Made by a program: the position numbers and the translations under genes
Shown: one piece after another, positions 1 to 64,000 of the stretch
How positions within the stretch are numbered: position 1 is the first letter of the stretch
How the letters are laid out: each line of letters opens with the position of its first letter
The notes under the pieces: model-generated
Databases searched by the model: none
Seen by the model: the letters and a program-made list of their open reading frames with translations, nothing else
Told to the model about the DNA's origin: nothing
IMG/VR virus record: IMGVR_UViG_3300006104_000014
Coordinates: 1-64,000 of that record
DNA length: 64,000 nt
From: a virus
Reading direction: 5' to 3' (one strand)

Positions 1-1424
1 CCGGTCGTGCCTTGATATCCCTGCAAACCCTGTGTGCCTTGGTTGCCCTGCGGTCCCGTTGAACCTTGGGAACCTTGGTTACCTTGCGAACCTTGTACGC
101 CTTGGTTGCCTTGCGCTCCGGTCGTGCCTTGATATCCCTGCAAACCCTGTGTGCCTTGGTTTCCCTGATATCCTTGAGTTCCTTGGCTACCCTGTGCGCC
201 CTGTACGCCCTGATTACCTTGGTATCCCTGCGTGCCTTGAACTCCTTGGGTTCCTTGCGCTCCGGTCGTGCCTTGGTAGCCTTGAGAACCTTGTGCGCCC
301 TGATAGCCCTGCACACCTTGGCTACCCTGAGTGCCCTGATATCCTTGAAAGCCTTGATTGCCTTGTGCTCCGGTGGTTCCTTGTGATCCTTGTGATCCTT
401 GCGGCCCGGTCAAACCTTGATAACCCTGTGATCCTTGCGGCCCGGTCAAACCTTGATAACCCTGTGCTCCTTGAGGTCCGGTAGCGCCGGCAGAACCGGG
501 AGAAGATGCCAGCGAGAATGTCCAGTAGGCTCCGTAGGTTCCTGTACCGCTGTGTGAGTAAACGAGGACGGTAATGGAGGTGTCCAACGAGAGGGCTGTA
601 ATCTGCCCGTAGAGCGACACGCCAGCGTTGTTGTAGACGTAGACCCATTCCTGACCACCATAGGCTGCAAGATACGCTCCGGTGTAGGGCGTGGCAAAAG
701 TGACTGAGGTTCCGTCAATGCCGCCGTTTAGCGTGACCGAGGTGGTTGAGGTGACATTGAGGAACGAGCGACCTTGGTTTCCCTGATATCCTTGACTTCC
801 CTGAACACCTTGAGAGCCAGAGCCCTGAATACCTTGTGCGCCTTGGAAGCCTTGGTAGCCCTGGTAGCCCTGGTAGCCCTGGTAGCCCTGCGGGCCGATG
901 TCTCCTTGTGGTCCCTGAGCACCGTCGTTGCCTTGCGGACCTTGTGGACCTTGTGCTCCACCACCGCCACCACTAAATGTTATTGGAACCCAAACACCAC
1001 CACCATCTCCACTATTTAATCCTGTACCGGGGTTACTGCTTCCTTGAAACCCAAGTACTTGCCCTGAAGCTGGTACTACATTAGCAATTGGGTATCCGTT
1101 TAAACCAACTACAGTTGGATTGGGGAAAGAACCATCTAAGTCACCATTTGCAGGTCCGGTAGCTAATCCTAATTCACCACAAAAGAAGAGTAATCTGTAG
1201 GAAGGAGAAGCTCTTTTTTCTACAATCCAATCTTGACCTTGTTGCAAAGAGCTTAATACAACACCAGGTGGAAGTACAGTTAGGTCAATCTGATATTGGA
1301 ACCCAATAGCATCCTGCCCTACTACTCTAGCCGTATCAGTAAGACTATCTACATAGGGTTCTGTTTGTAAAGTAACTCTTCTAACGTTGGAAGATGTATC
1401 ATATTGTCTATGAATTGTTGGCAT
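1..1424 (-). CDS. Collagen-like (Gly-X-Gln repeat) tail fibre or baseplate spike protein, 3' end outside the window; missing from the ORF track
   Basis: ATG at 1424 gives MPTIHRQYDTSSNVRRVTLQTEPY..., then GAQGPQGPQGNDGAQGPQGDIGPQGYQGYQG... repeats; frame stays open to the window edge; directly follows the baseplate hub gene. Confidence 0.8.
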   Translation of the reverse strand, partial: MPTIHRQYDTSSNVRRVTLQTEPYVDSLTDTARVVGQDAIGFQYQIDLTVLPPGVVLSSLQQGQDWIVEKRASPSYRLLFFCGELGLATGPANGDLDGSFPNPTVVGLNGYPIANVVPASGQVLGFQGSSNPGTGLNSGDGGGVWVPITFSGGGGGAQGPQGPQGNDGAQGPQGDIGPQGYQGYQGYQGYQGFQGAQGIQGSGSQGVQGSQGYQGNQGRSFLNVTSTTSVTLNGGIDGTSVTFATPYTGAYLAAYGGQEWVYVYNNAGVSLYGQITALSLDTSITVLVYSHSGTGTYGAYWTFSLASSPGSAGATGPQGAQGYQGLTGPQGSQGYQGLTGPQGSQGSQGTTGAQGNQGFQGYQGTQGSQGVQGYQGAQGSQGYQGTTGAQGTQGVQGTQGYQGNQGVQGAQGSQGTQGYQGNQGTQGLQGYQGTTGAQGNQGVQGSQGNQGSQGSTGPQGNQGTQGLQGYQGTT

Positions 1425-1505
1425 TTAGTTTCTCTAGTACTTGGGGGAAAATATATTAAAACTTTGTTTCAATTTAAGAGACTCGAGTCTCTATATGTGT
1501 CTTCT

Positions 1506-4505
1506 TTAGCTAACGGGGAATCCATAATGCATAATTTGTACATTTCCATTAGCATCTCTGGTAATAGGGCACGTAACCTGAGCTTCTGTAGTAAACCCAC
1601 CTTCTCTTGAACCTTGGTGTGTTACTGACTGTACATAAACTTCAATCCCGTGATCAGCTAAATTAATTCTCATACCTGGATAAAGCTCAGGCATAAACGT
1701 AAACGAAACCTCTGTAGTATATTGTTGGGACCAATTTAAAAGGAACAGCTGCCAAGCATACATAAATTCAAGCAAATGACTTTGAATCATTGGCTGTTCT
1801 TGTACTATTGGCCTCATGCCATACCTATTTAGGAAGTTGATAGCTTGGTTACCAAATAGAGAATCTGTAGCTTTCTTATCTCCCTTGAATAAATATGCCA
1901 TAATTTCTGGAATTTGCAATGAAACAATTCCATTACTAGAAATCCAGTCAGCAAGCTGAACACCCTGTCCCATAAAGAAAGGATCTCCAGCAACGCCTAC
2001 GTGGGTAACTAAGTAATTATCATCATGTTGAATTTTAAAGTCTAAAATTTCGATGTCATAAACATCAATAGTTGGAGCTGTACCATATAACCCAAAGTAA
2101 TCTGGATACCAGGCAACAAAATCACCATTGGGGGCTGATTGGAAATCCCTAAGGCTTGTAGTAATTAGTGTAGATATGCTACTTAATACTGGGACATCAG
2201 AAATAAAAGCTCTGGGAGAACCAAACATCCATAATGCTTTTGTATCCATTCCAGCATTTGTCCACTCAAAGTTAAAATTACCATTTCCTGTACTAGAAAT
2301 GTTAGTGGATGCACCAGTTGTTCCAGTTACAGATGTAGTAATTTGAGTAGTAGGAGTAAGGTTTCCATAAACTGAAACTGTATTGTTGTTAATGTTTCCT
2401 GGTGTTACACCAGATGCTAAAGTTGTTGACGTCATAGTAGTACTGCCCCGGCCCTCATCTGTAACACCAGTAGAGGGTCTTCTAATACCACCAATAGCTT
2501 TTAACCCAGAAGATCCAGGAACCCAGTATTGAATTATTTCACTAAGACTAGCCAATATAATACCAGGGCTTCCTGGAGCATGATTCCCAATAGTATCGTT
2601 CTTATCAGGCCCACCAGCAGCTTGGATAACTTGTACTCCACTTCTGCCTTGAACTTCTCCAACGTACATCATTACGTGCTGAGCTTGTGTAGACCCCTCC
2701 ATCCAAAAGATCAAATCTCCAGTTCTTAATGTGTTAGTTAACTTATTAACTTTAATACCGTACCCGTTAGGGTCACAAACTCCATTTTGATTTAATTCAC
2801 TTACTGGAATAAATCTACCAGGCATATCAGTATCTGTTCGTAAACCTTCTGCACCCTTTCCACCAAAGTTTAATCCAGCTTTAGAATAGCTCCAATCTAC
2901 TAAACCTGAGCAGTCAAAACCTGTTGGTGTAGTTCCAGATCCACTATGTCCATAACCCCAAGAATAAGGTTTTCCTAGCTGTGTTAAAGCATAAGATACA
3001 GCACTAGCTGCTACGTTTGTTCCATTTTGGTCATTTACAGTCGTACTGCTACCCATTGTTATAAGGCTACTTTGCCCTGTTGTAACAATTTTACCGTTAG
3101 TTGGTTTATCTTGGGGAAAACTGCTATTAAGATTAAAACCAGCAGCCTTTAATTGCTGCTGCAAGCTTGTACTGTTTTGTACACCTGGAGTAATCAACGA
3201 AGAAGTAGTATCAACAAAAGCACATGTTACAGGTACTACGTTGCTGTAATAAAAATCTAATTCTCTATTAACTCCTTGTCTTGTTACTACGGGACCAGCT
3301 AAAGCTTCCCAAGCTGCCCTACTTAGTCCAATACCAGCATCTTTACCACCTGGAGGGACTTTTGCTGTAATACTTGCCCTTACAACTACCTGATTTCCAT
3401 TTTGAGTGTTAGTAAGAAGTATGGGTCTACCTTCATTAAAGTTACTATCTTCAGATAACCAGTCTCTGGCCGTATTCCTAGCATCACTGTTAATATTAGG
3501 TTCGTTGGAGTAAGGCCAAGGAATGATTGACCAAAAGTCTACTGGACCCCACTGTGGGTTCTTAATAGCATCTTTTCCTGCACAGTTACCAGGTGATAAA
3601 GTATTACCTTGATCAATATAACTCTGTAACTCAGTGTTATCTAAGCCTATAATTTCAACACCGTCTTGCTTAGTTGAGCTTACAGCCCTATTATAAGCTA
3701 CAGCATAAGCATAGGTTTTTTGACCATAAGGAATTTCTACAAGAGATTGATTTACTGCTCCACCATTACTAGTAGTAGGATTATTCCAAGCAATTGCTTC
3801 ATCTTGAGCTAATAAGTTAGCTCCAGCTGCAATTCCAGCTCCATCTAGTAGTTGCATTAAGGTTACTGTACTATTTTGGGACAATGATGTAGCTGAGTTA
3901 CCTACAATGTCATTATTGTAAATATTTTCAGCATATGTTATCCAGTCATTGGGTAAAGCTGAAATATGAATATTGCTAAGTGGCCAGTAAGCTACCTGGG
4001 ACAGTACGTCTCTAACACTTTGGGCTACTCCACCATCATTTCCGTAACCAACAACTGCATTACTAATATCTTTACCCTCTAAGATACCAGGTACTAATGC
4101 TTGAAACTGTGGGATTGAAGCATCCCAATAAACATTTTGCAATCTATAGAGTGTACAGTTTGCAGTAATTTGTATTGGGGATGGGATAAGTCCAATAATA
4201 GGAGCTGAAGTTACAAACCCAGAAAATACTTGTAAATAGGTAGTTCTTTTAAGCAGGATAATAATTCTATCCATAGTCTCAATGATTGGAGGCTCCGTCC
4301 CAATAGCGCCAGGTGTACCTGCTGGGGTGTATTTCCAGTCTTTATTAGTAAGAATTACTGATGCAGAACTAGTAGCATTAACCTGTCTTGTTACAGTAAA
4401 TGACATAACGTCATCCGAAACATCAATGAAACCATTTCTAGTTGTAGAAATATACACTTTAACATCAGGTGTATATGCAAAGGTTCCAGCGTTACCAAAA
4501 GGCAT
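1506..4505 (-). CDS. Baseplate hub protein with inserted NlpC/P60 peptidoglycan endopeptidase domain
   Basis: GKPYSWG...GFDCSGLVDWSY...GDLIF...HVMMYVG NlpC/P60 motifs; C-terminal PELYPGMRI...YVQSVTH...FTT hub-like segment; downstream of tape measure. Confidence 0.8.
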   Translation of the reverse strand: MPFGNAGTFAYTPDVKVYISTTRNGFIDVSDDVMSFTVTRQVNATSSASVILTNKDWKYTPAGTPGAIGTEPPIIETMDRIIILLKRTTYLQVFSGFVTSAPIIGLIPSPIQITANCTLYRLQNVYWDASIPQFQALVPGILEGKDISNAVVGYGNDGGVAQSVRDVLSQVAYWPLSNIHISALPNDWITYAENIYNNDIVGNSATSLSQNSTVTLMQLLDGAGIAAGANLLAQDEAIAWNNPTTSNGGAVNQSLVEIPYGQKTYAYAVAYNRAVSSTKQDGVEIIGLDNTELQSYIDQGNTLSPGNCAGKDAIKNPQWGPVDFWSIIPWPYSNEPNINSDARNTARDWLSEDSNFNEGRPILLTNTQNGNQVVVRASITAKVPPGGKDAGIGLSRAAWEALAGPVVTRQGVNRELDFYYSNVVPVTCAFVDTTSSLITPGVQNSTSLQQQLKAAGFNLNSSFPQDKPTNGKIVTTGQSSLITMGSSTTVNDQNGTNVAASAVSYALTQLGKPYSWGYGHSGSGTTPTGFDCSGLVDWSYSKAGLNFGGKGAEGLRTDTDMPGRFIPVSELNQNGVCDPNGYGIKVNKLTNTLRTGDLIFWMEGSTQAQHVMMYVGEVQGRSGVQVIQAAGGPDKNDTIGNHAPGSPGIILASLSEIIQYWVPGSSGLKAIGGIRRPSTGVTDEGRGSTTMTSTTLASGVTPGNINNNTVSVYGNLTPTTQITTSVTGTTGASTNISSTGNGNFNFEWTNAGMDTKALWMFGSPRAFISDVPVLSSISTLITTSLRDFQSAPNGDFVAWYPDYFGLYGTAPTIDVYDIEILDFKIQHDDNYLVTHVGVAGDPFFMGQGVQLADWISSNGIVSLQIPEIMAYLFKGDKKATDSLFGNQAINFLNRYGMRPIVQEQPMIQSHLLEFMYAWQLFLLNWSQQYTTEVSFTFMPELYPGMRINLADHGIEVYVQSVTHQGSREGGFTTEAQVTCPITRDANGNVQIMHYGFPVS

Positions 4506-5308
4506 TAGCTTCCTATCTGTTGTGCTTGAGTTGGGTTGGGTACAGTAGAAACTGGTGGAGCAGTATTATTAAAATATGTAGTCCCACCGTAGATAGCTAA
4601 AGTACTTTCTCCAGGAATTAAACTTACGTCTATTCCAGATTTTATCAGCTGGGTAGAGTAATCATTAAAAAGTGAATTGGAAGGAACATTAACGGGTAGT
4701 AGGAAAGCTTCATTTGCTTGATCAGCTATTCCACTAGATGTTATAGCTCCAGTAAGATTATTTAAAATGTTCATATTATATGAACGTGTAAAGGTAGATT
4801 TAAATCTAGAGTATTCTTTTTCTGCTGTTTGAATCCAACCTTGGAACACTGAAGGAAAATCTGTACTTGACAAAGTTGTACTAGACCCAACACTTTCGTC
4901 ACTAATCAATGGGTTTCCATTAGCATTATTTAGTAATGTTAAAGTCATTGGAGTGGGTTGGGACCCCGTAGTTAATGCTGAAGCTCTATGGTGAGACCTT
5001 ATAGAGTTTTGGAATAATTGCATATCATGAAAGCTTGTAACATTATTTACTGACTGTAAAGCCCATTGGATGGTAAACGAAATAAACATTTCTCCACGTC
5101 TAATAGGGAACCAAGAAATGCCTCTCCTAACTTGACTGGAGTCATACTGTGTAAAGATACCTGTTTGCAAAGAAGTTATATTTACGTAAAAATCCCTCGT
5201 ACCAGAGTTTGATCTGTCTGCTAAAGTAATGATAGCATTATGTGGATTTGTACTATTTAGAAGATTAGAACCAACTGTAGATGTAGACTTTGCAGTAGGA
5301 TCTGACAT
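4505..5308 (-). CDS. Baseplate or tail-tube-initiator-like structural protein
   Basis: 267 aa, tightly coupled between tape measure and hub genes. Confidence 0.5.
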   Translation of the reverse strand: MSDPTAKSTSTVGSNLLNSTNPHNAIITLADRSNSGTRDFYVNITSLQTGIFTQYDSSQVRRGISWFPIRRGEMFISFTIQWALQSVNNVTSFHDMQLFQNSIRSHHRASALTTGSQPTPMTLTLLNNANGNPLISDESVGSSTTLSSTDFPSVFQGWIQTAEKEYSRFKSTFTRSYNMNILNNLTGAITSSGIADQANEAFLLPVNVPSNSLFNDYSTQLIKSGIDVSLIPGESTLAIYGGTTYFNNTAPPVSTVPNPTQAQQIGS

Positions 5309-5309
5309 A

Positions 5310-5495
5310 TCAGTCTCCTAAGAAGTTCAAGGGATTATCTGCACTCACAAGGTTAGATTGATGTATCATACCCTGTACATTAGACCATGCAAAACCATTG
5401 AAGGGGATAAGCTCAGATTCTGGAAAAGTCCTAACAGTTGAAATTGGACAATTAGCTACAAAACCTTGAGTGCTATTTACGGGATTTTGACTCAT
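5310..5495 (-). CDS. Small tail-region hypothetical protein
   Basis: 61 aa ORF filling the gap with 1-nt spacers. Confidence 0.55.
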   Translation of the reverse strand: MSQNPVNSTQGFVANCPISTVRTFPESELIPFNGFAWSNVQGMIHQSNLVSADNPLNFLGD

Positions 5496-5496
5496 T

Positions 5497-6123
5497 TTAA
5501 CCCTGACCTGTAACTTGACTTAATTGATTAAACGAAACTACTCCAGAAGTATTTTGATCTAATCCAGCATAATAACTATTAAAGCCTATACCATGTGTAC
5601 CATTGCTTAAGTTCATATTTACAAATAATGAAACAAGCTCATCAAAACCTGTTTGCCCTGATCCAACTTGCTGGATATCTCCGTATCCACCGTCATCTTG
5701 TATTTCAAACTGAATAGTATAGGGATAAGTTACCGTTGTTGGGTCCCATCCAATATTCATACCTCTAATCCAAACGTAGAGACTACCTATGTCACCAAAG
5801 CTGACACTTGGTAAAACAAACTCTAGAGCTTTAGAATTTTGTACCTGCCATTCCTGCAAAGATTTAATATACTTATAGAGATTGAGCAAATTAAATCTAG
5901 AGCCACTATCTCCAGATAATGACATGCTCCCTGTTTTTACAGAAAGAATTTGGGTAACACGGCCACCGTAGGTATCAAACGATATTTTATTAATATCATA
6001 AGACCAAGTTAAATCGTTTGGGTTAAAGGGTAGTGGCACAATCTTTGTAGCTCCCTGCTTATTTAGGTGAGCTATAAGGTGTGCTGTATTAGATTGAGTT
6101 GTATTGATGTCAATAGGGGCCAT
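5497..6123 (-). CDS. Baseplate / tube-initiator-like protein
   Basis: Directly after tape measure; LPFNPNDLTWSY...TYGGRVTQILS pattern typical of tube-initiator folds. Confidence 0.55.
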   Translation of the reverse strand: MAPIDINTTQSNTAHLIAHLNKQGATKIVPLPFNPNDLTWSYDINKISFDTYGGRVTQILSVKTGSMSLSGDSGSRFNLLNLYKYIKSLQEWQVQNSKALEFVLPSVSFGDIGSLYVWIRGMNIGWDPTTVTYPYTIQFEIQDDGGYGDIQQVGSGQTGFDELVSLFVNMNLSNGTHGIGFNSYYAGLDQNTSGVVSFNQLSQVTGQG

Positions 6124-6138
6124 TAATATATTACCAAT

Positions 6139-8925
6139 CTAAAAGATGTCGTCCCAAAGATGCTCAGCTCCATGGCCAACCCATTGTCCAGCATTTGCAA
6201 CAGATCCTACAGTAGCTACAGCAAGATTTTCAACTGAACCAAATCTAGAAAGTTCACCAGCATGTCTTCCACGCTGTCTATCAAACAACGATTGAGCATT
6301 TCTTGCAGCTTCTGGATTATTAATAATTCTAAGAAGAGCACGAGCACCCGGGGTAAGATCAAACTGTGCTTTAAAGGCCTTAGATTCTCCTGCAAAGCCT
6401 CCCTGTGTAGCAGCAAGATTCCTATTGTTTTCTAAGTCAGCTAAGGTTCTCCAATTGGTGCCATTCATAAGTTTATGGGTATTGGGGTCCATATTACCCA
6501 TTTGTGCCTGACCACTATTAATAGCATTTGCCCATGCAGCATACCTAGCTGTAACTCTAGCACTTCCAGAGCTCTTCATATCTTGAAGCTCTTGGTCAGT
6601 AACTTGCTCATATGTCCCGTTAGCTTTTTTAAGTCTGTAGACTAAGCCTGTAGTCATACCCTTATCGTTTGATGTCAAACTCCAACGTTTTCTGGCATCA
6701 GACTCAGCTAATCTAACAGTCCCAACATACTGTCTTTCAAACATAGTTAGCCCAAGCTGTTCTCTTTCACTCATAGCAGTAAGTTCTTTGGTCTTCATTG
6801 AGTGCATCTCTGAAGATGCCAAACCTTCAATTCTTTGAGCTTCAGCAGTATGAGGAGAACCTCCAAGTGCAGCAACTCCACTTGTGACTACACTTAACCT
6901 CTTATAAGCTGCTTCAACAGCGTTTGTTTGAGTCCAGGAGGTTCCATCTGCATTGGGCATATATTGGTCAAAGATCATAGCAAGTTGCATAGCAAACTGA
7001 CCAACCTTAGCCTTACTATCTCCGTGCTTTAATCCAAGTCTAGCAAGAAGCCCGTCAATTACAGAATCGGATGCTGAAGCAGCGTTAATATCATTTTGCT
7101 GTGCATTACCAGTTCCTCCAGCACCTTGCAAATAATTATACATACTAGATGGAGCAATACCCAGCTGTTGAGCAATCATAGCTTGCCCACCATAGCTTTG
7201 GAATAGAGCAGCTGAACTTCCAGCATTTTGTAATTGAAGATCACCTTGATAAGTTGTTGCCAAACTTAATGCAGCAACACTAAGGCCAGACCCAGTCATA
7301 CCCATACCACCCATAGACTGTAGGTTGGTCGTAAAGTTTTGCTGTAATGCTGCAAAGGATGTAGAAGTACCAGAAGAAACTGTTGCTAAATCACTTAGGG
7401 CACTAGACAATTCTCCTACTGACATTTTAGCTGTTACTACAGCAGCTGCAAACATTTGGGCTGATTCTTGGGGGCTTATGTCATAATTTTCTTTTGCAAA
7501 GATACCAAAATTATATGACTGATCAAGTGTTGAGCCTCTATATCCAGCGGATAAAGCCTGCATACGGATTTGTCTAGAGTCTCCTGAACTAACTCTACCA
7601 AGAGTACTTATACCAGTCCACATATCTTGTAAGCCATACCCTACAGCTTGGCCTTCACTAGTACCACCAGTTACACCTGTATAGGCTTGTTGCTGTTGAG
7701 CCCCATAAGAAAAAGCCTTATAAGTCATAAGACCAGCAGCTACAACAGCAGCTACTGGTAAAGCAACTTCAGCAGCTCCAGCTCCTGCACCACTTAATGC
7801 TCCACCTAAAAGAGAACTTCCACCTTCTGCAGCAGCACTAGCTGAAGCTGTATCAGCTGCTAAACTTTCTCCTGTATAACCAAGAGTTTTGGCTGCTGAT
7901 CTTTCTGCAAGGGCTTTAGAAGCACCAGCATCCATTTTTCCAGCAACATGTTCATCAAATGCAGCTTGTTGATCAGCAAGTGTAGATAGTGACTTTTTAG
8001 CCCCATAAGCTCTAAGAGATCTCCCCAAGTACCCAAGACCTGACTCATCAGCAGTTAAGCTTTCAATTCTACGAAGTGTATACCCTAATCTACCAGACCC
8101 TGGAAGGTTAGTTGCCTGAATACCAGATACTAATTGACCAAACTTTTTATGAGCTTCTTTGGCAATTCGTTCGCCTTCAGATATTCTCTTTACTGTTTTC
8201 CTTCGAGTCTTTTTAGGGGTAACTCCACTAAAATTGATCTTCTTACCAGTTGCTGGGTTAGTATAGGTTGTCCCTGGGCCTGTTGGGGGATCTTCCTCTT
8301 CATCATCATCATCGTCTGAATCTTCCCCGAAACCACCACCACTACCACCAAAAATAATAGGAGGTCTTATACGGCCACCACCGCCTCCTCCACCGCCACC
8401 TGTAGCCGTCGAAAGACCAGCAGATGTTTGTACAGCTTGGGTATTTTGATGAATAGCAGAAGCTAACTGACCTATTAACTGTTCTAAGTCTTGTGTACTC
8501 GAAGCTGATATACCAGCTGGCCCTCCACTACCACCATGAAGTAAGTTACCTAAGTTAACTCCACTAAGGTTACCACCAAGTGCATTACTAATTTGGCCAA
8601 TACTAGTATTTAACTCACTAAAAGCAGACTTTAACTGCTGTGTAGTACGAAGCTGATTATCAACAGCATCACGAATTTGTAGCTCAATTTGTAGAGCTTC
8701 TCTTCTTTCACCCAAGGATGTTTGCTGATCAGACAGCAACTTTCCAAACTTTTCTTGGGTAGTCTCAATGGACTCTTCAAAAGCTTTTTGGGTACTTACT
8801 GTTTGTTGATAAAGGCTTAGGAAGGTAGTCATTTCTTGGATACTTCTATCCAAGTTAGTTCTAAACTCCATGGGGAGGATAATAGCCCCTGGACCTGGTC
8901 CTAAGATATTATCGTTATAATCCAT
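6139..8925 (-). CDS. Tape measure protein
   Basis: About 930 aa, Ala/Gly-rich and helical, follows the tail chaperone pair; start may be 8925 or 8931. Confidence 0.8.
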   Translation of the reverse strand: MDYNDNILGPGPGAIILPMEFRTNLDRSIQEMTTFLSLYQQTVSTQKAFEESIETTQEKFGKLLSDQQTSLGERREALQIELQIRDAVDNQLRTTQQLKSAFSELNTSIGQISNALGGNLSGVNLGNLLHGGSGGPAGISASSTQDLEQLIGQLASAIHQNTQAVQTSAGLSTATGGGGGGGGGRIRPPIIFGGSGGGFGEDSDDDDDEEEDPPTGPGTTYTNPATGKKINFSGVTPKKTRRKTVKRISEGERIAKEAHKKFGQLVSGIQATNLPGSGRLGYTLRRIESLTADESGLGYLGRSLRAYGAKKSLSTLADQQAAFDEHVAGKMDAGASKALAERSAAKTLGYTGESLAADTASASAAAEGGSSLLGGALSGAGAGAAEVALPVAAVVAAGLMTYKAFSYGAQQQQAYTGVTGGTSEGQAVGYGLQDMWTGISTLGRVSSGDSRQIRMQALSAGYRGSTLDQSYNFGIFAKENYDISPQESAQMFAAAVVTAKMSVGELSSALSDLATVSSGTSTSFAALQQNFTTNLQSMGGMGMTGSGLSVAALSLATTYQGDLQLQNAGSSAALFQSYGGQAMIAQQLGIAPSSMYNYLQGAGGTGNAQQNDINAASASDSVIDGLLARLGLKHGDSKAKVGQFAMQLAMIFDQYMPNADGTSWTQTNAVEAAYKRLSVVTSGVAALGGSPHTAEAQRIEGLASSEMHSMKTKELTAMSEREQLGLTMFERQYVGTVRLAESDARKRWSLTSNDKGMTTGLVYRLKKANGTYEQVTDQELQDMKSSGSARVTARYAAWANAINSGQAQMGNMDPNTHKLMNGTNWRTLADLENNRNLAATQGGFAGESKAFKAQFDLTPGARALLRIINNPEAARNAQSLFDRQRGRHAGELSRFGSVENLAVATVGSVANAGQWVGHGAEHLWDDIF

Positions 8926-9358
8926 CTTCATCCCCTAATAAGTCTATATCAATTCCATGTTGCTCTAGGGAGTTAGTTGAAATTATTTGTAACTCTTGGG
9001 CTTCTTCTTTGTTGTCTAGACCGTAACCCATCTTCTTAGAGAGTTCAGCAAAGTCCCGGAAGACTTCTTCTGCTTCTTCCATGCTTTCTGGGTTGACCCA
9101 GACAATTTCGTCAACGCTGTAAGAGTTAAGTTCTTCTCTCTTATCCTGATAAGCCTTGTAAAGCTCAGGACGGTGAATTAAGAGATCTTGCTGGAACTTT
9201 TCATCCAGTGACTCAATTTCACGCTTTTGCTCTAAGTGTAAAAATAAGATAAGAAAATTTTGCTGTATTGTATTGAGATTATTATTAGTAAGTACACCCT
9301 TGTTGTAGGCTAACCTAATATGATGGAGGATGTAGGGATCTACTTCCCATCTTTTGGG
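8915..9358 (-). CDS. Tail assembly chaperone, -1 frameshift extension (gpGT-like)
   Basis: Open frame with no start near its 5' end (WEVDPYILHHIRLAY...DEDGL*), entered by a -1 slip at C_CCA_AAA (9352-9358). Confidence 0.8.
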   Translation of the reverse strand, partial: PKRWEVDPYILHHIRLAYNKGVLTNNNLNTIQQNFLILFLHLEQKREIESLDEKFQQDLLIHRPELYKAYQDKREELNSYSVDEIVWVNPESMEEAEEVFRDFAELSKKMGYGLDNKEEAQELQIISTNSLEQHGIDIDLLGDEDGL

Positions 9359-9834
9359 TTATCGTTTTCACTCTCTACTTCATCTTCGAAAATAGGAGTT
9401 GGGCCAGGTGCTTGGAAGATCCCTAGTTCTTGCAGTACACTTAATACTTGGCCCTCTAATTGGTCAACTTCTACGTAAAGGATATCAATAACGAAATCAT
9501 ACCAACCATTAACTACGTAGTCATACTTTTGTTGGAGTACGTTAGAACCCTTAGAGGCTGGAACTAATCTTCTTCCATCTACGGATTCCAATGCAGCAGC
9601 TACAACAGCAGCTCTATAGGCTCTACCGTATCCAACTGTATCTTCGTATGGTTTAGTTAAAAGGCTAATTTCTAGCTTTTCATTAACAGTAAGTGTTTTG
9701 ATAACAAACTTGTGGAAAGGGATTGAATTAACTTCTTTTTTCAAGTACCCTAGGTATAATAAACCTTCAAACTTATCTTTCCACTCTTCTGGAAAGGTAA
9801 GTAAGTTTTCTTCACTAAGTTGGGTTTCCAACAT
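9340..9834 (-). CDS. Tail assembly chaperone (gpG-like)
   Basis: Between tube and tape measure; ends in the slippery heptamer C CCA AAA. Confidence 0.8.
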   Translation of the reverse strand: MLETQLSEENLLTFPEEWKDKFEGLLYLGYLKKEVNSIPFHKFVIKTLTVNEKLEISLLTKPYEDTVGYGRAYRAAVVAAALESVDGRRLVPASKGSNVLQQKYDYVVNGWYDFVIDILYVEVDQLEGQVLSVLQELGIFQAPGPTPIFEDEVESENDNPKDGK

Positions 9835-9887
9835 ATCTCCTTAGGTCAAGGATAGATGATCTATCTACCTTTGTTACTGCTTAAAAA

Positions 9888-10838
9888 CTAGTTCTTATTG
9901 AGGAATCTGCTGTAAGGCTTCTTAACCTTTTGTGAGCGGATTTCAGCTTGGGCAAAGTAAACACCTGTGGTACCAACTTCAACAGCATCTGTAAGAGCTG
10001 TACCAAATACTTTGTTAGCAAGAGCAGAACCAGTTACTACACCACTACCATCTACGACGGTAGGGGTATGTGGTTGATAACTAGCTTCACCTTGTGTACC
10101 AACTGGAGTAGCAGCAAGAGTAGCACCAGCTACAACACTGCTGGCAACTTTTACCTGTGGGGCGATACCTTCTACTTGAATCCAACCAATGTTGTTAAAG
10201 GTACGTACGGCAACCCCAGCAAAACCACCACGACTAATAGCGTACTGATTGATACCATAGGGCGACGTATTACGGAAAGATGGAACTTGGTACTCTGTAC
10301 CTTGGCCATCTACCCGAATTTGGTAGTGACTATTGTCGTTACTATTAAGATAGCTGTTAACTTCGGCTCTAGTGGGGTCTACCCAAATGCAAACATCACC
10401 TTGCTCAATGCTATTAGTAGCTTGTACAAGAAGGTAACGGGCACCATCTGGACCTGTTAAAGCCTTAAGGCCAATAGGAGCACCACCAACAAAGTACTTG
10501 TCGTCCATAAGGCCAACTAAGCTTGTACCGGCACTACCTTGGGCAGCAAAACCAGCAAGTTGGAAATTAGCATCAGCAAATGTACTCCACTCCATACCAA
10601 GGATGTCTTGGAAGTTAACGTTGCCGTTGTCTGTTTGAGCTACATAAGCTTCGGTTGTGGTAGCATCGGTTTGAACCGATACAACCTTAATGACATTTTG
10701 ACGAGCACCATTAGAGATTTTCTCAAAGGTGTCCCAGTCAATTACATATTGCTTTCCAGGGACCATAGCTCTGTGGTCTGGGAGAATGGCTTGGCCAACC
10801 CCTGGTTGAAGCTGAACTGTGACTGAACGTGCAGGCAT
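9888..10838 (-). CDS. Virion structural protein
   Basis: 316 aa, beta-rich, in the tail operon with a strong RBS. Confidence 0.55.
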   Translation of the reverse strand: MPARSVTVQLQPGVGQAILPDHRAMVPGKQYVIDWDTFEKISNGARQNVIKVVSVQTDATTTEAYVAQTDNGNVNFQDILGMEWSTFADANFQLAGFAAQGSAGTSLVGLMDDKYFVGGAPIGLKALTGPDGARYLLVQATNSIEQGDVCIWVDPTRAEVNSYLNSNDNSHYQIRVDGQGTEYQVPSFRNTSPYGINQYAISRGGFAGVAVRTFNNIGWIQVEGIAPQVKVASSVVAGATLAATPVGTQGEASYQPHTPTVVDGSGVVTGSALANKVFGTALTDAVEVGTTGVYFAQAEIRSQKVKKPYSRFLNKN

Positions 10839-10867
10839 TTGGATAATTCCTTTCTTATTGCAAATCT

Positions 10868-11437
10868 TTAACTAAAAGTGGCGTAAGTATTCCCAGAAAC
10901 TGTGGTTCCTGTACTTCCAACCGTGTAATACTTCTCTGTTCTCTGGGTATACATAAATTGAATCTGCTTTGGTAACGTCATTGTTCCAATGTTGATTGTT
11001 TCATCAATGGCAACGTTGACAATTACAAGTCCACTATAAGTAGCAACTCTCTGATTACCCTTAGGGTCTGTAATAACTTTAACAATGTCTAAACTACTAG
11101 CTTGCAACTGTGCCTTAAAAACTTCTAAAAGATCTTGGGGACCAGAACCAGATGTAGATTTTGTACTACTAGAATCTAATGAAGCATCTTGACCAAAAAG
11201 TTGGCTCCATACTTCCCAGTTCCATTGCTCTCTAAATGTTATAGAAAGTGTACCAGCTTGGATAGCAGCTGGAAAGGCAATTTCAATTGGATACGGAGCA
11301 TCAATTGGCTGAATAGCTTGTGGGGCAGCAACAGGTTGAGGCCCCGTTTCCTGAATAATATCAATGTAGCTTAATGGTGTGCTCTTGTAAGTAAGCAGTG
11401 TATAGCCACCACCTACACGAAATTTTGATTGAACCAT
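10868..11437 (-). CDS. Tail tube protein
   Basis: 189 aa immediately downstream of sheath; C-terminal DETINIGTM...IQFMY tube-like pattern. Confidence 0.75.
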   Translation of the reverse strand: MVQSKFRVGGGYTLLTYKSTPLSYIDIIQETGPQPVAAPQAIQPIDAPYPIEIAFPAAIQAGTLSITFREQWNWEVWSQLFGQDASLDSSSTKSTSGSGPQDLLEVFKAQLQASSLDIVKVITDPKGNQRVATYSGLVIVNVAIDETINIGTMTLPKQIQFMYTQRTEKYYTVGSTGTTVSGNTYATFS

Positions 11438-11449
11438 GTTATTCTCCTA

Positions 11450-12898
11450 TTAAATGGCTGTAATTTGGCCAGTAGCAGCGTTAATATTGAATACAATATT
11501 GACGTAATTCAAGGGATAAGTTGGTGAGTACTGGAAGGTGACATCTACAGCCGTTGGATTATTTTGGTCAATAGTGTAACTTAAGTTTTGATATGCTTGA
11601 ATTAAACCTTGATTCTTTGCATTCAAAATTGACTTCTCTATAATACCCAGTAGACTAACTATAGTTGTGTTAGTCATTGGTGAACCAATTACACCGCTAT
11701 TAGTTACAGAATTTTCTACGATATTAGCAAGTCTATCACCAATAGCATTAATAGAAATTTCCTGGGTCAACCAGTTACTAGTATCTGTCGTTAAACCATG
11801 TCTAATAACAATCTGACCGTTCTTATTTTGTCTAGCAACGGTTACACCATACGACTGTAGTGTATTAGATTGAGCAGTTGAAATTTGGTTAGGAATTCCA
11901 GCAAATCCAGTTACAACTTTATTAGTAATAGGTGTAGCAACTGTAGGTTGTCCAGCAAATAAACCAGCAACAGCAGCTGCAAGGTAAATACCATCGATGC
12001 TTACGGTACCCGTATTGACACCAGTTGCTGTATTTAACCCTGGGTTAAAGGTAAGAACATTAGGAGCAACTAAAGTAACTCTTTGGTTAATTACTGATGG
12101 GTCTGAAGTAATCTTACTGCAAACACTAAAGAGGTTACCACCAACGGTGCTGTCCATTCCAATAAATGCTCTTTGGTAAACACCATTGTTAGCTTGAGCA
12201 CTTACAAAGTTGCTAACACCTTCGAATAAACTACCCGTACTTCCTGTGTTGTAACCTGTGTCATACTTAAGGGGGACAATTACGTCAATTCCGTCTACAA
12301 ACTGCAAAGACTGTACAGCAGCTAAGAACTCTGAATTAGAACCAGTAGAACCAGAAATGTTAACACAACTAACTGTAGTAGCACCATTTTGGAAAGCTAA
12401 GTAAGCAGCTAAAGTATTAGGAGAATTAACGGTAGCAGTCCCGGTCTGATCATATGTAAAAGCTGATCCAAACAATGTCTGTACATCGTTAAAGCTCTTA
12501 AAAGTATAAACAGTACCAGTTACGGCTGCTGTACCGGAGTAGGTAGCTCTTAACCACGTCCCTTGAGTAGTATTGGCACCACTAATTGTAGAAAATTGAG
12601 TTACTCCACCACTGGTAACAATTGAACCATAATCTACACCAGATACCAAAACGGTTCCAGTTACGTTATTAGTTACGTTAAGTGTGCTAGAAACAAAACC
12701 ACTTGCACTAAGAGCAAAGGTCTGTACACCACTTGTTGATGTAACTTGGTAAACATCAGCAGCAGATGATTGAGGAACCCCATTAGGTGCATAACCTAGG
12801 AAGCAAACGTTCAATGGGTTATTGGGGTTAGTGGCAACGTTTACAGCAGGGCCTTGAGTTACGTAGACACCTGGGTTAACATAATTAGAAATAGGCAT
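11450..12898 (-). CDS. Contractile tail sheath protein
   Basis: N-terminal YVNPGVYV; C-terminal IRHGLTT...EISI and VTFQYSPTYPLNYVNIVF sheath signatures. Confidence 0.9.
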   Translation of the reverse strand: MPISNYVNPGVYVTQGPAVNVATNPNNPLNVCFLGYAPNGVPQSSAADVYQVTSTSGVQTFALSASGFVSSTLNVTNNVTGTVLVSGVDYGSIVTSGGVTQFSTISGANTTQGTWLRATYSGTAAVTGTVYTFKSFNDVQTLFGSAFTYDQTGTATVNSPNTLAAYLAFQNGATTVSCVNISGSTGSNSEFLAAVQSLQFVDGIDVIVPLKYDTGYNTGSTGSLFEGVSNFVSAQANNGVYQRAFIGMDSTVGGNLFSVCSKITSDPSVINQRVTLVAPNVLTFNPGLNTATGVNTGTVSIDGIYLAAAVAGLFAGQPTVATPITNKVVTGFAGIPNQISTAQSNTLQSYGVTVARQNKNGQIVIRHGLTTDTSNWLTQEISINAIGDRLANIVENSVTNSGVIGSPMTNTTIVSLLGIIEKSILNAKNQGLIQAYQNLSYTIDQNNPTAVDVTFQYSPTYPLNYVNIVFNINAATGQITAI

Positions 12899-12963
12899 AA
12901 GTTCTCCTTACAGTACTTTATATTAGGTATGCTTAAAATTACAATGTTGGGATTTGTAATGTA

Positions 12964-13578
12964 TTAGTTCGGATAAACGGTGATCTCAGCTGTACCGGAT
13001 ACCGTAACTTCACTAATGGGCTGGAACAGTTGATCGTACTTAGTCTCAAAGGTTTCACCTATGCAGTTAATTCTAATTCCAGCCTCATAGGTTAGCTCTT
13101 CTGGACTAAATGGAGTCCCTGGTGATACTGTGTCTCCTAAAGACGTTACTGTTCCGGGTAATAATGTTAATGCTATCAAGTTATTTTGGTTGATGCTATT
13201 ATAGAAAGCGTAAGAACCTGGGGACCCTGGGTCCATAGTAATAAGATTGACTAGGGAGTCCCATAACCTATCTCTTTCTTCAGAGTGCATAGCTAAAATT
13301 TGCAAATCTAAAGAACCTTCAAAATAAAGTTGTCTTGTACTATTAATTCCTACACCAGAGATTGTTGTTAGTTGATCCGGGCCTAATCCTGTCCACTGAC
13401 TCTTACTAGGTCTAAATTGAACAAAGACAGCAGGCCAGGCAACTTCTTCGAGAGGATATTCAATCGTAACACTATTAGGGGTTAGTTCCAAGGTCGTATT
13501 GGAAGTACGTTCTCCAAGAGCATCAAACCCAGCATTTAGTGCTTCTACTATAGACGTTTTTACACCTGTAATAAACAT
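12964..13578 (-). CDS. Tail terminator / completion protein
   Basis: Upstream of sheath; EYP...WPAVFV and SEERDRLWDSL motifs. Confidence 0.6.
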   Translation of the reverse strand: MFITGVKTSIVEALNAGFDALGERTSNTTLELTPNSVTIEYPLEEVAWPAVFVQFRPSKSQWTGLGPDQLTTISGVGINSTRQLYFEGSLDLQILAMHSEERDRLWDSLVNLITMDPGSPGSYAFYNSINQNNLIALTLLPGTVTSLGDTVSPGTPFSPEELTYEAGIRINCIGETFETKYDQLFQPISEVTVSGTAEITVYPN

Positions 13579-14075
13579 TAACCCCTCCCCTCTAAGATCA
13601 TCATGATATCTCTGACAGCAGACTCTTCAAGCATTCTCAAAACTTCTTGGCCTGTTAATGTTTGAACCCATTCTGATGTAGCTTGTCTCAAAGCTTTTTC
13701 AGCAAAGTGTTTACCTTCAATACCTGGATGCTCCCAGGTAGTCTTAGTACTAATAAGATCACCATGCTCATCTCTAGATACTAATCTTACCCTACCAATA
13801 TTGCTGCTAGTTGCTCTTCTAAAGATTACACTACCACTAGAAAGTCTAATAGGAATAGTTCTTCCAGCTAATTCTGTCTGTAATCTAGATTCTACACCAT
13901 CGTTTTGGTAACGCATGTATTGAACTTCAGGTGGAATCTCAATACCCACTTGTCCTTCGGCACTTGCAGGGCGTAAAGCATTTGCACCTTTACCAGTTTT
14001 CCTTGGAGCCAATACCTTAGCTATTTCAGAAGCTCTTTGGGAAATTCTAGCTGTTATATCTGCAGGAATTTTCAT
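13578..14075 (-). CDS. HK97 gp10-like neck/tail completion protein (true start MKIPAD at 14075)
   Basis: APRKTG and HPGIEGKHF motifs; ATGA overlap with the upstream stop. Confidence 0.6.
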   Translation of the reverse strand: MKIPADITARISQRASEIAKVLAPRKTGKGANALRPASAEGQVGIEIPPEVQYMRYQNDGVESRLQTELAGRTIPIRLSSGSVIFRRATSSNIGRVRLVSRDEHGDLISTKTTWEHPGIEGKHFAEKALRQATSEWVQTLTGQEVLRMLEESAVRDIMMILEGRG

Positions 14076-14800
14076 ACGTAGGGTACCTGGTAGTATGGAT
14101 GTTCTGGCCAAAGGTTCTCTAAGGTGCAAGTTTGATTTACTATCTTAGAGTTCGTAGGAAATGGTTGATTTCCAGTTCTATAGGGTTTTATAGCTGAGTT
14201 GCTTGGACCAGTTCTTACAGTAACGGGACTAACATTTGATACTTGGAATCTAGTTGAAGAAAGTACTGGAGTATCTCCATCCCATTGTTCAATTCTTACA
14301 ACTAAATCACCCTGTCTCAATTGGGGAAACCAAGAAAATTGTACTTGGGGATTCTGTTGCCAAAACTGTCCAGTTTCTAAATTCTTTCTCGTATCTGCAG
14401 TATCAGAAGCCAACATATAGAGGTGGTAAGCTACAGGTTGAAAACCACCTGTAAATGTAGTACCATAGCAAGTTTGACAATAAGAGTTACCAGTCTGCTT
14501 ATATACTGCAGAAACTCTAGACCTTATATTAGCATTAGGATTAGAAGGGTCTGGGGAGTCTTGACATTCCTGGCAATAAGTAACTAGACCAGCTTTTGCA
14601 TCTTCAGCTCTCCAAAGTAACCTTACAATACACTGCTCACCAAACCATTGTAAGGCTTCATCATGGAATCTTTGCTGATCAATCTCAGCCCAATTTTCTG
14701 TTTGCTTACGGACATAGAGAGAGGACTCAACCTGAAATGGAATAGTCTGTAGAGGTGGAGTAGGTTCCTCTATTGGTCCATAAGATGGCTGAATTGACAC
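14072..14800 (-). CDS. Head closure / neck protein with CxxC pairs
   Basis: CQEC...CQTCYGTTFTGGF; located in the neck module. Confidence 0.6.
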   Translation of the reverse strand: MSIQPSYGPIEEPTPPLQTIPFQVESSLYVRKQTENWAEIDQQRFHDEALQWFGEQCIVRLLWRAEDAKAGLVTYCQECQDSPDPSNPNANIRSRVSAVYKQTGNSYCQTCYGTTFTGGFQPVAYHLYMLASDTADTRKNLETGQFWQQNPQVQFSWFPQLRQGDLVVRIEQWDGDTPVLSSTRFQVSNVSPVTVRTGPSNSAIKPYRTGNQPFPTNSKIVNQTCTLENLWPEHPYYQVPYV

Positions 14801-15237
14801 TAGTTATCCTCGTGTCTAAACTGTTCTGAGACAGAGTTGGCAAGTGAAGAAAGGTGTTCAGCATGCTCTCTAAGAGCTTCACATTGATCTTCATGTAATG
14901 ATTGATGTTCATCATCAGCAAGTATACCCATATGTCCCTGTAGATTTGACCAAGCATCAAAAGCTGCTGAATGTAAGTGAGCAGCAAGAGCATGAGAAGG
15001 GGAAGTAATTGGGTCAATGCCCCGTTTTTCAGCACCCACTTGTTGCTGTCTAGTTATTGGATGGCCCCCAGTAGTATCATAGGCTAACTTTCCGTGGAAA
15101 TCCATCATATCATCGTGGAGTCCCATCATTTCATTGGCTCTAGTCAAATAATGATTAGCTGTCCAAAACTTAAACTTATTTGTAAAATCTTTAAAATCTT
15201 CATCAGATTCGTTAGCGTAACGTTGATTCCAATCCAC
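14800..15237 (-). CDS. His-rich helical protein with N-terminal MDWNQRYA tag
   Basis: Starts MDWNQRYA; sits between two neck genes with 1-nt overlaps. Confidence 0.65.
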   Translation of the reverse strand: MDWNQRYANESDEDFKDFTNKFKFWTANHYLTRANEMMGLHDDMMDFHGKLAYDTTGGHPITRQQQVGAEKRGIDPITSPSHALAAHLHSAAFDAWSNLQGHMGILADDEHQSLHEDQCEALREHAEHLSSLANSVSEQFRHEDN

Positions 15238-16103
15238 TACATACCACCCATATTTACAGCAGCATACATAAAGTGAGGACGTGCTGGGTTGATAAACATT
15301 CTTGGAATAAGACCACCAGCAACCAAAAGACTTCTCTTAGAACCAACCATGTATGCACGCTTCATCTGACGGAGCTGTTTGTCAGCAATTTCTTTCTCTA
15401 TGTTATAGAGATCCATCCAGCGATTATAGTAATCTCTTCTATTCATCCAGGCAGCATTCATACCTTCTGGAGTAGGTTGCTCAATATAGTTTCTAGCAAT
15501 ATGCTTAATGAAGTGAGCATAGGTTTGAGTAGCTAATACACCCCACCAGGTAGAAGGAAACGGAACCATTGCATTAGAACCCATATCATAAGCTGGACGG
15601 AATACGGGCTGAAACTCATAGTTAATATAGTCTAAAGCTTCTGTTGACATAAGGAATGCAACATCTTCGTACATATTAAAACCAGATTGACTAAGCTCCT
15701 GCAAGTATGGACCACCAGAAGAGGAGTCAAAACTTTTATCTAATCTATGTACAATTCCAGCAACTAATTGCTTTTCATCTGCTGTTAACATTTGCCAATA
15801 AGGCATTGCTTCTGTAATAGTAAAGGAGTCTGAGTAAAACCTTGCATTCCCACTAGTAGTATAGGACCAATTGGCTTTATAGTTACCTAATATAGTTGTC
15901 TCTGTAGAGCTGAGACTATAGGTATAAGTTCCTGTACTTTCACGAGTAGCTGCTGTCCCACTTGGAACCAGTACGACGTTATTATCAGTATTAATAACTT
16001 CTAGGGTCACCGAATTGTCATCAGCATCTGTAAGTGCACCTTGAACATAGATCATAAGCCCAATGGGCTCCACGGAATATTGTGGAATGGGTCTTACCCT
16101 CAT
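15237..16103 (-). CDS. Head-to-tail adaptor (neck) protein
   Basis: Ig-like N-terminus plus helical C-terminus with RRDYYNRW; synteny. Confidence 0.6.
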   Translation of the reverse strand: MRVRPIPQYSVEPIGLMIYVQGALTDADDNSVTLEVINTDNNVVLVPSGTAATRESTGTYTYSLSSTETTILGNYKANWSYTTSGNARFYSDSFTITEAMPYWQMLTADEKQLVAGIVHRLDKSFDSSSGGPYLQELSQSGFNMYEDVAFLMSTEALDYINYEFQPVFRPAYDMGSNAMVPFPSTWWGVLATQTYAHFIKHIARNYIEQPTPEGMNAAWMNRRDYYNRWMDLYNIEKEIADKQLRQMKRAYMVGSKRSLLVAGGLIPRMFINPARPHFMYAAVNMGGM

Positions 16104-17968
16104 TAGCTTAATCCAATAACAGAAATAGTACTTCCATATACTTGTAAGTTTGTACCAGAGTTGTTTGCAGCTAATACAAGTAACGTATTACTATTTGTAT
16201 TAGCAAAAGATGCTATAAAGTTAACAGTTGGCGATAAGTAACTACCGAGTTGTATAGTAAATACTTCTTTACGGTCAATAAAGGCAGATCCAGAAGTCCC
16301 ATAACCAAGCCAAGGATTGATGGCTGCAGCTCCACTATTATTACCCATATAAGCACTTATAGAAATGAGATACTTAGTAAAACCACTAACTGTAGTAGAT
16401 GCACAAACAGTTGGACTATAACTTGGAGTTGGAACAGTAGTAGTAAAGTTTACTCCAGAGGCACTTCCTGTAGCATTATTTGACCAGCCATTAACTTGGG
16501 GACTAGCCCATACTACACTTGTACCACTAGTTGTAAGTACCTGTCCATCTGAACCAGCTGTTACAGCTGCTGATGGACTAATTGGGGAAGCTAACGTAGT
16601 AGCACTTGGGACCGTTCCACCAACTTTACTACCTGAAATTGTAGCATTAGCAAGATAACCCGTAACTGTTACAGCTGGTACTATGACATTACTAGGCAAG
16701 GTCCCAGGATTAATTTGGGTTGGGACAATTTGTCCAGTTAGAGCTAAGGAGGTATTAGCACTTGCAACTATACTCAATACCTGGGAACCAGAAATAGTTA
16801 CTGGAGAATAACCAGTAACTTGGCTACCAGAAATAGTTCCAGTTAATGCCAAAGAAGTATTAGCACTTACAGATGTAGTAGCATTTGCAACTGTACCCGT
16901 TACCTGAGCACCAGGAATATATACACCACTTTGGAAGGTTCCAGGTTGTACACTGCTAGCTACTACGTTAGTTGTTACTATTCCAGTAACTTGGGATCCA
17001 CTAATAGTTGCATTTGCAAGGTAACCATAAACGTTAGTACCACTGATAGTAGCATTAGCTATATTTCCTGTTACAGTTACAGCATTTACTAATACATTAC
17101 TTGGAAGTGTACCAGGATTAATCTGAGTAGTGTTAATATTACCAGATAATGCTGATGCTGTATTAGCACTTGCAACTGCTGTACTAACTTGACTACCCAA
17201 AATAGTAGCGGTAGAAGTCAATCCACTAGCTAAGGCTACTGGGCTTTTAACTTGGCTTCCACTAATAGTACTTGACGATAAGTATCCAGAAACTTGGGCA
17301 GCAGCTAATGTTCCAGTTAAATTAGTGGCATTAGTGGCATTGGTAGCGTTAGTAGCATTAGTAGCATTAGCTACAACACCAGATACTCTACTACCAGAAA
17401 TAGTAGCATTAGATAAGGGTCCATAAACAGCTGACCCAGAAATAGTAGCATTGGCTGTAAGGTCACCATAAACAGCTGCACCACTAATGGTTATCCCGGA
17501 TGGTAACGGACCAGCATTAATCTCTGATGTATCTACAGTAAGATTAGACCATTGGCCACTTGTAGTCGAAGTAGAAGTAAAAAACTGGCCAGAAACTGTT
17601 GGAGCTGGAAAGTCACCATTGTTAATTTGATTAACAAAGCCAAAATCTGAAGCTAATGCACCATGGGACCAAGTAGTTCCACTAGCCCAACCTGAAGCAG
17701 TAAACCCAGATGTACCTTCTTGGCCTCTAATTACTGTTGCTGTTGTAGCATTAGCTGTATAGCTAGTAACATAAACAATTTCTGAAACATTACCACTAGC
17801 TGTTGTACTTTGGTTTGGGTTAATAACAAGTGGCAAATAATTAGTACCAGTAGTAACTGTAATATTACCTAAACCTGACCCAGTAAAATGGATAGTAGTA
17901 CTATTTGCCAATAGCCCACCTGTACCCAAAGTACCAGTTAAAAAGTTAGCTCGTAAACGCTGAACCAA
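16103..17968 (-). CDS. Fibre-like virion protein with ATISGSxV and ATN repeats
   Basis: Many ATISG/SQV repeats, ATNATNATNATNATN, N-terminal VIRGQEGT module. Confidence 0.65.
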   Translation of the reverse strand: MVQRLRANFLTGTLGTGGLLANSTTIHFTGSGLGNITVTTGTNYLPLVINPNQSTTASGNVSEIVYVTSYTANATTATVIRGQEGTSGFTASGWASGTTWSHGALASDFGFVNQINNGDFPAPTVSGQFFTSTSTTSGQWSNLTVDTSEINAGPLPSGITISGAAVYGDLTANATISGSAVYGPLSNATISGSRVSGVVANATNATNATNATNATNLTGTLAAAQVSGYLSSSTISGSQVKSPVALASGLTSTATILGSQVSTAVASANTASALSGNINTTQINPGTLPSNVLVNAVTVTGNIANATISGTNVYGYLANATISGSQVTGIVTTNVVASSVQPGTFQSGVYIPGAQVTGTVANATTSVSANTSLALTGTISGSQVTGYSPVTISGSQVLSIVASANTSLALTGQIVPTQINPGTLPSNVIVPAVTVTGYLANATISGSKVGGTVPSATTLASPISPSAAVTAGSDGQVLTTSGTSVVWASPQVNGWSNNATGSASGVNFTTTVPTPSYSPTVCASTTVSGFTKYLISISAYMGNNSGAAAINPWLGYGTSGSAFIDRKEVFTIQLGSYLSPTVNFIASFANTNSNTLLVLAANNSGTNLQVYGSTISVIGLS

Positions 17969-17976
17969 TTTAGGTC

Positions 17977-18513
17977 CTACTTAATCTCGGTGGGGTGATG
18001 TTGAGTTCTTACAACTGTTGGGTCAAAAGTAAGGAACGTTTGTGGTTGTCTACCATCATAGCCATAACCACGAGTAGGCACAGCAATTGGATGATTAACC
18101 CATACAAAGCTAGGGTCACCTTGTTGACCATGACTTACCGTAAGGATATCTTTACCGTGTACCTCTACAATAATAGCAGCATGATCGCCAGTACCAGCAC
18201 CATAGATAACAACATCTCCAGGCTTAACCTGAGCAATGTCAATGTGCTTACCAGTTGCAAGTAAGGTTCCAGTATACCCTGTGTGGTTATAACGTTGACC
18301 ATTGGGGTCATGCATACCAGCAAGAGCATAGCAATCAGTTACAAAAGCAGAGCAATCTGCCTCAAATGGCCAGGTTAAAGGCCAAATGTTTTCTTCTTGC
18401 ATTCGCTGAGCACCCTCAGTATAATTATACTTGTGGTGGCTAGTTTTGTTATCAGTAACAAACCACTTAGCCCACTCTACCGCTGCTGGACGTCCATCTA
18501 TAGCTGTTGCCAT
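17977..18513 (-). CDS. NlpC/P60-family cysteine peptidoglycan hydrolase (candidate endolysin)
   Basis: DCSAFV, YTGTL, KPGDVVIY and DHAAI motifs. Confidence 0.75.
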   Translation of the reverse strand: MATAIDGRPAAVEWAKWFVTDNKTSHHKYNYTEGAQRMQEENIWPLTWPFEADCSAFVTDCYALAGMHDPNGQRYNHTGYTGTLLATGKHIDIAQVKPGDVVIYGAGTGDHAAIIVEVHGKDILTVSHGQQGDPSFVWVNHPIAVPTRGYGYDGRQPQTFLTFDPTVVRTQHHPTEIK

Positions 18514-18673
18514 TATAATCTCCTTAATAACCCTTCAACTTATAATATGTCTTACAGCTTCTAGTACATTAACGAATTGTATCTCCTAAGTTACTAACTT
18601 ATGGGGATAAATTATACCCAATACTATAGATACTTTAAAGAGAACTAATTGTACTGGGGTCTCGTTTAAGGGA

Positions 18674-18859
18674 TTAGGTGGGTTCTACCCATTCTGTGGG
18701 GTCACTTACAACTTCTTGACCGTGGGTAGTATAGGTGGGTTGTGCAATTTCTGAAACTTGAGCTGTAGCGGTAACATTAAACTGCATACCAGAAAGAGTA
18801 ACTGGTGTTGGTGGATAAAAAGCTCCACCATTAAAGAATAGTGAACTAATTTGTTTCAT
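18674..18859 (-). CDS. Small structural-region protein
   Basis: 61 aa, ATGA-coupled to the upstream fibre gene. Confidence 0.5.
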   Translation of the reverse strand: MKQISSLFFNGGAFYPPTPVTLSGMQFNVTATAQVSEIAQPTYTTHGQEVVSDPTEWVEPT

Positions 18860-20910
18860 GCTATTCTCACAATATCCATCTCTACACCATCAAGAGATTC
18901 GTTTGAAGTGTTCCCCCATGTACCAAGTGCGATAGTAAACGACCCACCTGCAGCAATTCGCCAAATGTAATCACCAATGTAGTCACCGTTGATATCTTGA
19001 GCAACTGCAATAGTAAGTGGGTCTGGGTCTCCAGACAACCAACCTGGGAAGTTTCCACCTACAGCTGATGCACCAGTAGCAAATCTTACCTGGCTAGACC
19101 CATGGTATGAAGTGTATTGGAACGCTAAACGCACCATATAGGTTCCAGTTGTGTTGATATTAATAGTTTTACCATCTGCATTGAGTGAAATATCACTTCC
19201 AGCTGATGAATTATCATTTTGTAAGGTCCAATGTGCTGTATCTTGCCCGACTATAATCCAAGTCCCTTGGGGTAAGGGAGTATTTGGAGTCAACATCGCA
19301 AGATTTAATCTTGAATCCCCTACAACTCCTGGTCCAGTTGACCCTTGTGCTCCCTGTGGACCTTGAAAACCTTGTGCACCTTGTACTCCACCACCACCAA
19401 AAGAAAAGCTCCATGAGCTGTAGGGATCAGATGAATCTCCATCGTAATAGTAATTTGGAGCTATTGTAATAGTACCAGAAGATACGTCTGTAATATATCC
19501 ACCAAAGTAAACATTATAAGGGTCACCTGTCCAACTTACGTAAACATAGTCACTTGGTTGGTAAGCAATATTAGTTTCGTTAATGACAAACGTTTGTGGG
19601 TCATACGACATCGTAATAGATGTATTAGATGTAGCTGTGTAACCATTACCTGGGACACCTTGTGGACCCTGTGCTCCACCTGGGACAAACTGCTGGGTTC
19701 CTTTAAAGAGGACAGCAGCTTCAGCAGCACCAGCATTTTCTGGATTATAAGGTGGAGTATCTGTTACTTCTACGTGTACAGAAACTGTACCAGTTGCTGT
19801 TATGTAGTAAGAACCACTACCATTGAGCCCGTGAACAACGGTGTCTAATCCAATTGGTGTTGGGTCAGCCCCAGAGCCAACTACTATTGTTCCCCCGTTA
19901 CCGAGAAAAGAACCCGTACCAATAAGCAACTCATTTACTAGTGTAGGTGTTAATGGGGCTGTAGTAAAACCAGACGTGGGGTATCCAGTATTATTAGTCT
20001 CAAAAGTATACGTATCTACTGGGTCGTTAGTATCGACGTTAGTAATCTCGTATACAATTAAGTTAGAACCATTTTGCTGCCCAGATGATACTGCGACATT
20101 AACTGTACCTGGGTCAAACGATGCTGTGCCACTAGTAACAGGGGTGTATGAATAACCGATATAGTTAGGATTATTATTAGCATTGGGACCAGATACTTGA
20201 GAAATTAAAGTACTTCCACTAGCTGGAGCCCAATTAATTGTTGGAACACCACCACCACCTTGACCAGCAATTGATAAGATAGATACTAAGAGGTTACCAG
20301 AAGCTGGTACCGTAGATAGGGTAATGGGTACTCCACCATTTTCTCCCCACCCAGATACTATAGTAGTTGATACTACCTCTGGAGTACTTACTACAATACT
20401 ACCAGCTGATACTATTGGGTTTGCTGGATCTGTACTATTTACGACAATACCTGAACCAGCTACAACTGATACAACTATTCCCTCACTTGGGTTGGCCCAA
20501 AGTAAGTTAGTCCCATCCGTTGATAATACCGTTCCACTAGTTGTAACACTGCCAATAGTTTGATTGACTACCGTATTTGCTTCAGCTAAATCTGTGGCTG
20601 TAAGTACAGGGACAACTATAGCATTTGCTGTATGGCTTCTAGCTGTCGTTCCATCAGCACCTCTCGTAACCCCAGTAACATATACAGCACCACTTGCCCA
20701 ATCATAATCACCCTGAGGAATATAAATCTTTTCTTCTTCTGGATTACCGTAATCTAAAGCTGCCCAAAAACCAGCTGTAGAACCTAAACCATTCCAAGTA
20801 TGATTACCTAAAATGTAGAAATTTTCTGATAGGCTAGATATAATAGTTGTCAGGAAACCATTATTAGCTCCACCAACATAAGAATTAAGTGAATAAGGGG
20901 TTCTTGACAT
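18856..20910 (-). CDS. Fibre / receptor-binding-like protein with short collagen segments
   Basis: VTRGADGTTARSH module, GAQGPQG repeats, beta-rich C-terminus. Confidence 0.65.
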   Translation of the reverse strand: MSRTPYSLNSYVGGANNGFLTTIISSLSENFYILGNHTWNGLGSTAGFWAALDYGNPEEEKIYIPQGDYDWASGAVYVTGVTRGADGTTARSHTANAIVVPVLTATDLAEANTVVNQTIGSVTTSGTVLSTDGTNLLWANPSEGIVVSVVAGSGIVVNSTDPANPIVSAGSIVVSTPEVVSTTIVSGWGENGGVPITLSTVPASGNLLVSILSIAGQGGGGVPTINWAPASGSTLISQVSGPNANNNPNYIGYSYTPVTSGTASFDPGTVNVAVSSGQQNGSNLIVYEITNVDTNDPVDTYTFETNNTGYPTSGFTTAPLTPTLVNELLIGTGSFLGNGGTIVVGSGADPTPIGLDTVVHGLNGSGSYYITATGTVSVHVEVTDTPPYNPENAGAAEAAVLFKGTQQFVPGGAQGPQGVPGNGYTATSNTSITMSYDPQTFVINETNIAYQPSDYVYVSWTGDPYNVYFGGYITDVSSGTITIAPNYYYDGDSSDPYSSWSFSFGGGGVQGAQGFQGPQGAQGSTGPGVVGDSRLNLAMLTPNTPLPQGTWIIVGQDTAHWTLQNDNSSAGSDISLNADGKTININTTGTYMVRLAFQYTSYHGSSQVRFATGASAVGGNFPGWLSGDPDPLTIAVAQDINGDYIGDYIWRIAAGGSFTIALGTWGNTSNESLDGVEMDIVRIA

Positions 20911-21491
20911 TATTGGTACTCTACCTCTATAGTAAACTCGATCATATCATTAAGAGCAATTGGAACTTCGGGGAAATCAACTTTAGCAAATAATCCTGGT
21001 TCTGCTTGAGTTACAGCTGTGTTAGCTGCACATTGAGCTAATGGTAACGATCCATTTTGCCCTCTTAGTACATAAAGACCATATTGATCTCCACTAGCTA
21101 TAGTCATTACTTCTGTTACTACCTGTATGTTGTCTCCAGTTGTAAAGTATGGAGAACCAGAAACTTCTATATAACTTTGACTAGTACTAGAAATTTCACT
21201 AGTTAAATACCCTTGGGTTTGTGTATTTGCATCAAAATAGATTAACCCAATATTAGTCATATCATAACTACCAGGTGAAGTAAATGTAGCTGTAAAATAG
21301 GCAGTTGACCCAGAGGCGTTTACATTAAATTGTGGTCTAGAGTAACCATTAGCTTCTACTTCATTAAAGAGGGCTACATCAGTTACAGAAGTTGTTCCAC
21401 TCCCACATCCTACTCCAAGGTAAGTGGGCACAGCATAAGCCGATAACTCTGCATTGATGAAATTTCCATTAGTCGTTATTAGGCCTGTCAT
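20910..21491 (-). CDS. Virion structural protein (fibre or collar associated)
   Basis: YLGVGCG...DVALFNE motif and VLRGQNGS module. Confidence 0.55.
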   Translation of the reverse strand: MTGLITTNGNFINAELSAYAVPTYLGVGCGSGTTSVTDVALFNEVEANGYSRPQFNVNASGSTAYFTATFTSPGSYDMTNIGLIYFDANTQTQGYLTSEISSTSQSYIEVSGSPYFTTGDNIQVVTEVMTIASGDQYGLYVLRGQNGSLPLAQCAANTAVTQAEPGLFAKVDFPEVPIALNDMIEFTIEVEYQ

Positions 21492-21567
21492 ACTCTTCCT
21501 TAGATGGAGAAGGGTCCAAGAGATTACCTAAGTACTCTCTTGAACCGTCTTCTCTAACAATTACAGC

Positions 21568-21606
21568 ATGGACGGTTATTTTCCTACTGGAAGCAACCTC
21601 GTCCAT
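21568..21606 (-). terminator. Hairpin after the 21610 gene (terminator-like)
   Basis: ATGGACG...CGTCCAT closing stem with inner TTCC/GGAA stem. Confidence 0.35.
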
Positions 21607-21609
21607 TTA

Positions 21610-22527
21610 CTAGCACTGCTGATTCTTAGTGTTTCTTTGCTTAGTTTGGTCCAAGTTACTTTGGTATTGAGCAAAGTAACCATCTTGGATCTGAGTCTCC
21701 TGTACGTTAGTACCAATCTGACGGACTTGATATTGGTTTACAAGTGGGGTCTCAATCGAACCACCAGGACCACCAATTACTTGGTAGGCGTGAACTGTAG
21801 CATCATCAACCCAAGTTGGTTTTGCATAAGGACTACCAACGTAGTTAGGGTAAGGAGTTGATTCACTGATTTCAGCCAAGTTAACGTTAACAAGAGCAGC
21901 ACCACTAAAGAACGTTCCAGAACCTACAGCAAAATTACCACCAAAACCACTGGTGATGGTAACAACTAAGTTGGTACCACTAGTAACCGAAACTACTTTG
22001 GGAAGGTTAGGCTCAAAGAACGTCTGGTTAAAGGTAGCAGACGAAATAAAGTCACCAACCTTAGGAGCACCATTAACATAACCATAACCTGAGAACGTAA
22101 GGGTGTCACCATTAACTACATCTGGAGCACCATTAACACATGACGATACGTACCAAGGGTAGGTATCAATGTTGGGGGCGTCAGTTGTAAAGATAATGTC
22201 CGTTGAAGTGTGCTCAAGGTAAGAAGAAGGGCTTCCAACTACTTCAGCATAAACACCCGTTGGTAAAGCTGCAAGCATAGCATTTTGCAATGTCTTTACA
22301 GTAGCACCAGTTTGGATAGCATCAGAATCTACAACTATACTATTCCAGTCAGACTCAATGTTAATGTGGTTAACATCGATGGAGTTGACAACCAGTCTGT
22401 AAAGGCTCCAGCTTGTATAACCAGCGTTTACAACTTTGTCAACGTTGGTCCAATAAGAGTTAGCACCTGGTCTGGTATTTCCTCTTACAACCTGCTTGGC
22501 TGTCTGTTCGTAATTAACACTAACCAT
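21610..22527 (-). CDS. Virion structural protein
   Basis: 305 aa, beta-rich, in the capsid-proximal operon. Confidence 0.55.
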   Translation of the reverse strand: MVSVNYEQTAKQVVRGNTRPGANSYWTNVDKVVNAGYTSWSLYRLVVNSIDVNHINIESDWNSIVVDSDAIQTGATVKTLQNAMLAALPTGVYAEVVGSPSSYLEHTSTDIIFTTDAPNIDTYPWYVSSCVNGAPDVVNGDTLTFSGYGYVNGAPKVGDFISSATFNQTFFEPNLPKVVSVTSGTNLVVTITSGFGGNFAVGSGTFFSGAALVNVNLAEISESTPYPNYVGSPYAKPTWVDDATVHAYQVIGGPGGSIETPLVNQYQVRQIGTNVQETQIQDGYFAQYQSNLDQTKQRNTKNQQC

Positions 22528-22529
22528 TA

Positions 22530-22886
22530 TTAGAAACCTCTCTGTGTGGTGTTGTACTGACCATTTTGGAAAACAAGCCCACCGTTATTGACGGCTGCCC
22601 AAGGACCACCCGGGGGATTGGGGTTAAAGCCAATTGGGTTATAAACTTGTCTTAAGAATGGGTAAAAGAAGTTCGTATTAGCATACGTAAGGTTCTCAAT
22701 GGCGGTATTAGGTGTAACAATACCAACAGGCTCTGCAGCAACAGCAACTTCTTCTACTGGAGCTGGGGCTGGGGCTTCGGCCTTGGCAGCCTTAGTCTTC
22801 TTAGAAGGGAGCTCAGAAACAGCCTCTACTGGGGCCTCTGGCTCTACTACATTTTCGGTTTCAGCGTTAGCTGTTTCCTCGCTCAA
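22530..22886 (-). CDS. Hypothetical protein with Ala/Glu/Pro-rich N-terminus
   Basis: AGGAG RBS; low-complexity linker. Confidence 0.55.
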   Translation of the reverse strand: MSEETANAETENVVEPEAPVEAVSELPSKKTKAAKAEAPAPAPVEEVAVAAEPVGIVTPNTAIENLTYANTNFFYPFLRQVYNPIGFNPNPPGGPWAAVNNGGLVFQNGQYNTTQRGF

Positions 22887-22903
22887 CTTCTTTCTCCTTT
22901 AGT

Positions 22904-23509
22904 TTAGAGGATGAATTCTGTTTCTCCCTGACCCACGTGGGCTCGGAAATTCTTGGGGCTCTCTGGCTTATTTTGTGATTGAGCCCAAATTTGTTGGGGG
23001 GTTTGACTTGGACCATTTGGTTCTCCCTCTTCAGGGACACCTGGCTTGTACATACCATTGTTACTAGAAGCGTCTACACCTAATGATTCCATCAGGTGGT
23101 CAAGGTGACTTCCCGTCTCGTTCTTTTCGTCTTCAAGTTCATTAATTCTTTCATAAGCCTCTTCTTCGGAAAGGAACTTGATCTTTCCTCTTTGAACAGC
23201 TCTAAGAACAAATGGATCTCTTCTTAAGCTCTCGTCAAGCTGTTGAATCGAACCATGAATACCATTTGGCTTAAGCTTAAATGATAAACCCTTTGGGCTA
23301 CTAAAGTTTGTTGGGGAACTCATTAAGTTCTCAATCCATGCATCTGGAGTGATGTCTTGTAACCCTTTGGTACTTGGTGGAACAAAGACCTTAGCAGCGG
23401 AAAGGTCTACTGGGTCTGCCTTATGTTCTACAATCTCTCCGTCAAATGATGGTACATTTAACGGAGTTGATTCACCGTTTTCGCCTGCTCTTGATACTGT
23501 TCTAGCCAT
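22904..23509 (-). CDS. Hypothetical head-region protein
   Basis: AGGAG RBS; downstream of major capsid. Confidence 0.6.
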   Translation of the reverse strand: MARTVSRAGENGESTPLNVPSFDGEIVEHKADPVDLSAAKVFVPPSTKGLQDITPDAWIENLMSSPTNFSSPKGLSFKLKPNGIHGSIQQLDESLRRDPFVLRAVQRGKIKFLSEEEAYERINELEDEKNETGSHLDHLMESLGVDASSNNGMYKPGVPEEGEPNGPSQTPQQIWAQSQNKPESPKNFRAHVGQGETEFIL

Positions 23510-23612
23510 GATGGTCTCCTAGTTTCTAGGGAACAAATTTTGTTCCTCACGTTAAGGGAGTACTTCTTGATACTTATATTGCTATGATGCATTAATTACA
23601 TGTTACAATAGC

Positions 23613-23645
23613 AGAGAACCCCTGGCTTTTTACACCAGGGGCCTC
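23613..23645 (-). terminator. Intrinsic terminator after major capsid gene
   Basis: CCCCTGG-loop-CCAGGGG followed by TTCTCT on the minus strand. Confidence 0.55.
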
Positions 23646-23665
23646 CACCAAAACGATTGTTAAGA

Positions 23666-24679
23666 TCAGCTCTTAACGATCTTACCAAGGCCTCTTGGGT
23701 TAAGAACAATCTCGGAAACGAGCTCGTCCATGACCCAACCCTTGTGGAACTTCTCAGGAGTGTGGTTCTCCTCGACGTCTAGGGAGTACATGACTGGGAA
23801 TACACCTAAGAACTCAGGCGATGGGGTCATGTAAACGGTACCCTGAGGAACCTCGATCGAACGCTGGACTTGGAAGCCACCGAACTGAACGATTCTCTCA
23901 CCGGCTACAACGCGGTCCTTGAAGGCCCAACCGGTCTGGTTGATGTCCCACTTGTAAAGGTCACGGTAGTCAATTGGGTTGAACAGCAAGCGGCTGGCCT
24001 CCAACTGGTGGACCTCAATAAGAGCAACCAGGTCGTACATTGAGTCTGGGGTAATGTAACCCGAAAGCTCGTTGATGACGTGGTTAGGACTAACCGTGTG
24101 GTTAGGGTCAACAGCGTAGTTGTTAATAGCAGCCTCGAGCACCGTGATAAGACGGGCGTCTTCCTGCATCATGATAGCCTGCTTGGACATGTCCTGAGCA
24201 TACTCTACGATGTTGACTCTGAGGTACCAGAGGTCTTCCTTTTTGATTTGAGGGAACGTGGCAATACGGAACAGTCGGACCGGAACCTTTTTACCTTCGA
24301 ATGGGGTTACACGAACCTCACCCTCGTTACCCGACAGGATGTAGGCCTGGCCGTACTCGTCCAGGACATCGTACATAACAGGAACACCAGGGGTCAGTGG
24401 GTCCTCAAGCAGTACGTTACGGGTCATACCCTGATAACGGAGCTTAAGCTGGATAGGACCAATCATACCCTGGCCCAGACGGACCATATAGTTGTCCTTG
24501 TCAGCAAGGATCGAAGCTAAACGACGTTGCTTCTCCTCACGGGTGGCCGAAACACGACCAGTAGCGGTTTTGAGACGGTCACGAGCCTCAATAATGTCGG
24601 ATACATAACTGTCCGACTTTTTGGCGGTACGTGGTTGCAAGTGGTCTGCAACTCCGCCCATTGGGGTAATTGTACTCAT
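23666..24679 (-). CDS. Major capsid protein
   Basis: 337 aa with strong high-expression codon bias and AGGAAAGG RBS; lies after portal-protease-scaffold-decoration; C-terminal GWVMDELVSEIVLNPRG. Confidence 0.85.
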   Translation of the reverse strand: MSTITPMGGVADHLQPRTAKKSDSYVSDIIEARDRLKTATGRVSATREEKQRRLASILADKDNYMVRLGQGMIGPIQLKLRYQGMTRNVLLEDPLTPGVPVMYDVLDEYGQAYILSGNEGEVRVTPFEGKKVPVRLFRIATFPQIKKEDLWYLRVNIVEYAQDMSKQAIMMQEDARLITVLEAAINNYAVDPNHTVSPNHVINELSGYITPDSMYDLVALIEVHQLEASRLLFNPIDYRDLYKWDINQTGWAFKDRVVAGERIVQFGGFQVQRSIEVPQGTVYMTPSPEFLGVFPVMYSLDVEENHTPEKFHKGWVMDELVSEIVLNPRGLGKIVKS

Positions 24680-24708
24680 TATAGTATGTTCCTTTCCTGA
24701 GAACTAAA

Positions 24709-25239
24709 TTAGAAGCTGCCGTTGGAAACGTTGTCGACGAACCGGATAACAATTTGTGTTGGCCCAAGTACGTCAATGAGCTCAGCAACTGGAACTTCTG
24801 CCCAACCACCGGTTTGGATAGCTGAAGTCAACTGACCAGGTACGGTGTTACTGGCGAACAAGTAAGCACGGCTACCGTCCGTAGGAACAACATAAGCCTG
24901 AGTTGTGTCAAAAGCAGGAGCTGTAAGGGTAAAGAAGGCATTGTGCCCACCAAGCCATACGGCCCAAGCATTTACGCCGACCTGGGTAACATCGTCAATG
25001 TTGGCATTACGGTCAAGAGCCGAAAGACCAAATGGACGAGCACCAGACGAGGTAACAACAGGCCCACCGAGCAGAGCAACGGTGTCAGGACCACTTCTGG
25101 CCATTATAAAACCACTGTAAATGTTAGAGGTCTCGGCTGGGTCCAGGAAGGTGTTGTATGGGGTGGCCTCATACTTCTCATACAATGGGGAGCACGTACG
25201 GTGTACCCCAACGTTAGCTACGCTATTAAGCTGTAACAT
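24709..25239 (-). CDS. Capsid decoration / minor head protein
   Basis: 176 aa immediately upstream of the major capsid gene, similar codon bias. Confidence 0.65.
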   Translation of the reverse strand: MLQLNSVANVGVHRTCSPLYEKYEATPYNTFLDPAETSNIYSGFIMARSGPDTVALLGGPVVTSSGARPFGLSALDRNANIDDVTQVGVNAWAVWLGGHNAFFTLTAPAFDTTQAYVVPTDGSRAYLFASNTVPGQLTSAIQTGGWAEVPVAELIDVLGPTQIVIRFVDNVSNGSF

Positions 25240-25266
25240 GTTTGTTTCTCCTTATATATTGGGTTA

Positions 25267-28002
25267 CTAGAGGGTCATCAGGAAGTCATCAGCGATGATG
25301 TCCTGACGTGTTACTGAACTGGCTGTTGTCATACGGCCCATCTCTGGCATCCGATTGTTACCGGAGGCCACCTTTGCTACCCGGGGTTGACGGGCCCCAG
25401 ATTTTTCGAGCATGTCTACGTTCTCCTTGTAACCAGCGAGCTTTTCAGCAGACATTTGCTCAAACTTTGCAATGTGCATGGCCTTGTCTTCCGAGTTGAC
25501 CATACCCAAACGCTCAAGTCGATCTACTAACTCAATCGACTCTAATACTCTTTCTTTAGCAGCCTGTACAGCAGCTGCAACATTTACGGAACCAGTAGTA
25601 CCTTGGGTTTGGTACTCAAGACCCATGTAACCTTGCAAAGCAGGGTTGGTGGGGTCATTTGGCCATGGCTCACGGTGGTAATTATAAGCAAGACCATAAC
25701 CGGTCTCTCCGCCATCGTTGTAGTAGTCTGGAACGTCAGCTAACTGAAGCTGGTTAGGCTGTAAGTTAGGAACTGTAACCTGAGTCATTGCATCAGGTTG
25801 CATTACGTACTGACGGTCAAAAATACCGGCCTGGTCGTCAAGGTCTCTTACGTCCGTTGTACGACTGGTCTCTTGGTTACCATTAGTACCAATCTTGGAA
25901 ATACTCGAAAGGCTTTCCTCAAGTTGGATTAAGCTATTGCTAGCTGTACGGGTGTCCAGGGAGTTGTCAAAGTACTCTTCGAGATCAGCAGCAAACTTAA
26001 CTAAGGCCTTTGCTGTCTCAATTTCGTGCCTAGAAGACGTACGGAGGTTAGTGCTGTAATTGATAATTACAGAAGCAAGACGGTCTCTTAAGGTACTAAA
26101 GTCACCATCGCCATTAGCTTCAAGCTCTGTACGGAGGTTTCTTGAGGCTTCGTAGGCTTTGTAAAGAGATTCTTCAACACCATCGTATACTACAGCAGAT
26201 CCTCTAATATTTGGACGTGTACGAGCACCACCTGCACCATCTGCTGGGGTAGGCTTACCAAATGAAATGCCCTTTGCACGTCCACGACTAGATGCCTCTG
26301 GAGGAGTAGGCCCATGTAATGCTTCCATAGACTCTACAAAGTTTTGAGCGTATTCGTGGTTACCTGGACCGTGAGTCTCAGGAGTAACAACTTCACCACC
26401 GTCGTGGTGGTATTGAATACCGTGCCACTTACGCTTTGTTCTGTCACTGTATTGAGTTGTGACTACAGATGGGGAAGAAGGAAGATTCTCTCCTGTGTCT
26501 GAGTCAACAAATGGGATGGAATCTGGGTGAGCCGAACCTTCAGCAATTTGGTGAGGATAAGCATAACCTGCTGGAAGGTTGGATGGGTCATAGTCGTGAC
26601 CGGTGATTCTTCCAAAGTACTGACCCTGGTCATCACCCTTTCTTTCACTTGGATATGGGGCAAAGATACCACCAGCTGGGTGAGCCTCTTTGAAGGCTTT
26701 AGCATGCTCAATTGGGTCTACTTCTACTTCACGACCATGCTCATCGTAGTCAGTACCAAATCGGTCAACTGGGAACGTTCCAGGGGCCCAACCTTGGTTC
26801 ATGTTGAATGGCTTACCACCGGAAAGTGGGGAACCGTTAATGTTTTCTGGAACAGCTGTCTTTACAGAACCAAGCTTTTTCTTTCTGCAATCTGTACACA
26901 TGGGTGCACCGTCAACTCTACGGGTTGGAGTGTTGGTGCAGCCTTCTGTAGTACAATTTGAACTACGAAGTGGTGTACCCTTACCCTTAGCAAACTTAAT
27001 TTGCTCATCGCCACAAGGAGCACAAAGGTTGATTACTTCACCGTAACCAGCAACTTTGTAGGTGTCAGCATAGTCACCACAGGCGTCACAGGAAACAGCA
27101 GAAGCTCTTTTAGCTGTATTGTAAGGTAACCAACCAGGTTGCTCAAAGCTAGCAGGAGTACCAGCTACTTGAGGACCGGCGATGGGTTGTTGTTGCCAAG
27201 GAGACATTTCTGCATGTACCTCATTGCTTCCAGGACCACCCTGAATGTCGGGTGCATCAAGATTTGTAACATCTAACCAACGCTCTGGATAAACATCTTT
27301 CCACATGTCCATCTCTGGGGTTGGGGCTTGGGAGGACAGACCAAAGGGTCCATCCAAGTTCATGTTAGAAGTTTGGTCATACTGTACTCCGGGTACAGCT
27401 GCCTCTCTTCTAAGCTCATCGTCAAATCGACTCATTCTAGCTCCTGTCGGTTGTCTTTTGTCTTCTACTACTTCTGGATTGTGAATAATGTTATTCTCAA
27501 CCCCGGTAAGCTGATCGTCTTCTACTTCGGCTAAGTTGTCTTTGCCTAAACTATCAACGGAAGATTTCTTTGGATTCTTACCTGTATCCCTATTAGGATT
27601 CTTTTTGTTCTTTTCCCAGGGGATTACCTTTAGCTTTGGGTTACGCCCTATAACGTTGTCTTTATTCTGATCATTTGGATGCATTAGCTCCGGGGCTGTT
27701 GTAGTCCTACCACAAGACTCACACCAACCAACGGTGCAATTGGGGCACTTATCCTCTTGTTGTTTCTTTGCAGAATTTTTCTCTTGTAAAGCCTTCTTTT
27801 GATCTTCTTGTTGCATGTAAATATCTTCGGCCATCTGAGTCTTTTCACTCACATAACCACAACTCTCACAAGCTTGTCCATCATAAGTTGTACCACATTG
27901 GGGACATGGGCCCATATCCTGTGTGGTATCAACATCTGCCGGAATTCTTATTTTCTCTTCTGCAAACTTTAGAAGCTCTGCAGAGACTTTAAGAATTGGC
28001 AT
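25267..28002 (-). CDS. Large scaffold / prohead-core-like polyprotein with Zn ribbons
   Basis: Between protease and capsid genes; several CxxC modules; many KTA/RTAS/KFAA/KVAS motifs; helical C-terminus. Confidence 0.55.
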   Translation of the reverse strand: MPILKVSAELLKFAEEKIRIPADVDTTQDMGPCPQCGTTYDGQACESCGYVSEKTQMAEDIYMQQEDQKKALQEKNSAKKQQEDKCPNCTVGWCESCGRTTTAPELMHPNDQNKDNVIGRNPKLKVIPWEKNKKNPNRDTGKNPKKSSVDSLGKDNLAEVEDDQLTGVENNIIHNPEVVEDKRQPTGARMSRFDDELRREAAVPGVQYDQTSNMNLDGPFGLSSQAPTPEMDMWKDVYPERWLDVTNLDAPDIQGGPGSNEVHAEMSPWQQQPIAGPQVAGTPASFEQPGWLPYNTAKRASAVSCDACGDYADTYKVAGYGEVINLCAPCGDEQIKFAKGKGTPLRSSNCTTEGCTNTPTRRVDGAPMCTDCRKKKLGSVKTAVPENINGSPLSGGKPFNMNQGWAPGTFPVDRFGTDYDEHGREVEVDPIEHAKAFKEAHPAGGIFAPYPSERKGDDQGQYFGRITGHDYDPSNLPAGYAYPHQIAEGSAHPDSIPFVDSDTGENLPSSPSVVTTQYSDRTKRKWHGIQYHHDGGEVVTPETHGPGNHEYAQNFVESMEALHGPTPPEASSRGRAKGISFGKPTPADGAGGARTRPNIRGSAVVYDGVEESLYKAYEASRNLRTELEANGDGDFSTLRDRLASVIINYSTNLRTSSRHEIETAKALVKFAADLEEYFDNSLDTRTASNSLIQLEESLSSISKIGTNGNQETSRTTDVRDLDDQAGIFDRQYVMQPDAMTQVTVPNLQPNQLQLADVPDYYNDGGETGYGLAYNYHREPWPNDPTNPALQGYMGLEYQTQGTTGSVNVAAAVQAAKERVLESIELVDRLERLGMVNSEDKAMHIAKFEQMSAEKLAGYKENVDMLEKSGARQPRVAKVASGNNRMPEMGRMTTASSVTRQDIIADDFLMTL

Positions 28003-28003
28003 T

Positions 28004-28657
28004 TCAAGTCCTCATTTTAGCAAGAATACCAGCTGATTCGTCGGCGGGATCAAAAACGTAGCTAAGTTCAAAAAAGTTAGGTTTTACACAACTTTCGTAA
28101 ATTAAAACTTCTTTTCTTGAACTATCTTTATAAATAGAGACCCTTTGTCCCTTTAACTTAGGAATATGTTCACAAAATTCTGAAGGCTTAGAGGCTACTT
28201 TGTGGCAACCAGAGCAAATAGTTGCATCTACGTCAGCACCCATACTAACAGCATTCAATTTACCTTCCATAATAGCATTAGCTAATTTTGGAAAGCTTTC
28301 TGCATCAACCTCGGATAAAGCATAAACGGAACCATCAACAAGACCGGAAGCTAACTTTGTCTCCTTGTAAATAACATCAAGGATAACACCTTTAGCTTTA
28401 GTATGGTCACTGTTGTTGTGCTCTACGAACATTGGACGGCCAATAAATGTCTTATAGGCTGTTCTTAATTCGTGTACTGGCCAACCGTCGTAATTAGCAT
28501 TTACTCTGGAGGAGATTGCTCTAGATACGGTATAAACCATACCTTTTTCAGGAGTAAATCTAAAGTCCTGAAAGCCCACCTTATGCATTTGGATGGTCTC
28601 ACTTGGGGCTCCGTACCCCAGGGACCTTAATGATGGGCTTCCGAATTTTTTAAACAT
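28004..28657 (-). CDS. Prohead (capsid maturation) protease
   Basis: NANYDGW, GRPMFVEH, AVSMGA, FFELSYVFDPAD motifs of HK97/assemblin-like proteases. Confidence 0.8.
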   Translation of the reverse strand: MFKKFGSPSLRSLGYGAPSETIQMHKVGFQDFRFTPEKGMVYTVSRAISSRVNANYDGWPVHELRTAYKTFIGRPMFVEHNNSDHTKAKGVILDVIYKETKLASGLVDGSVYALSEVDAESFPKLANAIMEGKLNAVSMGADVDATICSGCHKVASKPSEFCEHIPKLKGQRVSIYKDSSRKEVLIYESCVKPNFFELSYVFDPADESAGILAKMRT

Positions 28658-28676
28658 ATTTATCTGACACTTACTA

Positions 28677-29102
28677 TTAGTGTTCTTCGGGCTTTACATT
28701 ATCGTGTTCACTAATAATATGCAGTTCTTTTTGGATTAAGTCAAGTTCAAACTTAGCATGTACAAGCTGATCTAATACTTCTCTGGTGTATTCACTTACC
28801 TCTAAGTGGTAAGAAGCTAATTCAGCTGCAATACGGTCACTACGTTTAGCTGCAATAAGTAATACACTACCCTGAAGACCAGCTAACATACTTAAAATAA
28901 GGTTAAGACGAAAGAATGGAGATGGGTCTACTCCAAAACCACCTGTAATGAGCCAAATAGCCATACATGAAGTAAACCCTAAAAGGAATGTCCAAGTACC
29001 TAAGCCATGACGCATACCGTCAGCAGCTTTTTCTCCGATGGTTCTATCTGAACCGGTTTTGCTAACGGCTGGGTGGAACTCCCAATGACTTATTTTAGCC
29101 AT
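28677..29102 (-). CDS. DUF1003-like membrane protein
   Basis: GTWTF...W...DPSPFFRLNLILSMLAGLQ...R pattern; two TM segments. Confidence 0.7.
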   Translation of the reverse strand: MAKISHWEFHPAVSKTGSDRTIGEKAADGMRHGLGTWTFLLGFTSCMAIWLITGGFGVDPSPFFRLNLILSMLAGLQGSVLLIAAKRSDRIAAELASYHLEVSEYTREVLDQLVHAKFELDLIQKELHIISEHDNVKPEEH

Positions 29103-29103
29103 G

Positions 29104-29469
29104 TTATTCCTCCCTAGCGTTAAGACCCCGGTGATATCCTTCGTGCTCTACTATACGTTCTCTTACTTTATCAATTTGATGGTGGAGGGAATCTTGTCCA
29201 TCTTTAAGCTCTTCTACCATCTTTTGAATTGTATTCCACTGATCTTTACTACTACTTCCACCATTGGGTTGGTGGTCTTTTACTAGAGTCTCTGAGTTCT
29301 CTTGTAAACACTTTAATTCTTCTTTAATGTCTTCAATTTGCTTATCTTGGTGCTTAGTAAGAATCTTATAGATGATTCTAATAGCTGTAGCTAAAGCAGC
29401 AAGAGCAAAACCTACGTTGGCAATATAGCCAGCCAAATTATTACTCGAATTAAAAAAGCTGGCTACCAT
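29104..29469 (-). CDS. Membrane protein with coiled coil (holin or lysis accessory-like)
   Basis: One N-terminal TM helix, PNGGSS motif, coiled coil. Confidence 0.55.
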   Translation of the reverse strand: MVASFFNSSNNLAGYIANVGFALAALATAIRIIYKILTKHQDKQIEDIKEELKCLQENSETLVKDHQPNGGSSSKDQWNTIQKMVEELKDGQDSLHHQIDKVRERIVEHEGYHRGLNAREE

Positions 29470-29471
29470 AA

Positions 29472-29669
29472 TTACTCTTTAATATAGATAGAATTTTTGA
29501 TATTTAATTTGTGGAAGTTACGGATTTGACCATCAATCTTTTCTTCGATGATGGCAATTCTCTCAAGACCAGATGCTAAACCAATAAAGGAGCTAGTGGT
29601 CAAGGAGGTATTAGTAAATGCTGTCTTTGGGAGCATTTTAACTTCTGTATTATCAAGTAAGTAACTCAT
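29472..29669 (-). CDS. Small hypothetical protein
   Basis: 65 aa with plausible RBS. Confidence 0.5.
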   Translation of the reverse strand: MSYLLDNTEVKMLPKTAFTNTSLTTSSFIGLASGLERIAIIEEKIDGQIRNFHKLNIKNSIYIKE

Positions 29670-29700
29670 ATCAATTTCTTTCTATAATTAGGAAGATTAA

Positions 29701-32037
29701 TTACATGTCCCCAAATTGACTAATATCAGGGCTGTCCATTCCACCATCACCACTATGGTGTGAACCAGCACCCATGGGATCTGTAGCTTCTTCACTTCCA
29801 TGTTGATCTGGTACTACTTGAGCACCAAGATCAGAAGCTAAGTGTTCTCTAAACTCATCTTCATTAAACTTCTCATAACTATCATCTACGATGATCTTCA
29901 TACCAGAAGCAAGCTTCATTCTAACACGCTTCTTTTGCTCAATTGGTACGGCAAACTTCATACGGTTACCATACTCAACTTTACCCTGGAACTCATCATT
30001 GTCATCTTCATCCCAAAGACTGCCATTAACCGAAGAGGTTTTCTTCTTCTTTTTAGGCCCTGTCTTACCCCTAGCTTGATTTTGCTTAGGTTGAGAACCC
30101 TTTTGCTCATCTGATTGCTCTGGTCTTTGTCTTGGGTTTGGTACAGGACCAGAAGGATAAACTTCAGCAGCTCCACTAACATCGGATTGAGCAGCAGGTC
30201 CCGTAAGATTAGGGGCAGCAGGAATAGAGGAAAGGTCGGCCATTGCTTGAGGAGACATTGCAGCACCAATAGATGGGTCCTGAAGCATAGAAACATAAGC
30301 TTCGTATTCCTGTACATACTCTGGGGGAATAGGAAGCTGAAGAATCATTAATCTATCAAAGAGTTCCTTCTTATACTCCTGCTCAGCAACAACTGATTTA
30401 ATCTTCTCATCCTTACGGGCCTTGAGTTCATCATCAAAGTCAATTGGGATATTAATAGCAAGGGTACCAAGGGATACTGGGAATCCACTAGCAGCTAATT
30501 GCTGTAAGAATCCTCTTTCTACCGTTTCATCTCTGAGGTTCATAGACCGGAATCTAACCTCAGGAATAGCTAACTTAGGCCGTTCTTCTACGTATTCTTC
30601 TCCGGTTTCATCATCTACCATGAGAACCGTTTCCATAATAGGAACCATTTGGCCACCTACCTTACGGTACTCAAAGTGACCCTGTCTTTCAGCAACAGGT
30701 TCCATACGTGATCTAATGAATCTATCAATCTTATGCTGGTAGGTACTTAACATCTGGGTAATCAATTCTCTGTTAAGAGCACCAGAAGCATAAGTAGCTG
30801 AACTAGAACCACCCTGGAGTAACTCAGCACCAATACCAAAGACCTGCATAACTTTAGATTCTACACGCATAAAGTCAGCATCTAGTCTTGGCATACTTTC
30901 TCTACCGAAAGCATTCTTAATATCTAATCCATGGTGATAGGTCATTAAACGGAAGTCCGAGTTAATGGCCATACTTAGGTCATCTCTTAGTGACTGAAGT
31001 TCAGTAGCATCCGGAATCCAAGGACCATCTTCGTCAACATTAGGAAGACCAAGAGTAGCAAGGATAAGGGGAGAATACAGGCGGTCAGCAATAGCATCCT
31101 GAGCAGCATTAAGAGATTCTTCCAGCATAAGCATACGAAAAGCACGAAGAAGAATAGGAGTACCATGCTCACTCCAGGGGTTAGTCTTAAACTTTAACTG
31201 CTTCATAATAACATCAGAAACAGGAATTTCTTTATCCTGCTTAGCCCAGGCAACAATATCTGGGTAGAGTTGCATAAGCATTGCATACTCTTGGGCAGGT
31301 TCTCTGGTATCGATGAGTTTCTTAATCTCATCTGGAACTTTAATATGGTACTGGTAGGTTCTAAGAGCTCTATTCTTAGCTACAATAACATCGTTAGGGT
31401 TAATGATTTCATCATCTTCCCAGGCACCAATACCATCATGCCATGACCCCATAGCAAATGCTTCACCAACTGTCCAATGCTCTCTACCAAGGTCAAACAA
31501 AAACTCTTGGTAGTCCAGACCATCAAAGAATAATTCTGTGTAGAATTGTGCAATTCTTTTATCTGGGTGAGCAAACTCAATATCGAGAAGAGGATACCGA
31601 GTATAAATATCGATAAGTGAGGGGACTAAGTAGTGAGTAGTATAAAGAAGACGTGCCCAGTCTCTAATCTTCTTCATTTGCTCATCGGGGTCCTCCATGT
31701 TGAACCACCAGGTTCTCTCCCTCCAATATTCGAAAGGGTCATGAAGTTTTGGCCAGGCCCACTGAGCATCTGAGCCTGTTGCTGCAGCAGTACGACGGTT
31801 TTGAGTATTTGCAACCCCAAAGTCCGGAATACTGCTAAATTTTTCTAACTTTTCTCTACCACGTGATTCTTGCTGCATGGCCATAGGGCCAACATCATTA
31901 AGCATAGATCCTTGTCTTACGTTAGTAAGGATCTCTTTCGTGGCTAATCTACCACGTACAGGGTTACTAGGGAGTGTTAAGCCTTCACGTCTCATTCTCT
32001 GAAACTCGGCTGATGCACTCTTATCTTCTCTAGTCAT
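29701..32037 (-). CDS. Portal protein
   Basis: HGTPILLRAFRMLMLEESLNAAQDAIADRLYSPLILATLG clip/stem pattern; first gene of the head module. Confidence 0.85.
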   Translation of the reverse strand: MTREDKSASAEFQRMRREGLTLPSNPVRGRLATKEILTNVRQGSMLNDVGPMAMQQESRGREKLEKFSSIPDFGVANTQNRRTAAATGSDAQWAWPKLHDPFEYWRERTWWFNMEDPDEQMKKIRDWARLLYTTHYLVPSLIDIYTRYPLLDIEFAHPDKRIAQFYTELFFDGLDYQEFLFDLGREHWTVGEAFAMGSWHDGIGAWEDDEIINPNDVIVAKNRALRTYQYHIKVPDEIKKLIDTREPAQEYAMLMQLYPDIVAWAKQDKEIPVSDVIMKQLKFKTNPWSEHGTPILLRAFRMLMLEESLNAAQDAIADRLYSPLILATLGLPNVDEDGPWIPDATELQSLRDDLSMAINSDFRLMTYHHGLDIKNAFGRESMPRLDADFMRVESKVMQVFGIGAELLQGGSSSATYASGALNRELITQMLSTYQHKIDRFIRSRMEPVAERQGHFEYRKVGGQMVPIMETVLMVDDETGEEYVEERPKLAIPEVRFRSMNLRDETVERGFLQQLAASGFPVSLGTLAINIPIDFDDELKARKDEKIKSVVAEQEYKKELFDRLMILQLPIPPEYVQEYEAYVSMLQDPSIGAAMSPQAMADLSSIPAAPNLTGPAAQSDVSGAAEVYPSGPVPNPRQRPEQSDEQKGSQPKQNQARGKTGPKKKKKTSSVNGSLWDEDDNDEFQGKVEYGNRMKFAVPIEQKKRVRMKLASGMKIIVDDSYEKFNEDEFREHLASDLGAQVVPDQHGSEEATDPMGAGSHHSGDGGMDSPDISQFGDM

Positions 32038-32097
32038 TAACCCTTTACTTTCTCTTTGATCCTACTTATTGTAGAATCGATTGACACAAAATCTCTT

Positions 32098-32127
32098 ATA
32101 AAAAAGGGGGAACTATACCCCTTAAAA
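32098..32127 (-). terminator. Intrinsic terminator-like hairpin
   Basis: AAGGGG-TATAGTTC-CCCCTT followed by a T-run on the minus strand. Confidence 0.5.
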
Positions 32128-32310
32128 TTAGTTGGCCTCTGAGCAAGTAATACAGGATTGAGGTGAAAGGCCACCACAATTCTCACAAACGTTCTCCATA
32201 CCGTTTTTAATGATATCAAAACCGTTTCTAATCTCACTCATACCCATGGTAAAGTTAGCTGCTAACTTTTGCTTCATGCTGTAACGAATATTTTGCTGTC
32301 TTTCGATCAT
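32128..32310 (-). CDS. Small Zn-ribbon protein
   Basis: CENC...CITC. Confidence 0.55.
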   Translation of the reverse strand: MIERQQNIRYSMKQKLAANFTMGMSEIRNGFDIIKNGMENVCENCGGLSPQSCITCSEAN

Positions 32311-32325
32311 TATATAGCCTTTCCC

Positions 32326-33030
32326 TTAGCCAATCCAAGTGTGATTGGACTTAATATTCTCGTAAGGAGTATTGCTACCGGATACTGTAGTAGTATTACC
32401 GGAGATTGAAACCCTTCTTGGGTTTTGGATACTCATTTGACCAATTTGACCATTAGCATCTGTAGCATTAGCACCAACTTGCATAGCACTAAGATCGGTA
32501 AACATACCAGCGATAGCCCAGTCAATAATTCCATGTCCGCCAGAAGCAACTAAACGGTAGGCGTTGTAAAGGGTACCAGAAGCAACATTTACAGCAAGTC
32601 GTACTGGGACATTTCCACTAGTAACTGTACCTGAGACAATATTAACCCAGTTTGTTGAGCTATAGTCTATAGTACCAATATAACGCTTTTGAGTACCTTG
32701 CAGGGTAACATGAGCTGTTCCAGACCAATCAGATTCAGCTGTAAGGGTAACTACAGTAGAAAGGATATCAGTAACAGCTTCCATAGAACCAGGAGAACAT
32801 ACAAAACCTACATCTGTGTTATTATTAACACCAGATGCTAAGATTAAACCAGGAACAACAGAACCTGGGACTCCACCGTTAAATGTCCCATTAGACTTTA
32901 AAGAAGGATATGGAGGTGTTGCTGGGTGTACGTTAGATGGGTGGCCATCAACTCCATAAAGAGTAACAAACTGGCCTAATGGCCAGGTCCTTTTAACTTG
33001 TCTAGGTCCACTACCTTCAGCGAAGTTCAT
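32326..33030 (-). CDS. Beta-rich virion protein
   Basis: Repeated VSG/ASG motifs like the other structural proteins. Confidence 0.55.
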   Translation of the reverse strand: MNFAEGSGPRQVKRTWPLGQFVTLYGVDGHPSNVHPATPPYPSLKSNGTFNGGVPGSVVPGLILASGVNNNTDVGFVCSPGSMEAVTDILSTVVTLTAESDWSGTAHVTLQGTQKRYIGTIDYSSTNWVNIVSGTVTSGNVPVRLAVNVASGTLYNAYRLVASGGHGIIDWAIAGMFTDLSAMQVGANATDANGQIGQMSIQNPRRVSISGNTTTVSGSNTPYENIKSNHTWIG

Positions 33031-33551
33031 TGCATCTCCATCTGTTCTTGACTAATACCTGTCTCTAAGAACCTTTGAGCATTTGCAAAGATATCATCGT
33101 CTGATAAATCTAAGTCTTCTAATGGAGGTTCTTCTAGCTCTGGTTCTGGTTGTTTAATTTCTTCTACTGTCTTTTGGATAATAGGTTCCTCAACCTTTGG
33201 AGCAGGTAGAGGAGGAGTTATAAGCTTAGGGGGTTCTAATGGAATAAATAGACTAGAAAGGAATTCAGAAGTAAGTTTCCAGGTTGTATCTGAAACTTTT
33301 TCTCCTGTTAACTTAGCTAATCTATTGCCTTTTATGTCCCATAAGAACATATATTCTTTTCCGTCGTAGTCTGTAACCTTACCTAGGGAAAAGATACCTT
33401 GTCTAGATAATACTGCAGCTGAATTAATACCTACAACTTCTTCAGGAATTACTACTTCTGGTTCTTCAATTGTAGGAAGCTCAAGTACTGGGGCCTTTAC
33501 TGCTTCTGCCTCAGGTTGAAAAATAATTCTAGTCTTTCTAGCTTTGAACAT
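33027..33551 (-). CDS. Hypothetical protein, Pro/Glu-rich
   Basis: Coupled ORF of 174 aa. Confidence 0.55.
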   Translation of the reverse strand: MFKARKTRIIFQPEAEAVKAPVLELPTIEEPEVVIPEEVVGINSAAVLSRQGIFSLGKVTDYDGKEYMFLWDIKGNRLAKLTGEKVSDTTWKLTSEFLSSLFIPLEPPKLITPPLPAPKVEEPIIQKTVEEIKQPEPELEEPPLEDLDLSDDDIFANAQRFLETGISQEQMEMQ

Positions 33552-34090
33552 TAGCCCTTAATCATTAATTCGTAGTCACTCTTACGCTCTACGGATGCCG
33601 TTTTGTCGTCCCAAATAACAGCAAATTCTGCATCACCAACAGCAATTACTGTCCCAGAAGCTAATCTGGTTGGGCTCTTGTACGTAACTCTTCCACCCTC
33701 TAAGGTGTCATTCTCCAAAGAAGCAACTACACCAAGGGTAAAGTTTTTACGAGCTTGCTTGTTGAGAAAACCTTTAGACTGACTGGCAGCCCGCTCTAAG
33801 TAAGCATAAGGACCAACTTGTTGAGCTGGGTTCATATTAGGGTCAAGGTTTGGGTTTCCAGGGTGAGTAACGTTGTCGTTATCACGGTCATATTGACTAG
33901 CTTGGTCGGCTCTTTGTTGCTGCTGAATACCAGCAAACTCTTGAGTAAAGATACCATTTGTATCCATGTAGTCTTTAGGCATAGGACTACCAGGCTCAAC
34001 AAAGTCAACACCAACATCTGCACCAGCTGGAAGGTCGTCCATGGCCGTACGTACAAATAGGTTCTTGGGGTTTATATTCAATCTAAACAT
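33551..34090 (-). CDS. Hypothetical protein with C-terminal SH3-like barrel
   Basis: GTVIAVGDAEFAVIWDD; AGGAAAG RBS. Confidence 0.55.
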   Translation of the reverse strand: MFRLNINPKNLFVRTAMDDLPAGADVGVDFVEPGSPMPKDYMDTNGIFTQEFAGIQQQQRADQASQYDRDNDNVTHPGNPNLDPNMNPAQQVGPYAYLERAASQSKGFLNKQARKNFTLGVVASLENDTLEGGRVTYKSPTRLASGTVIAVGDAEFAVIWDDKTASVERKSDYELMIKG

Positions 34091-34151
34091 TTTCTTTCCT
34101 TATCAATCGGAATCTATTACTTGGTATAGGATATCACTAGACTTACATTTA

Positions 34152-34547
34152 CTATTTCGTTTTGGGCTTCAACGAGGGAAATTCAGAATCAATATTACCT
34201 GGTTCACTTGTACCTTCTACAGTTGCAGATGGAACTCTCGTTCTATTGAATGACCTTGGTAAATTATTGATTTGTTCAGATTGTTGAGCTGGGTCTACGG
34301 GCTCTCCAGGCTTAACGAGATAAGGATTCTTTGTAGTAGCTGTCAATACGTGGCTACGTACAAGTTGCCCACCACATTCACATCTAAAGGAGGAATTACC
34401 AGAATCTTTTGAATCTACGATTAGATCTCCACCCTCAATATCACCTGGGTCTGTTACGTTTCCACAGGAAGTGCAAATGTAATCTGGATAACCTGTAGCA
34501 ACTTTCCAAGATGTAGCTTGGATATATTCCTCTACAGGATTACTCAC
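34152..34547 (-). CDS. Zn-ribbon protein (probable GTG start at 34547)
   Basis: CTSC...CECGG; GTGAGTAA overlap with the upstream stop. Confidence 0.55.
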   Translation of the reverse strand: MSNPVEEYIQATSWKVATGYPDYICTSCGNVTDPGDIEGGDLIVDSKDSGNSSFRCECGGQLVRSHVLTATTKNPYLVKPGEPVDPAQQSEQINNLPRSFNRTRVPSATVEGTSEPGNIDSEFPSLKPKTK

Positions 34548-35949
34548 TGGGATACTCTTCTTCTTCGTTAAAGATGCTTGGTGGTTGTTCACCAGAAGCT
34601 GGGCTCTCGTCTGGGGTTTTTGCATTACCCTTGGGGATAAGACCTCTACCAAACGATGAAGGTCTACCTCTACCGGTATTTCCACCACTAGAGCCTGGCT
34701 GAGTAAAGTTACGTACACTTGGTTTTCTACTCTTTGGGGGCCCGCCTAAGGTAAACTTATGCTTCTTTTGGACCTGACTGTAATCAATTTGGTCCAAAAC
34801 AACATTAGTCCAACCCTCTTCCGACTTAGGAAGTGGCTCAATATTCTTGTATGGGTCCCAACGACCCTCAAAACTACTTAGGTCTTCTTCTGGGTGCTCT
34901 GAGTTATACTTTTCAACTTTTGACTGCTCTTCATTATATGGACCCCAGTCAAAAGCCTCAAGCTTATAGGCTTTTTCGCCAGGCTTGGTCCCCTTAAGAC
35001 GTACAACGGTATGTGGCTTATCAGAGAGAGGAGCAAACTTCTCTTTCCTACCGGTCATCCAGTTGAAAGCACGCCAATTAGATGGTCTTTTACCTTTAGC
35101 CTGCAATCTATCTGTAGCTAGCTGAGCATCAAGGTCAGGCCATTCTTCGACCGTCTTTTGTCTTGGCATTCCTCTTTCATTTCTAATGATTCTGCCCTTT
35201 TGATCTCTTTCAAAGACGTTACGCTTACTGGGTCTAGTAGCACCCTTAGCACTTTCCCAGTTCCAGAACATTTGACTTGGGTCAGGAAGTTCTTTGTAGC
35301 CATCTAAGCAAGGTTGACATTCTAACCCAAATTTACCATCAATCTTTGCAGCTGGTCTTGGGCAAGCACCTGATCTTGGGTGTACACTTGTACAACGTGG
35401 AGCAAATTCTCCAATATCACTAAGAGCAATTTTATGGTGCTCTGGAAGCTCATCTTCATCAACTTTATAGAAGTTAGGACGTGTTGGATCAGCAAAGTGG
35501 AACTGAGTCATAGAAGCTGACTTGGATAAGATACCCTTATTGGGTCCAAGGTCTCTATTACTTTCTCTAGTATCTGAAGGGTGTCCAGACACCCAGTTAA
35601 TAAGGAACTGGTTAAACTCTGGGTTCTTAGCTGCTACTCTACCGTGGGTAATATAGTGCCCACCTTCGGTTCCAGCTAAACGTACATAGTCTCCAACGTT
35701 AATTTCTTCTCTTCCGGGGACATCATAGGAAGATGCTGGAAATTGGCCTGAGTTAAACTCACGTACATCTGTACTGATTCTATAGTTTCTATTTCTACGT
35801 CGAGCTGGTTCAGCTGATCTTTGTCCAGTTTCAGCTTCTGTTTCGTAGTTAGAACCACCCTCTTCGGGTCCGTCTGGATCACTTTCGCCTTTGCCCTGCC
35901 CAAATTGCCAATTAACTGCAAGCTTTAGGGAGGGCTCTAGACTAAAAAA
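34540..35949 (-). CDS. -1 frameshift extension of the 36287 gene
   Basis: Frame of ORF 34540-35592 stays open without an ATG/GTG/TTG start up to 35952, overlapping T_TTT_TTA (35943-35949) at the end of the upstream ORF. Confidence 0.7.
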   Translation of the reverse strand, partial: FFSLEPSLKLAVNWQFGQGKGESDPDGPEEGGSNYETEAETGQRSAEPARRRNRNYRISTDVREFNSGQFPASSYDVPGREEINVGDYVRLAGTEGGHYITHGRVAAKNPEFNQFLINWVSGHPSDTRESNRDLGPNKGILSKSASMTQFHFADPTRPNFYKVDEDELPEHHKIALSDIGEFAPRCTSVHPRSGACPRPAAKIDGKFGLECQPCLDGYKELPDPSQMFWNWESAKGATRPSKRNVFERDQKGRIIRNERGMPRQKTVEEWPDLDAQLATDRLQAKGKRPSNWRAFNWMTGRKEKFAPLSDKPHTVVRLKGTKPGEKAYKLEAFDWGPYNEEQSKVEKYNSEHPEEDLSSFEGRWDPYKNIEPLPKSEEGWTNVVLDQIDYSQVQKKHKFTLGGPPKSRKPSVRNFTQPGSSGGNTGRGRPSSFGRGLIPKGNAKTPDESPASGEQPPSIFNEEEEYPSE

Positions 35950-36287
35950 TAGTCACTCAACTTTGGAGCAGAAGTTACTCTATCTGTACTAGTTGCTGGT
36001 TTGCAAATTTGGCAAGAAGCATGACGTAACTGCCATTCATCATAAATAGCTCTAACTAACTTACCCTTATTGTCGGATACGGAAGCTAACTTCCTACGGG
36101 CAGCACTATTGATGGTGTCATCAACCATCTGGCAACGGAGAGCAAACTCTTTATCCGTGTGAGCAAGGAAAATGAAGTCTCCTGCTTTAGAAAGTACTTC
36201 ATGTTTGGCTGAAATTACAGCTTTACCGGCCGTCTTAGCATTAAAGACAAGGTCCTGGGTTGAGTCAAAATCAAATAACGATGACAT
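35937..36287 (-). CDS. Head-associated hypothetical protein (true start MSSLFDF at 36287)
   Basis: GGAG RBS upstream; the longer ORF-track call overlaps a tRNA fragment. Confidence 0.65.
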   Translation of the reverse strand: MSSLFDFDSTQDLVFNAKTAGKAVISAKHEVLSKAGDFIFLAHTDKEFALRCQMVDDTINSAARRKLASVSDNKGKLVRAIYDEWQLRHASCQICKPATSTDRVTSAPKLSDYFLV

Positions 36288-36367
36288 AATAGGCTCCGTA
36301 TTCTGTTGCAATAGCAACGCTGGACAAGTACTTCGCCACTTACTTTGAATACTATACCTCTTTACAT

Positions 36368-36399
36368 TGGTCCGGAGAACAGGAATTGAACCTGTGACC
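36368..36399 (-). pseudogene. Isolated tRNA 3' half (T-arm, acceptor strand, ACCA)
   Basis: GGTC ACAGG TTCAATT CCTGT TCTCCGG A CCA with no matching 5' half adjacent. Confidence 0.6.
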
Positions 36400-36408
36400 A
36401 TGGAAATG

Positions 36409-36479
36409 TCCGGGTGGTAGGGGTCGAACCTACGGGGCCAGAGATATAAGCTCTAGTTGGATAACCGATCCACACCCGG
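36409..36479 (-). tRNA. tRNA-Ile(UAU), atypical short D-arm
   Basis: CCGGGTG/CACCCGG acceptor, TAGAG-CTTATAT-CTCTG anticodon arm, GTAGG-TTCGACC-CCTAC T-arm. Confidence 0.7.
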
Positions 36480-36488
36480 TAAGCTGAG

Positions 36489-36560
36489 CTGAGGGGGAAG
36501 GATTCGAACCCTCGACATTCGGGACCAAAACCCGACGTTCTACCACTGAACTACCCCTCA
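36489..36560 (-). tRNA. tRNA-Gln(UUG)
   Basis: TGAGGGG/CCCCTCA acceptor, TCGGG-TTTTGGT-CCCGA anticodon arm, TTCGAAT T-loop; CCA not encoded. Confidence 0.9.
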
Positions 36561-36563
36561 AGG

Positions 36564-36652
36564 TGAGAAGGAGTCAGCACCCTGTTTGTAGAGGTCTCCT
36601 GCGCATTAATCAAACAGACTCCCTATCCTTACGGTATAGGGCATCCTTCTCA
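36564..36652 (-). ncRNA. Unidentified three-way-junction structured RNA
   Basis: TGAGAAGGA/TCCTTCTCA closing stem; CCCTAT/ATAGGG and CTGTTTG/CAAACAG inner stems. Confidence 0.45.
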
Positions 36653-36686
36653 ACTCCTAGACTGAGCTAGGAAACTTATTACTTAG

Positions 36687-36926
36687 TTACTTAGTTACTG
36701 GTGGTGTTGTAGCTGGAACTGGAAGTGCACCAAGTAACCAGGAAAGCTTTGGATACTTCTCTTCAAGCTTACGGATAGCAGCGTAGTAACCAGTTGAGAG
36801 TACAGGAGCTAAAACAGCAAACTGTCCACTCTTAAGATTAAAACCTTTACTGGCTAACCAAGCAACTACGGTACCAACAACGACCGGAACACCGGTTCTA
36901 ACGACATTACGCAAGTAGTTTTGCAT
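36687..36926 (-). CDS. Holin
   Basis: Two TM helices; VRTGVP...YYAAIRKLE...WLLG pattern typical of actinophage holins. Confidence 0.75.
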   Translation of the reverse strand: MQNYLRNVVRTGVPVVVGTVVAWLASKGFNLKSGQFAVLAPVLSTGYYAAIRKLEEKYPKLSWLLGALPVPATTPPVTK

Positions 36927-36948
36927 AACTTTTCCTTTCTTTTAGGAG

Positions 36949-37020
36949 AGCCCCCGACAGGAATTGAACCTGTATCCGCTGATTACAAAACAGCCGTAAT
37001 ATCCATTATACTACAGAGGC
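36949..37020 (-). tRNA. tRNA-Thr(UGU)
   Basis: GCCTCTG/CGGGGGC acceptor, anticodon loop TTTGTAA, ACAGG-TTCAATT-CCTGT T-arm. Confidence 0.85.
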
Positions 37021-37025
37021 AATTA

Positions 37026-37187
37026 TTACTCTACTTCAGAAAACTTAATAGTACCTTGTACGTTGTTAACTTGGTTCCTCAATGAAGTAACAAGTTGGGT
37101 AAAGGTTTCATGGACCTCTTGCTCAGCTAACTCAGATGTTTGAAGATTAGCTGGATTAAATGTGAACTCAATAGTGACTTTTCTCAT
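37026..37187 (-). CDS. Small hypothetical protein (53 aa; below the ORF-track cutoff)
   Basis: MRKVTIEFTFNPANLQ...; ATG lies 6 nt after a predicted -10 box, so possibly leaderless. Confidence 0.5.
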   Translation of the reverse strand: MRKVTIEFTFNPANLQTSELAEQEVHETFTQLVTSLRNQVNNVQGTIKFSEVE

Positions 37188-37193
37188 ATTATT

Positions 37194-37222
37194 AGTTTAT
37201 ACCTACTATTTTAACTAATCAA
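37194..37222 (-). promoter_or_regulatory. Sigma70-like promoter for the tRNA cluster
   Basis: TTGATT-N17-TAAACT. Confidence 0.45.
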
Positions 37223-37227
37223 GTAGA

Positions 37228-37734
37228 TTAGTAACTTGTTTGCATAAAGTCATCTGCATTGGTTCTATCAGCATACGGTTGTCGATGATGTATCATTACT
37301 GGGATGGGGGTATCAGGAGCTAAATGGTATAAGCTTATAAGTCTATGATGACCTTCAAAAATTTCTCTATTGCTGCTTTTTTGGTGATATGGACTGAGTG
37401 ACTTATAATCATCTTTTAGGTGCAGTAAGGAAACAGGTTCTTTTAGCCCATTCTTTTTAAGATCATCGTATAACCCAGACTCTTTGGCTTTTTGTAATTT
37501 ATCGTTCCAAAAAAGTTTTTGATTATTGGGGCTACGGTAATCAGTATCCTCTGATGCATTCCACTCTTCTGGATCAACTTTTGAAGGTGTACCTGGACCA
37601 TTACCAAATAATGAGTCATGGAATTCTCCTTCATTAACTGCATAATTGGATATTATGTCACGGGGAGTTTTATACTCTATGTGATGGTAAGCAGAACGAG
37701 GTGCTATAGCGTATCTTTATTTCCAATTAATCAT
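37228..37734 (-). pseudogene. Tagged ParB/Srx-like paralog with a single TAA at codon 6
   Basis: MINWK*RYAIAPR...KESGLYDDLKKNGLKEPV...EIFEGHHRLISL; otherwise intact 168 codons, paralog of 38136-38534. Confidence 0.75.
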
Positions 37735-37740
37735 TTTGGA

Positions 37741-38136
37741 TTATCTATCTAAAAAGGGTCCATGGGGGATACCAGGGCTTGCAGCGGTGGGGTCGTAAGC
37801 AATGTATTTAACTGTCAATTCTTCGTCTTTTCCAACTGGTTTAATTGCACGTAAACTACTAAACATATCATTTTCACCATGTCTATAAAACTCACAATTA
37901 GGAGTTTCGGCGTTATGATTGATATAGGCGCCAGTAGGTGTACGAATAACTCCTTCAGCAAATCTCCCATCACCTCTAATATGGGTAACACCAAAATCTC
38001 TACCAGCTGGAATGTCTTCTTTTGCAAAAAGACCGTTTCCGTGAATAGAAGAAGGTCTTACATCTAATTCGTTGGGTAAGGGTTTCCAAAAACCTTGCTC
38101 ACTCCAACCGGCGTATCTTTGTTTCCAATTAATCAT
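37741..38136 (-). CDS. SET-domain protein-lysine methyltransferase with MINWKQRYA tag
   Basis: SSIHGNGLFAKEDIPAG, YINHN, EELTVKY SET motifs. Confidence 0.85.
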   Translation of the reverse strand: MINWKQRYAGWSEQGFWKPLPNELDVRPSSIHGNGLFAKEDIPAGRDFGVTHIRGDGRFAEGVIRTPTGAYINHNAETPNCEFYRHGENDMFSSLRAIKPVGKDEELTVKYIAYDPTAASPGIPHGPFLDR

Positions 38137-38534
38137 TAGAGGTCTCCGTTATTATAAGTAGAACGTGGATAGAAATATGGATTATCTGTTAAGATCTTTA
38201 CTGGGATCGGCTTATCTGAAGCTATTTCCAATGAACTAATAAGTCTGTGGTGTCCTTCAAAAATTTCTTTATCAGCAACATTTCCATCTCCGCCACCCTT
38301 ATATTCGATGACGGCAATAGGTTTACTTAGACCATTCTTTTTAATGTCATCATGTAATCCAGACTCTTTAGATTCTTTTAGCTTTTGTTGCCAAAAATTC
38401 TCTGGGTCAGGAGAGTCAGATAGTTCACCCATATTAACTTCATAGTTAGATATTATTTCTCTAGGAGTTTTATACTCCATACGATCATAGTCAGCATGTG
38501 GTGCTATAGCGTATCTTTGTTTCCAATTAATCAT
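38136..38534 (-). CDS. ParB/Sulfiredoxin-like protein with MINWKQRYA tag (true start 38534)
   Basis: LHDDIKKNGLSKPI...IFEGHHRL ParB/Srx motif. Confidence 0.75.
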   Translation of the reverse strand: MINWKQRYAIAPHADYDRMEYKTPREIISNYEVNMGELSDSPDPENFWQQKLKESKESGLHDDIKKNGLSKPIAVIEYKGGGDGNVADKEIFEGHHRLISSLEIASDKPIPVKILTDNPYFYPRSTYNNGDL

Positions 38535-39090
38535 TTGGAATCTCCACATTGAAAGCTGAAGCTAAGTCAGCAGGCATCATTTCATTAGGGTCTCTGTCAA
38601 AGATGACACCACCAGCCCATAGGGCCATAGCTGCAGCAGTTGAACAAACCTTGGAATTACTAGAAGAGAATTGAATCTTAATACCTGTAAGGAGCTGTAA
38701 AGTAATAGAGGTAATAGTTAACCAACCGTACTTATCCTTAAGGAAAGAGGTCATAGCAGCTACAGATTGCTCTCTGCTTTGCTTGTTGAGCTTAGTACTT
38801 ACAATTACATACTCAACATCTTTATAGTCATCAATATGTCCATAAGAAACACCACGTCCTACGGCTTCAATAATAGTACCGGTATTATCTACTACCATAG
38901 CAACATGGTTCCAATGAGCAAATTTTTTCATTTCCCCATGATATCTGATGAATTGGCCAACTCTAATCAGCTCAGCAGGAATACCAGTTTGGTGAGTAAA
39001 AATTATATCCCCAGGTTGGAATCTAGTAGGGGCTTGTCCTACTCCATAGTAGGTAAACTTAGTAGTCGTCAAAATCATCTCCGTAATCAC
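38527..39090 (-). CDS. Permuted papain-like (YiiX/YebB-type NlpC/P60) enzyme
   Basis: QPGDIIF, WNHVAM, C-terminal VCS and PADL. Confidence 0.7.
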   Translation of the reverse strand: MITEMILTTTKFTYYGVGQAPTRFQPGDIIFTHQTGIPAELIRVGQFIRYHGEMKKFAHWNHVAMVVDNTGTIIEAVGRGVSYGHIDDYKDVEYVIVSTKLNKQSREQSVAAMTSFLKDKYGWLTITSITLQLLTGIKIQFSSSNSKVCSTAAAMALWAGGVIFDRDPNEMMPADLASAFNVEIPND

Positions 39091-40174
39091 TGTCGTATAT
39101 ATTATCTGCTAAACCAAACATTTTAGAACCAAATGCTGTACTCCAAGAGCTGCCACCAGTAGGTACTCCAGCTGGTTGTCCAGCTCCGGTAGTTTGTACT
39201 TCTAATGCGGTAGGGTCCCGAACTATTTTACTGGGATCATCCTCATCTTGCTCTGTAGTAAACCCCATACCATTAGAACCACCATGGAAAAAGGTACCCG
39301 AATCCCTATTAAGGGGTTCCGTCCCTTCAGCATTAGAGCTTGTTTCTGTACTTGTAGGGTTTACGGTATCTAATCCACTTGTTTGCCCAGACCCACCGTT
39401 TTCAACTCCAAAAACAGCACCTGTTTCTTCAGCGTTAAAATTATTAGATTCAGCTTGGAAAATCCAAGAAGAAACTCTTTTACTAGCAGTTCCTGTAAGA
39501 CTATTAGCATCACTGGTAAGGTCTTTCCCAGTAGAACCTAAGTCATTTTCCTCTGTATCTCCGGCAAAAGCTGGAGAAATATTACCAGGTCCAGAGGGAC
39601 TAGACGAAGTAGCTGGGGTATCAGTGTCAGCTTCAACAACCCAAGAAGTCTTTGTAGCTACAGTGCCAGAGAAAGCAGCCCCATCTCCAAGTAATTGTAC
39701 TATACTCCTAGATTTGTCTTCTAGGGGGTCTTTAACAACTACTCCACCCTTAATACTATCCGTAAGACCAGTAATGGGGTCCTTTTCCTTCTTACCCATA
39801 TGGTCTCCAATAGTATAGGACATTTGTCCTTCTCCAGATTCTCCAGTTGGATCTAGCACTCTATAGCCTTCTAATTTTACGTCTACTGGAAGATCTTGGG
39901 GGTTTTTACTGGTAAACTTAGGGATTCTTCTAACTTCTCTTTTAGACTCACCCGTACTTACGGCCTGTACAAAACTAGTAAAAAGAAGCTTATCTCTTAC
40001 TTGAGTTGGGGTCAGTTGGTCAGTATCTACAGTGATACTAAATCTACCATCTTTAGCATCTGTTATCTCTGGGTTCATAGACTTGAAACCTAAGATAATA
40101 TTTTGGAGTACGTAATCTCTGTTGTATTCTGTAACAAGATTGTTTAATCTACACCTAAACGTTTTTCTAACCAT
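39059..40174 (-). CDS. Low-complexity putative internal head protein
   Basis: Acidic Ser/Thr/Gly-rich; SWVVEA and SWIFQA repeats. Confidence 0.55.
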   Translation of the reverse strand: MVRKTFRCRLNNLVTEYNRDYVLQNIILGFKSMNPEITDAKDGRFSITVDTDQLTPTQVRDKLLFTSFVQAVSTGESKREVRRIPKFTSKNPQDLPVDVKLEGYRVLDPTGESGEGQMSYTIGDHMGKKEKDPITGLTDSIKGGVVVKDPLEDKSRSIVQLLGDGAAFSGTVATKTSWVVEADTDTPATSSSPSGPGNISPAFAGDTEENDLGSTGKDLTSDANSLTGTASKRVSSWIFQAESNNFNAEETGAVFGVENGGSGQTSGLDTVNPTSTETSSNAEGTEPLNRDSGTFFHGGSNGMGFTTEQDEDDPSKIVRDPTALEVQTTGAGQPAGVPTGGSSWSTAFGSKMFGLADNIYDSDYGDDFDDY

Positions 40175-40200
40175 ATTACTTACTTGACATAGTTAGAACT

Positions 40201-41034
40201 TTACAGGTTAGGGTACTTCTTACTCATAAATCTCTCTAAAGACATACCCTCATATCTTCTGCAAAGGTAGTTAAGGGAAACAAACATGGGATCGTAAGCA
40301 CCATCTTTTACTTCATGCTTGATGATGATTCCTCTCCAGTGAGCATTCCCTTGAGGCCCCTTATAGTCTTCATTATGCAAGTAACAAGCACCAGCAACTA
40401 ATCCATGCTGTGCTTTACCACCTACGAATCTAATAGCATGCATAAGAGTCTGTTGGTGACCCATTGTAAATGAGTGTCCAATGTTCTTAAGTCTATTTTC
40501 AGCTGTTCCAGTGTATGGAGTACCAGTCATAGGGTTATAGAAAAAGTGACTGTAAGCTACACCATCTAGCCATAATACCTCTTTAAATGGGAGAGTAGTC
40601 CAACCAGATTCTCTATAGTTTAAATCATCAATAGAAATGACACCCTCTAATTGGGCGTCAGACTCAATGGCTCTATTAATTCTATCCTCGTGGTTACCTA
40701 AGGTAATATACTTTTCAGGTTCCCAAATCTTCTTGTGATTCCTTTGTTGGAACTTTTTATAATCGTCTAAAGGACTATTTAATATCCTCCAGGCCTTTTT
40801 AGCTGCTTCTATGTCAGCTTTATACCTTCTACCTTCCATGGCCTTTTTACCCTTGTCATAAGAAGACAAAGAGGGCATATCTCCATGATCACCAGCATGG
40901 ATGATTTTTAAGGGTTTATCATGAAATTGTTCAACAAGGTAGTTACCAATCCAGTCCAAATGGTCTGTTGGAACTCCTTCTTTAGCTTGGGTATCAGGAA
41001 TAAATGCGTGTGTTACTGGCTCTAAGTCCTTCAC
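40201..41034 (-). CDS. Calcineurin-like metallophosphoesterase
   Basis: IPDTQ, GDHGD, GNHE, SH, GHQQ metal-binding motifs. Confidence 0.85.
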   Translation of the reverse strand: MKDLEPVTHAFIPDTQAKEGVPTDHLDWIGNYLVEQFHDKPLKIIHAGDHGDMPSLSSYDKGKKAMEGRRYKADIEAAKKAWRILNSPLDDYKKFQQRNHKKIWEPEKYITLGNHEDRINRAIESDAQLEGVISIDDLNYRESGWTTLPFKEVLWLDGVAYSHFFYNPMTGTPYTGTAENRLKNIGHSFTMGHQQTLMHAIRFVGGKAQHGLVAGACYLHNEDYKGPQGNAHWRGIIIKHEVKDGAYDPMFVSLNYLCRRYEGMSLERFMSKKYPNL

Positions 41035-41042
41035 ACCATCTC

Positions 41043-41174
41043 CTAGTTGTTGTTAGACCCATCGTTGTCGTCTATGCCACCATCATCATCTCTTGGAACA
41101 GCAGTAGCAGAAAGTGGTTGCTTATCAATAAGGGTATCTGACCCTTTGGTCCCAGGTTGACTATATTTAATCAT
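41043..41174 (-). CDS. Small acidic protein (43 aa; not in the ORF track)
   Basis: MIKYSQPGTKGS...; TAATG overlap and GGAGG RBS. Confidence 0.45.
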   Translation of the reverse strand: MIKYSQPGTKGSDTLIDKQPLSATAVPRDDDGGIDDNDGSNNN

Positions 41175-41458
41175 TAGTGGGTCCTCCTATGTCTATCTAT
41201 TCTATTCTCAAAGTTTTCTAAGAGAATTTTCTTTGCTTTTTCTTCTACTTTAGGTAATCTATCTTGCCAGACTACTCTGTTGACATCTAGCAAGGTAACA
41301 AATCCCTGCCACCTACCCTCCTCACCAGTAAGTTGAGCCTCTAAAGTTATTTGACACTTAGTGCACATCCACTGTTGAATAGTTTCACAGGGGAGAACAA
41401 CTTCAAATTCATCTCTTGGAGAGTTAAGGGTTACACCTTCGGGTAATTCAGAAATCAT
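41174..41458 (-). CDS. Hypothetical protein
   Basis: 94 aa coupled ORF with CxxC. Confidence 0.55.
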   Translation of the reverse strand: MISELPEGVTLNSPRDEFEVVLPCETIQQWMCTKCQITLEAQLTGEEGRWQGFVTLLDVNRVVWQDRLPKVEEKAKKILLENFENRIDRHRRTH

Positions 41459-41460
41459 AA

Positions 41461-41694
41461 TTAAAGTGATCGAGCAGCTGCAAGGCCTAAGCTTTGTAAG
41501 TAGCTCGTAATATCCTTATCTTGTAGGGCAGCTAAAGCACCCATAGAGGAAAGCAATAAACCAGCTAGAGCACTAAATAGCTCCATTGGATCACTCTCTT
41601 CTACAGCAGAATGAGCTTCTTCTTCCTGCCCAGATAAAATAGCCGTTAGTAAGGCTACAACCTTAATAATATTTTCAGCAGCGTTATCTTCCAT
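41461..41694 (-). CDS. Small helical hypothetical protein
   Basis: AAGGA RBS, 77 aa. Confidence 0.55.
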   Translation of the reverse strand: MEDNAAENIIKVVALLTAILSGQEEEAHSAVEESDPMELFSALAGLLLSSMGALAALQDKDITSYLQSLGLAAARSL

Positions 41695-41750
41695 ACCGTT
41701 CCTTTTTACTGGTTATGGGATACTTAAAGAATAACATTACTAATTTAGCT

Positions 41751-44666
41751 TTATTTTGGTTTTCTTCTGCGGATCTTAACTAATCCAGCAAGGTAATGCT
41801 CTCTGTGGTCATCATAATCTCCTTGGCAACCACACTCACAATCGGAGAAGTTTTCCTTCCACCACCAATCCGTAAAATTACGTAAGTGAGTTTTTTGATC
41901 GCCACCACAACCACAACCACAATTTTCACGGTTACGTTGTCTTAGGAAAGAACGGTTTTCAGCATTCTTATCATTAGTATAGTCAACATATCCAGGAACT
42001 TTTTCTCTGTTAATACTTTGCTGGTAAGCTTGGTCCCTTGGAATATCCTCTTGGATATCAAATTCTTCAGGAGCTAATCTTTGCTGATTAATTCTGTGTC
42101 GGAAACTTTCAACAGGGTCAAAGCCTTCTCCAAACTTAGACTTAACACTCTTGTATTCCAGATTTAATCTGTTGAAAATACCACGGTAGTTATCATCTAT
42201 CTTAAGTTGCTTTTCGTGGTTTTCGTTATTTGGAACTATACCATGACTTGAGAGATAGTCTCTACTTCTTTGAACATAAACTTTCTTATACTCAGCATCA
42301 TAATCTATAGCTGGAGTAATCTTTAATTGTTCAATCCTACTTTTAATTGGGCAATCATCTACACAATTATCGCCAGAATTATCTGCACAATTGCTGATGT
42401 GATAATTAACATCTCTGTTTTCTTGTCTTTCCATCGACTTAAGTTCTTGTGGAGAAGACTGCTCAGGTTGTACACGATCACCTGGAAAAACGATTCTTCT
42501 TCTGTTAAAATTTACTTTTAGACGTTCTTGCTCTCTACGTCTACGCTCTTGGTATTCTCCAGCAGCTGAATAAACTCTAAAGCCTTCTAAATGGGTCTTA
42601 ACTACCTTAAAGTCCTCCAAAGGAGACCTAGCTACTTTGAAGTCTCCTAAAGTCTTCTTATTTTTATTAAATAATTTACCCCAGATATTAGATATTTTGT
42701 ACACTCTAAATGACACTATTCTTCTCCCACCTGGGTTGGGCTTAAAACGGTTTCCACCGCCTGTCCCAAAAGTAAAGTCACTAGCTTCTATATCAGCTCT
42801 TGTCTCTCCTGGTCGAGGTTGAGCAGCTGGACAAAAAGACATATGGTTATTGTGACAACCCATACACATTGCATCAGATAGAAAACTTTCTGTAAAAGGT
42901 CTTTCGTTTCCAAGTGGATGCCTTACTTCTGGGTATTCTCCCTCGGGTGCTTTTCGATTAGACTGTGAACCCCAACCACTAAAGGGATTTCTATTGTTGA
43001 AGAGTTCTTTTACTCTATCTTGGTAACGATTATATCGTTCTTGGAATTTACCCTCATCTTTAAATCTATAGGAAGGGTGTATGCCCAATACTGGCTGATT
43101 AAATTTATTACGTTTAACATCGTCGCCTCTTAAATCGTATGACTCACTTGTCAACATATAAAAGGGTCTATATCCATTTTTACCAATTACTGGTACATTT
43201 GCTTGTCTTGGCCTAGAAAATCTTACAGAGGGTTCATCATCAGCAATTATATGTGGGCAAGTAAGACATTTACCGAACTCTAACTCTTCATCGCTGGGTC
43301 TATTAAAAGTCACCGGATTACTTGGAGAAAGTGTAGGCAAATCTGGGTGATAAGAGATATCATGATGTAAAGAGTAAAGTAATCTATCTTTACTAAGATC
43401 TTTGGCTACAGGGCCTAGCTCACCAAAATCTCCCTCATTAAATTCATATGTTAAAAGGGCAGAATGTTCAGGTTCTTCAGTAGATTTTGTATTAATTACT
43501 TTTTTTATTTGCTCTGGGCTGTACTTGCTAATATTATTTTCAGCAAGAGTAAACATTTTATCTATTGGGCAATCTTTATGACATGAACTACCACAGTGCT
43601 CGTTGTGGAAATTAATATCTTCTTTCGTAAGATCATCAGCGAATGGCTTAAAGTCTAAACCACCTCGCTCTGGTATTCTAACATCGTCTTTGGGACCCCA
43701 GTCTACTCTGGCAGCTACTCTACCTGTTCTTGGCCCCTTGCCACAAATAGAACATTTAACTTTTGACATTTTATAGGATTTTGATGACACTATTCTTCTC
43801 CCACCTGGATTGGGTTTAAAATGCCCATGCCCACCAGTTCCAAATTCAAAGTCTGACTCAGGTCTATGTATGGCTGCTGGGCATTGACTAGTCAATACTG
43901 TATAGCAACCTGAGTGAAATGGTTCTAAAGATATTTCACGTCCTGTTATTGGACTTTTAATTCCATTTACACCTGCCCCAGGACGTGTAAATCTTCCTCT
44001 ATTCTGTACAGCATCCCAATCATCTGATTGCATCGATTCTTGGCTGGGTGGGCTTTTCCATACTTCCTGGGCTTTATCTTGATAATTTTTATAACGTGCA
44101 TTCCACTCATCGTAGTCTTTGAGCTTACTTAGGGGACCAGGCACAAAACCCCCATCTAGTTGTCTATACTTTGGTCTTCTTACATCTATGATGGGCTGTC
44201 CACTTTTTCTTTGGGTCTTCCAACGTACACTGGGTTCATCATCAGCTATTGGATGTTTGCAAATTATGCATTGTCTTTCACCAATATCAGTGTTTGCCAT
44301 AGCTGGAGCTACTACTTGCTGATGCAAAGAAGGATGTGTTAATTCACCTGGTTCCCAGCCTAATGAAAACTCTAAGGGGTCATCATCTATTTTTCTTTGG
44401 AATTCTTTTCTTGAAAGATTTAAATTAGACTCTGAAGTAGTAAAGATCTTATTGAGCTCACAATTTGGGTGACATAAATTACCACAATGCTTATTGTGAA
44501 AACTTACTAACTCTTCAGCATTTTTAAAATCTGGACTCGACATTCCAGATTCAAGTTTTTGCAAACCTGTTTGTGTTTCTGGGTTATACTTTAAACTTGG
44601 TCTATTTGAGGCAGTTTTGTCTTTTATGTGGGATTTTCCACCACATAAAAGACAATACTTAATCAT
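41751..44666 (-). CDS. Large Cys/His-rich protein with an internal duplicated domain
   Basis: Two copies of FHNxHCG..C...C, CxxCxHxIADDEPSVR and FGTGGxxxFKPNPGGRRIVS. Confidence 0.7.
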   Translation of the reverse strand: MIKYCLLCGGKSHIKDKTASNRPSLKYNPETQTGLQKLESGMSSPDFKNAEELVSFHNKHCGNLCHPNCELNKIFTTSESNLNLSRKEFQRKIDDDPLEFSLGWEPGELTHPSLHQQVVAPAMANTDIGERQCIICKHPIADDEPSVRWKTQRKSGQPIIDVRRPKYRQLDGGFVPGPLSKLKDYDEWNARYKNYQDKAQEVWKSPPSQESMQSDDWDAVQNRGRFTRPGAGVNGIKSPITGREISLEPFHSGCYTVLTSQCPAAIHRPESDFEFGTGGHGHFKPNPGGRRIVSSKSYKMSKVKCSICGKGPRTGRVAARVDWGPKDDVRIPERGGLDFKPFADDLTKEDINFHNEHCGSSCHKDCPIDKMFTLAENNISKYSPEQIKKVINTKSTEEPEHSALLTYEFNEGDFGELGPVAKDLSKDRLLYSLHHDISYHPDLPTLSPSNPVTFNRPSDEELEFGKCLTCPHIIADDEPSVRFSRPRQANVPVIGKNGYRPFYMLTSESYDLRGDDVKRNKFNQPVLGIHPSYRFKDEGKFQERYNRYQDRVKELFNNRNPFSGWGSQSNRKAPEGEYPEVRHPLGNERPFTESFLSDAMCMGCHNNHMSFCPAAQPRPGETRADIEASDFTFGTGGGNRFKPNPGGRRIVSFRVYKISNIWGKLFNKNKKTLGDFKVARSPLEDFKVVKTHLEGFRVYSAAGEYQERRRREQERLKVNFNRRRIVFPGDRVQPEQSSPQELKSMERQENRDVNYHISNCADNSGDNCVDDCPIKSRIEQLKITPAIDYDAEYKKVYVQRSRDYLSSHGIVPNNENHEKQLKIDDNYRGIFNRLNLEYKSVKSKFGEGFDPVESFRHRINQQRLAPEEFDIQEDIPRDQAYQQSINREKVPGYVDYTNDKNAENRSFLRQRNRENCGCGCGGDQKTHLRNFTDWWWKENFSDCECGCQGDYDDHREHYLAGLVKIRRRKPK

Positions 44667-45223
44667 TACATACCTAATGATGCTTTAAGGAACCAATCCC
44701 ATTTTTGGTGGGAGTCAATACGCTCAGCAATGAAATTAGCTATGCCTTGTTCCCTGTCTTTATCCGCCTTATCAAAGCAGTCTTTGAGAGACTTAATAAT
44801 TTGAGCATTCTTAGATTGCAGGGTCTTGGCTAAACCCTTTGGCTCTGCTCTAAGGTCTCCAACTTCCTTAATATCTGAAAGGTCAATGAAAGTCTTCAAA
44901 GAGAATGGAGCAACAAATCCTAGCTTAACAATATTTTCGGCCATTGGGTCAATAGCATCATAAATATCAGAATAGATAGTTTCAAAGAGTATGTGATACT
45001 CTTGGAAGTCCGGGCCCTTTACGTTCCAGTGGAAACCATGGGCCATGTGGTAGAGAACAGCTGTTTCACCAAGGCATTTCTTAAGGTGGTCTACTAATTC
45101 CATTTCTTTAGCAGACTTTTTAGTGACAGTTTCTTCTTCTACTTCTTCCTGTACACTAGATACTCTATTAAAATTTGAGAGTAGGTCGTCAGGGAGTACC
45201 TGAAAACCTTTCCAGTCTTTCAT
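44666..45223 (-). CDS. dps: Dps / ferritin-like DNA protection protein with N-terminal extension
   Basis: HGFHWNVKGPDFQEYHILFE, DPMAENI, HQKWDWFL Dps signatures. Confidence 0.9.
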   Translation of the reverse strand: MKDWKGFQVLPDDLLSNFNRVSSVQEEVEEETVTKKSAKEMELVDHLKKCLGETAVLYHMAHGFHWNVKGPDFQEYHILFETIYSDIYDAIDPMAENIVKLGFVAPFSLKTFIDLSDIKEVGDLRAEPKGLAKTLQSKNAQIIKSLKDCFDKADKDREQGIANFIAERIDSHQKWDWFLKASLGM

Positions 45224-45225
45224 AA

Positions 45226-46323
45226 TTAGAACCAGTTGGCGTCGGTACCAAGGATGTCATCTACACTTGCTACTTTTGCAGAAGCTGTCTTGGGAGTATA
45301 GTACTCTCTGCTAGCAACTTTGTCTCTTCTAACAATTTCAACATTCTCAATAAAATTGTCGATAACAGCAGCTCTCTTAGTAACATCGAGGATAGGAAGT
45401 GTCTTTTGCTCAATGTAGTAAGAAGCAGCTTCTCTAGTTGAACTCTGACTATTAAGAAGTGAGTTGTTTTGGTCCTCTACCCATACTTCAGCACCTGCTG
45501 TAACTAGATTGACCCAGTCAGCACTAGCAAACTCATCTTCAATAGTCTTTGCTGTACGGTAAAGAAGTGAACCATCATCCTCACCAAGGTCCATAGTACC
45601 AAAGTTAGTTGGTCTATAAGTACTGGCAACAGTTCCACCTGGAAGACTGTTTAAGTACTCTTCGGTGTCAAAATCAATATATTCCGAAGCAACTCTTTGC
45701 AAAGATTCCTTTTCGGTATCTAGCTCTGTAACAATGCTAGAAATCTTTGAAAGGCTATTGTGGTCTAAATTGGGGTCAGACGAAGCTGTTCTAAGCTCAT
45801 CAATAACCGACTGTAGTTGCTCTAAGCGGTTATAGATACTGTCTGATTTACCATTGAACCAGGAAACGTCAGCTGTTACCTGTCTGGCAAGTCTGACTAA
45901 ATCGTCTGCTTCGTACATGTTTTGCTCCTTGTGAGAAATTTTACTTGCTGCAGCCGATAGGCCACTTTGGTAATCTGTAAAAGTTGGTCCATCTGATGTT
46001 GTAGCTGCATCATCTGCTGCAGTTTGTGGTACTTCTGTATTTTCATCAACTGGGCTATTTGTAGGACTAAAGAATGGAACTGAAGTCTTTACGGCACCTA
46101 GTCTTTTAGCTCTTTGTTTATGGTAATCCTGCATATACGCTTTTCTATGGGCTTCCTTAATAGAAGATTCATCCCCAGGAGTATACGTATAGCACTTACA
46201 ATCTGCATAAGAAGCTTTCTTACCTGGTTCCCCATTTGGTCCCTTACAGTCAACAAGGGGACCAGGCGTATAGTCAAAAGCTATTTTAATAAACTCTTTC
46301 CTACTTACATCTTCAAGCTTCAT
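45226..46323 (-). CDS. Putative prohead core / internal protein
   Basis: Repeated RTAS/RVAS/KVAS/KTAS motifs; helical segments. Confidence 0.55.
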   Translation of the reverse strand: MKLEDVSRKEFIKIAFDYTPGPLVDCKGPNGEPGKKASYADCKCYTYTPGDESSIKEAHRKAYMQDYHKQRAKRLGAVKTSVPFFSPTNSPVDENTEVPQTAADDAATTSDGPTFTDYQSGLSAAASKISHKEQNMYEADDLVRLARQVTADVSWFNGKSDSIYNRLEQLQSVIDELRTASSDPNLDHNSLSKISSIVTELDTEKESLQRVASEYIDFDTEEYLNSLPGGTVASTYRPTNFGTMDLGEDDGSLLYRTAKTIEDEFASADWVNLVTAGAEVWVEDQNNSLLNSQSSTREAASYYIEQKTLPILDVTKRAAVIDNFIENVEIVRRDKVASREYYTPKTASAKVASVDDILGTDANWF

Positions 46324-48386
46324 GACTTACCTCTGTTAAACTTAATTCTAGAAGTCCCACGACCAAAACTAAAACTATCTACACCTCTTAATATAGGAGT
46401 TGTATCGTCCTCTACAGCCTTATGCTCTACACCTGGACGGGTTTGTAGTTTCTTTGAGCAACCATTTGCACAAACACCCTGGGTACCTTCTTCACCACAA
46501 CTTGCACAACCTTGAATTGGGTCGAACTCTTTTGAGTCACAATTACCACACTTTAATGGTTGGTCAGCTGCACCACAAGCTAAACATCCAATATCACTTG
46601 GAGTAGACTTTCCATGTACACAATTTGGGTCTCCACATGCACAAACGTCTAAGCTTAATGGATCAAACATTTCATCAGCACCCCTGACCTCTGGGGTGTC
46701 TAAATTAAAATTTACTATCGATGTCCTATCGGCTGGGTCATCGTTTGGGTCAGCATCATATTCATCACCAATACGTGCAGCGGTAAAACGGATCTCTCCA
46801 CCACAATCGTAGCAAACATTTCCTGAGCCATTGCAGTTTAAGCAACGGGATCCAATCTTGGTATTACCCTCGTCGTCAATGCAACTTTCCTGTGCACAAG
46901 CAGCTACTTTAATTCCATTACACTCAACACAGCTAGCCATTTTGATTGGAACATGAACATGAGTTCTGTTGGGAGGAGCTGATTGGGTTGGGGTCATACG
47001 ATAGATCTTACCGTCATTGTATCCGTGGATATAGTCATCGGAGACAGCTGCAATTACTTCATCCAGCTTTTTGTTTTCTCTGGCATCCCAGTACCCTTGG
47101 AAGTACAAATCAGAGTCTGTAGCCTTCTTTGTTAGACTCTCATTATAACCTACAGAACCCCACCTCATAACGTCACCATCTCCTACACTTGCTGGATCAG
47201 CTCCGTCTGATGCTCCACCATTACCCATACCAACTAGAGCTATTCTATCTGAACCTTCTCCACCAAGCCAATGCCCGTCTTGCATAGCTGGTAATGAATC
47301 AGCATCAGCAAATCTATGGAAAGACAACATTTGTTGCTTTTGATTTGTTACACTTGCTGGTTCAGTCTCTGTAGATGGATCAACTGGATTAGCAGCCGGA
47401 TTAACCTGACCCATAGGAGCAGTTGGGGTTACGGGTGCTGTTGGGTTCAACCCTGAGTTAGTCATCATTCCACTTGCAGCAACTACTTTGAAGTATTTTC
47501 CACCAAGGAAAGTAGAACCAGCTGACTCTCCACCAGGAGAACCACTTTCTGCTGTTCCAAATAATGGTCCCTCATACCCTACACCAGATGGGTCATCTGA
47601 ATGTTCTGCATTAGCAGCACTATCTGCTCTTACAATCCAGGAACTTTGTTTATTGAAAGCTGGACCCCACTTATTTCCATGAGATTCTAAGCTATATTGT
47701 GGGTGTTGTGGAGTTTGTTCTGGCTCTGTATCAAGACCAATTTGTCTAAGCTGGTGTTCAAAATCAAACTCTCCTAAAGCTTTTCGAGTTTCAGCTATTT
47801 GGGGGTCTTCAGCATAAGTTCTGGGAGCTGTTTGTTGTCTATTTCTTACTTTATTGACAACATATGCAGTCCCTGCAGCTAAACCAGTTGCACCAAGCCC
47901 TAAAGCTACTTCTTTAAGAGCATGCCCTCTATTAGCTGCTTGCTGTGCTGGTGTAAGAGCATGCTGAATAGCTTGGGCAGGCCAACCATGACCTGTAGGA
48001 CCATTAGCTTCCTTACCCATACCAGCAGCATCCATAGCATCATACTTAGAACGCTTTTGAGCACAATCTTCCTCGGAAGTACAAGGTTCGTCTCCGTATT
48101 GGGCATGCCAATGGTCATGTCCTTGGTCATGTCGAAGAATGTCCTCTAAGGGTTCACCATCACCAGCAATCATATCGAGCTTTTGATCTACTTCTTCAAG
48201 CTTTTGTAAAATTTGTGGTTCAAGATTTCCTGCAGTTACCCAAGTTGAGGGTCTTACAGAAGCTTGTCGCTCTTTACCAGCACAGGCACTGCAAAGTCCC
48301 TCACTATTTAATGGACCAGGTCCACCACACTCTGAACAGGTCTCTTCTGAATCCTGTACCTCAGAAAATCTTAACGGAAGTGTCAT
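46320..48386 (-). CDS. Modular Zn-ribbon-rich putative internal head polyprotein
   Basis: Many CxxC modules separated by KEA/RFA/KKA/KMAS linkers. Confidence 0.55.
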   Translation of the reverse strand: MTLPLRFSEVQDSEETCSECGGPGPLNSEGLCSACAGKERQASVRPSTWVTAGNLEPQILQKLEEVDQKLDMIAGDGEPLEDILRHDQGHDHWHAQYGDEPCTSEEDCAQKRSKYDAMDAAGMGKEANGPTGHGWPAQAIQHALTPAQQAANRGHALKEVALGLGATGLAAGTAYVVNKVRNRQQTAPRTYAEDPQIAETRKALGEFDFEHQLRQIGLDTEPEQTPQHPQYSLESHGNKWGPAFNKQSSWIVRADSAANAEHSDDPSGVGYEGPLFGTAESGSPGGESAGSTFLGGKYFKVVAASGMMTNSGLNPTAPVTPTAPMGQVNPAANPVDPSTETEPASVTNQKQQMLSFHRFADADSLPAMQDGHWLGGEGSDRIALVGMGNGGASDGADPASVGDGDVMRWGSVGYNESLTKKATDSDLYFQGYWDARENKKLDEVIAAVSDDYIHGYNDGKIYRMTPTQSAPPNRTHVHVPIKMASCVECNGIKVAACAQESCIDDEGNTKIGSRCLNCNGSGNVCYDCGGEIRFTAARIGDEYDADPNDDPADRTSIVNFNLDTPEVRGADEMFDPLSLDVCACGDPNCVHGKSTPSDIGCLACGAADQPLKCGNCDSKEFDPIQGCASCGEEGTQGVCANGCSKKLQTRPGVEHKAVEDDTTPILRGVDSFSFGRGTSRIKFNRGKS

Positions 48387-49129
48387 TATAGTTTCTCAAT
48401 ATCTGCTAAGAGGTCATTAAGGCGTAGTTGCCCATATTTACCTGCTATTACGATCTCTGGTGTAATGATGGCCCAAGACTCATCCATGTAAGCTTGCAAC
48501 CAGCTCCAAGCAATTGGTTGTACAGCTCCCCAGGTAATTCCGTATGCGTAATCCTTATCGTAGCCTACAAGGATAATACAATGTCCACCGAGGATATTTC
48601 TATCAGCTTGTGTATGGGTTAAAGTCCAAGGCTTATGGGCTGCAAATTGACTTTCAGCTGGAGTTGGAAGCTCAATACCAATGTAAGCTAAGCCATAACT
48701 AGCAATTACTGACTTTAACTCTTGGAAATCTGCTCTATCTGTAGGAGCATAAGCTGCAATCTTGGACCCAAATAATGGATTAGACTGCCAGTACTTAAGT
48801 AGATCAGCCTCTACAGCACCAGAATCTTGTCCATTGGTATATTTTAAATAAGCTTGAACTACTTGCTGTGTAGTTGGAAATGTTTCTTTAAGGGAAAGGG
48901 TAGAAGCTGTTGCCATTCTAGCGTGTACAATACCAGCGAAAGTACAATCACCGTACTGATCATTCCCTAACATCTCCCAGCTAGCAACTTTGGGGACAGA
49001 AACAGAAACTGGGGCAGTTGGCAAAGGATTTTTCTGGTAAAATGCTAAAGCATGCAACCCTTCTGGCCTTTGTGGGGCAAGTTTACCAAGTTTTCCTATG
49101 TTTCTTTCCGACATTTCATCCCCAAACAT
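48386..49129 (-). CDS. Papain-like (C1-type) cysteine peptidase
   Basis: NDQYGDCTFAG, GGHCIILVGYD, ITWG. Confidence 0.8.
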   Translation of the reverse strand: MFGDEMSERNIGKLGKLAPQRPEGLHALAFYQKNPLPTAPVSVSVPKVASWEMLGNDQYGDCTFAGIVHARMATASTLSLKETFPTTQQVVQAYLKYTNGQDSGAVEADLLKYWQSNPLFGSKIAAYAPTDRADFQELKSVIASYGLAYIGIELPTPAESQFAAHKPWTLTHTQADRNILGGHCIILVGYDKDYAYGITWGAVQPIAWSWLQAYMDESWAIITPEIVIAGKYGQLRLNDLLADIEKL

Positions 49130-49173
49130 AAATTTTCTACAACTAACAGTGAATTTTACTGTTGTTTACAATA

Positions 49174-49452
49174 CTATTCTTCTTCATCATCAACAAATTC
49201 TTGAACTTCTCCGAGTTCTTCAGTTTCTGTAAGGAATTCTGACTGAATTCCAAAGATTTCCTCCAAAATAAACATCAACTGAAGGATATCTATGTTGGCT
49301 TTGTACTTTACACTCCAGTTTTCTTTCTGATCTGTAATAGTCAGCTTGTAAGTCTTGGGAAGAACAAGATCTTCTATACTTTCTCCGTCAACATCAAAGC
49401 ATTCACATTTACATGCACACTTTTGACATAGATCACACTTAGTACATGCCAT
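49174..49452 (-). CDS. Small acidic protein with Cys-rich N-terminus
   Basis: GAGGGGG RBS; CTKCDLCQKCACKCEC. Confidence 0.55.
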   Translation of the reverse strand: MACTKCDLCQKCACKCECFDVDGESIEDLVLPKTYKLTITDQKENWSVKYKANIDILQLMFILEEIFGIQSEFLTETEELGEVQEFVDDEEE

Positions 49453-49533
49453 TTTATCCCCCTCGGGCTCGTCACATATATAAACGATATTAGTATAATT
49501 AATGATATTAACTGTTCTTTATAACTACTGTTA

Positions 49534-49561
49534 AGTATAAGGCCTAGAATTTGTTGGTCAA
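49534..49561 (-). promoter_or_regulatory. Sigma70-like promoter
   Basis: TTGACC-N16-TATACT upstream of 49452. Confidence 0.5.
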
Positions 49562-49628
49562 CCCAAACCGCGAAATTTTTTTATTCAATTTCTCCCTTGG
49601 AAACACTAGGGTTTACAAGACTCATTAC

Positions 49629-50249
49629 CTAGTCCTTATAAAAGTTTCCAAATGATTTAACTTCATCGGTATGGAGGTGTCTACTTACGTCTGGAACACT
49701 AAGGAGTACATTTTTTAACCGTTTCCAGTTTCCTTTTGATAGTCCAACCGTGTACTGAAGATAATCTTTAATTTGACTAGCAGTATGTTGAGTAGCTCTA
49801 TCCCTCAGTTCTTCTATTGGACCTTGATCAAAGTGATCTGCTAAACACATTCTATCGTTAGAGCGCAGATCACCTTCTGTGCTTCCCGTTGAGTCTCTTT
49901 GAATACGCTTAAAGAAGTCACTAAATCTTACAGCTTTTTCATCTTCCCCAAAAGCTATTCCACACATTGGGCATTTATGCTCTTTGATAGCCATTTGTTC
50001 TCTATCATAATTGTTTAATGGAGCTCCACCATTACTTAAGAATTCAGCAACAAACGGAATTGGAACTCTTTTATGTAGGACAATGTCTTTTCCAGGGTTT
50101 GCAGTTTCGGTAGATGTAGAAGGTCTTGGGAGTCCTAGAGTGTAAGCATTTTCAGGTGTCCATTCTACTGCATTTTTTACAAAGTGACTGGGTCCATGAC
50201 AGAACGTACATCGAGGTCTACTAGCATATCTTTGACTCCAGTTAATCAT
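49629..50249 (-). CDS. Tagged (MINWSQRYA) Zn-binding protein
   Basis: Tag plus CPMCG..F...E.AVR and GPIEELR shared with 53731-55035. Confidence 0.7.
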   Translation of the reverse strand: MINWSQRYASRPRCTFCHGPSHFVKNAVEWTPENAYTLGLPRPSTSTETANPGKDIVLHKRVPIPFVAEFLSNGGAPLNNYDREQMAIKEHKCPMCGIAFGEDEKAVRFSDFFKRIQRDSTGSTEGDLRSNDRMCLADHFDQGPIEELRDRATQHTASQIKDYLQYTVGLSKGNWKRLKNVLLSVPDVSRHLHTDEVKSFGNFYKD

Positions 50250-50515
50250 TTTTTTGCTGCTTCTCCATCATGGAATTGTCTAAGCTCTAATGCTTTTTTC
50301 TTTAAATTGATGTCACCTTTGGGCTTGCTAGTTAGGCCTCTTTGCCAGGCTCTCTTAGATGTATCAATCTTTACCAATACATCCCTGAGTAGATCTGCAG
50401 CCTGGGTATGGTAGCTTTGAGTCTCACTAGGTGTACTGGTATGTTGGGTATATTTCCCCCAAGCCTCTTGTACACTAGGAGAGAACGAAGAGGCGTACCT
50501 CTCAGCCCAGTTCAT
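50246..50515 (-). CDS. Tagged (MNWAERYA) small helical protein
   Basis: Tag; overlapping start and stop. Confidence 0.65.
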   Translation of the reverse strand: MNWAERYASSFSPSVQEAWGKYTQHTSTPSETQSYHTQAADLLRDVLVKIDTSKRAWQRGLTSKPKGDINLKKKALELRQFHDGEAAKK

Positions 50516-50855
50516 CTATAATCCTCTGCATTTGTTGACGAGCTGTTGAATTTTTACATTCTGGGCATAGACGTTGACTATGCTCACGTGGGTCTGCAAG
50601 AAGTCCACGATTTACGTTATTCCTATATTTTTCAAGACCCATATCTCCACGTAAAAGAACAGCTTCGTTGTGTTCTTCTCTATTACAGTGCAAACAAGTA
50701 CCACCAAATTCTTGGTGGTCTCTATAGTGTTGAAATAAGCGTTCTACTTTTTCGTGGGGATCGGGTATTTTTTCTAAATCTTTGTGTTCAGCTGAGATCA
50801 ATTCTGGATCTTTTCTCCAGTCTTGAAAAGCTGCATATCTTTGTAACCAATTCAT
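50502..50855 (-). CDS. Tagged (MNWLQRYA) Zn-finger protein
   Basis: Tag; CLHC...CPEC. Confidence 0.65.
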   Translation of the reverse strand: MNWLQRYAAFQDWRKDPELISAEHKDLEKIPDPHEKVERLFQHYRDHQEFGGTCLHCNREEHNEAVLLRGDMGLEKYRNNVNRGLLADPREHSQRLCPECKNSTARQQMQRIIDELG

Positions 50856-50864
50856 GATATTTAC

Positions 50865-51056
50865 CTAACAGTTTAGACAGTTATTACCATCATTAGTAAG
50901 TTCATTAGCTGCTACAAGAGTGCCACAGCTTTTGCATCTTCTGGCAACAGGATTATTTTTAACTGCTCGTTCAGAGTTGGGATTATTTGACATAAAGCCA
51001 CGAATCTTTTCTTGTAAATCTTCTGCTGCTGTAGAGTAGCGTTCGGCCCAATTCAT
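50865..51056 (-). CDS. Tagged (MNWAERYS) Zn-ribbon protein
   Basis: Tag; CKSC...CLNC. Confidence 0.65.
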   Translation of the reverse strand: MNWAERYSTAAEDLQEKIRGFMSNNPNSERAVKNNPVARRCKSCGTLVAANELTNDGNNCLNC

Positions 51057-51472
51057 GAGATGAACTTCCTGATGTATTTTTCGGCTTCGTAATCTGAAGC
51101 ACTAGCAACGTGGGCTCCACCATGGCCTCTGTGGTGGAAAAAGCATAACCAAACTAAATTGTCAGCACTCTCTACCCACTTGCCAACGCTGTCGGGGTCG
51201 CTCACGCCGGGATAATCGGCTTCCAACCACTTGAGATCCACTCCATTCTGGAGTGCAAACTCTATATGAGCGTGATGAAGCTCGAGTGGCCGGTCAAGAG
51301 AGCACTCAGAAAAGTCATTATGATGAAGGCCAACGGCACACTGAGCGGTTGCATGAGTTTTTCTACGGTAAGCATTAAAATCGACATAATTAGGGTCTCC
51401 CTCTCTTGGTTCATGCTCTGGAAAGTGAGCTGTATATCTATGTGTTTCGTTTCTACTATGTGCTTCTGTCAT
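51053..51472 (-). CDS. HNH-like (beta-beta-alpha-metal) protein
   Basis: LELHH...DNLVWLCFFHH...H. Confidence 0.55.
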   Translation of the reverse strand: MTEAHSRNETHRYTAHFPEHEPREGDPNYVDFNAYRRKTHATAQCAVGLHHNDFSECSLDRPLELHHAHIEFALQNGVDLKWLEADYPGVSDPDSVGKWVESADNLVWLCFFHHRGHGGAHVASASDYEAEKYIRKFIS

Positions 51473-51984
51473 TTGCCTTCAGCCTTATGTCTATCGTCAC
51501 ACGTGGGGCACCAAACCCAACCAATAGCTGCCCAGTAGTCTTTCATATGGTCGTTTACCCCAACATTTCTAACATCTTTTTCATCGATGGGTTTTCCACA
51601 ACTAACACAAGGAACTCTGGGATGGAGTGTCCCTTCTTTGTGGAATTTTTTCATCCAAGCTAACCAGTCAGGAGTTCCCAATGACTCAATGTCTCCAGTG
51701 GCTCCCCAAGCAAATTGAGAATGCTCATCTGCTTCACTATCATTAAGAGTCAACAATCGGTGGGAGTTGTAATGTAATTGAGCAGCTGCACTGTGGAGTC
51801 TAATTAAACGTCCGAGGCCACTATGAGTCTCACCTGTATCTTGAATAGCTTTCCTTTGTAGGTTCATTAACCTACGGGACTCATCTTTGTGGGTAGCCAT
51901 TTGATGAATATGGGACCCAGGTTGAAAGCCAGCTAATTCAGCTTCAACTAAACTCATACGTGGATGGACATCGTCATCAATCAT
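51469..51984 (-). CDS. His-rich helical protein with C-terminal Zn finger
   Basis: LHSAAAQLH; CVSC...CPTC. Confidence 0.6.
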   Translation of the reverse strand: MIDDDVHPRMSLVEAELAGFQPGSHIHQMATHKDESRRLMNLQRKAIQDTGETHSGLGRLIRLHSAAAQLHYNSHRLLTLNDSEADEHSQFAWGATGDIESLGTPDWLAWMKKFHKEGTLHPRVPCVSCGKPIDEKDVRNVGVNDHMKDYWAAIGWVWCPTCDDRHKAEGK

Positions 51985-52316
51985 TATTTTGCTTTATTCT
52001 TTTGTTGACGTTTCTTTTGCTTTTCTTCATCTGCAGCTTGGGCTCTACCTGTATAGACTCCAATAGCATCGTAGTCATCACATTTACTGCACATATGACT
52101 ATTAGCTAGATTTTGTATAAAAGAGTCACTATGTATACCCTTACCTTGTCTTCCAATGATAGCTACAACGTGGTCATGTTGAGCTTCTCTAGAAACTAAA
52201 GCATAGCGTACTGCTCCGAATGTTTTTAATTTATCTCTAGAACTAAGCTGACCCCATATGGCTTCAATATCATCAGTTACCTGTTTGCTCGCTGCATACC
52301 TTATAGACCAGTTCAT
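51984..52316 (-). CDS. Tagged (MNWSIRYA) hypothetical protein
   Basis: Tag; coupled ORF. Confidence 0.65.
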   Translation of the reverse strand: MNWSIRYAASKQVTDDIEAIWGQLSSRDKLKTFGAVRYALVSREAQHDHVVAIIGRQGKGIHSDSFIQNLANSHMCSKCDDYDAIGVYTGRAQAADEEKQKKRQQKNKAK

Positions 52317-53734
52317 AGTATATCTTCAAACCCTTCATAGCCAGGAGCAAGCTGTCGCCATGGGTAAGCCCGTTGAAACTTGTTAGCTATATTAATCAGC
52401 CTATTGTCCTGATAGTGCAGCGCTGTTACCTGCAAACCGAACGGCAATCCATTAGAACACGCACCGAACGGTATGGATATTGCAGGCACACCTGTGACAT
52501 TTTGCATTGACTCGTTATAGTCTTTTGCTGGTGGATTATAGCTACCATCAGCAGCGAAGCCAGGGTTTGGATTGGTTGGCGTGAGAAGCAGTCCATCGCT
52601 GCCAAGGAGATCATCAAGATTTTTAATATACATAAACCTCTTGCGTCGAAGATCCATGTATTCTTGTAGGTCTACACCCTTACCTATAGTTAAAAAGTCT
52701 TTACCAGATTTAGTTAGTTTGTCCCAGTGCTTGTCTACCCACTGCTTGCCAAATTTAGTATACTGATCTGCTGACACAGCATTGTACCACTCAAGATCCG
52801 GATTGCCCTCTGGGAAAACATCCCGTGGCTCTATCCATATCACTTCGCGCTTCATTAGCTTACCAAATGCTTCTGCTGCCTCTTTAAACTTTTCAGCAGT
52901 CTCTGCTGGCAGCTTTCCAAATGGTGACGTTCTTTCAGCTGCGTATATCTTACCGACACCATATTCTTTATTGTCCAGGAAGTTAACAGCGTCCAGTGGC
53001 AAGCTTGCTGGGTCGCCAGGAGTAGGTGTTTTAAGGATATTATACATTAGTTGTAAATCGTCAGCAGAGTTAGCTAGAATACCATCAGTGGAGTAATCTA
53101 TCCAATCTTGTGCAGGCCACCGGCCTATCATGCCATTGGTTGGCTTCAGCCCAAGCAGCCCACAGTAACCTGCTGGTGTGCGAATAGATCCGCCACCGTC
53201 TGTACCTGTAGCTGCAAAGACCAGGCCAGCAGATAGTGCAGCAGCACTACCACCACTACTACCACCAGGAGCTAGCTTAATATTCCAGGGGTTAGTTGTT
53301 ACTCCTGTTAGATCATTGGCTGTGTAGCCATTGCAACCAAACTCGGGTAGTGTGCTTTTGCCAACAAAAATAAACCCACTAGCTCTCATCTTTGCTGGAG
53401 TAGCATCGTCTTGCTCCTCTGGCTTTGCATTCTTAAATGCAACGCTGCCCTTTTTAGTTGGCATGCCTTTAACATTCTGCAGATCTTTTATCAGTGCTGG
53501 TACACCATGGATTGCTCTAGTAGCTTGACCACTATCAAACATTTTAGCTTGTTGGAGCGCGTCATCATATGCTTCGTGTGCAATGACATTAAGATCTTTG
53601 TTATACTTTTCTATATTACTTATACTTTTTTCTACCAGCTGGGTAGATGTGACTTTGCCAGACTGTAGAGCAGCAACAGCGCGTGTCAATGGACCAGAAT
53701 TTTTACTAGATGAATAGCGTTGTGACCAGTTCAT
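52313..53734 (-). CDS. Amidase-signature (GatA-like) enzyme with MNWSQRYS tag
   Basis: GVPALIKD, PGGSSGGSAAA, GTDGGGSIRTPA, GLKPT: Ser-cisSer-Lys triad motifs. Confidence 0.9.
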   Translation of the reverse strand: MNWSQRYSSSKNSGPLTRAVAALQSGKVTSTQLVEKSISNIEKYNKDLNVIAHEAYDDALQQAKMFDSGQATRAIHGVPALIKDLQNVKGMPTKKGSVAFKNAKPEEQDDATPAKMRASGFIFVGKSTLPEFGCNGYTANDLTGVTTNPWNIKLAPGGSSGGSAAALSAGLVFAATGTDGGGSIRTPAGYCGLLGLKPTNGMIGRWPAQDWIDYSTDGILANSADDLQLMYNILKTPTPGDPASLPLDAVNFLDNKEYGVGKIYAAERTSPFGKLPAETAEKFKEAAEAFGKLMKREVIWIEPRDVFPEGNPDLEWYNAVSADQYTKFGKQWVDKHWDKLTKSGKDFLTIGKGVDLQEYMDLRRKRFMYIKNLDDLLGSDGLLLTPTNPNPGFAADGSYNPPAKDYNESMQNVTGVPAISIPFGACSNGLPFGLQVTALHYQDNRLINIANKFQRAYPWRQLAPGYEGFEDIL

Positions 53735-55035
53735 TGGTATTGCTCTTGTCTTTGTTCAACATTTTTACGACGTTCTTCTGCCCTACAGTCAAGGCAAGGT
53801 TGTCTAGACATATTGGGTTGTAACAACTGGCCTAATGGAACTGTATTATAGCAACTTAAGCAAGTACCAACAGATTGTGGTTTTTCAGAAGCAGCTGGTG
53901 TTGCAGCTTGTTCTGTTTGCTGTGTTTGGTTTCTTTTACGGTACTGTCTTCTTGGAGTCTTAGGGGCAGCTTTACTATCACGGTCTTCTGTTTCGTTAGC
54001 TGAATACTCTTTGGGTGAATAGTTTTTTACAAACTCACTGTAGTCATCAGAGCCTTTTGATAATCCAGCATTTACAGCAGCTTGGTGAGCAGCAGCATAA
54101 GTTCTACAACCCTCACAGGGCTTTTCTTTTAAGTTGTAGTGTTTTGATAAGTTAGAGTGGCTAGGTTGACCTTTTGGGTCTTCAGAATCCCAATCATGTT
54201 CTACACTTGCTTCTGGCCTATTAAGGTAGGCCATTCCACTATGTACACTACCATGCTTGTTAGACATCATAGCTCTAAAGGCAGCTTCTGCTTTTGCCTT
54301 TGAAGTGTGGTGAGATAAGATCTTACCTGTACCCTTTTGCCAAATTACCCAGCTTTTAGACTTCTTATCGTAACGTACATAATGGTATCCATTTTCAGAT
54401 GCATACCTTTCATTCCAATTAGCACTACCCATATGCCCTTCCATAAAAGGCTTCATCGATTCTTGTAGGTACTCATCATGGAAGGAATGTGCATTCATCT
54501 TAGAGTAATTTTCTCTAAGTTGTTCAATTGGGCCTTCTTCAATATTTGTACCCGACGACCTAGGAAATAATTCAGAATGGGGCTGTGTCTCTTGTTCAGA
54601 TCTACTTGGAAGTCCATGACAAAATACCATCAAATCTGATAAGCAATTTGAGTGTGCAGGTCCAGCAAAATGTGCACCAAAATCTGATGGAAGTATTTCT
54701 CCATCTTCACTAGGACCTGGGACTAAACGTTTTGCCATTTCTCCAGGTTTAAACTTATCCCCACACCAAATACAACGGTTTTCTCTGATGCACTTTTCAT
54801 GCATCATTGGGTTGATGCCACCGTCTGGATGCATAGTATAACCTACAGCATGTGGCTCGTCACTAAAGGAGCCTCCACCAGTAGGTCCATAGAATTTTCT
54901 AGTTGGAACGTAGTGTGGTCTTGACCTTCCAATAGGTGGATCCCATATCATACTTCTGTTCCAAAGTTTCTTTGGCTTAGCGTATCTCTTGTCCCAAGCT
55001 AAGGAACCTAAATAGTTAGTCATACTTTTACTCAC
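53731..55035 (-). CDS. Multi-module protein with an N-terminal (WDKRYA) and an internal (NWNERYA) tag
   Basis: CIWCG...H..C....C domain; second tag near 54400-54420. Confidence 0.7.
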   Translation of the reverse strand: MSKSMTNYLGSLAWDKRYAKPKKLWNRSMIWDPPIGRSRPHYVPTRKFYGPTGGGSFSDEPHAVGYTMHPDGGINPMMHEKCIRENRCIWCGDKFKPGEMAKRLVPGPSEDGEILPSDFGAHFAGPAHSNCLSDLMVFCHGLPSRSEQETQPHSELFPRSSGTNIEEGPIEQLRENYSKMNAHSFHDEYLQESMKPFMEGHMGSANWNERYASENGYHYVRYDKKSKSWVIWQKGTGKILSHHTSKAKAEAAFRAMMSNKHGSVHSGMAYLNRPEASVEHDWDSEDPKGQPSHSNLSKHYNLKEKPCEGCRTYAAAHQAAVNAGLSKGSDDYSEFVKNYSPKEYSANETEDRDSKAAPKTPRRQYRKRNQTQQTEQAATPAASEKPQSVGTCLSCYNTVPLGQLLQPNMSRQPCLDCRAEERRKNVEQRQEQYQ

Positions 55036-55280
55036 CTATACTTTTCCAATACGTCTAAGGCATCGCTTATACCAGCAGCTCTATCTGGGCTATAAATACC
55101 ATTACCAGCTGCAAGGTGGGCATTAGCAGCTACAAGGTGGGCCCTTGATAAAGGTCCCTCTGTATTTTTTGACCGGTCTAAATGGTATAAGTGTCTAGTA
55201 CCATGGTCGTAGGGATCTAATTCAGTCTGAATAAAAGGCCCAAGTGATACTTTCTTAAAACGCTCATTCCAACTATACAT
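55032..55280 (-). CDS. Tag-variant (MYSWNERF) His/Ala helical protein
   Basis: GGAG RBS before ATG at 55280. Confidence 0.6.
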   Translation of the reverse strand: MYSWNERFKKVSLGPFIQTELDPYDHGTRHLYHLDRSKNTEGPLSRAHLVAANAHLAAGNGIYSPDRAAGISDALDVLEKYR

Positions 55281-55566
55281 AAAAACTCCCAAAATCTAGT
55301 CGTGGCTTTTTTTTTGCGCAACCCCAATATTACAAGGGTATTTACACCTTCCCTTAGTCTTTTAAAGAATTACATTTGACAGAGTTACTATTGTCAAGCC
55401 GTACTTTTCGCGGGTCCTCCAAACAGTGTACTTAGTTCTCTCCTTTTAGGGGGAATTTATATACAGTTAAGGATACACTTTAAGAGACAAAAGGACAACC
55501 GGGTATCCTCCTATTAGGACAGCCATTAGGGAAATATAGGATGTTCTAAAAAACTGCATTTCTAGT

Positions 55567-55687
55567 CTCGGCTTTGGCTAACTGACGCCGTGGTTCCAGG
55601 AGATCAGCTGTTGGGGGGATGCAAATCTTTACGGCGGATAAGCCGGGGACCTATACAAGCATCCCCAGGCCTACCTGGACTGCCGAG
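55567..55687 (-). ncRNA. Unidentified GC-rich structured RNA just after the 55693 stop
   Basis: CTCGGC/GCCGAG, TCCAGG/CCTGGA, GGGGATGC/GCATCCCC and CGCCGT/ACGGCG complementarities. Confidence 0.4.
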
Positions 55688-55692
55688 GTTAA

Positions 55693-56019
55693 CTAACCCT
55701 CGTACTCGGCCTCGGCCTCGTCATCCATCTCGGGGAGAGGACCGAACTCGCAGCTGTCGAACAGCAACGTCGCGTTCGTCTTGGTGGCCCCCACGGTCTC
55801 GGCCTTCCAGCGGCCGGACTTCTCACCCTGGGTAACGATCACCACGATAACCTCTCCCTCCACCTCGTAGGCACCGAGGACCACACCGTGCCAGCTCTGA
55901 GCCTTCGGGTTGTCGGGGTTCCACGTCACCTCCTGGTACTGACCGAAGTCCTCCAGGGTGTAGGTGGCCTTGTTGGCCTTGCGGTTACTGAAACTGAAAC
56001 TGCCGGCGTTGCTAGTCAT
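55693..56019 (-). CDS. SH3-like protein with acidic tail (true start MTSNAG at 56019)
   Basis: AGGAGG RBS; VTW...WHGVV similar to 60341-60679. Confidence 0.65.
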   Translation of the reverse strand: MTSNAGSFSFSNRKANKATYTLEDFGQYQEVTWNPDNPKAQSWHGVVLGAYEVEGEVIVVIVTQGEKSGRWKAETVGATKTNATLLFDSCEFGPLPEMDDEAEAEYEG

Positions 56020-56104
56020 GTTTCCTCCTAAGGAACATGGTCTCAACCCGGGATAACGGCTACCCCGGGGTACTACTTGGTACTTCCTATCCTTAGGTCT
56101 ATTT

Positions 56105-56165
56105 CCCCCAAAGGATATATTATAATAAATCCCCGTAAGTAGGGTAATATTTTTAAATATTACCA
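56105..56165 (-). promoter_or_regulatory. Early promoter repeat copy 1 with inverted-repeat operator
   Basis: TTACCC-N17-TATAAT-ATATCCTTTGGGG; GGTAATATTT-TT-AAATATTACC palindrome; diverged copy at 56241-56297. Confidence 0.6.
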
Positions 56166-56809
56166 TCTCCTACCAGGACTCCCCGGGATTTCCGGGAATG
56201 CAATGGGACCAATTGGCCTTTAATTACTTAGGCCTATTTGCCCCATTTGGTATATTATTATAAATTACCGTAAGTAGGGTAAAATTTATAAATATTAGCT
56301 ACTTCTACCATCCTGCAAGTGTTATAGCTTTCTGGAGAAGTGTTGGTGCTATATAGCTCCTAAAGCGTGTTAGACACGTCTGTCACTATAAGGTAGTCAC
56401 CATACTATATGTCCCGTCAGCACCTATAGTAGTAGGAGTGTACTATAATTAACGTCTCCGTCTACATATGGCAGGCACACGTGTACACATGCAGTTCTAC
56501 TAGATAAACACTGCTGTCCTATAGCTGTTGAGCTGCAGACACATCCATCCTACCTAGCCTACTAGTAGTCGTATACTCTTTAACTACTTTTTCTGTAGAC
56601 ACCTTAGATTAACATCCCAAACACACCTTACTTTAACACGTATAGTATGGGATGTTGGAGATAGAAATAGTAGTAAGTATGATAGTATAACGTGGATACG
56701 ACGTAATACTATAGGTTATCTACACACCTATGCCCTATCCACTACTACCATACCTACTACTATTCTATTTTAACGACTCCGTAGGATCACTCTTTCTTTC
56801 GCTACGCTC

Positions 56810-57100
56810 CTACGAAATGCATCCTACCAACACTCCGAGCCCAAAGACTAGACCAGCAAAGATAGCCAACACCGCCGTTCCTATTGGCGATACGAAGATG
56901 TCCAAATCATCAACGAGTTCGTCGTAGTCTTGGTTGTTTAGTTCAGGCATTTTCTCCACAATCTTCTCGAATTCCGTGTCGTAATAGCTTTGCATGACGA
57001 GATCGTACTCATCAGCATCTTGCTTCCATTCTTCATCTTGCTCTTCTTTACCGAGGTCTTCATGGTGAACCCCTTCAAAGATATCATCCCAATCCATCAC
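56810..57100 (-). CDS. Acidic protein with C-terminal TM helix
   Basis: GGAGG RBS; hydrophobic C-terminus. Confidence 0.6.
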   Translation of the reverse strand: MMDWDDIFEGVHHEDLGKEEQDEEWKQDADEYDLVMQSYYDTEFEKIVEKMPELNNQDYDELVDDLDIFVSPIGTAVLAIFAGLVFGLGVLVGCIS

Positions 57101-57372
57101 TCCTCCTCTTCTTCTTCTTCAGCAGGGAACATCTTCTCCCAGCATGCAGGGCAGGTACCGGAGATCAACATCTCACGGTCATCAGCACTCAACTCCGGAA
57201 AAGCCTCCTGGATTGCCATCTCCTTGTTTTGCCAACGGAGGAATTTAACTCCATCAACACGGATACCAGGGTTGTCCTTCTGGCACATCAAGCACCTGGT
57301 TTCGATGTACATCTGCCCTTCTTCCAGCTGAATCTCTTCACCACTTCTGGCGAAAAAGGTCGTTGCCATCAT
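57097..57372 (-). CDS. Zn-binding hypothetical protein (paralog of 62897-63139)
   Basis: CLMC...IQEAFPELSADDREMLISGTCPACW; GGAGG RBS before ATG at 57372. Confidence 0.65.
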   Translation of the reverse strand: MMATTFFARSGEEIQLEEGQMYIETRCLMCQKDNPGIRVDGVKFLRWQNKEMAIQEAFPELSADDREMLISGTCPACWEKMFPAEEEEEEE

Positions 57373-57381
57373 TTCCTCCAC

Positions 57382-57441
57382 TTAGCCTGTCTCATCAGTA
57401 CCAGTAGGCTAATTCCGGTAGAGGCCTCACGGCCTTTCGAC
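57382..57441 (-). ncRNA. Type II hammerhead ribozyme HH1
   Basis: GUC GAAA GGCC GUGA GGCC UC^ UACCGG AAUUAGCCUA CUGGUA CUGAUGA GAC AGGCUAA; cleavage 57421/57420. Confidence 0.9.
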
Positions 57442-57845
57442 TACCGCAGATCGTTAGCGGCATCTTCTGGGAACTTCTGCTCGTATGCCCTGGCAATGAC
57501 TCCGTCACTGCTCAGCTTCATCATGTCGAACACCTCAATCCAGAGTCCTGAGATACTCTTGGAGATCCGACGGTAAGAAGCAGACTGTGTCATGTACTTC
57601 TCCTTCTTCTCCTTCCTGTCTTCGGACTGTTCCTCCTTCTCTTCAGACTCGGCGTACTCAATGAACCGGTTGCTGTGGGCAAGCAATGCTGACAAGATCC
57701 GGTCCCACTGTTCGTAGGACAACTCGATGGAAACCGTCAACGGTTCTTGCATCCTTTCTTTCTGTGCCCTGTAAGTCTCGATACGAGTATCGAAGTCACC
57801 GTCGATCTTGTCCACCAACTCCTGGGTTGTCTCTTCCGCTTCCAT
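57441..57845 (-). CDS. Helical hypothetical protein
   Basis: 134 aa between HH2 and HH1. Confidence 0.65.
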   Translation of the reverse strand: MEAEETTQELVDKIDGDFDTRIETYRAQKERMQEPLTVSIELSYEQWDRILSALLAHSNRFIEYAESEEKEEQSEDRKEKKEKYMTQSASYRRISKSISGLWIEVFDMMKLSSDGVIARAYEQKFPEDAANDLR

Positions 57846-57857
57846 ATTTCCCCCTAG

Positions 57858-57916
57858 TAGTCTGTCTCATCAGGTGTGGTAGACTAATTCCACACTACGC
57901 CTCACGGCGTTTCGAC
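57858..57916 (-). ncRNA. Type II hammerhead ribozyme HH2
   Basis: GUC GAAA CGCC GUGA GGCG UA^ GUGUGG AAUUAGUCUA CCACAC CUGAUGA GAC AGACUA; cleavage 57896/57895. Confidence 0.9.
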
Positions 57917-57925
57917 CGTACCTTT

Positions 57926-58264
57926 TTAAGCGTACTCGCGGTTTTCACCGATGTACCGTACGTACTTCTTGTATGTACCATTAGGTTGACGTCGGATTGT
58001 AGTCTCATAAGGCAACTTGTCTACCTCGTAACCGTTTTGCTTGTTGAACTTGGTCATGGGCACATGCATAAGCGTTGCCAAAATAGTAGTCGTTGAACGA
58101 TAAGTGTTGTGCTCACTCCAAAGGAACCACACACCTGGGTTGTCCTTTAGCTGCTTCTCCCGGATTATGGTCCTTATCGAAAGGTTCCTGCTTCCGGGTA
58201 GAGGGTCAACGATGGCTACTGGCTCTTCTTGTTGCATCTCAAACTTACTATACACCCTGTACAT
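57926..58264 (-). CDS. Hypothetical protein (NPGVW...YVRYIG family)
   Basis: AAGGAG RBS; between HH3 and HH2. Confidence 0.65.
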   Translation of the reverse strand: MYRVYSKFEMQQEEPVAIVDPLPGSRNLSIRTIIREKQLKDNPGVWFLWSEHNTYRSTTTILATLMHVPMTKFNKQNGYEVDKLPYETTIRRQPNGTYKKYVRYIGENREYA

Positions 58265-58282
58265 GTTGAGCTCCTTACTATG

Positions 58283-58340
58283 GGCCTGTCTCCTCAGTGC
58301 AGTTAGGCCAAATCCTGCAGACGCCTTACGGCGTTTCGAC
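58283..58340 (-). ncRNA. Type II hammerhead ribozyme HH3
   Basis: GUC GAAA CGCC GUAA GGCG UC^ UGCAG GAUUUGGCCUAA CUGCA CUGAGGA GAC AGGCC; cleavage 58320/58319. Confidence 0.9.
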
Positions 58341-58693
58341 TAGTGGATACCGTAGTAATCGAAGAGTTCTTCGATGGGATCCATCTCACGTCGGAGTATG
58401 TCATTTGCAACTCTGGAAGCCAATTCGAAGGTGTCGTAGTAGGCGTTGTGGTAAATACCACCCATCTTACTCTTAATCTCCATCTCCAGCTTGTATGGGC
58501 CTGAGTCACCACCAAGTGTGGAGATCATCACATCAAACGAATTGGGCCAGCGGGATGAGTCAAAATTCTCATCAGAGTGCAACACCAAACCTGCATCGTT
58601 GACAATGCGGTAATTGTGGATACCGTATCCGTCAAGATCGATTACACTCGTCAACTTCCACTTCACACCATCTACTTCGTAATCCGTCTTCAT
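58340..58693 (-). CDS. Hypothetical protein (start MKTDYE at 58693)
   Basis: ATGA overlap with the upstream small ORF. Confidence 0.6.
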   Translation of the reverse strand: MKTDYEVDGVKWKLTSVIDLDGYGIHNYRIVNDAGLVLHSDENFDSSRWPNSFDVMISTLGGDSGPYKLEMEIKSKMGGIYHNAYYDTFELASRVANDILRREMDPIEELFDYYGIH

Positions 58694-58866
58694 CGCATTG
58701 CATCCTTCCAAACAATGTTTTGGGCGTAGGTAACACTCTGTCTACCATCGATGTGGCCAACAACTACTTTGCAACGGCCACCTTGAGTAGCAAAACTCTC
58801 AACAATGGCAATCTGTCCTTTGACCGTACAAACACGGCCAATATCGGACACCTTCAGCTGATTCAT
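58690..58866 (-). CDS. Small beta-barrel-like protein (58 aa; not in the ORF track)
   Basis: GGAGG RBS directly after HH4; MNQLKVSDIGRVCTVKG... Confidence 0.6.
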   Translation of the reverse strand: MNQLKVSDIGRVCTVKGQIAIVESFATQGGRCKVVVGHIDGRQSVTYAQNIVWKDAMR

Positions 58867-58878
58867 TGTTCCTCCATT

Positions 58879-58937
58879 TGGTCTGCCTCATCAGCACCGG
58901 TGGACCAGTTCCGGTGGACGCCTCACGGCGTTTCGGC
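58879..58937 (-). ncRNA. Type II hammerhead ribozyme HH4
   Basis: GCC GAAA CGCC GUGA GGCG UC^ CACCGG AACUGGUCCA CCGGUG CUGAUGA GGC AGACCA; cleavage 58917/58916. Confidence 0.9.
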
Positions 58938-58948
58938 ATTACTACCGA

Positions 58949-59554
58949 TTACTTCTTGGCCTTGGCCAGCTTCGTGTTCCAGTCCAGCATGTCAGGACGG
59001 ATTGGCTCCAAACGTGCCTGAACTCTCATCTGTCCAACCTCGCAGAGCCGAGTTCCAACGGACACATACAATCCGTTCTTGACGGCCTGCTTACGGAGGT
59101 AACACGCAAAGGCGTCACGCTTGTGGTAAGGAACATCCACGATGTGGACTTCACCGTTCAACAGCTTATCGATGTCAAACAAACGTGACCACAAGACGTA
59201 TCGGCTGCCCTTGTTGAGGCTACCGGATCGCTTCTTGTCCTTATTGGACTTCCTGGTCTTGACACTCTTCGTGTCAGGTCCTGGGTCTTCCTGCTTCATG
59301 GGGACAAGGGGCTTAGACTCTGACACCTTTTTAACACTGGTGTCATAAAAGACCTTGTTACCGGCCTTCATCGTCTGGTCCATTAAAGCACTGCAAAGAA
59401 CCTCGTTGGACGAGTGTTCCAGGATACGACTCAGGAAGATATCGATTGCCTGATCGACAATCTCTTCCTTGGTCGTAGGGGTAGGGTTTATGTAAACCAA
59501 CAGGCACTCAATAAGCTGCAGCTTCTGTTGGGACACGGGGGACAGCTCTTGCAT
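58949..59554 (-). CDS. Hypothetical basic protein (possible DNA binding)
   Basis: GGGAG RBS; between HH5 and HH4. Confidence 0.6.
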   Translation of the reverse strand: MQELSPVSQQKLQLIECLLVYINPTPTTKEEIVDQAIDIFLSRILEHSSNEVLCSALMDQTMKAGNKVFYDTSVKKVSESKPLVPMKQEDPGPDTKSVKTRKSNKDKKRSGSLNKGSRYVLWSRLFDIDKLLNGEVHIVDVPYHKRDAFACYLRKQAVKNGLYVSVGTRLCEVGQMRVQARLEPIRPDMLDWNTKLAKAKK

Positions 59555-59583
59555 GTCTTTCTCCCATTTCTCACTGATAACAA

Positions 59584-59645
59584 CGATCTGCCATCATCAG
59601 GCCTAAGGTGATCAATCCTTAGACGACGCCTCACGGCGTTTCGGC
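59584..59645 (-). ncRNA. Type II hammerhead ribozyme HH5 (extra U after CUGAUGA)
   Basis: GCC GAAA CGCC GUGA GGCG UC^ GUCUAAGG AUUGAUCA CCUUAGGC CUGAUGA U GGC AGAUCG; cleavage 59625/59624. Confidence 0.85.
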
Positions 59646-59659
59646 ATTACTACCGATTA

Positions 59660-60103
59660 CTACAGGTACACCATCCAATCAAAGGAGGACCGGTCCGAAA
59701 CTCGGATGGTCTTGTCCGTTGAAGCCTGCAACAACCGGATCTGGTTGTCAATCTCTGAAAAGTTCGGCTCCTGAGGCTCTTGAGGCTTCGTGTACCAGTC
59801 ATTAGTCAAAAACGCTGGGTCCAAGCCGGACAAGTCAACCCTTGGGGCCACCGGCTCCCAACTGTAGCCTTGGATGTGGAATCCAATCTTTCCATCCTTA
59901 CTGGTGTAAAACCCACCACGGTTTGCAAATTCCACTTCATTGGCCTTGATCCAGGCCTTTACGGCAACTTCCACTGCCTTGTTCCAGGTCTTCAGACGTG
60001 TAGGGTAAGCCTTGACTTCCTCCACGTAACGAGCCATACGGTCCACTTTCCACTGCTCGAGAGCATCGATCAGGTATTGCTTCTCATACTTGTAGCTTGC
60101 CAT
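59660..60103 (-). CDS. Hypothetical protein (start MASYKY at 60103)
   Basis: GGAGG RBS; between HH6 and HH5. Confidence 0.65.
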   Translation of the reverse strand: MASYKYEKQYLIDALEQWKVDRMARYVEEVKAYPTRLKTWNKAVEVAVKAWIKANEVEFANRGGFYTSKDGKIGFHIQGYSWEPVAPRVDLSGLDPAFLTNDWYTKPQEPQEPNFSEIDNQIRLLQASTDKTIRVSDRSSFDWMVYL

Positions 60104-60133
60104 CAGGCATTCCTCCAAAGGAACACTGAATCA

Positions 60134-60194
60134 ACGGTTGTCTCATCAGGCCTGGGGTACCGCACCCCAGACGACATCCATAGGATGTTTCGAC
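60134..60194 (-). ncRNA. Type II hammerhead ribozyme HH6
   Basis: GUC GAAA CAUCC UAU GGAUG UC^ GUCUGGGG UGCGGUA CCCCAGGC CUGAUGA GAC AACCGU; cleavage 60173/60172. Confidence 0.9.
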
Positions 60195-60232
60195 CTTACT
60201 AACACTACCTACTATATCCTTAGGTACATTTC

Positions 60233-60286
60233 CCCCAAAGGATATATTATAATAAATTCCCGAATATTGCAAATTTATAATAAATA
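60233..60286 (-). promoter_or_regulatory. Early promoter repeat copy 2
   Basis: TTGCAA-N17-TAATAT with AT-rich upstream; 54 bp identical to 63173-63226. Confidence 0.7.
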
Positions 60287-60301
60287 GTAGGTGCAGGGGA
60301 G

Positions 60302-60329
60302 TGGGCAGTTTACGGTCGTACCCAGGACC
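60302..60329 (-). ncRNA. Small H-type pseudoknot, copy A
   Basis: GGUC CUGGGUAC GACC GUAAAC UGCCCA, 11 nt after a stop codon. Confidence 0.55.
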
Positions 60330-60340
60330 TAACAGTTGGC

Positions 60341-60679
60341 CTACAGATCTTGCAACTCTTCGTCTTCTGCAAAGATGTTACCATCAAACACATCGGTCTC
60401 ATCGACGTCATCGATTCCAAAGACCTCATCGGCCATCTCTTCAACCTCTTCAAGGAGGTCGGATGAGAAGGTGGTCACCACAGGAAGCACCTTAGCAACA
60501 TTGTCACCAGTGTGGACCTCCTCGGAAACTCGACCACTCTTGTCCTCCCAAAGTACTCGGACGAAGTAGTCGCCCTCGTGATCTTCGGTTGGCACCTCAA
60601 TGACCACACCGTTCCATTCCTTGGAACGTGGGGTCTTCTTCCGCCAAGTGACCTTTTGGCCCTCTGAGAAGTTCATCAT
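60341..60679 (-). CDS. SH3-like protein with acidic tail
   Basis: AAGGAG RBS after HH7; VTW...WNGVVI...VRVLW. Confidence 0.7.
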   Translation of the reverse strand: MMNFSEGQKVTWRKKTPRSKEWNGVVIEVPTEDHEGDYFVRVLWEDKSGRVSEEVHTGDNVAKVLPVVTTFSSDLLEEVEEMADEVFGIDDVDETDVFDGNIFAEDEELQDL

Positions 60680-60694
60680 TTCTATCTCCTTACT

Positions 60695-60753
60695 ATTAGC
60701 CTGTCATCTTCAGCACCGGGTGGCTAATCCCGATGGACCTATTAGGTTTCGAC
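60695..60753 (-). ncRNA. Type II hammerhead ribozyme HH7
   Basis: GUC GAAA CCU AAU AGG UC^ CAUCGGG AUUAGCCA CCCGGUG CUGAAGA U GAC AGGCUAAU; cleavage 60736/60735. Confidence 0.85.
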
Positions 60754-60858
60754 TAACTACACTAATTAATTGACGGTAGCAACATTAAGTAGACTACATC
60801 TCAATGTTCCGTACCTACTACCTTACTTACTATACCCTTTATTTTAACGGGCTAAGAA

Positions 60859-60886
60859 TGGGCCTTTTATTGTCATACCCAGGACA
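60859..60886 (-). ncRNA. Small H-type pseudoknot, copy B
   Basis: UGUC CUGGGUAU GACA AUAAAAG GCCCA, 12 nt after a stop codon; covaries with copy A. Confidence 0.55.
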
Positions 60887-60898
60887 TTAGGAGTGTTA

Positions 60899-61216
60899 CT
60901 ACCTTATTGCATCCACTCCGTAATATTGCCCATCCTTATCAATGAACTCTCTCTTCAACGTAGTCAATGCCCAATTTGAAGCATCCAAGAAGTTATCGAA
61001 AGATTGTTCAAACTTAGCTTCACCCATTCGTCCAGCAAGGCCAACTCCAGCTTTGAAGGATTCATCGGCCATATGAACAATATCAGCAAAACTGATATCA
61101 TCTTGCTTGGTTGGGTTCCAAGGACGTTCTTCAAGGGTCCAATAATAACCCTCATCACCCCCTACGCCACATTCCAACCAAAAAGCTCCGTCGATACTAT
61201 AGTTCTTACTATCCAT
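60899..61216 (-). CDS. Hypothetical protein
   Basis: 105 aa coupled ORF. Confidence 0.6.
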   Translation of the reverse strand: MDSKNYSIDGAFWLECGVGGDEGYYWTLEERPWNPTKQDDISFADIVHMADESFKAGVGLAGRMGEAKFEQSFDNFLDASNWALTTLKREFIDKDGQYYGVDAIR

Positions 61217-61371
61217 TATGGCCTTTCATCTTCTTTCATCAAATCGTGATTAGCTGGTGGATAATCCCAATCTTCGGTGTGCATACAATCATACCCTGCA
61301 ATCCAGTTGGAGCACATCCTCAGATGGTTTTCACGGGCCAACACCATCTCTTCATACGAGTTGAATAGCAT
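61216..61371 (-). CDS. Small hypothetical protein (51 aa; not in the ORF track)
   Basis: MLFNSYEEMVLARENH...; TAATG overlaps at both ends. Confidence 0.55.
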   Translation of the reverse strand: MLFNSYEEMVLARENHLRMCSNWIAGYDCMHTEDWDYPPANHDLMKEDERP

Positions 61372-61610
61372 TAATCCTCCTCTCTTTCTCTTACTTCACT
61401 GTTGGTGACTCTACCGTTGATACCCAACGAATGATCAGGAGGGTTCAACAAAAGACCACGACTAGCCATGAAGTTGTCCATAATCACCTCACTAGCTTTG
61501 AGTCGGTCCTCGTTGAGTTGCAGGAGATCTTCATCGGTGATCTTCTCCTTACCATCAGCTACCATCACAAACATGTAGTAGTTGGCTAGATACTCTCTGG
61601 TAACTTCCAT
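61371..61610 (-). CDS. Hypothetical protein
   Basis: GGAG RBS, 79 aa. Confidence 0.6.
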   Translation of the reverse strand: MEVTREYLANYYMFVMVADGKEKITDEDLLQLNEDRLKASEVIMDNFMASRGLLLNPPDHSLGINGRVTNSEVREREED

Positions 61611-61816
61611 TATATCTCCTCTACTGGTGGGTTACAACACTTACACTCGCCACCGCCCCCTGGGCCGGTAACTGAGAAACTACCATCTCTGTTTTGGGTC
61701 AATCCAGTCCATACTGCAACCTGACCATAATCTTCGATGGACCATACTGAGCCTGGAAAGGCCGTATGCATAGCAGCAACGAAATCATCTTCGTCCTTAA
61801 AAGCTACCTTACTCAT
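61610..61816 (-). CDS. Hypothetical protein (start MSKVAF)
   Basis: AAGGAG RBS; overlaps the upstream stop. Confidence 0.55.
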   Translation of the reverse strand: MSKVAFKDEDDFVAAMHTAFPGSVWSIEDYGQVAVWTGLTQNRDGSFSVTGPGGGGECKCCNPPVEEI

Positions 61817-62192
61817 CGTTCTCCTTCTTAGCCAGCTCATTACGTTGGAAGATGTCCAAGGTCTCTTCGTAGGTCATACCGGCAACCTCGTACCATGGTG
61901 CATCGAACAGGTGGTGTCCTTCGAGTATGGCTACTGCACCATGCTCTTCACCAATCTGACCGCCAACCTGCCATCCTCCGGTGTTACAATTGTTTTCACT
62001 ATCATACGGACCGAACTCAAAGTACGTACTGATACTAAAGAACTCATCGTAGGCATTCTGGGAGATCAGCTCCTGAGACAACTGACCCAAGACGTACCTC
62101 TCCTGGGTTTCGTTGGACTCCTTTACTTCATCGGTCATGACATCATAACCACCATGACGTACTGCCATGTACTTGATTTCACGGTACTTCAT
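61809..62192 (-). CDS. Hypothetical protein
   Basis: AAGGAG RBS, 127 aa. Confidence 0.6.
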   Translation of the reverse strand: MKYREIKYMAVRHGGYDVMTDEVKESNETQERYVLGQLSQELISQNAYDEFFSISTYFEFGPYDSENNCNTGGWQVGGQIGEEHGAVAILEGHHLFDAPWYEVAGMTYEETLDIFQRNELAKKENDE

Positions 62193-62204
62193 TATTGCTC
62201 CTTA

Positions 62205-62402
62205 CTAGTAGTTTGTCTTTTGACAATCTGGACAGGCCAACCACAACTCATCGGCTTGGGTATCTAGGTGGGCCCTCCATTGGTCATCATAACCATCTGG
62301 GTCAGCTACCTCCTCCTTCCACTTTTCGTCTCTAACCTTATAGCAAAAATCACACTGTTGCATTTGTTTACTTTCTGTTGTATGGGTTGTCACTGACATC
62401 AA
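62205..62402 (-). CDS. Small Zn-finger protein
   Basis: CDFC...CPDC. Confidence 0.5.
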   Translation of the reverse strand: MMSVTTHTTESKQMQQCDFCYKVRDEKWKEEVADPDGYDDQWRAHLDTQADELWLACPDCQKTNY

Positions 62403-62715
62403 TCATCCAAGGGCTGACCCAACCGGTATCTTGCTTCTCTCGGATGTCCTTAGCGGTCATACCACAAGGGCAACCTTGATCACCCCACCAAATCAATGTA
62501 CCACAGCAAAGGGAAGGCTCCATACCGGGAACACGTCCAATCTTTTGCTTACACATCACACAAGGCTCATCCTTGTTGGTATCATCAACGAAGTGCATCA
62601 CCAAAACTTCTGGGTCAACGGTAACTCCAAGGTCATAAGCAGCACACATCCAACACCAGATGTGACCTTCATTCTTATCAATGAAGTACTCTAGCATCTC
62701 TTGGTCCACTGTCAT
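62368..62715 (-). CDS. Cys-rich hypothetical protein
   Basis: GAGG RBS; multiple CxxC. Confidence 0.55.
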   Translation of the reverse strand: MTVDQEMLEYFIDKNEGHIWCWMCAAYDLGVTVDPEVLVMHFVDDTNKDEPCVMCKQKIGRVPGMEPSLCCGTLIWWGDQGCPCGMTAKDIREKQDTGWVSPWMIDVSDNPYNRK

Positions 62716-62894
62716 CGCTTATCCTCTCTGTTAGACTTGAGCACATGCTCTTTCCCCCACATGGTTGCTTCGAACTCCGAAGCCGTAACCCTATTGGAGA
62801 CCCAATCACAAGTACATGTAACGATGTACCGTGGCTTATCCTTTTCAACTGGGATCTTACTCTCAGTCCAGATACTTACCGTTGCTTCATGCAT
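62712..62894 (-). CDS. Small CxC...H Zn-binding protein (paralog of 63322-63522)
   Basis: YIVTCTCDWVS...WGKEH. Confidence 0.55.
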   Translation of the reverse strand: MHEATVSIWTESKIPVEKDKPRYIVTCTCDWVSNRVTASEFEATMWGKEHVLKSNREDKR

Positions 62895-62896
62895 AC

Positions 62897-63139
62897 TTAC
62901 TCACTTTCTAGCATTTCGTCGTAACAACTACCACAAACAAACGTCCCAATCAACGCCCTTTCATCTAAGCGTAATTCAGGAAATGCTTTCTCTAAGGACA
63001 ACTCACGGTTAAGCCATTTCATTATCCTTTTCTCTTTTACGATCAAGAGGTAAATAATCTCACATTCTACACACTCAACCTCAACTCCAATCTTACCATG
63101 GCCAATACCATCTAGGTAGACCAAATCATAACTGTCCAA
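62897..63139 (-). CDS. Zn-binding protein (paralog of 57097)
   Basis: AAGGAGG RBS; CVEC...LEKAFPELRLDERALI...CGSC. Confidence 0.6.
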   Translation of the reverse strand: MDSYDLVYLDGIGHGKIGVEVECVECEIIYLLIVKEKRIMKWLNRELSLEKAFPELRLDERALIGTFVCGSCYDEMLESE

Positions 63140-63172
63140 ACAGGTCTACCTCCTTATCCTTAGTACATATTA

Positions 63173-63226
63173 CCCCAAAGGATATATTATAATAAATTCC
63201 CGAATATTGCAAATTTATAATAAATA
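63173..63226 (-). promoter_or_regulatory. Early promoter repeat copy 3
   Basis: Identical to 60233-60286. Confidence 0.7.
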
Positions 63227-63321
63227 AGAGTTACTACTGTTTCTCTGTCTATGGGTCCCTATTATACCCCATCCAGTGTATGAGCATAAGAGACCTAATT
63301 GTAATAAGGTCTCACACAATA

Positions 63322-63522
63322 CTAACCCCACCTACTAAATATGGGTTTATCCACGTAAGTGCTTGTACTCACATGGTTTGAAGCCCAAACCTTTGCAATA
63401 AATTTGGTTGTATAAAGCTTGGGGTCAGACCATCCACATTCACATATTGCTTTGTAAAGGTGGACATTCTTACCACTTACTCTATATGGACCAACCTTAA
63501 CTGCTTTGGCGTAATGCTTCAT
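63322..63522 (-). CDS. Small CxC...H Zn-binding protein
   Basis: YKAICECGWS...WASNH. Confidence 0.55.
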   Translation of the reverse strand: MKHYAKAVKVGPYRVSGKNVHLYKAICECGWSDPKLYTTKFIAKVWASNHVSTSTYVDKPIFSRWG

Positions 63523-63653
63523 TCTGACTCAGCAGGTGGAAAAGGCTCCTGGGACCATTCTTGCTTTTGAACGGTCTTACCAGACTTTTCTACTGACCAG
63601 GTAGTGCGTACCCAAGCACGTGCCTTTGAAACAAACTTAACTGTCTGACGCAT
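63519..63653 (-). CDS. Small hypothetical protein (44 aa; not in the ORF track)
   Basis: MRQTVKFVSKARAWVRTTW...; ATGA overlap. Confidence 0.45.
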   Translation of the reverse strand: MRQTVKFVSKARAWVRTTWSVEKSGKTVQKQEWSQEPFPPAESE

Positions 63654-63684
63654 ATTATCTCTTTCTCTTACCCTTAATTGGGAG

Positions 63685-63766
63685 TGCCCGGAGCGGGACT
63701 CGAACCCGCACGACTTTCGTCACTGGCACCTAAAGCCAGCGTGTCTGCCTATTCCACCATCCGGGC
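63685..63766 (-). tRNA. tRNA-Leu(UAG)
   Basis: GCCCGGA/TCCGGGC acceptor, CTGGC-TTTAGGT-GCCAG anticodon arm, long variable arm, TTCGAGT T-loop. Confidence 0.9.
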
Positions 63767-63771
63767 GGATA

Positions 63772-64000
63772 CTACAGAGTATAAACTTCCTTACCCTTTT
63801 GCTGGGAATACCTTACAGTAGCCCAACTTGAATCTAAAAGTGATCCATACTTATCTTCAGTAGCAACAATCATATTATCGGATACGTCAACAATTTTCCT
63901 ATTACGGTGAATAAAGGGCAACGACTCCAATACCGTTGTTTCACCCTTACTATAATCACCTTGCAGCTCCTTAAAGGTCGGAGGATAAACGTTAATTTTA
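63772..64000 (-). CDS. SLOG-family (DprA/YspA-like) protein, C-terminal part
   Basis: HRNRKIVDVSDNMIVA...SSWATVRYSQQKGKEV*. Confidence 0.6.
   Translation of the reverse strand, partial: KINVYPPTFKELQGDYSKGETTVLESLPFIHRNRKIVDVSDNMIVATEDKYGSLLDSSWATVRYSQQKGKEVYTL

Follow-up and report, generated by a model that had tools for sequence, protein, structure and literature searches.

An eight-residue peptide tag on unrelated proteins of a freshwater myophage lineage: a candidate signal for loading accessory proteins into the capsid

What does a phage gain by placing the same eight residues at the start of proteins that otherwise bear no relation to one another? The question is raised by the window, by which we mean the whole 64,000-nucleotide stretch analyzed here (positions 1 to 64,000 of IMG/VR record IMGVR_UViG_3300006104_000014), where a preliminary description had noted a portable N-terminal peptide on diverse proteins and had proposed that it carries them into the head for ejection into the host. 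Below we examine the peptide itself, the proteins and phages that bear it, and the readings of its function that these observations allow.

The tag and its copies in the window

The sequence [N/D/S]-W-x-x-R-Y-[A/S] occurs in 12 in-frame copies on the minus strand of the 64-kb window (the strand of every feature given below), 10 of them at ORF starts. The DNA pattern TGGNNNNNNMGNTAYKC gave 14 matches, 12 of which are in-frame tag copies, compared with 0.78 expected from shuffles (sd 0.88); none of 100 shuffles reached 14. The other 13 kb of the contig, beyond the window, were also searched and yielded zero additional tag copies. All copies listed in the preliminary description were recovered on the minus strand where it had placed them, and the motif search of genome and relatives that it had proposed showed that the tag recurs in IMG/VR relatives.

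Copies are located here by the position of their W codon. A 145-aa ORF with a GTG start and the tag MDWNQRYA (14800..15237; W codon 15231) is inserted in the tail module; its homologue is absent from the matching site in relatives G001 and G005, and relative L006 has a different tagged gene in the same tail-module slot. The tag MINWKQRYA begins both a 131-aa SET-domain protein (37741..38136; W codon 38127; PF00856, E 4.2e-8) and a 132-aa protein with an EGHHR motif (38136..38534; W codon 38525). A paralogue of the latter reads MINWK*RYA (37228..37734; W codon 37725), codon 6 being TAA, in a frame that is otherwise open. Further copies head a Cys-rich protein of 206 aa (49629..50249; MINWSQRYA followed by CxxC, W codon 50240), an 89-aa protein (50246..50515; MNWAERYA, W codon 50509), a 117-aa protein (50502..50855; MNWLQRYA, W codon 50849), a 63-aa zinc-ribbon-like protein (50865..51056; MNWAERYS, W codon 51050), a 110-aa protein (51984..52316; MNWSIRYA, W codon 52310) and an amidase-signature enzyme of 473 aa (52313..53734; MNWSQRYS, W codon 53728; PF01425, E 2e-71). 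The 434-aa protein at 53731..55035 bears two tags in one ORF, LAWDKRYA at residues 13-20 (W codon 54996, 13 residues into the ORF) and an internal NWNERYA at about residue 206 (W codon 54417), and its second half matches a separate gene of relative G010 (MNFNERYA) that lies directly before the large terminase gene (terL). The weak variant MYSWNERF (W codon 55271) begins an 82-aa product at 55032..55280, whose membership is uncertain. The window has most of its tagged genes directly past the small-gene region, outside the structural module. The SET and amidase labels of the preliminary description held up. As to its ParB-like label, a Pfam search of the EGHHR protein gave zero matches, and the ParB/Srx-like character of that protein was assigned by eye only. 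Sub-threshold ParB matches occurred in another tagged family, from relatives.

Tag codons differ among copies (Arg as CGT, CGC, AGA or AGG; Tyr as TAC or TAT; Ala/Ser as GCN or TCN). Because the codons for Arg, Tyr and Ala differ freely among copies, the tag is under selection as a peptide rather than as DNA. An element acting through its DNA, or one that serves the start of translation, was considered and rejected on the same free variation and on Shine-Dalgarno strength, which 5' of tagged genes equaled that of other ORFs, a crude control set. In a logo of 61 copies (consensus MNW[N]xRYA), W, R and Y were invariant in 60-61, at spacing i, i+3 and i+4 with a polar or acidic linker downstream. 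The distance from Met to Trp ranges from 1 to 4 residues, and the residues past the tag, [M]-[N/S/D]-W-x-x-R-Y-[A/S], are often small, then acidic.

About one tag copy in five lies inside a multi-tag protein, at a domain junction and with no start codon alongside, indicating that a free N-terminus is not required. These internal copies are conserved despite lacking an adjacent start codon, and in at least 10 different multi-tag proteins the tags lie exactly at domain junctions. Multi-domain proteins are a minority among the tagged ones (the 434-aa protein of the window, L162, L167, L005, P0123, P0126, P0128, P0129 and P0133).

A portable tag in hypervariable slots of one lineage

The tag heads at least 25 protein families that have no BLAST relation to one another. 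A profile search of 1.84 billion representatives added 11 further tagged proteins, and a word-index search that used residues 1-40 of one tagged protein returned a single candidate. We compared the N-terminus of the amidase across 120 homologues. Cellular homologues start M..PGPL and the phage copies prepend MNWSQRYSSSKN / MNWDSRYAMGKN; the tag stands in place of the first few residues of the cellular enzymes. Because the Acidimicrobiales homologues lack it, the tag on the amidase is an add-on. The tag is portable, being attached to unrelated and captured proteins, and the portability on unrelated cargo that the preliminary description had claimed is borne out both by the range of families and by the captured amidase. 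One 62%-identical amidase copy lacks the tag. An ADP-ribosyltransferase-like domain is among those flanked by tags, including T4 ModB-type clusters (assigned from Atlas features only); Pfam and PDB sequence searches with this domain gave zero matches.

The tag was found in IMG/VR contigs of one freshwater myophage lineage. The major capsid protein is 92-95% identical in all tag-bearing contigs that hold it, and all tag-bearing contigs that could be tested have one common structural module, with tagged repertoires that are nearly all different. The tag is confined to one head-module lineage. Even among close relatives the tagged gene sets are hypervariable, the gene at 50865..51056 being the sole tagged gene with clear orthologues (84% identity). 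Relatives carry tagged genes both in the tail module and in the operon of terL, and in G010 six of them run start-to-stop around terL. The tag occupies hypervariable slots, some of them within late operons. In every relative the main tag slot is bordered by a conserved untagged 139-aa gene (51053..51472), HNH-like by eye and with zero matches in Pfam and PHROG searches, and on the opposite side by the gene for a papain-family (C1-like) cysteine protease (48386..49129).

The host group of the tag-bearing lineage is probably actinobacterial. At least 120 loci in cellular genome contigs match the tag, singly, mostly out-of-frame or internal, and in many phyla. A host protein with the same start, whether through mimicry or as a host protease site like L27/Prp, was considered and rejected: the matches listed from cellular genomes included only chance matches and no host protein family with the tag start.

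Capsid loading as the leading reading

An 8-residue motif that does not vary across unrelated proteins implies that a specific protein reads it, even if the destination is not the capsid, and the sequence evidence suggests that the peptide is probably an address or docking tag. We tentatively favor the reading that the tag loads accessory proteins into the capsid, while allowing that it may well prove wrong. According to this reading, a portable short linear motif would be put on fast-changing, effector-like accessory proteins and would dock them on a component of the assembling head, be it the scaffold-like protein, the portal or the inside of the capsid; the docked proteins would then be packed in together with the DNA and so reach the next host. 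A multi-tag protein would go in as a string, which a phage protease may cut apart. We infer the docking partner, the packaging into the head, the ejection into the host and any cleavage; the R-x-A/S cut site was an unsupported assumption of the preliminary description. The fuller proposal, that a tag unrelated to that of T4 loads and injects hypervariable enzymes (ADP-ribosyltransferase-like, SET, amidase, nuclease-like), singly or as strings cut in the head, in what are probably actinobacterial freshwater myophages, is possible, and we hold it with somewhat more doubt.

Counted in favor of capsid loading, besides the peptide-level selection, the portability and the single structural module described above, were the placement of tagged genes in the terL operon and tail module, the encoding of a head-maturation protease and a scaffold-like protein, the hypervariable effector-like cargo, the resemblance of that cargo to known injected effectors (ADP-ribosyltransferase-like, SET, amidase), and the less acidic character of the tagged proteins (median pI 6.9 vs 4.85 for the rest of the proteome). 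Counted against it were the tag-less head proteins, the internal copies, the position of the main cluster outside the structural module, and the adjoining papain-family protease as an alternative processing route.

The head module of the window comprises a major head protein (23666..24679; phrog_2522), a 911-aa scaffold-like protein (25267..28002), a head-maturation protease (28004..28657; phrog_18299, E 4e-26) and a portal protein (29701..32037; phrog_2833) with ~39% identity to the portals of Mycobacterium cluster C phages. Homologues of the head-maturation protease carry that annotation in PaBG and BcepSauron, and in Gordonia and Mycobacterium phages the protease is fused to the scaffold-like protein; its position and this fusion suggest that the 911-aa protein is a scaffold. 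It has a Cys-rich variable N-terminal part, a coiled conserved C-terminal part and three KFA sites, although the number of [KR]FA sites (3 vs 0.86 expected) is not significant. None of the head proteins of the lineage carries the tag when searched for W..RY[AS]. In Gordonia phage CherryTomatoes the protease/scaffold junction contains KKYA, which was considered as a clue to a cut site and rejected, since Catera gp94 and RedWattleHog gp13 lack it. An AlphaFold2 prediction of the head-maturation protease from 5 sequences reached a pLDDT of 47 and is unusable as a model, and PDB sequence searches with this protease and the papain-family protease gave zero matches.

Capsid loading has a precedent in T-even phages, whose diverse internal proteins have only the capsid targeting sequence (CTS) in common (PMC3012670); the T4 ADP-ribosyltransferase Alt is both packaged and injected (PMC5512222). 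Like the CTS of T4 IPI-III and Alt, the tag is a short N-terminal peptide that forms the sole common part of diverse, fast-evolving accessory proteins, the cargo of both includes an ADP-ribosyltransferase-like enzyme, and the phage encodes a head-maturation protease and a scaffold or scaffold-like protein. In contrast, the CTS peptide MKTYQEFIAE shares only its Met with the consensus of the tag; the phage studied here is not T4-like, its portal and protease being nearest those of Mycobacterium and Gordonia myophages; and the tag does not end in an established site of the head protease. It is also found internally, whereas the T4 CTS is not known to act from such positions.

A second likeness is to the polyvalent proteins of phages and conjugative elements, in which effector domains are strung together and which are proposed to travel with the DNA and, in some cases, to be processed by a peptidase (Iyer et al. 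2017, PMC5512222). Likewise, the minority of tagged proteins noted above combine several domains of effector type (ADP-ribosyltransferase-like, ParB-like, zinc ribbons) in one polypeptide. However, the cargo is mostly single-domain and encoded by separate genes, and what unifies it is an 8-residue peptide heading each module rather than a MuF- or zincin-type domain; a Pfam search of the tagged proteins for a MuF or zincin-like MPTase domain gave zero matches. No such shared 8-residue peptide is described in the parts of PMC5512222 that were searched.

If the tag is an address label, it would mark genes of one functional class, probably acting on the host, and would make ~30 families without known function a defined group to test. 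A diverse protein arsenal tagged in the manner of T4, but with a different peptide, would then exist outside the T4 group, and foreign proteins could be loaded by means of a very short handle. If capsid loading in particular is true, injected effectors would be readable from sequence alone, and the 8-residue tag would suffice to load foreign proteins into the head.

Alternative readings and the adjoining protease

The tag may instead be a docking motif for a common intracellular partner, with no packaging involved: one pocket on a host protein (RNA polymerase, ribosome or chaperone) or on a phage hub protein would gather the effectors in the infected cell. The spacing of W, R and Y and the polar or acidic linker are features of short linear motifs, and the internal placement of some tags, together with the position of the main cluster directly after the small-gene region, would fit as well. 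However, insertion in the terL operon and tail module would be odd timing for effectors of the current host only, no conserved candidate hub was found, and the cellular matches listed were chance hits, with no host family sharing the tag start. We regard intracellular docking as possible but doubtful.

We questioned likewise whether the tag is a leader or recognition site of the papain-family protease, which would bind R-Y-[A/S] by taking the aromatic residue into its S2 pocket; cleavage following the small residue would trim leaders and would separate and activate the domains of multi-tag proteins. In all relatives the protease gene adjoins the main tag slot, tags lie exactly at the domain junctions of at least 10 multi-tag proteins, and papain-family enzymes favor a bulky hydrophobic residue at P2. 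A Pfam search with the protease gave zero matches; its AlphaFold2 model (pLDDT 81.6) was matched by Foldseek best to xylellain, Lpg2622 and cathepsins (for xylellain and the cathepsins, E 1e-6 to 1e-4, TM ~0.5-0.57), and Cys62 and His183 are invariant. As judged from this model, the product of 48386-49129 has a papain fold with catalytic Cys and His. On the other hand, homologues with 32-39% identity occur in unrelated tag-less phages and a provirus, in one myovirus the homologue adjoins an N-acetylmuramoyl-L-alanine amidase and so suggests a role in lysis, tagged genes also occur far from the protease gene, and trimming eight N-terminal residues has no evident purpose. We consider a leader function improbable. 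A different leader in the distant phages that share the papain-like protease was looked for and none was found.

The arrangement recalls the double-glycine leaders and C39 peptidases of bacteriocin exporters, where many products likewise bear one N-terminal leader and a cysteine peptidase gene adjoins. In contrast to that system, the peptidase here is C1-like and has no transporter, the leader lacks Gly-Gly, enzymes as long as 473 aa are among the cargo, and the peptidase family is also found in tag-less phages. The linkage of peptidase and leader holds in this lineage but not wherever either occurs, as the tag-less homologues and the tags far from the peptidase show.

Less probable still is that the tag is a stability or turnover signal that shields proteins from a host protease, or hands them over to one, and so sets the lifetime of the whole accessory set. 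In relatives, 36 of ~49 non-redundant copies lie within 6 residues of the start, and a protein starting Met-Asn would retain its initiator Met, which methionine aminopeptidase leaves in place in such starts. However, the internal copies are conserved with no start codon nearby, the Met-to-Trp distance varies, and we know of no bacterial degron that resembles the tag.

Finally, the tag could be without a shared function and simply descend from a single ancestral gene start that duplication and recombination at gene boundaries have spread, and three copies in the window do have a common 26-37 nt DNA stretch from recent duplication; this reading is unlikely, and we give it next to no weight, given that W, R and Y are invariant while codons and downstream proteins differ, that a captured cellular enzyme has acquired the tag, and that the tag persists in phages that otherwise have non-orthologous tagged genes. 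No RNA run was listed as containing the region. When compared with the region, DNA contigs of four freshwater runs differed by strain-level mosaicism only, and contigs of runs X1 and X2, the possible source samples, were identical to the window at the TAA codon of 37228..37734.

Copies and composition of the tag

Every gene of the window lies on the minus strand, as do the 12 occurrences of [N/D/S]-W-x-x-R-Y-[A/S], the pattern of the eight-residue tag M-N-W-x-x-R-Y-A; a six-frame scan of the window for W-x-x-[RK]-[YF] revealed no other in-frame copy. Ten of the 12 open an ORF, as M-N-W, M-I-N-W or (GTG)-D-W, and the remaining two reside in one 434-aa ORF (53731-55035), 13 residues in and mid-ORF, respectively. 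A weak variant, MYSWNERF, occurs at 55271. The tag DNA pattern matched the window 14 times versus 0.78 expected, which, together with the 10 ORF-start copies, bears out the preliminary description's report of a common N-terminal tag on at least 10 proteins. The other 13 kb of the 77-kb contig contained no further copies. Since codons for the tag Arg (CGT, CGC, AGA, AGG), Tyr and Ala/Ser vary between copies, the conserved element is the peptide; DNA-level sharing was restricted to three MINWKQRYA copies, a recent local duplication.

Composition was counted over 61 non-redundant copies. Trp and Tyr were present in all 61 and Arg in 60; position 8 was Ala in 54 and Ser in the remainder. The residue ahead of Trp was Asn in 44 copies and otherwise Ser, Asp or Lys, position 4 was Asn in half, and the residue after the tag was small (S, A, N, T or G) in 43, followed by Glu or Asp in 31. 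Met-to-Trp spacing ranged from 1 to 4 residues. Substitution of Trp by Phe is tolerated (MNFNERYA, MSFNERYA).

The gene at 37228-37734 (-), a paralogue of tagged gene 38136-38534, is intact save for a TAA at codon 6, within the tag. No in-frame restart lies near this codon, so the gene either became a pseudogene recently or is read through; contigs from two runs that may be the source samples have identical sequence here. Immediately upstream of the first tagged gene, 400 nt without an ORF (55293-55692, -) contain a TTGACA-17-TGTAAT match, and the small gene ahead of this stretch (about 55693-56040) is unusually G+C-rich.

Cargo, internal copies and genomic position

Tagged proteins fell into at least 25 groups whose sole BLAST similarity to one another is the tag, in agreement with the earlier view that the downstream domains are mostly unrelated. 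SET and amidase domains were identified, as originally labeled; ParB-like matches were weak. Zinc-ribbon-like CxxC starts were found in 21 of 55 tagged proteins. ESM Atlas grouped one tagged domain with ADP-ribosyltransferases, T4 ModB-type clusters included (score 0.94, a lead only), and for such enzymes of freshwater phages a role as 'Trojan horse' toxins has been discussed (PMC6802176). In several relatives, tags lie on either side of a putative ADP-ribosyltransferase-like domain assigned solely from Atlas features (loci L162:8634-9998 and L167:1443-3062, and proteins P0123 and P0133).

The amidase offers the plainest example. Among 120 homologues compared, cellular ones begin M-x-x-x-P-G-P-L, the phage N-termini read MNWSQRYSSSKNSGPL and MNWDSRYAMGKNAGPL, and a copy 62% identical is without the tag and starts MMGPL. 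Hence, the tag was added to a captured enzyme. The 971-aa protein at 41751-44666 (-), with internal repeats about 1 kb apart, has a 376-aa homologue (32% identity) with the tag at the tail-module slot of relative L006; thus, one module exists both with and without the tag.

At least 10 proteins bear two tags (the 434-aa protein, those of loci L162, L167 and L005, and P0123, P0126, P0128, P0129, P0133 and P0134). The second tag marks the exact boundary of two modules, each a separate tagged gene elsewhere. Some internal tags retain Met, and others (ER[IV]AS-W, LGSS-W, TATN-W) adjoin no possible start codon, indicating that a free N-terminus is not needed, which counts against N-degron, methionine-processing and translation-start models.

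In every relative, the main tagged set is bounded on one side by a conserved 139-aa gene (51053-51472 in the window) and on the other by a cysteine protease gene (48386-49129). Its content varies from phage to phage, the sole clearly common gene encoding 63 aa (50865-51056). A tail-module slot after the homologue of 15237-16103 is filled in both the window and L006, each time by different tagged genes. Six tagged genes abut the large terminase gene in relative G010, stops and starts overlapping, and a single one lies directly upstream of it in G001. The tag can safely be taken as a short, portable motif that some protein recognizes and that marks a hypervariable set of accessory proteins.

Phage lineage and head module

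The motif search across the genome and its relatives, proposed at the outset, found the tag recurring in one phage lineage, to which it is confined as far as seen. Scanning IMG/VR for the exact pattern gave 22 loci, about 17 of which have one to six tagged ORF starts; the neighboring protease as query added eight tag-bearing loci, and a profile built from 35 N-termini picked up 11 further true members among 1.84 billion representative proteins. Among the matches listed from 185,579 cellular genomes, the DNA pattern gave scattered chance matches only. Wherever a capsid gene is present on a tag-bearing contig, it is 92-95% identical to that of the window; contigs without one have middle genes in common with this phage.

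PHROG matches assigned the portal (29701-32037, -), major head protein (23666-24679, -), head-maturation protease (28004-28657, -; phrog_18299, E 4e-26), tail sheath and tape measure, and, via the G010 homologue, the large terminase (73120-75114 of the contig). The closest counterparts of the portal and head-maturation protease (39-49% identity) are from Mycobacterium cluster C and Gordonia myophages. There, the protease and a long protein encoded before the capsid gene form a single fusion; the equivalent of the long protein here is a separate 911-aa gene (25267-28002) whose C-terminal third is conserved. The fused protein spans 1085-1370 aa in CherryTomatoes and RedWattleHog (Gordonia) and Catera (Mycobacterium) (L192, L194, L195). 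Identity among relatives is 92-95% for the major capsid protein, 66-74% for the portal and only 36-40% for the tail sheath (11450-12898), an unusually uneven rate of change.

The window's DNA occurs in freshwater metagenomes, and the closest cellular homologues of the tagged amidase are from Acidimicrobiales (about 50% identity); the host is probably a freshwater actinobacterium. Relatives reach 120-132 kb, so the contig represents an incomplete genome. All relatives keep a ferritin/Dps-like gene (44666-45223, -; PF00210, E 3.5e-14; phrog_3636 'DNA binding protein'), which adjoins large Cys-rich proteins (46320-48386, 25 Cys; 41751-44666, 28 Cys). Four tRNA genes, Ile(TAT), Gln(TTG), Thr(TGT) and Leu(TAG), lie at 36408-37020 and 63684-63766 (-). 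Built around a TATAAT-like core, an 84-nt repeat occurs four times (56092-56175, 56227-56310, 60219-60302, 63159-63242); it resembles promoters before small minus-strand genes and gives rise to two false ORFs (YYNISFGGN...).

Destination of the tagged proteins

We tentatively rank first that the tag would direct loading into the virion, because it is tied to one head module, its cargo is similar to effectors known to be injected, the terminase and tail operons, which are expected to be expressed late, have received tagged genes, and T4 offers an exact precedent (PMC3012670; PMC5512222). No head protein carries the tag. The 911-aa scaffold-like protein contains three KFA sites versus 0.86 expected, at most a hint, and its relatives have [KR]FA[SNA], similar to the second half of the tag, bordering the conserved part.

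Internal tags are consistent with either docking or processing. Binding to one intracellular partner shared by the tagged proteins ranks second and seems somewhat unlikely. That the tag is a leader for the neighboring protease (48386-49129) is improbable. With invariant Cys and His and a confident predicted fold (pLDDT 81.6) matching xylellain, Lpg2622 and cathepsins, this is a papain-family enzyme; such enzymes prefer a bulky hydrophobic residue two places ahead of the cut, which predicts cleavage after R-Y-[A/S]. However, the link between protease and tag is not general, since homologues (32-39% identity) occur in tag-less, otherwise unrelated phages and one provirus; one homologue adjoins a cell-wall amidase.

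Follow-up and report, generated by a model that had tools for sequence, protein, structure and literature searches.

An uncultured freshwater phage record carries 13 intact type II hammerhead ribozymes, spread over 13.9 kb (57.4-71.3 kb) and all on the minus strand, where a hand-written descriptor and a covariance model agree on every copy. Judging from the sequence, we consider it fairly probable (roughly 60%) that these motifs are catalytically competent hammerheads acting in transcripts of a freshwater myovirus, within a gene block that is accessory and probably early. The stretch of DNA analysed (the window, 64,000 nt) is part of a 77,359-bp virus record that itself represents about half of the genome; the phage nature of the record is evident from its portal, large terminase, sheath and tape-measure genes. 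Seven of the 13 copies lie within the window. An earlier note had described these seven only; each is borne out at its position (Table 1), and the array is larger than the note had it.

The descriptor was strict, specifying a 3-bp stem II, GAAA, a stem III of at least 4 bp, U-H, a stem I of at least 4 bp, CUGANGA, and stem II again. Applied to the 77,359-bp record, it located 13 minus-strand sites, no plus-strand site, and none in 40 dinucleotide shuffles. A covariance model built from the 13 copies scored them at 54.6-81.1 bits, and the next-best match in the genome reached 10.6 bits. The Rfam scan that the earlier note had proposed as a check agreed only in part: RF02276 (Hammerhead_II) placed two of the seven window copies over its gathering score of 37 bits and three below it (E = 0.0004-0.007), and its matches did not include the remaining two (57858-57916 and 58283-58340), both of which the descriptor recovers. 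Genome-wide, just four of the 13 copies reach the gathering score, and most of the array would accordingly escape annotation pipelines.

Table 1. Hammerhead copies, genes and promoter repeats, with positions counted from the first nucleotide of the window unless marked as genome positions.
Feature	Position	Strand	RF02276 match (bits)	Own model (bits)	Predicted cleavage after (new 5' end)	Tail/loop I pairing	Description
HHM, type II hammerhead	57382..57441	-	57381-57442 (31.2)	80.2	C57421 (57420)	AGGCUAA/UUAGCCU	stem II GUC/GAC; opens with the G of the UAG that ends the upstream 134-aa gene
HHL, type II hammerhead	57858..57916	-	not reported	81.1	A57896 (57895)	AGACUA/UAGUCU	GUA cleavage triplet; starts 9 nt past a TAA stop
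HHK, type II hammerhead	58283..58340	-	not reported	74.6	C58320 (58319)	AGGCC/GGCCU	core CUGAGGA; first G shared with the upstream UAG stop
HHJ, type II hammerhead	58879..58937	-	58877-58938 (46.7)	matched	C58917 (58916)	GACCA/UGGUC	stem II GCC/GGC
HHI, type II hammerhead	59584..59645	-	59582-59646 (30.5)	59.4	C59625 (59624)		stem II GCC/GGC; extra U after CUGAUGA
HHH, type II hammerhead	60134..60194	-	60132-60195 (44.9)	matched	C60173 (60172)	ACCGU/GCGGU	Shine-Dalgarno GGAGG 17 nt past the tail
HHG, type II hammerhead	60695..60753	-	60695-60754 (35.1)	64.5	C60736 (60735)	GGCUAAU/AUUAGCC	core CUGAAGA and extra U; in a 145-nt spacer downstream of the previous gene
Six hammerheads outside the window	genome 65643-71302	-					
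Eight small genes	57097..60679	-					112, 147, 201, 58+117, 112, 134, 90 aa; without confident family; messages predicted to be set apart by the ribozymes
Gene matching phrog_20898	57097-57369						function unknown
Promoter repeat	60233..60286	-					TTTGCA, 16 nt, TATAAT, then an 8-bp hairpin at the predicted transcript start
Promoter repeat, copy 2	63173..63226	-					identical over 54 nt; no hammerhead downstream
Promoter repeat, copy 3	56088..56135	-					94% identical; no hammerhead downstream
Promoter repeat copies outside the window	genome 71722-71764, 69352-69382, 73073-73087 (partial)						

The catalytic core is complete in all 13 copies, comprising C3-U4-G5-A6-N7-G8-A9 (CUGANGA), G12-A13-A14 (GAAA), A15.1-U16.1, G10.1-C11.1, and a nucleotide other than G at position 17 (C in ten copies, U in two and A in one). 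Four copies contain an extra U between A9 and G10.1. Viroid hammerheads tolerate both an extra U at A9/G10.1 and a U at position 17, either of which can slow cleavage. The presence of 13 canonical cores in this one phage points to selection for catalysis.

The copies adopt the type II permutation, with stems I and III loop-capped and stem II open, and this arrangement is supported by covariation. Among the 13, pairing is 100% at every stem position; stems I and III show two to four pair types at most of their positions, and stem II reads GUC/GAC in 11 copies and GCC/GGC in two neighbours that flank one gene. With the copies of relatives added, 98% of cells are paired (71% in shuffles) and 12 of 14 pairs show double changes. 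The corresponding covariation score is 0.734, compared with 0.198 in shuffles, none of 500 of which reaches 0.734; slid controls score at most 0.07. Loop I and the tail form a pseudoknot of 4-7 bp in every copy (mean 5.7 bp), using seven distinct covarying sequence pairs, whereas shuffled tails give a mean of 3.74 bp and a maximum of 4.54 in 2000 shuffles. The copies bear out the loop/tail and stem II covariations quoted in the earlier note, and all seven new 5' ends predicted there match an independent reading of the sequence.

The placement of the ribozymes relative to translation signals is regular. All 13 end shortly before the next Shine-Dalgarno (gap 0-18 nt), as had been claimed for the window. 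Five of the window copies begin 0-14 nt past the upstream stop and the other two lie in longer spacers, again in line with the earlier description, and across the array eight of 13 take as their first base the G of the UAG that ends the upstream gene. That one ribozyme precedes each ribosome-binding site (RBS) overstates the case: of about 46 gene junctions only 13 bear a hammerhead, about 33 other junctions of the same block have none, and some units hold at least two genes. Between ribozymes lie seven one-gene units, three two-gene units and two longer stretches, an organization of clustered same-strand hammerheads flanking single genes or short blocks. Overlap with stops also occurs elsewhere. 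Of 113 type II hammerheads at 80 other phage loci, 39 have their G in common with the stop codon of an ORF 40 codons or longer, and for 19 more the stop ends one base earlier.

The overlap with UAG bears on a decidedly improbable reading, in which the fold works chiefly uncut, or is cut slowly or conditionally: it would be a structured 5'-UTR element that shapes translation initiation, or its folding would be gated by the ribosome terminating at the stop, making cleavage dependent on the upstream gene being translated. From the ribosome footprint, a ribosome at the overlapping UAG (eight of 13 copies) would have to cover stem II and half of stem III, but cleavage is irreversible, so that such occlusion would merely delay it. 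Moreover, the A before stem II is kept in 98 of the 113 hammerheads from other phage loci whether or not a stop is present, and the overlap may be economical packing. In HHA, HHF, HHG and HHL the tail can alternatively pair with the 5' UAGUC, giving an inactive minimum-free-energy structure; this helix, at 5 bp, is weaker than stem II plus the pseudoknot (8-10 stacked bp), a combination beyond what the folding program can model. Copies in relatives do include core changes (for example CCGAUGA, UUGAUAAGA and GAUAA), whereas the cores of this phage are canonical throughout, which argues for the catalytic reading.

A predicted sigma-70-type promoter occurs as a repeat five or six times in the genome (Table 1). 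HHH, for which the earlier note (as HH6) had given a distance of about 40 nt from a promoter, indeed lies about 45 nt past the predicted start of one of these repeats, in the order promoter repeat, ribozyme, Shine-Dalgarno. Contig depth over this repeat copy is 38x, which fits a repeat. The small orphan genes of the block, together with the repeated promoters, suggest that it is expressed early.

If the copies are active hammerheads, as we favor, the ~60-nt fold would form as RNA polymerase passes each copy, with the 3-bp stem II stacking on the 5-7-bp loop I/tail pseudoknot, and the RNA would then self-cleave after position 17. About 20 nt past its stop codon the upstream message would terminate in the stem III hairpin, bearing a 2',3'-cyclic phosphate, and the downstream message would start with its 5'-OH enclosed in the stem I/pseudoknot fold, which lies 0-18 nt before a strong Shine-Dalgarno. 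Long transcripts from the five or six repeated promoters would in this way be divided into messages of one or two genes whose ends are fixed and structured (expected units in the window of 563, 548, 708, 597, 424 and 475 nt), and the translation start and stability of each gene would then be independent of upstream context. Cleavage in vivo, its speed, and its effects on stability and translation are predictions. A search for RNA sequencing runs that contain this DNA gave none, and the contigs matched to the region are of DNA.

Doubly cut units might further be rejoined, by the hammerhead reverse reaction or by host RtcB, into circular or spliced gene-length RNAs, an outcome we regard as highly improbable. 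The 5'-OH and 2',3'-cyclic phosphate ends are by established chemistry RtcB substrates, and with stem II GUC/GAC in 11 copies and the GCC/GGC pair being neighbours, successive ribozyme halves could pair; just 3 bp, however, would join ends across 420-710 nt, and the 77-kb record (about half of the genome) contains no RtcB or RNA ligase gene. Perreault et al. raised this possibility and report that spliced or circular products of clustered hammerheads were sought and none found (PMC3088659).

Relatives whose large terminase is 62-77% identical carry 5, 4, 4, 0 and 0 hammerhead copies, one of the zero-copy relatives being a complete 124.7-kb genome with terminal repeats. These copy numbers indicate that the array is accessory and dispensable in the lineage. 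Although the adjacent terminase is 62-77% identical, the genes of the block have no homologues in the 10-kb flanks of 16 related loci, with the exception of two (238 and 162 aa) at the terminase-proximal end of the block, upstream of the first ribozyme.

Such hypervariability favors a reading that we hold to be unlikely, namely that the ribozyme plus RBS serves chiefly as a portable joint for linking gene cassettes. The conserved ~60-bp repeats would mark sites at which recombination between phages adds, removes or exchanges accessory genes, and RNA cleavage would be kept but secondary. Consistent with it are the range of copy number among relatives (0 to 5), the position of the relatives' block on the opposite strand relative to terminase, the flanks common to close paralogues (a 15-nt 5' flank in HHI and HHJ; an identical loop, tail and following CUAGG in HHA and HHL), and the jumps between hammerhead copies in the assembly graphs of four metagenomes. 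DNA-only repeats, however, would not keep all 13 cores with compensatory stem changes, every copy lies on the sense strand and keeps register with stop and start signals, and no recombinant junction at a hammerhead was observed between two phages. A portable joint concerns the reason for the positions of the copies and is compatible with their being active ribozymes. A broader proposal, which we consider quite unlikely, is that stop, ribozyme and RBS together form a portable gene joint for accessory genes, making expression neighbour-independent, with cutting timed by upstream translation through the stop in stem II. If true, the joint would amount to a so far undescribed rule that governs phage operon architecture in general, and not to a curiosity of one genome.

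By analogy, an array of active hammerheads would be a natural counterpart of the RNase III processing of T7 early mRNA and of the RiboJ insulator. RNase III reportedly cuts the early polycistronic mRNA of phage T7, as attributed to Dunn and Studier in the 1970s. In both cases early transcripts would be cut between genes into single messages ending in hairpins; T7 uses host RNase III and acquires 5'-phosphate and 3'-OH ends, whereas the RNA here is predicted to cut itself, leaving 5'-OH and cyclic phosphate. RiboJ-type hammerhead insulators are 84-94% cleaved in vivo, and uncleaved mRNA decays faster (PMC7536230). They place a hammerhead between promoter and RBS, so that a variable leader is removed and a structured 5'-OH remains, a layout that in the present array is predicted for HHH only. 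RiboJ is an engineered type III satellite-RNA hammerhead with an added hairpin (PMC7536230), whereas the copies here are natural, type II and mostly between cistrons.

The earlier note expected structured 5'-OH ends to resist RNase E/J. A 5'-OH as such does not confer resistance to RNase J: in B. subtilis, RNase J1 degrades the glmS ribozyme product that carries a 5'-OH (Collins 2007, reviewed in PMC3328962). Protection, if any, must therefore come from the paired, pseudoknotted 5' end, and in hosts that have RNase J a 5'-OH can accelerate decay instead of retarding it. Like the copies here by prediction, the glmS ribozyme cuts itself within the leader of a bacterial mRNA, and the coding part then begins with a 5'-OH. 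The glmS ribozyme is ligand-dependent and destabilises its message, whereas the present copies have no evident ligand pocket and a predicted new 5' end that is base-paired from nucleotide 1, so the outcome may be the opposite.

Gene-by-gene punctuation, which had been put forward as novel, has precedents: clustered phage hammerheads, the type II form and its pseudoknot were published in 2011 (PMC3088659), and the array adds a large, orderly case to the ribozyme clusters that this paper first reported between phage genes. The type II hammerheads of that paper and RF02276 share with the present copies the permutation, the core, the A before stem II and a pseudoknot of at least 4 bp right after stem II, which is very short in both (3 bp here, 2 bp common there). 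Compared with RF02276 there is no structural difference, the extra U between A9 and G10.1 in four copies aside. Perreault et al. proposed processing into single-gene mRNAs; the type II pseudoknot hammerheads tested and three clustered prophage arrangements cleave in vitro, one of them also in vivo (PMC3088659). The prophage clusters, in Agrobacterium tumefaciens (a triple arrangement around ardA), Clostridium scindens and Azorhizobium caulinodans, likewise consist of same-strand hammerheads that bracket single genes or short blocks of phage origin, with a proposed role in cutting transcripts. The regularity seen here (every copy fused to the next RBS and eight to the previous stop) goes unmentioned in the sections of that paper used here. 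The tested cases there are triple and ~2-kb tandem arrangements, whereas the present array packs 13 copies into 14 kb of a myovirus contig that is large and of lytic type.

A strict descriptor applied to the whole 77,359-bp record identified 13 type II hammerheads; all are minus-strand elements, and together they span 57389–71302. The same descriptor gave no sites on the plus strand of the record and none in 40 dinucleotide shuffles. When the 13 copies were themselves used to build a covariance model, they scored 54.6–81.1 bits against it; the next best match anywhere in the record reaches only 10.6 bits, so degenerate extra copies are absent from it. Seven copies (HHG–HHM) lie in the window, in all seven spacers where the earlier note had placed them by reading the parts on the minus strand, and its seven predicted cleavage sites all agree with an independent reading of the sequence. 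The seven are real, but as a count of the array seven is too low, with six further copies (HHA–HHF) beyond the window. The record, from IMG/VR and with the window as its bases 1–64000, is about 52% complete by CheckV.

An Infernal scan of the window with the Rfam Hammerhead_II model (RF02276), a check proposed with the original observation, recovered the array in part: two copies exceed the gathering score of 37 bits (46.7 and 44.9 bits) and three more score 30.5–35.1 bits (E ≤ 0.007), but those at 57858–57916 and 58283–58340 are missed. Over the whole record the gathering threshold is reached by only 4 of the 13 copies, and comparable arrays are therefore under-annotated. A permissive Rfam scan of 52000–64000 and the 17 kb beyond the window gave no other ribozyme class. 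The simple pattern CTGANGA...GAAA was uninformative as a detector (10 matches against 5 expected).

Coordinates of hammerheads beyond the window, promoter repeats and principal genes (genome, position in the whole record)
Feature	Position	Strand	Remark
Type II hammerhead (HHA–HHF)	genome 65643-65709	minus	descriptor
Type II hammerhead (HHA–HHF)	genome 66317-66369	minus	descriptor
Type II hammerhead (HHA–HHF)	genome 67254-67309	minus	descriptor
Type II hammerhead (HHA–HHF)	genome 67788-67842	minus	descriptor
Type II hammerhead (HHA–HHF)	genome 70968-71020	minus	descriptor
Type II hammerhead (HHA–HHF)	genome 71248-71302	minus	descriptor
Promoter repeat	56088-56135	minus	in window
Promoter repeat	60233-60286	minus	in window
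Promoter repeat	63173-63226	minus	in window
Promoter repeat	genome 69352-69382	minus	beyond window
Promoter repeat	genome 71722-71764	minus	beyond window
Promoter repeat	genome 73073-73087	minus	beyond window, partial
Tape-measure protein	6139-8931	minus	
Sheath	11450-12898	minus	
Portal	29701-32037	minus	
Four tRNA genes	36408-37020 and 63684-63766	minus	Ile(TAT), Gln(TTG), Thr(TGT), Leu(TAG)
Amidase-family gene	52313-53734	minus	473 aa; Pfam PF01425, E = 2e-71
Large terminase	genome 73120-75114	minus	

Each spacer reads, on the minus strand, stem II strand, GAAA, stem III, U and a non-G, stem I, CUGANGA, stem II strand and tail. The first stem II strand is 3 nt long, GUC or, in two copies (HHI and HHJ), GCC, with GAC or GGC as partner. 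In the seven in-window spacers the stem III hairpin has 4–6 bp and the stem I hairpin 5–8 bp, and the 3' tail is complementary to loop I in every one. All 13 copies contain the full core (CUGANGA, GAAA, A15.1-U16.1 and G10.1-C11.1); position 17 is C in 10, U in 2 and A in 1. An extra U stands between A9 and G10.1 in four copies, a place at which a viroid hammerhead tolerates an extra nucleotide. HHF has a long stem III hairpin (28 nt), and HHB a G-U pair within stem II.

The stems are paired in 13 of 13 copies despite sequence differences, with 2–4 pair types at most stem I and stem III positions and stem II alternating between GUC/GAC and GCC/GGC. In a formal covariation count over the 13 copies and the hammerheads of related phages, made on a model-fitted alignment that leans toward the structure, pairing extends to 98% of cells (71% in shuffles), both-sided changes occur at 12 of 14 pairs, and the covariation score of 0.734 compares with 0.198 when shuffled (0 of 500 shuffles attain it) and ≤ 0.07 in slid controls. 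The loop I/tail pseudoknot has 4–7 bp in all 13 copies (mean 5.7 bp), against a mean of 3.74 bp for shuffled tails (maximum 4.54 over 2000 shuffles), and the loop/tail pairs comprise seven different sequence combinations. Single-sequence fold z-scores are modest (−0.8 to −3.9) and were not taken as evidence. Judged from its sequence, the array is genuine and unusually large and regular.

All 13 copies end 0–18 nt upstream of a strong Shine-Dalgarno, often inside the phage's usual UAGUAAGGAG. In eight, the ribozyme's first base doubles as the final G of the UAG that terminates the preceding gene; three of the remaining five begin 9–14 nt past a stop and two lie within longer spacers. From one ribozyme to the next there is a single gene in seven units, two genes in three and a longer stretch in two, so that the description of the array as one ribozyme before each RBS is overstated. 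The predicted in-window units measure 563, 548, 708, 597, 424 and 475 nt. Type II hammerheads from 80 other IMG/VR loci, 113 in all and identified by pattern search, served for comparison. In 39 of these, stem II begins on the final base of a stop codon (ORFs ≥ 40 codons), and in 19 more the stop lies one base further upstream (together 58/113); an A lies directly 5' of stem II in 98. Sharing between stop codon and stem II is thus widespread and not peculiar to this phage.

The best-supported reading of these features is constitutive co-transcriptional self-cleavage, which would divide transcripts of promoter length into messages of one or two genes. The upstream product would retain its stop codon, beyond which it would run for about 20 nt to a cyclic-phosphate end in the stem III hairpin. 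The downstream product would open, just ahead of the RBS, with a 5'-OH that is base-paired from nucleotide one and held by the pseudoknot. Candidate promoters are provided by a near-identical element of 45–54 nt, present in five or six copies, all on the strand that encodes the small genes. In it, TTTGCA, 16 nt and TATAAT precede an 8-bp hairpin (AUAUCCUU...AAGGAUAU) where the transcript is predicted to start. A hammerhead follows directly only at 60233–60286 (HHH, 60134–60194), where it would remove a predicted leader of about 66 nt. Effects of cleavage on stability and insulation are inferred. The earlier note expected 5'-OH ends to withstand RNase J, but the glmS ribozyme contradicts this, as its 5'-OH product is an RNase J1 substrate (PMC3328962); protection of the cut ends, if any, would come from structure.

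Alternatively, cleavage may depend on a gate, either a ribosome positioned at the shared stop codon or an alternative pairing of the tail with the 5' end. In HHA, HHF, HHG and HHL (e.g. 57854–57918, 60693–60755) the stop codon and the stem II strand together give a 5' UAGUC that is similar to loop I, and the pseudoknot tail can therefore pair with UAGUC too; minimum-free-energy folds of these four copies contain the alternative helix, of 5 bp and presumably inactive. Cutting is irreversible, however, so gating could only delay it.

The record, with all genes on the minus strand, belongs to a tailed phage with a sheath. Its DNA occurs in four freshwater metagenome DNA runs, and no RNA run containing it was among the runs listed by the search. 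Contigs of those metagenomes are identical to the window DNA, without variants; contig "joints" are cross-matches that arise among paralogous ribozymes and promoter repeats. The portal is 34–39% identical to portals of large Mycobacterium, Gordonia and Rhodococcus phages, which makes an actinobacterial host plausible but unproven. G+C is 0.45–0.48 in 56001–64000, in the small-gene block, against about 0.41 in the rest of the window, and negative GC skew is stronger there than elsewhere in the window. The tRNA-Leu gene lies inside the block between HHF and HHG, flanked by 388 nt and 458 nt with no called gene; Rfam at its gathering threshold lists only three of the four tRNAs. Just upstream of a promoter repeat, 56136–56809 (674 nt) holds no convincing minus-strand gene, and Rfam gives no match to it with E allowed up to 10.

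The ribozyme-bearing block consists of about 46 small genes, nearly all orphans, between the terminase and amidase genes. No usable Pfam or PHROGs match was obtained for 19 of 20 of its small proteins, and a 201-aa array gene and a 434-aa gene just below the array have no relative in IMG/VR. The amidase-family gene is 99% identical to the gene directly after the terminase in a related phage (L142:13044-14462), whose terminase is only 62% identical to that of this phage (match spanning 2.7 kb). This suggests a recent mosaic exchange and an insertion of the ribozyme block between the terminase and amidase genes.

Related phages, a comparison the earlier note had proposed, also carry arrays, though not all: relatives with a 62–77% identical large terminase have 5, 4, 4, 0 and 0 copies, one zero-copy relative being a complete 124.7-kb genome with terminal repeats. 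A sample of unrelated phage records gave 8, 5, 4, 4 and 3, and 13 is the largest number verified among the records examined. The sole match of the region in a Blastn search of cultured phages was a stretch of hammerhead size in Dulem virus 39, a phage with 3 copies; Mycobacterium phages Phrappuccino and Breeniome (portal identity 34–39%) have no covariance-model matches. The array is thus an accessory, fast-changing trait. The hammerhead block is opposite in strand to the terminase (convergent) in relatives L128, L137 and L138 (12–22 kb) and co-directional here, and was therefore inverted in one lineage. Some relatives' copies have core changes (UUGAUAAGA, CCGAUGA, and GAUAA replacing GAAA; L137:14820-14884, L128:19508-19572, L137:17942-18007) and may be decaying or variant ribozymes. 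Relatives' hammerheads also precede different genes. Given the extreme gene turnover around conserved ribozymes, the ribozyme-plus-RBS unit may mainly be a recombination joint between gene cassettes, but the fully preserved catalytic cores of this phage's copies and the compensatory changes in their stems argue against this.

Hammerhead arrays of this kind, put forward as novel, have been known since 2011: Perreault et al. (2011; PMC3088659) describe type II hammerheads with the loop I/tail pseudoknot, propose single-gene mRNA processing, and report in vitro cleavage for three arrangements and in vivo cleavage for one. Circularisation of the cut units is conceivable, but the same authors sought such products and found none, and the 77-kb record, about half of the genome, contains no RNA-end repair gene (RtcB or RNA ligase). 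The array opens no new category of system. The role of bacterial and phage hammerheads was still largely elusive in a 2019 review (PMC6765202).

With 13 intact copies, defined promoters and exact predicted cut sites, the array offers a convenient test bed for three questions: whether hammerheads split operons into messages of one gene each, whether structured 5'-OH and hairpin/cyclic-phosphate ends alter stability, and whether the ribozymes insulate the RBS as engineered RiboJ parts do. The early mRNA of phage T7 is cut in a way comparable to that proposed here, but by a protein enzyme, RNase III. The proposed mechanism also resembles the engineered insulator RiboJ (PMC7536230).

Follow-up and report, generated by a model that had tools for sequence, protein, structure and literature searches.

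A type II hammerhead array in a freshwater phage probably divides accessory-gene transcripts into linear, mostly single-gene mRNAs

The record studied here comes from IMG/VR and describes a virus whose genes include one for a tail sheath; it is 77,359 nt long and 52% complete, and the window is its first 64,000 nt. Near the end of the window, a row of small minus-strand genes is interrupted by ribozymes, for which we keep the numbering HH1 to HH6. A sequence-only reading had described five units there, each with a ribosome binding site and one open reading frame (ORF) except for one unit with two, and the ORF list agrees. From HH6 to HH5 lies an ORF of 147 aa (59660..60103), and from HH5 to HH4 one of 201 aa (58949..59554). 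The unit from HH4 to HH3 contains an ORF of 58 aa (58690..58866) followed by one of 117 aa (58340..58693), whose start overlaps the stop of the first (ATGA). An ORF of 112 aa (57926..58264) fills the unit from HH3 to HH2, and one of 134 aa (57441..57845) the unit from HH2 to HH1. On either side, the same list gives another 112-aa ORF between HH7 and HH6 (60341..60679) and a 91-aa ORF directly downstream of HH1 (57097..57372), all on the minus strand.

Among the array genes, only the 91-aa ORF matched a family (phrog_20898, unknown function). For the genes of the five units, Pfam and PHROGs gave no match, and the 201-aa protein had no homologue except itself among 5.8 billion proteins. The unit ORFs are unrelated to each other apart from a few distantly paralogous pairs. 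Most adjacent ribozymes have one to a few ORFs between them. Many genes of the same region have no ribozyme, and there are paralogues with and without one; therefore, expression does not generally require the ribozyme. The array genes have a GC content of 46-51%, compared with 42% for the genome.

Every ribozyme occupies a whole intergenic gap on the coding strand, from the stop codon to the ribosome binding site. The stop codon of the upstream gene falls within the 5' strand of stem II or immediately ahead of it; the stop codon is followed by the GAAA core, the stem III hairpin, the cut, the stem I hairpin, CUGANGA, the 3' strand of stem II and a tail. The ribosome binding site, of GGAG type before each unit ORF, begins a few bases past the pseudoknot tail, and the downstream start codon is mostly 20-30 nt past CUGANGA. 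For HH1 and HH3, the UAG stop of the upstream ORF lies within the stem II strand. This UAG is at -5 from G12 in eight of the 13 copies of this phage, as it is in 129 of the 204 copies from other phage contigs.

By motif parse and covariance models, 13 type II hammerheads form the array, all on the minus strand of this uncultivated freshwater phage and within 14 kb. Seven are located in the window and the other six further along the record (cuts at 65675, 66349, 67287, 67821, 71000, and 71280 of the 77,359 nt, found by parse and local model). Cut positions are given as the last base before cleavage, in plus-strand coordinates. HH1 (57373..57445, cut after 57421) scored 31.2 bits with the Rfam type II model and 83 bits with a model built from the local copies, HH4 (58869..58941, cut after 58917) 46.7 and 83.1 bits, HH5 (59574..59649, cut after 59625) 30.5 and 60.7 bits, and HH6 (60124..60198, cut after 60173) 44.9 and 57 bits. 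The local model gave 84.4 bits for HH2 (57848..57920, cut after 57896) and 78.7 bits for HH3 (58272..58344, cut after 58320), and the parse recovered all of HH1-HH6. HH4 and HH5 both have a GCC/GGC stem II, and HH5 has an additional U after CUGAUGA. Six hammerheads had been proposed to delimit 57421-60172, and the parse agrees, with cuts from 57421 to 60173. The array goes beyond these six, with HH7 upstream of HH6 (60687..60757, cut after 60736; 35.1 bits with Rfam and 67.6 bits with the local model) and the six copies outside the window.

HH4 and HH6 exceed the gathering score of the Rfam model (RF02276, 37 bits), HH1 and HH5 stay below it, and the RF02276 search did not report HH2 and HH3. 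With the local model, HH1-HH6 reached 57-84 bits (E 4e-13 to 1.6e-20), although the array sequences match this model by construction. The catalytic core (CUGANGA, GAAA, and H17) is invariant in 13/13 copies, with H17 as C in 10, U in two, and A in one, HH2. All copies follow the type II order, with stem II open and stems III and I closed by loops. In the covariation analysis of the 13 copies, 93.5% of the cells were paired and 13 of the 20 pairs were altered on both sides, counting the loop I/tail pseudoknot; none of 500 shuffles matched this, and slid controls were 29-41% paired. The pseudoknot helix itself, which joins loop I to the bases immediately 3' of stem II, was 82% paired with three pairs altered on both sides, and cognate loop-tail pairs fitted better than non-cognate ones (P=0.00025). 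The sequence analysis thus confirmed HH1-HH6 as genuine type II hammerheads, predicted to cut themselves. Other ribozyme classes were searched for in the region and none was found. A weak local-model match at 62199-62228 (15.5 bits, E 0.067) was considered as a ribozyme remnant and rejected, as it resembles the tail and ribosome binding site only.

At the transcription level, a sigma-70-like promoter (TTTGCA, 16 nt, TATAAT) was predicted on the minus strand at 60246..60273, within an 84-nt element that is repeated four times. HH6 is about 40 nt downstream of this promoter-like site, and the transcript carrying HH6 to HH1 probably starts there. Between HH6 and HH1 we found no minus-strand terminator-like site except one weak match within the 201-aa ORF. 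Judging from the sequence, the array region would be early-type, behind strong repeated promoters. Positions 57300-60800 were matched in four freshwater DNA metagenomes only and in no RNA run.

We consider it probable that the array punctuates the early, accessory-gene region of this tailed freshwater phage, cutting its transcripts into linear, mostly single-gene mRNAs. By cutting themselves while the long transcript is being made or shortly afterwards, the ribozymes would divide it into such messages, with one cleavage product (HH4 to HH3) carrying two genes. Each message would have a 5'-OH at its start and, beside the ribosome binding site, a compact hairpin-pseudoknot leader common to all messages; about 20 nt past the stop codon, it would finish with a hairpin that bears a 2',3'-cyclic phosphate. 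A stem II of 3-4 bp would favour product release over religation. Expression and decay of each gene would then become independent of its neighbours, in an insulator-like manner. HH6, directly after the promoter, would only trim the leader, which suggests that a uniform 5' end matters in addition to keeping cistrons apart. The conserved cores, repeated along the array, may also serve, as a side effect or a second function, as DNA recombination sites for gene gain, loss, and replacement. We infer cleavage in vivo, an effect on stability and translation, and recombination in the phage itself. Against the processing model, four of the six sites (HH1, HH2, HH3, and HH5) are those below the RF02276 gathering threshold or unreported by it, and many genes of the region, some paralogues included, go without a ribozyme.

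RiboJ is an engineered insulator derived from a satellite-RNA ribozyme. In insulators of this type, a hammerhead just upstream of the ribosome binding site trims off the variable RNA before it, so that the message starts with a hairpin leader and expression becomes independent of context. The array resembles this placement of a hammerhead before the ribosome binding site, and the natural phage copies may insulate likewise. Synthetic ribozyme insulators are mentioned in PMC7536230. The roles of many self-cleaving ribozymes of bacteria and phages are an open question (Weinberg et al. 2019). With 13 copies in 14 kb, each tied to a stop codon and a ribosome binding site and one behind a promoter, the array is a clear natural example that could serve to test phage hammerheads as expression insulators.

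The same cuts could instead switch genes off, either by exposing ends to host RNases or by conditional cleavage that times the decay of early messages. A 5'-OH end may stabilise or destabilise an mRNA depending on the host RNases, and in Bacillus they attack the glmS ribozyme product that has such an end. The location of the array in an early-type region behind strong repeated promoters would fit this explanation, and the text of Perreault et al. 2011 (PMC3088659) suggests regulated cleavage for some phage hammerheads. However, the cores have the canonical form, none showing signs of an inserted ligand-binding element, and both cleavage products are predicted to end in stable hairpins. We regard a switch-off role as unlikely.

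Another proposal of the sequence-only reading was that the cleaved units may become circular, translatable mRNAs. The stem II strands left at the two ends of a unit would re-pair into a hybrid hammerhead, and the circle would be closed by the reverse reaction or by an RtcB-type ligase, perhaps the host's. The topology permits it: a unit starts with the 3' half of one ribozyme and finishes with the 5' half of the next, and its termini would be a 5'-OH and a cyclic phosphate. If true, stop codon and ribosome binding site would be one ribozyme apart and terminating ribosomes could re-initiate, which would be striking, though the idea is not new. We reproduced exactly the reported stem II combinations, with complementary strands in four of the five units and a mismatch for HH6/HH5, and found 11 of 12 complementary over the whole array. 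However, this compatibility is at chance level. Permutation gave a mean of 3.67 for the five units (P=0.6) and an expectation of 10.3 of 12 for all 13 copies (P=0.29), and a meaningless reverse-order control was likewise compatible in 11 of 12. The same GUC/GAC stem II helix is present in 11 of the 13 ribozymes, and the strands are compatible across units because this consensus is family-wide. The stem II evidence offered for circular mRNAs thus carries no information.

The physical picture also speaks against circles. The hybrid helix would have 3 bp to close a loop of 424-708 nt, and its predicted pair probability was 0 to 3e-3 in the five units; a value of 0.39 was predicted for the unit from HH7 to HH6, outside these five. 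Since the sequence 3' of stem II is occupied by the pseudoknot, the hybrid helix cannot be extended. Moreover, the units consist of unrelated coding sequence that would be occupied by ribosomes, and not of repeated structured monomers. The rest of the genome had been suggested as the place to look for rtcB, and neither RtcB (PF01139) nor an RNA ligase (PF09414) was found in the 77-kb record, which at 52% complete is about half a genome and makes this weak evidence against circles. Altogether, we judge circular mRNAs very improbable, and linear processing remains the preferred reading.

The layout of the array is of a kind known since 2011, and this phage adds a larger example. According to the text of Perreault et al. 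2011 (PMC3088659), hammerheads cluster in prophages and phages, where they flank genes singly or in short blocks, three tandem arrangements were cleaved in vitro and one in vivo, and processing into single-gene mRNAs was proposed for such arrays. The same text raises circular products, and circular or spliced array products were sought and none detected (data not shown). Our array shares with theirs, as described there, the type II fold, the loop I/tail pseudoknot, the single strand, the variable flanked genes, and the phage setting. It differs in size, with 13 copies in 14 kb compared to the three-ribozyme arrangements tested in the experiments that their text reports. The embedded stop codon and the ribozyme-bounded gene swaps were not found in that text, figures aside.

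Retrozymes and viroid-like circular RNAs (PMC4918200, PMC7761336) are also similar in that two hammerheads delimit a unit, the ends are a 5'-OH and a cyclic phosphate, and the halves are complementary. However, they are tandem repeats of one non-coding structured monomer, whereas the array units are unrelated mRNAs. Their ribozymes are type III or type I instead of type II, their open helix continues into the rest of the molecule while that of the array has 3-4 bp, and their circle is closed by a host tRNA ligase, while no circle is known for the array. Compared with what characterises retrozymes, the five units showed neither a repeated monomer nor a stable structure that holds the ends.

The ribozymes may also be the junctions of swappable cassettes, with homologous or microhomology DNA recombination between their cores inserting, deleting, or replacing genes. 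We hold this as a serious possibility, although somewhat short of likely, and it is compatible with processing into linear mRNAs. An identical run of about 35 nt had been noted in HH4 and HH5, and we could extend it to a perfect direct repeat of 37 nt on the minus strand (100% identity) that reaches back to the stop codons and ends exactly at the cut. The upstream copy (59625..59661) contains stop codons and the whole 5' half of HH5, and the downstream copy (58917..58953) a stop codon and the whole 5' half of HH4. The repeat flanks the 201-aa gene, and 16 nt of it are outside the ribozyme. The 5' halves and the 3' halves gave uncorrelated patterns of similarity (Mantel r = -0.05), as in mosaic ribozymes; HH2, for example, has a stem III common to HH4 and HH5, but a 3' half (93%) common to HH13. 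These mosaic halves are weak evidence, since short GC-rich GNRA stems may converge.

No close relative of the phage was found, and no swap was seen in the phage itself. INPHARED contained no relative, with a 63-nt hammerhead match to Dulem virus 39 as the only hit, and the 201-aa and 434-aa proteins had no match in IMG/VR or JGI metagenomes. A search with the amidase retrieved one distant relative of 105 kb (G001), the sole relative found. No hammerhead was found in it at E up to 0.01, and g72668 was the one array gene with a homologue there. The whole 19.7-kb block with the 13 ribozymes is missing at the syntenic place, which counts in favour of the cassette reading. Contigs of the four metagenomes were colinear with and identical to 54501-73500, with no deletion between the repeats, which counts against recombination here. 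They break only at the 37-nt repeat and at the promoter repeats, as short-word assembly would. Within 57.4-60.2 kb there was no contig joint, and the joints listed (sides of 21-31 nt) probably come from hammerheads of other phages.

The absence of any copy from the 105-kb relative would also suit a selfish or neutral repeat, in which a stop-ribozyme-RBS module of about 75 nt spreads between gene junctions with no benefit to the phage. The many copies, their mosaic halves, and their presence before some paralogues only are in line with this. However, stems and pseudoknot are kept by compensatory changes in 13/13 copies with intact cores, and the coupling to stop codon and ribosome binding site is exact across hundreds of copies in unrelated phages. 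Compensatory changes, intact cores, and conserved placement point to selection on cleavage and placement, and a repeat of no use to the phage appears quite unlikely.

Finally, the same layout is common in other phages. At least 119 IMG/VR contigs match a strict hammerhead pattern, and the covariance model gave 188 matches spread over 100 loci, the largest arrays having 8-10 ribozymes. Homology breakpoints per kb amounted to 6.7 at ribozyme junctions, 3.5 at other gene junctions, and 1.0 inside ORFs, an enrichment of only about twofold over other junctions, with related loci counted repeatedly and loci chosen for their ribozymes. Indels or replacements between related loci numbered 117, and only 14 of them touched a ribozyme; the ribozymes may simply occupy regions that are already plastic.

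A similar organisation is found in the PeSL cassettes of T4-type phages (Arbiol et al. 2010, PMC2839356), where a short intergenic signal is repeated among ORFan genes in a plastic region. Recombination between PeSL copies leads to insertions, deletions, and replacements, and DNA mini-circles have been shown for them. PeSLs differ in being a promoter with a terminator stem-loop that acts on transcription, whereas the repeat of the array is a predicted self-cleaving RNA and its promoters are separate repeats. The array could test whether ribozyme cores double as recombination junctions for accessory genes, and swaps in other lineages give this some footing. The gain and loss of genes at ribozymes, as first proposed for this phage, has indirect support here from the repeat and the mosaic halves, and direct support from sequence comparison in those other phage lineages, which carry the same ribozyme family. 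Loci L038 and L077 are 93-98% alike, but unrelated sequence takes the place of one unit flanked by two conserved ribozymes, and further units are missing or replaced. Between loci L025 and L093, the difference is precisely one unit running from ribozyme to ribozyme, and the crossover lies in the AG(Y)CGAAAC core.

At the sequence level, we confirmed the six type II hammerheads (HH1 to HH6) of the sequence-only reading; the boundaries given there, 57421 and 60172, correspond to the cuts of HH1 and HH6. Motif parsing of the whole record (G000; an IMG/VR virus record of 77,359 bases from freshwater metagenomes, estimated completeness of 52%, with the window as its initial 64,000 bases) extended this observation to 13 complete copies spread over 14 kb, all of them (13/13) on the minus strand. 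This is also the coding strand for every gene of the array region, and the record encodes a tail sheath protein. Within the window, the predicted cuts fall after 57421, 57896, 58320, 58917, 59625, and 60173 (HH1 to HH6), and after 60736 for HH7, the next copy upstream. The six hammerheads beyond the window (HH8 to HH13; G000 65627-71306, stretch L001:5627-11306) would cut after 65675, 66349, 67287, 67821, 71000, and 71280.

Minus-strand matches to Rfam family RF02276 passed the gathering score of 37 at two sites, 58877-58938 with 46.7 bits and 60132-60195 with 44.9 bits; weaker ones were obtained at 60695-60754, 57381-57442, and 59582-59646. A covariance model made from these 13 copies (the local model) recovered the same 13 at 57-84 bits and no further convincing hammerhead in the record. 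A weak match at 62199-62228 (15.5 bits, E 0.067) is restricted to the tail, the ribosome binding site, and the outer strands of stem II; it is what is left of a collapsed copy or else a resemblance that arose by chance.

All 13 copies have CUGANGA, GAAA, and a base other than G at the cleavage site. When the three stems (I to III) and the loop I/tail pseudoknot are counted together, 93.5% of the cells are paired, with changes on both sides in 13 of the 20 pairs. None of 500 shuffles matched the observed pairing and covariation, and moving the partners by 1-3 columns left 29-41% paired. Moreover, the match between loop I and tail is better within a copy than between copies (P=0.00025). This loop I/tail pseudoknot architecture of type II hammerheads was described by Perreault et al. 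2011 (PMC3088659); the 13 copies share it, and cleavage is predicted. The layout as hammerhead arrays has been known since 2011, and the array reported here belongs to that kind.

Each ribozyme fills the entire space between two genes. For 8 of the 13, the upstream ORF terminates at the UAG within the conserved UAGUC-GAAA, so that its stop codon falls in the stem II strand (57441-57443 and 58340-58342, minus strand, plus six sites beyond the window), and therefore a terminating ribosome would sit on the ribozyme. From CUGANGA it is 10-39 nt to the next start codon, which has a GGAG-type ribosome binding site ahead of it. In phage loci with related hammerheads fetched from IMG/VR, downstream starts cluster at 20-30 nt past CUGANGA, and the upstream UAG occupies the exact same position in 129 of 204 copies, a figure inflated because the pattern used to pick these loci contains TAGTC.

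The five units between neighboring cut sites, from HH6 to HH1, carry ORFs of 147, 201, 58+117, 112, and 134 aa, as first read. None of these ORFs matched a known family, and a search of 5.8 billion proteins for homologues of the 201-aa protein returned only itself. Array genes present 46-51% GC and GC3 values up to 0.70, vs. 42% GC for the record. Distant paralogue pairs, with and without a ribozyme ahead, were seen at 57097-57372 and 62897-63139, and at 60341-60679 and 55693-56166. The minus strand also carries three tRNA genes (36489-36560, 36949-37020, and 63685-63766), of which one is in the early region.

A sigma-70-like promoter site (TTTGCA, 16 nt, TATAAT) precedes HH6 by about 40 nt. 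It is part of an 84-nt element with four copies (56092-56175, 56227-56310, 60219-60302, and 63159-63242), each with the promoter on the minus strand and then a short inverted repeat. The promoter scan picked up two of the four, and a hammerhead follows some copies and not others. Since no convincing minus-strand terminator was found from the promoter at HH6 down to HH1, the hammerheads HH6 to HH1 are probably carried on one transcript, and HH6, judging from its position, would only trim the transcript leader. An element of ~30 nt occurs twice (60299-60328 and 60856-60885, 80% alike), in each case a short distance past the stop codon that closes a gene run.

We propose that, most likely, the long early transcripts are split by the ribozymes into linear single-gene messages. 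A message would start with a 5'-OH and a hairpin-pseudoknot leader adjoining its ribosome binding site, and would have as its 3' end a hairpin bearing a cyclic phosphate, ~20 nt past the stop codon. Expression and decay of neighboring accessory genes would be uncoupled in this way; engineered ribozyme insulators likewise uncouple neighboring expression, and we infer the same effect for the phage copies. The location of HH6 behind a promoter is compatible with a role in providing a uniform 5' end.

Circular mRNAs were the other proposed fate of the units, based on the compatibility of the stem II strands that each unit would keep after cleavage. The combinations are as listed in that proposal (GAC+GCC mismatched, GGC+GCC, GGC+GUC with a wobble, and GAC+GUC twice), but they are uninformative about circles because 11 of the 13 ribozymes share the same GUC/GAC helix. 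Among HH1 to HH6, four of five neighbors are compatible vs. a mean of 3.67 in random orderings (P=0.6); over the 13 copies, the values are 11/12 observed vs. 10.3/12 expected (P=0.29), and the reverse combination, with no possible function, is compatible in 11/12. The hybrid helix would be 3 bp long, with a loop of 424-708 nt between its strands, and cannot be lengthened because the following bases are taken by the pseudoknot; its predicted pair probabilities in the five units are 0, 4e-5, 9e-4, 2e-3, and 3e-3. A type II hammerhead with such a short open helix should let its products go rather than keep them for religation. Retrozymes and viroids consist of repeated structured monomers, whereas the units here are unrelated coding sequences. 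Neither RtcB nor an RNA ligase was found in the 77 kb of phage sequence, which carries little weight in a record estimated to be 52% complete, and a search for public RNA runs containing the stretch returned none. The idea is not new: Perreault et al. 2011 (PMC3088659) already raised the possibility of spliced or circular products arising by cleavage and ligation within arrays of this kind, and detected neither. Altogether, circular mRNAs are not supported, and linear messages are the preferred reading.

Repeated conserved cores may also offer short homologies for gene exchange, similarly to PeSL elements, the repeated cassettes of T4-type phages that are likewise sites of gene exchange (Arbiol et al. 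2010, PMC2839356). In this phage, the identical run shared by HH4 and HH5, initially estimated at about 35 nt, measures 37 nt (58917-58953 and 59625-59661). Included in it are the stop codons, the complete 5' half of the ribozyme to the cut, and 16 nt that lie outside the ribozyme; it is a true duplication, a direct repeat around the 201-aa gene. Similarities of the 5' halves and of the 3' halves are uncorrelated over the 13 ribozymes (Mantel r = -0.05): HH2 has its stem III in common with HH4 and HH5 but resembles HH13 in stem I and tail (93%), and the nearest match to the stem III of HH13 is in HH11. These mosaic halves are compatible with recombination inside the ribozymes, although the evidence is weak, as short GNRA hairpins rich in GC appear repeatedly in phages that are not related. 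Contigs of four metagenomes, in which rare variants would be hidden, were colinear and identical, with no deletion variant.

The same family is abundant in other phages, with strict pattern matches in at least 119 IMG/VR contigs and 188 model hits over 100 loci. Arrays reach 8-10 copies at a spacing of ~300 nt; in those at L037:3613-6715 and L013:8155-11333, the spacing is ~250-900 nt. Some of these loci present swaps bounded by ribozymes. L025 and L093 differ by exactly one ribozyme-to-ribozyme unit, and the single ribozyme of L093 joins the upstream flank of the first copy of L025 to the body of its second, with the crossover inside the AG(Y)CGAAAC core. The parts that L038 and L077 share are 93-98% alike; between two conserved ribozymes, one unit is swapped for unrelated sequence, a second ribozyme-plus-gene is absent, and a third unit is replaced.

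Among related loci, 57 of 474 homology breakpoints fell in ribozymes vs. 10.9 expected by length share. Breakpoints were present in 60% of ribozyme junctions vs. 34% of other gene junctions, at 6.7, 3.5, and 1.0 per kb for ribozyme junctions, other junctions, and ORF interiors, respectively. All these counts are crude, with related loci counted repeatedly, heuristic gene calls, and loci selected for ribozymes, and of the 117 indels or replacements just 14 touched a ribozyme. Read fairly, the data give ribozyme junctions about twice the breakpoints of ordinary gene boundaries, together with a few unambiguous ribozyme-to-ribozyme events. Thus, the original interpretation is partly supported: the circles are not retained, and the ribozymes plausibly act as junctions of swappable cassettes, with such swaps observed in other lineages and indirectly suggested here by the repeat and the mosaic halves.

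Finally, the only relative found, a distant 105-kb phage (G001), has structural genes in common at ~70-78% nucleotide identity, and no hammerheads were found in it. A 19.7-kb block (window 53735 to G000 73462) containing the promoter repeats, ORFan genes, and all 13 ribozymes is missing from the syntenic place in G001, where the flanking genes (the amidase and the homologue of the gene at 73.4 kb of G000) lie ~650 nt apart. Therefore, the ribozyme-rich block is a lineage-specific accessory region. The flanking Amidase-family gene itself (PF01425; window 52287-53735 vs. L122:10000-11449, that is, G001 15660-17109) presents 98.8% nucleotide identity vs. the 66-78% of other shared genes, which suggests a recent transfer between distinct phages.
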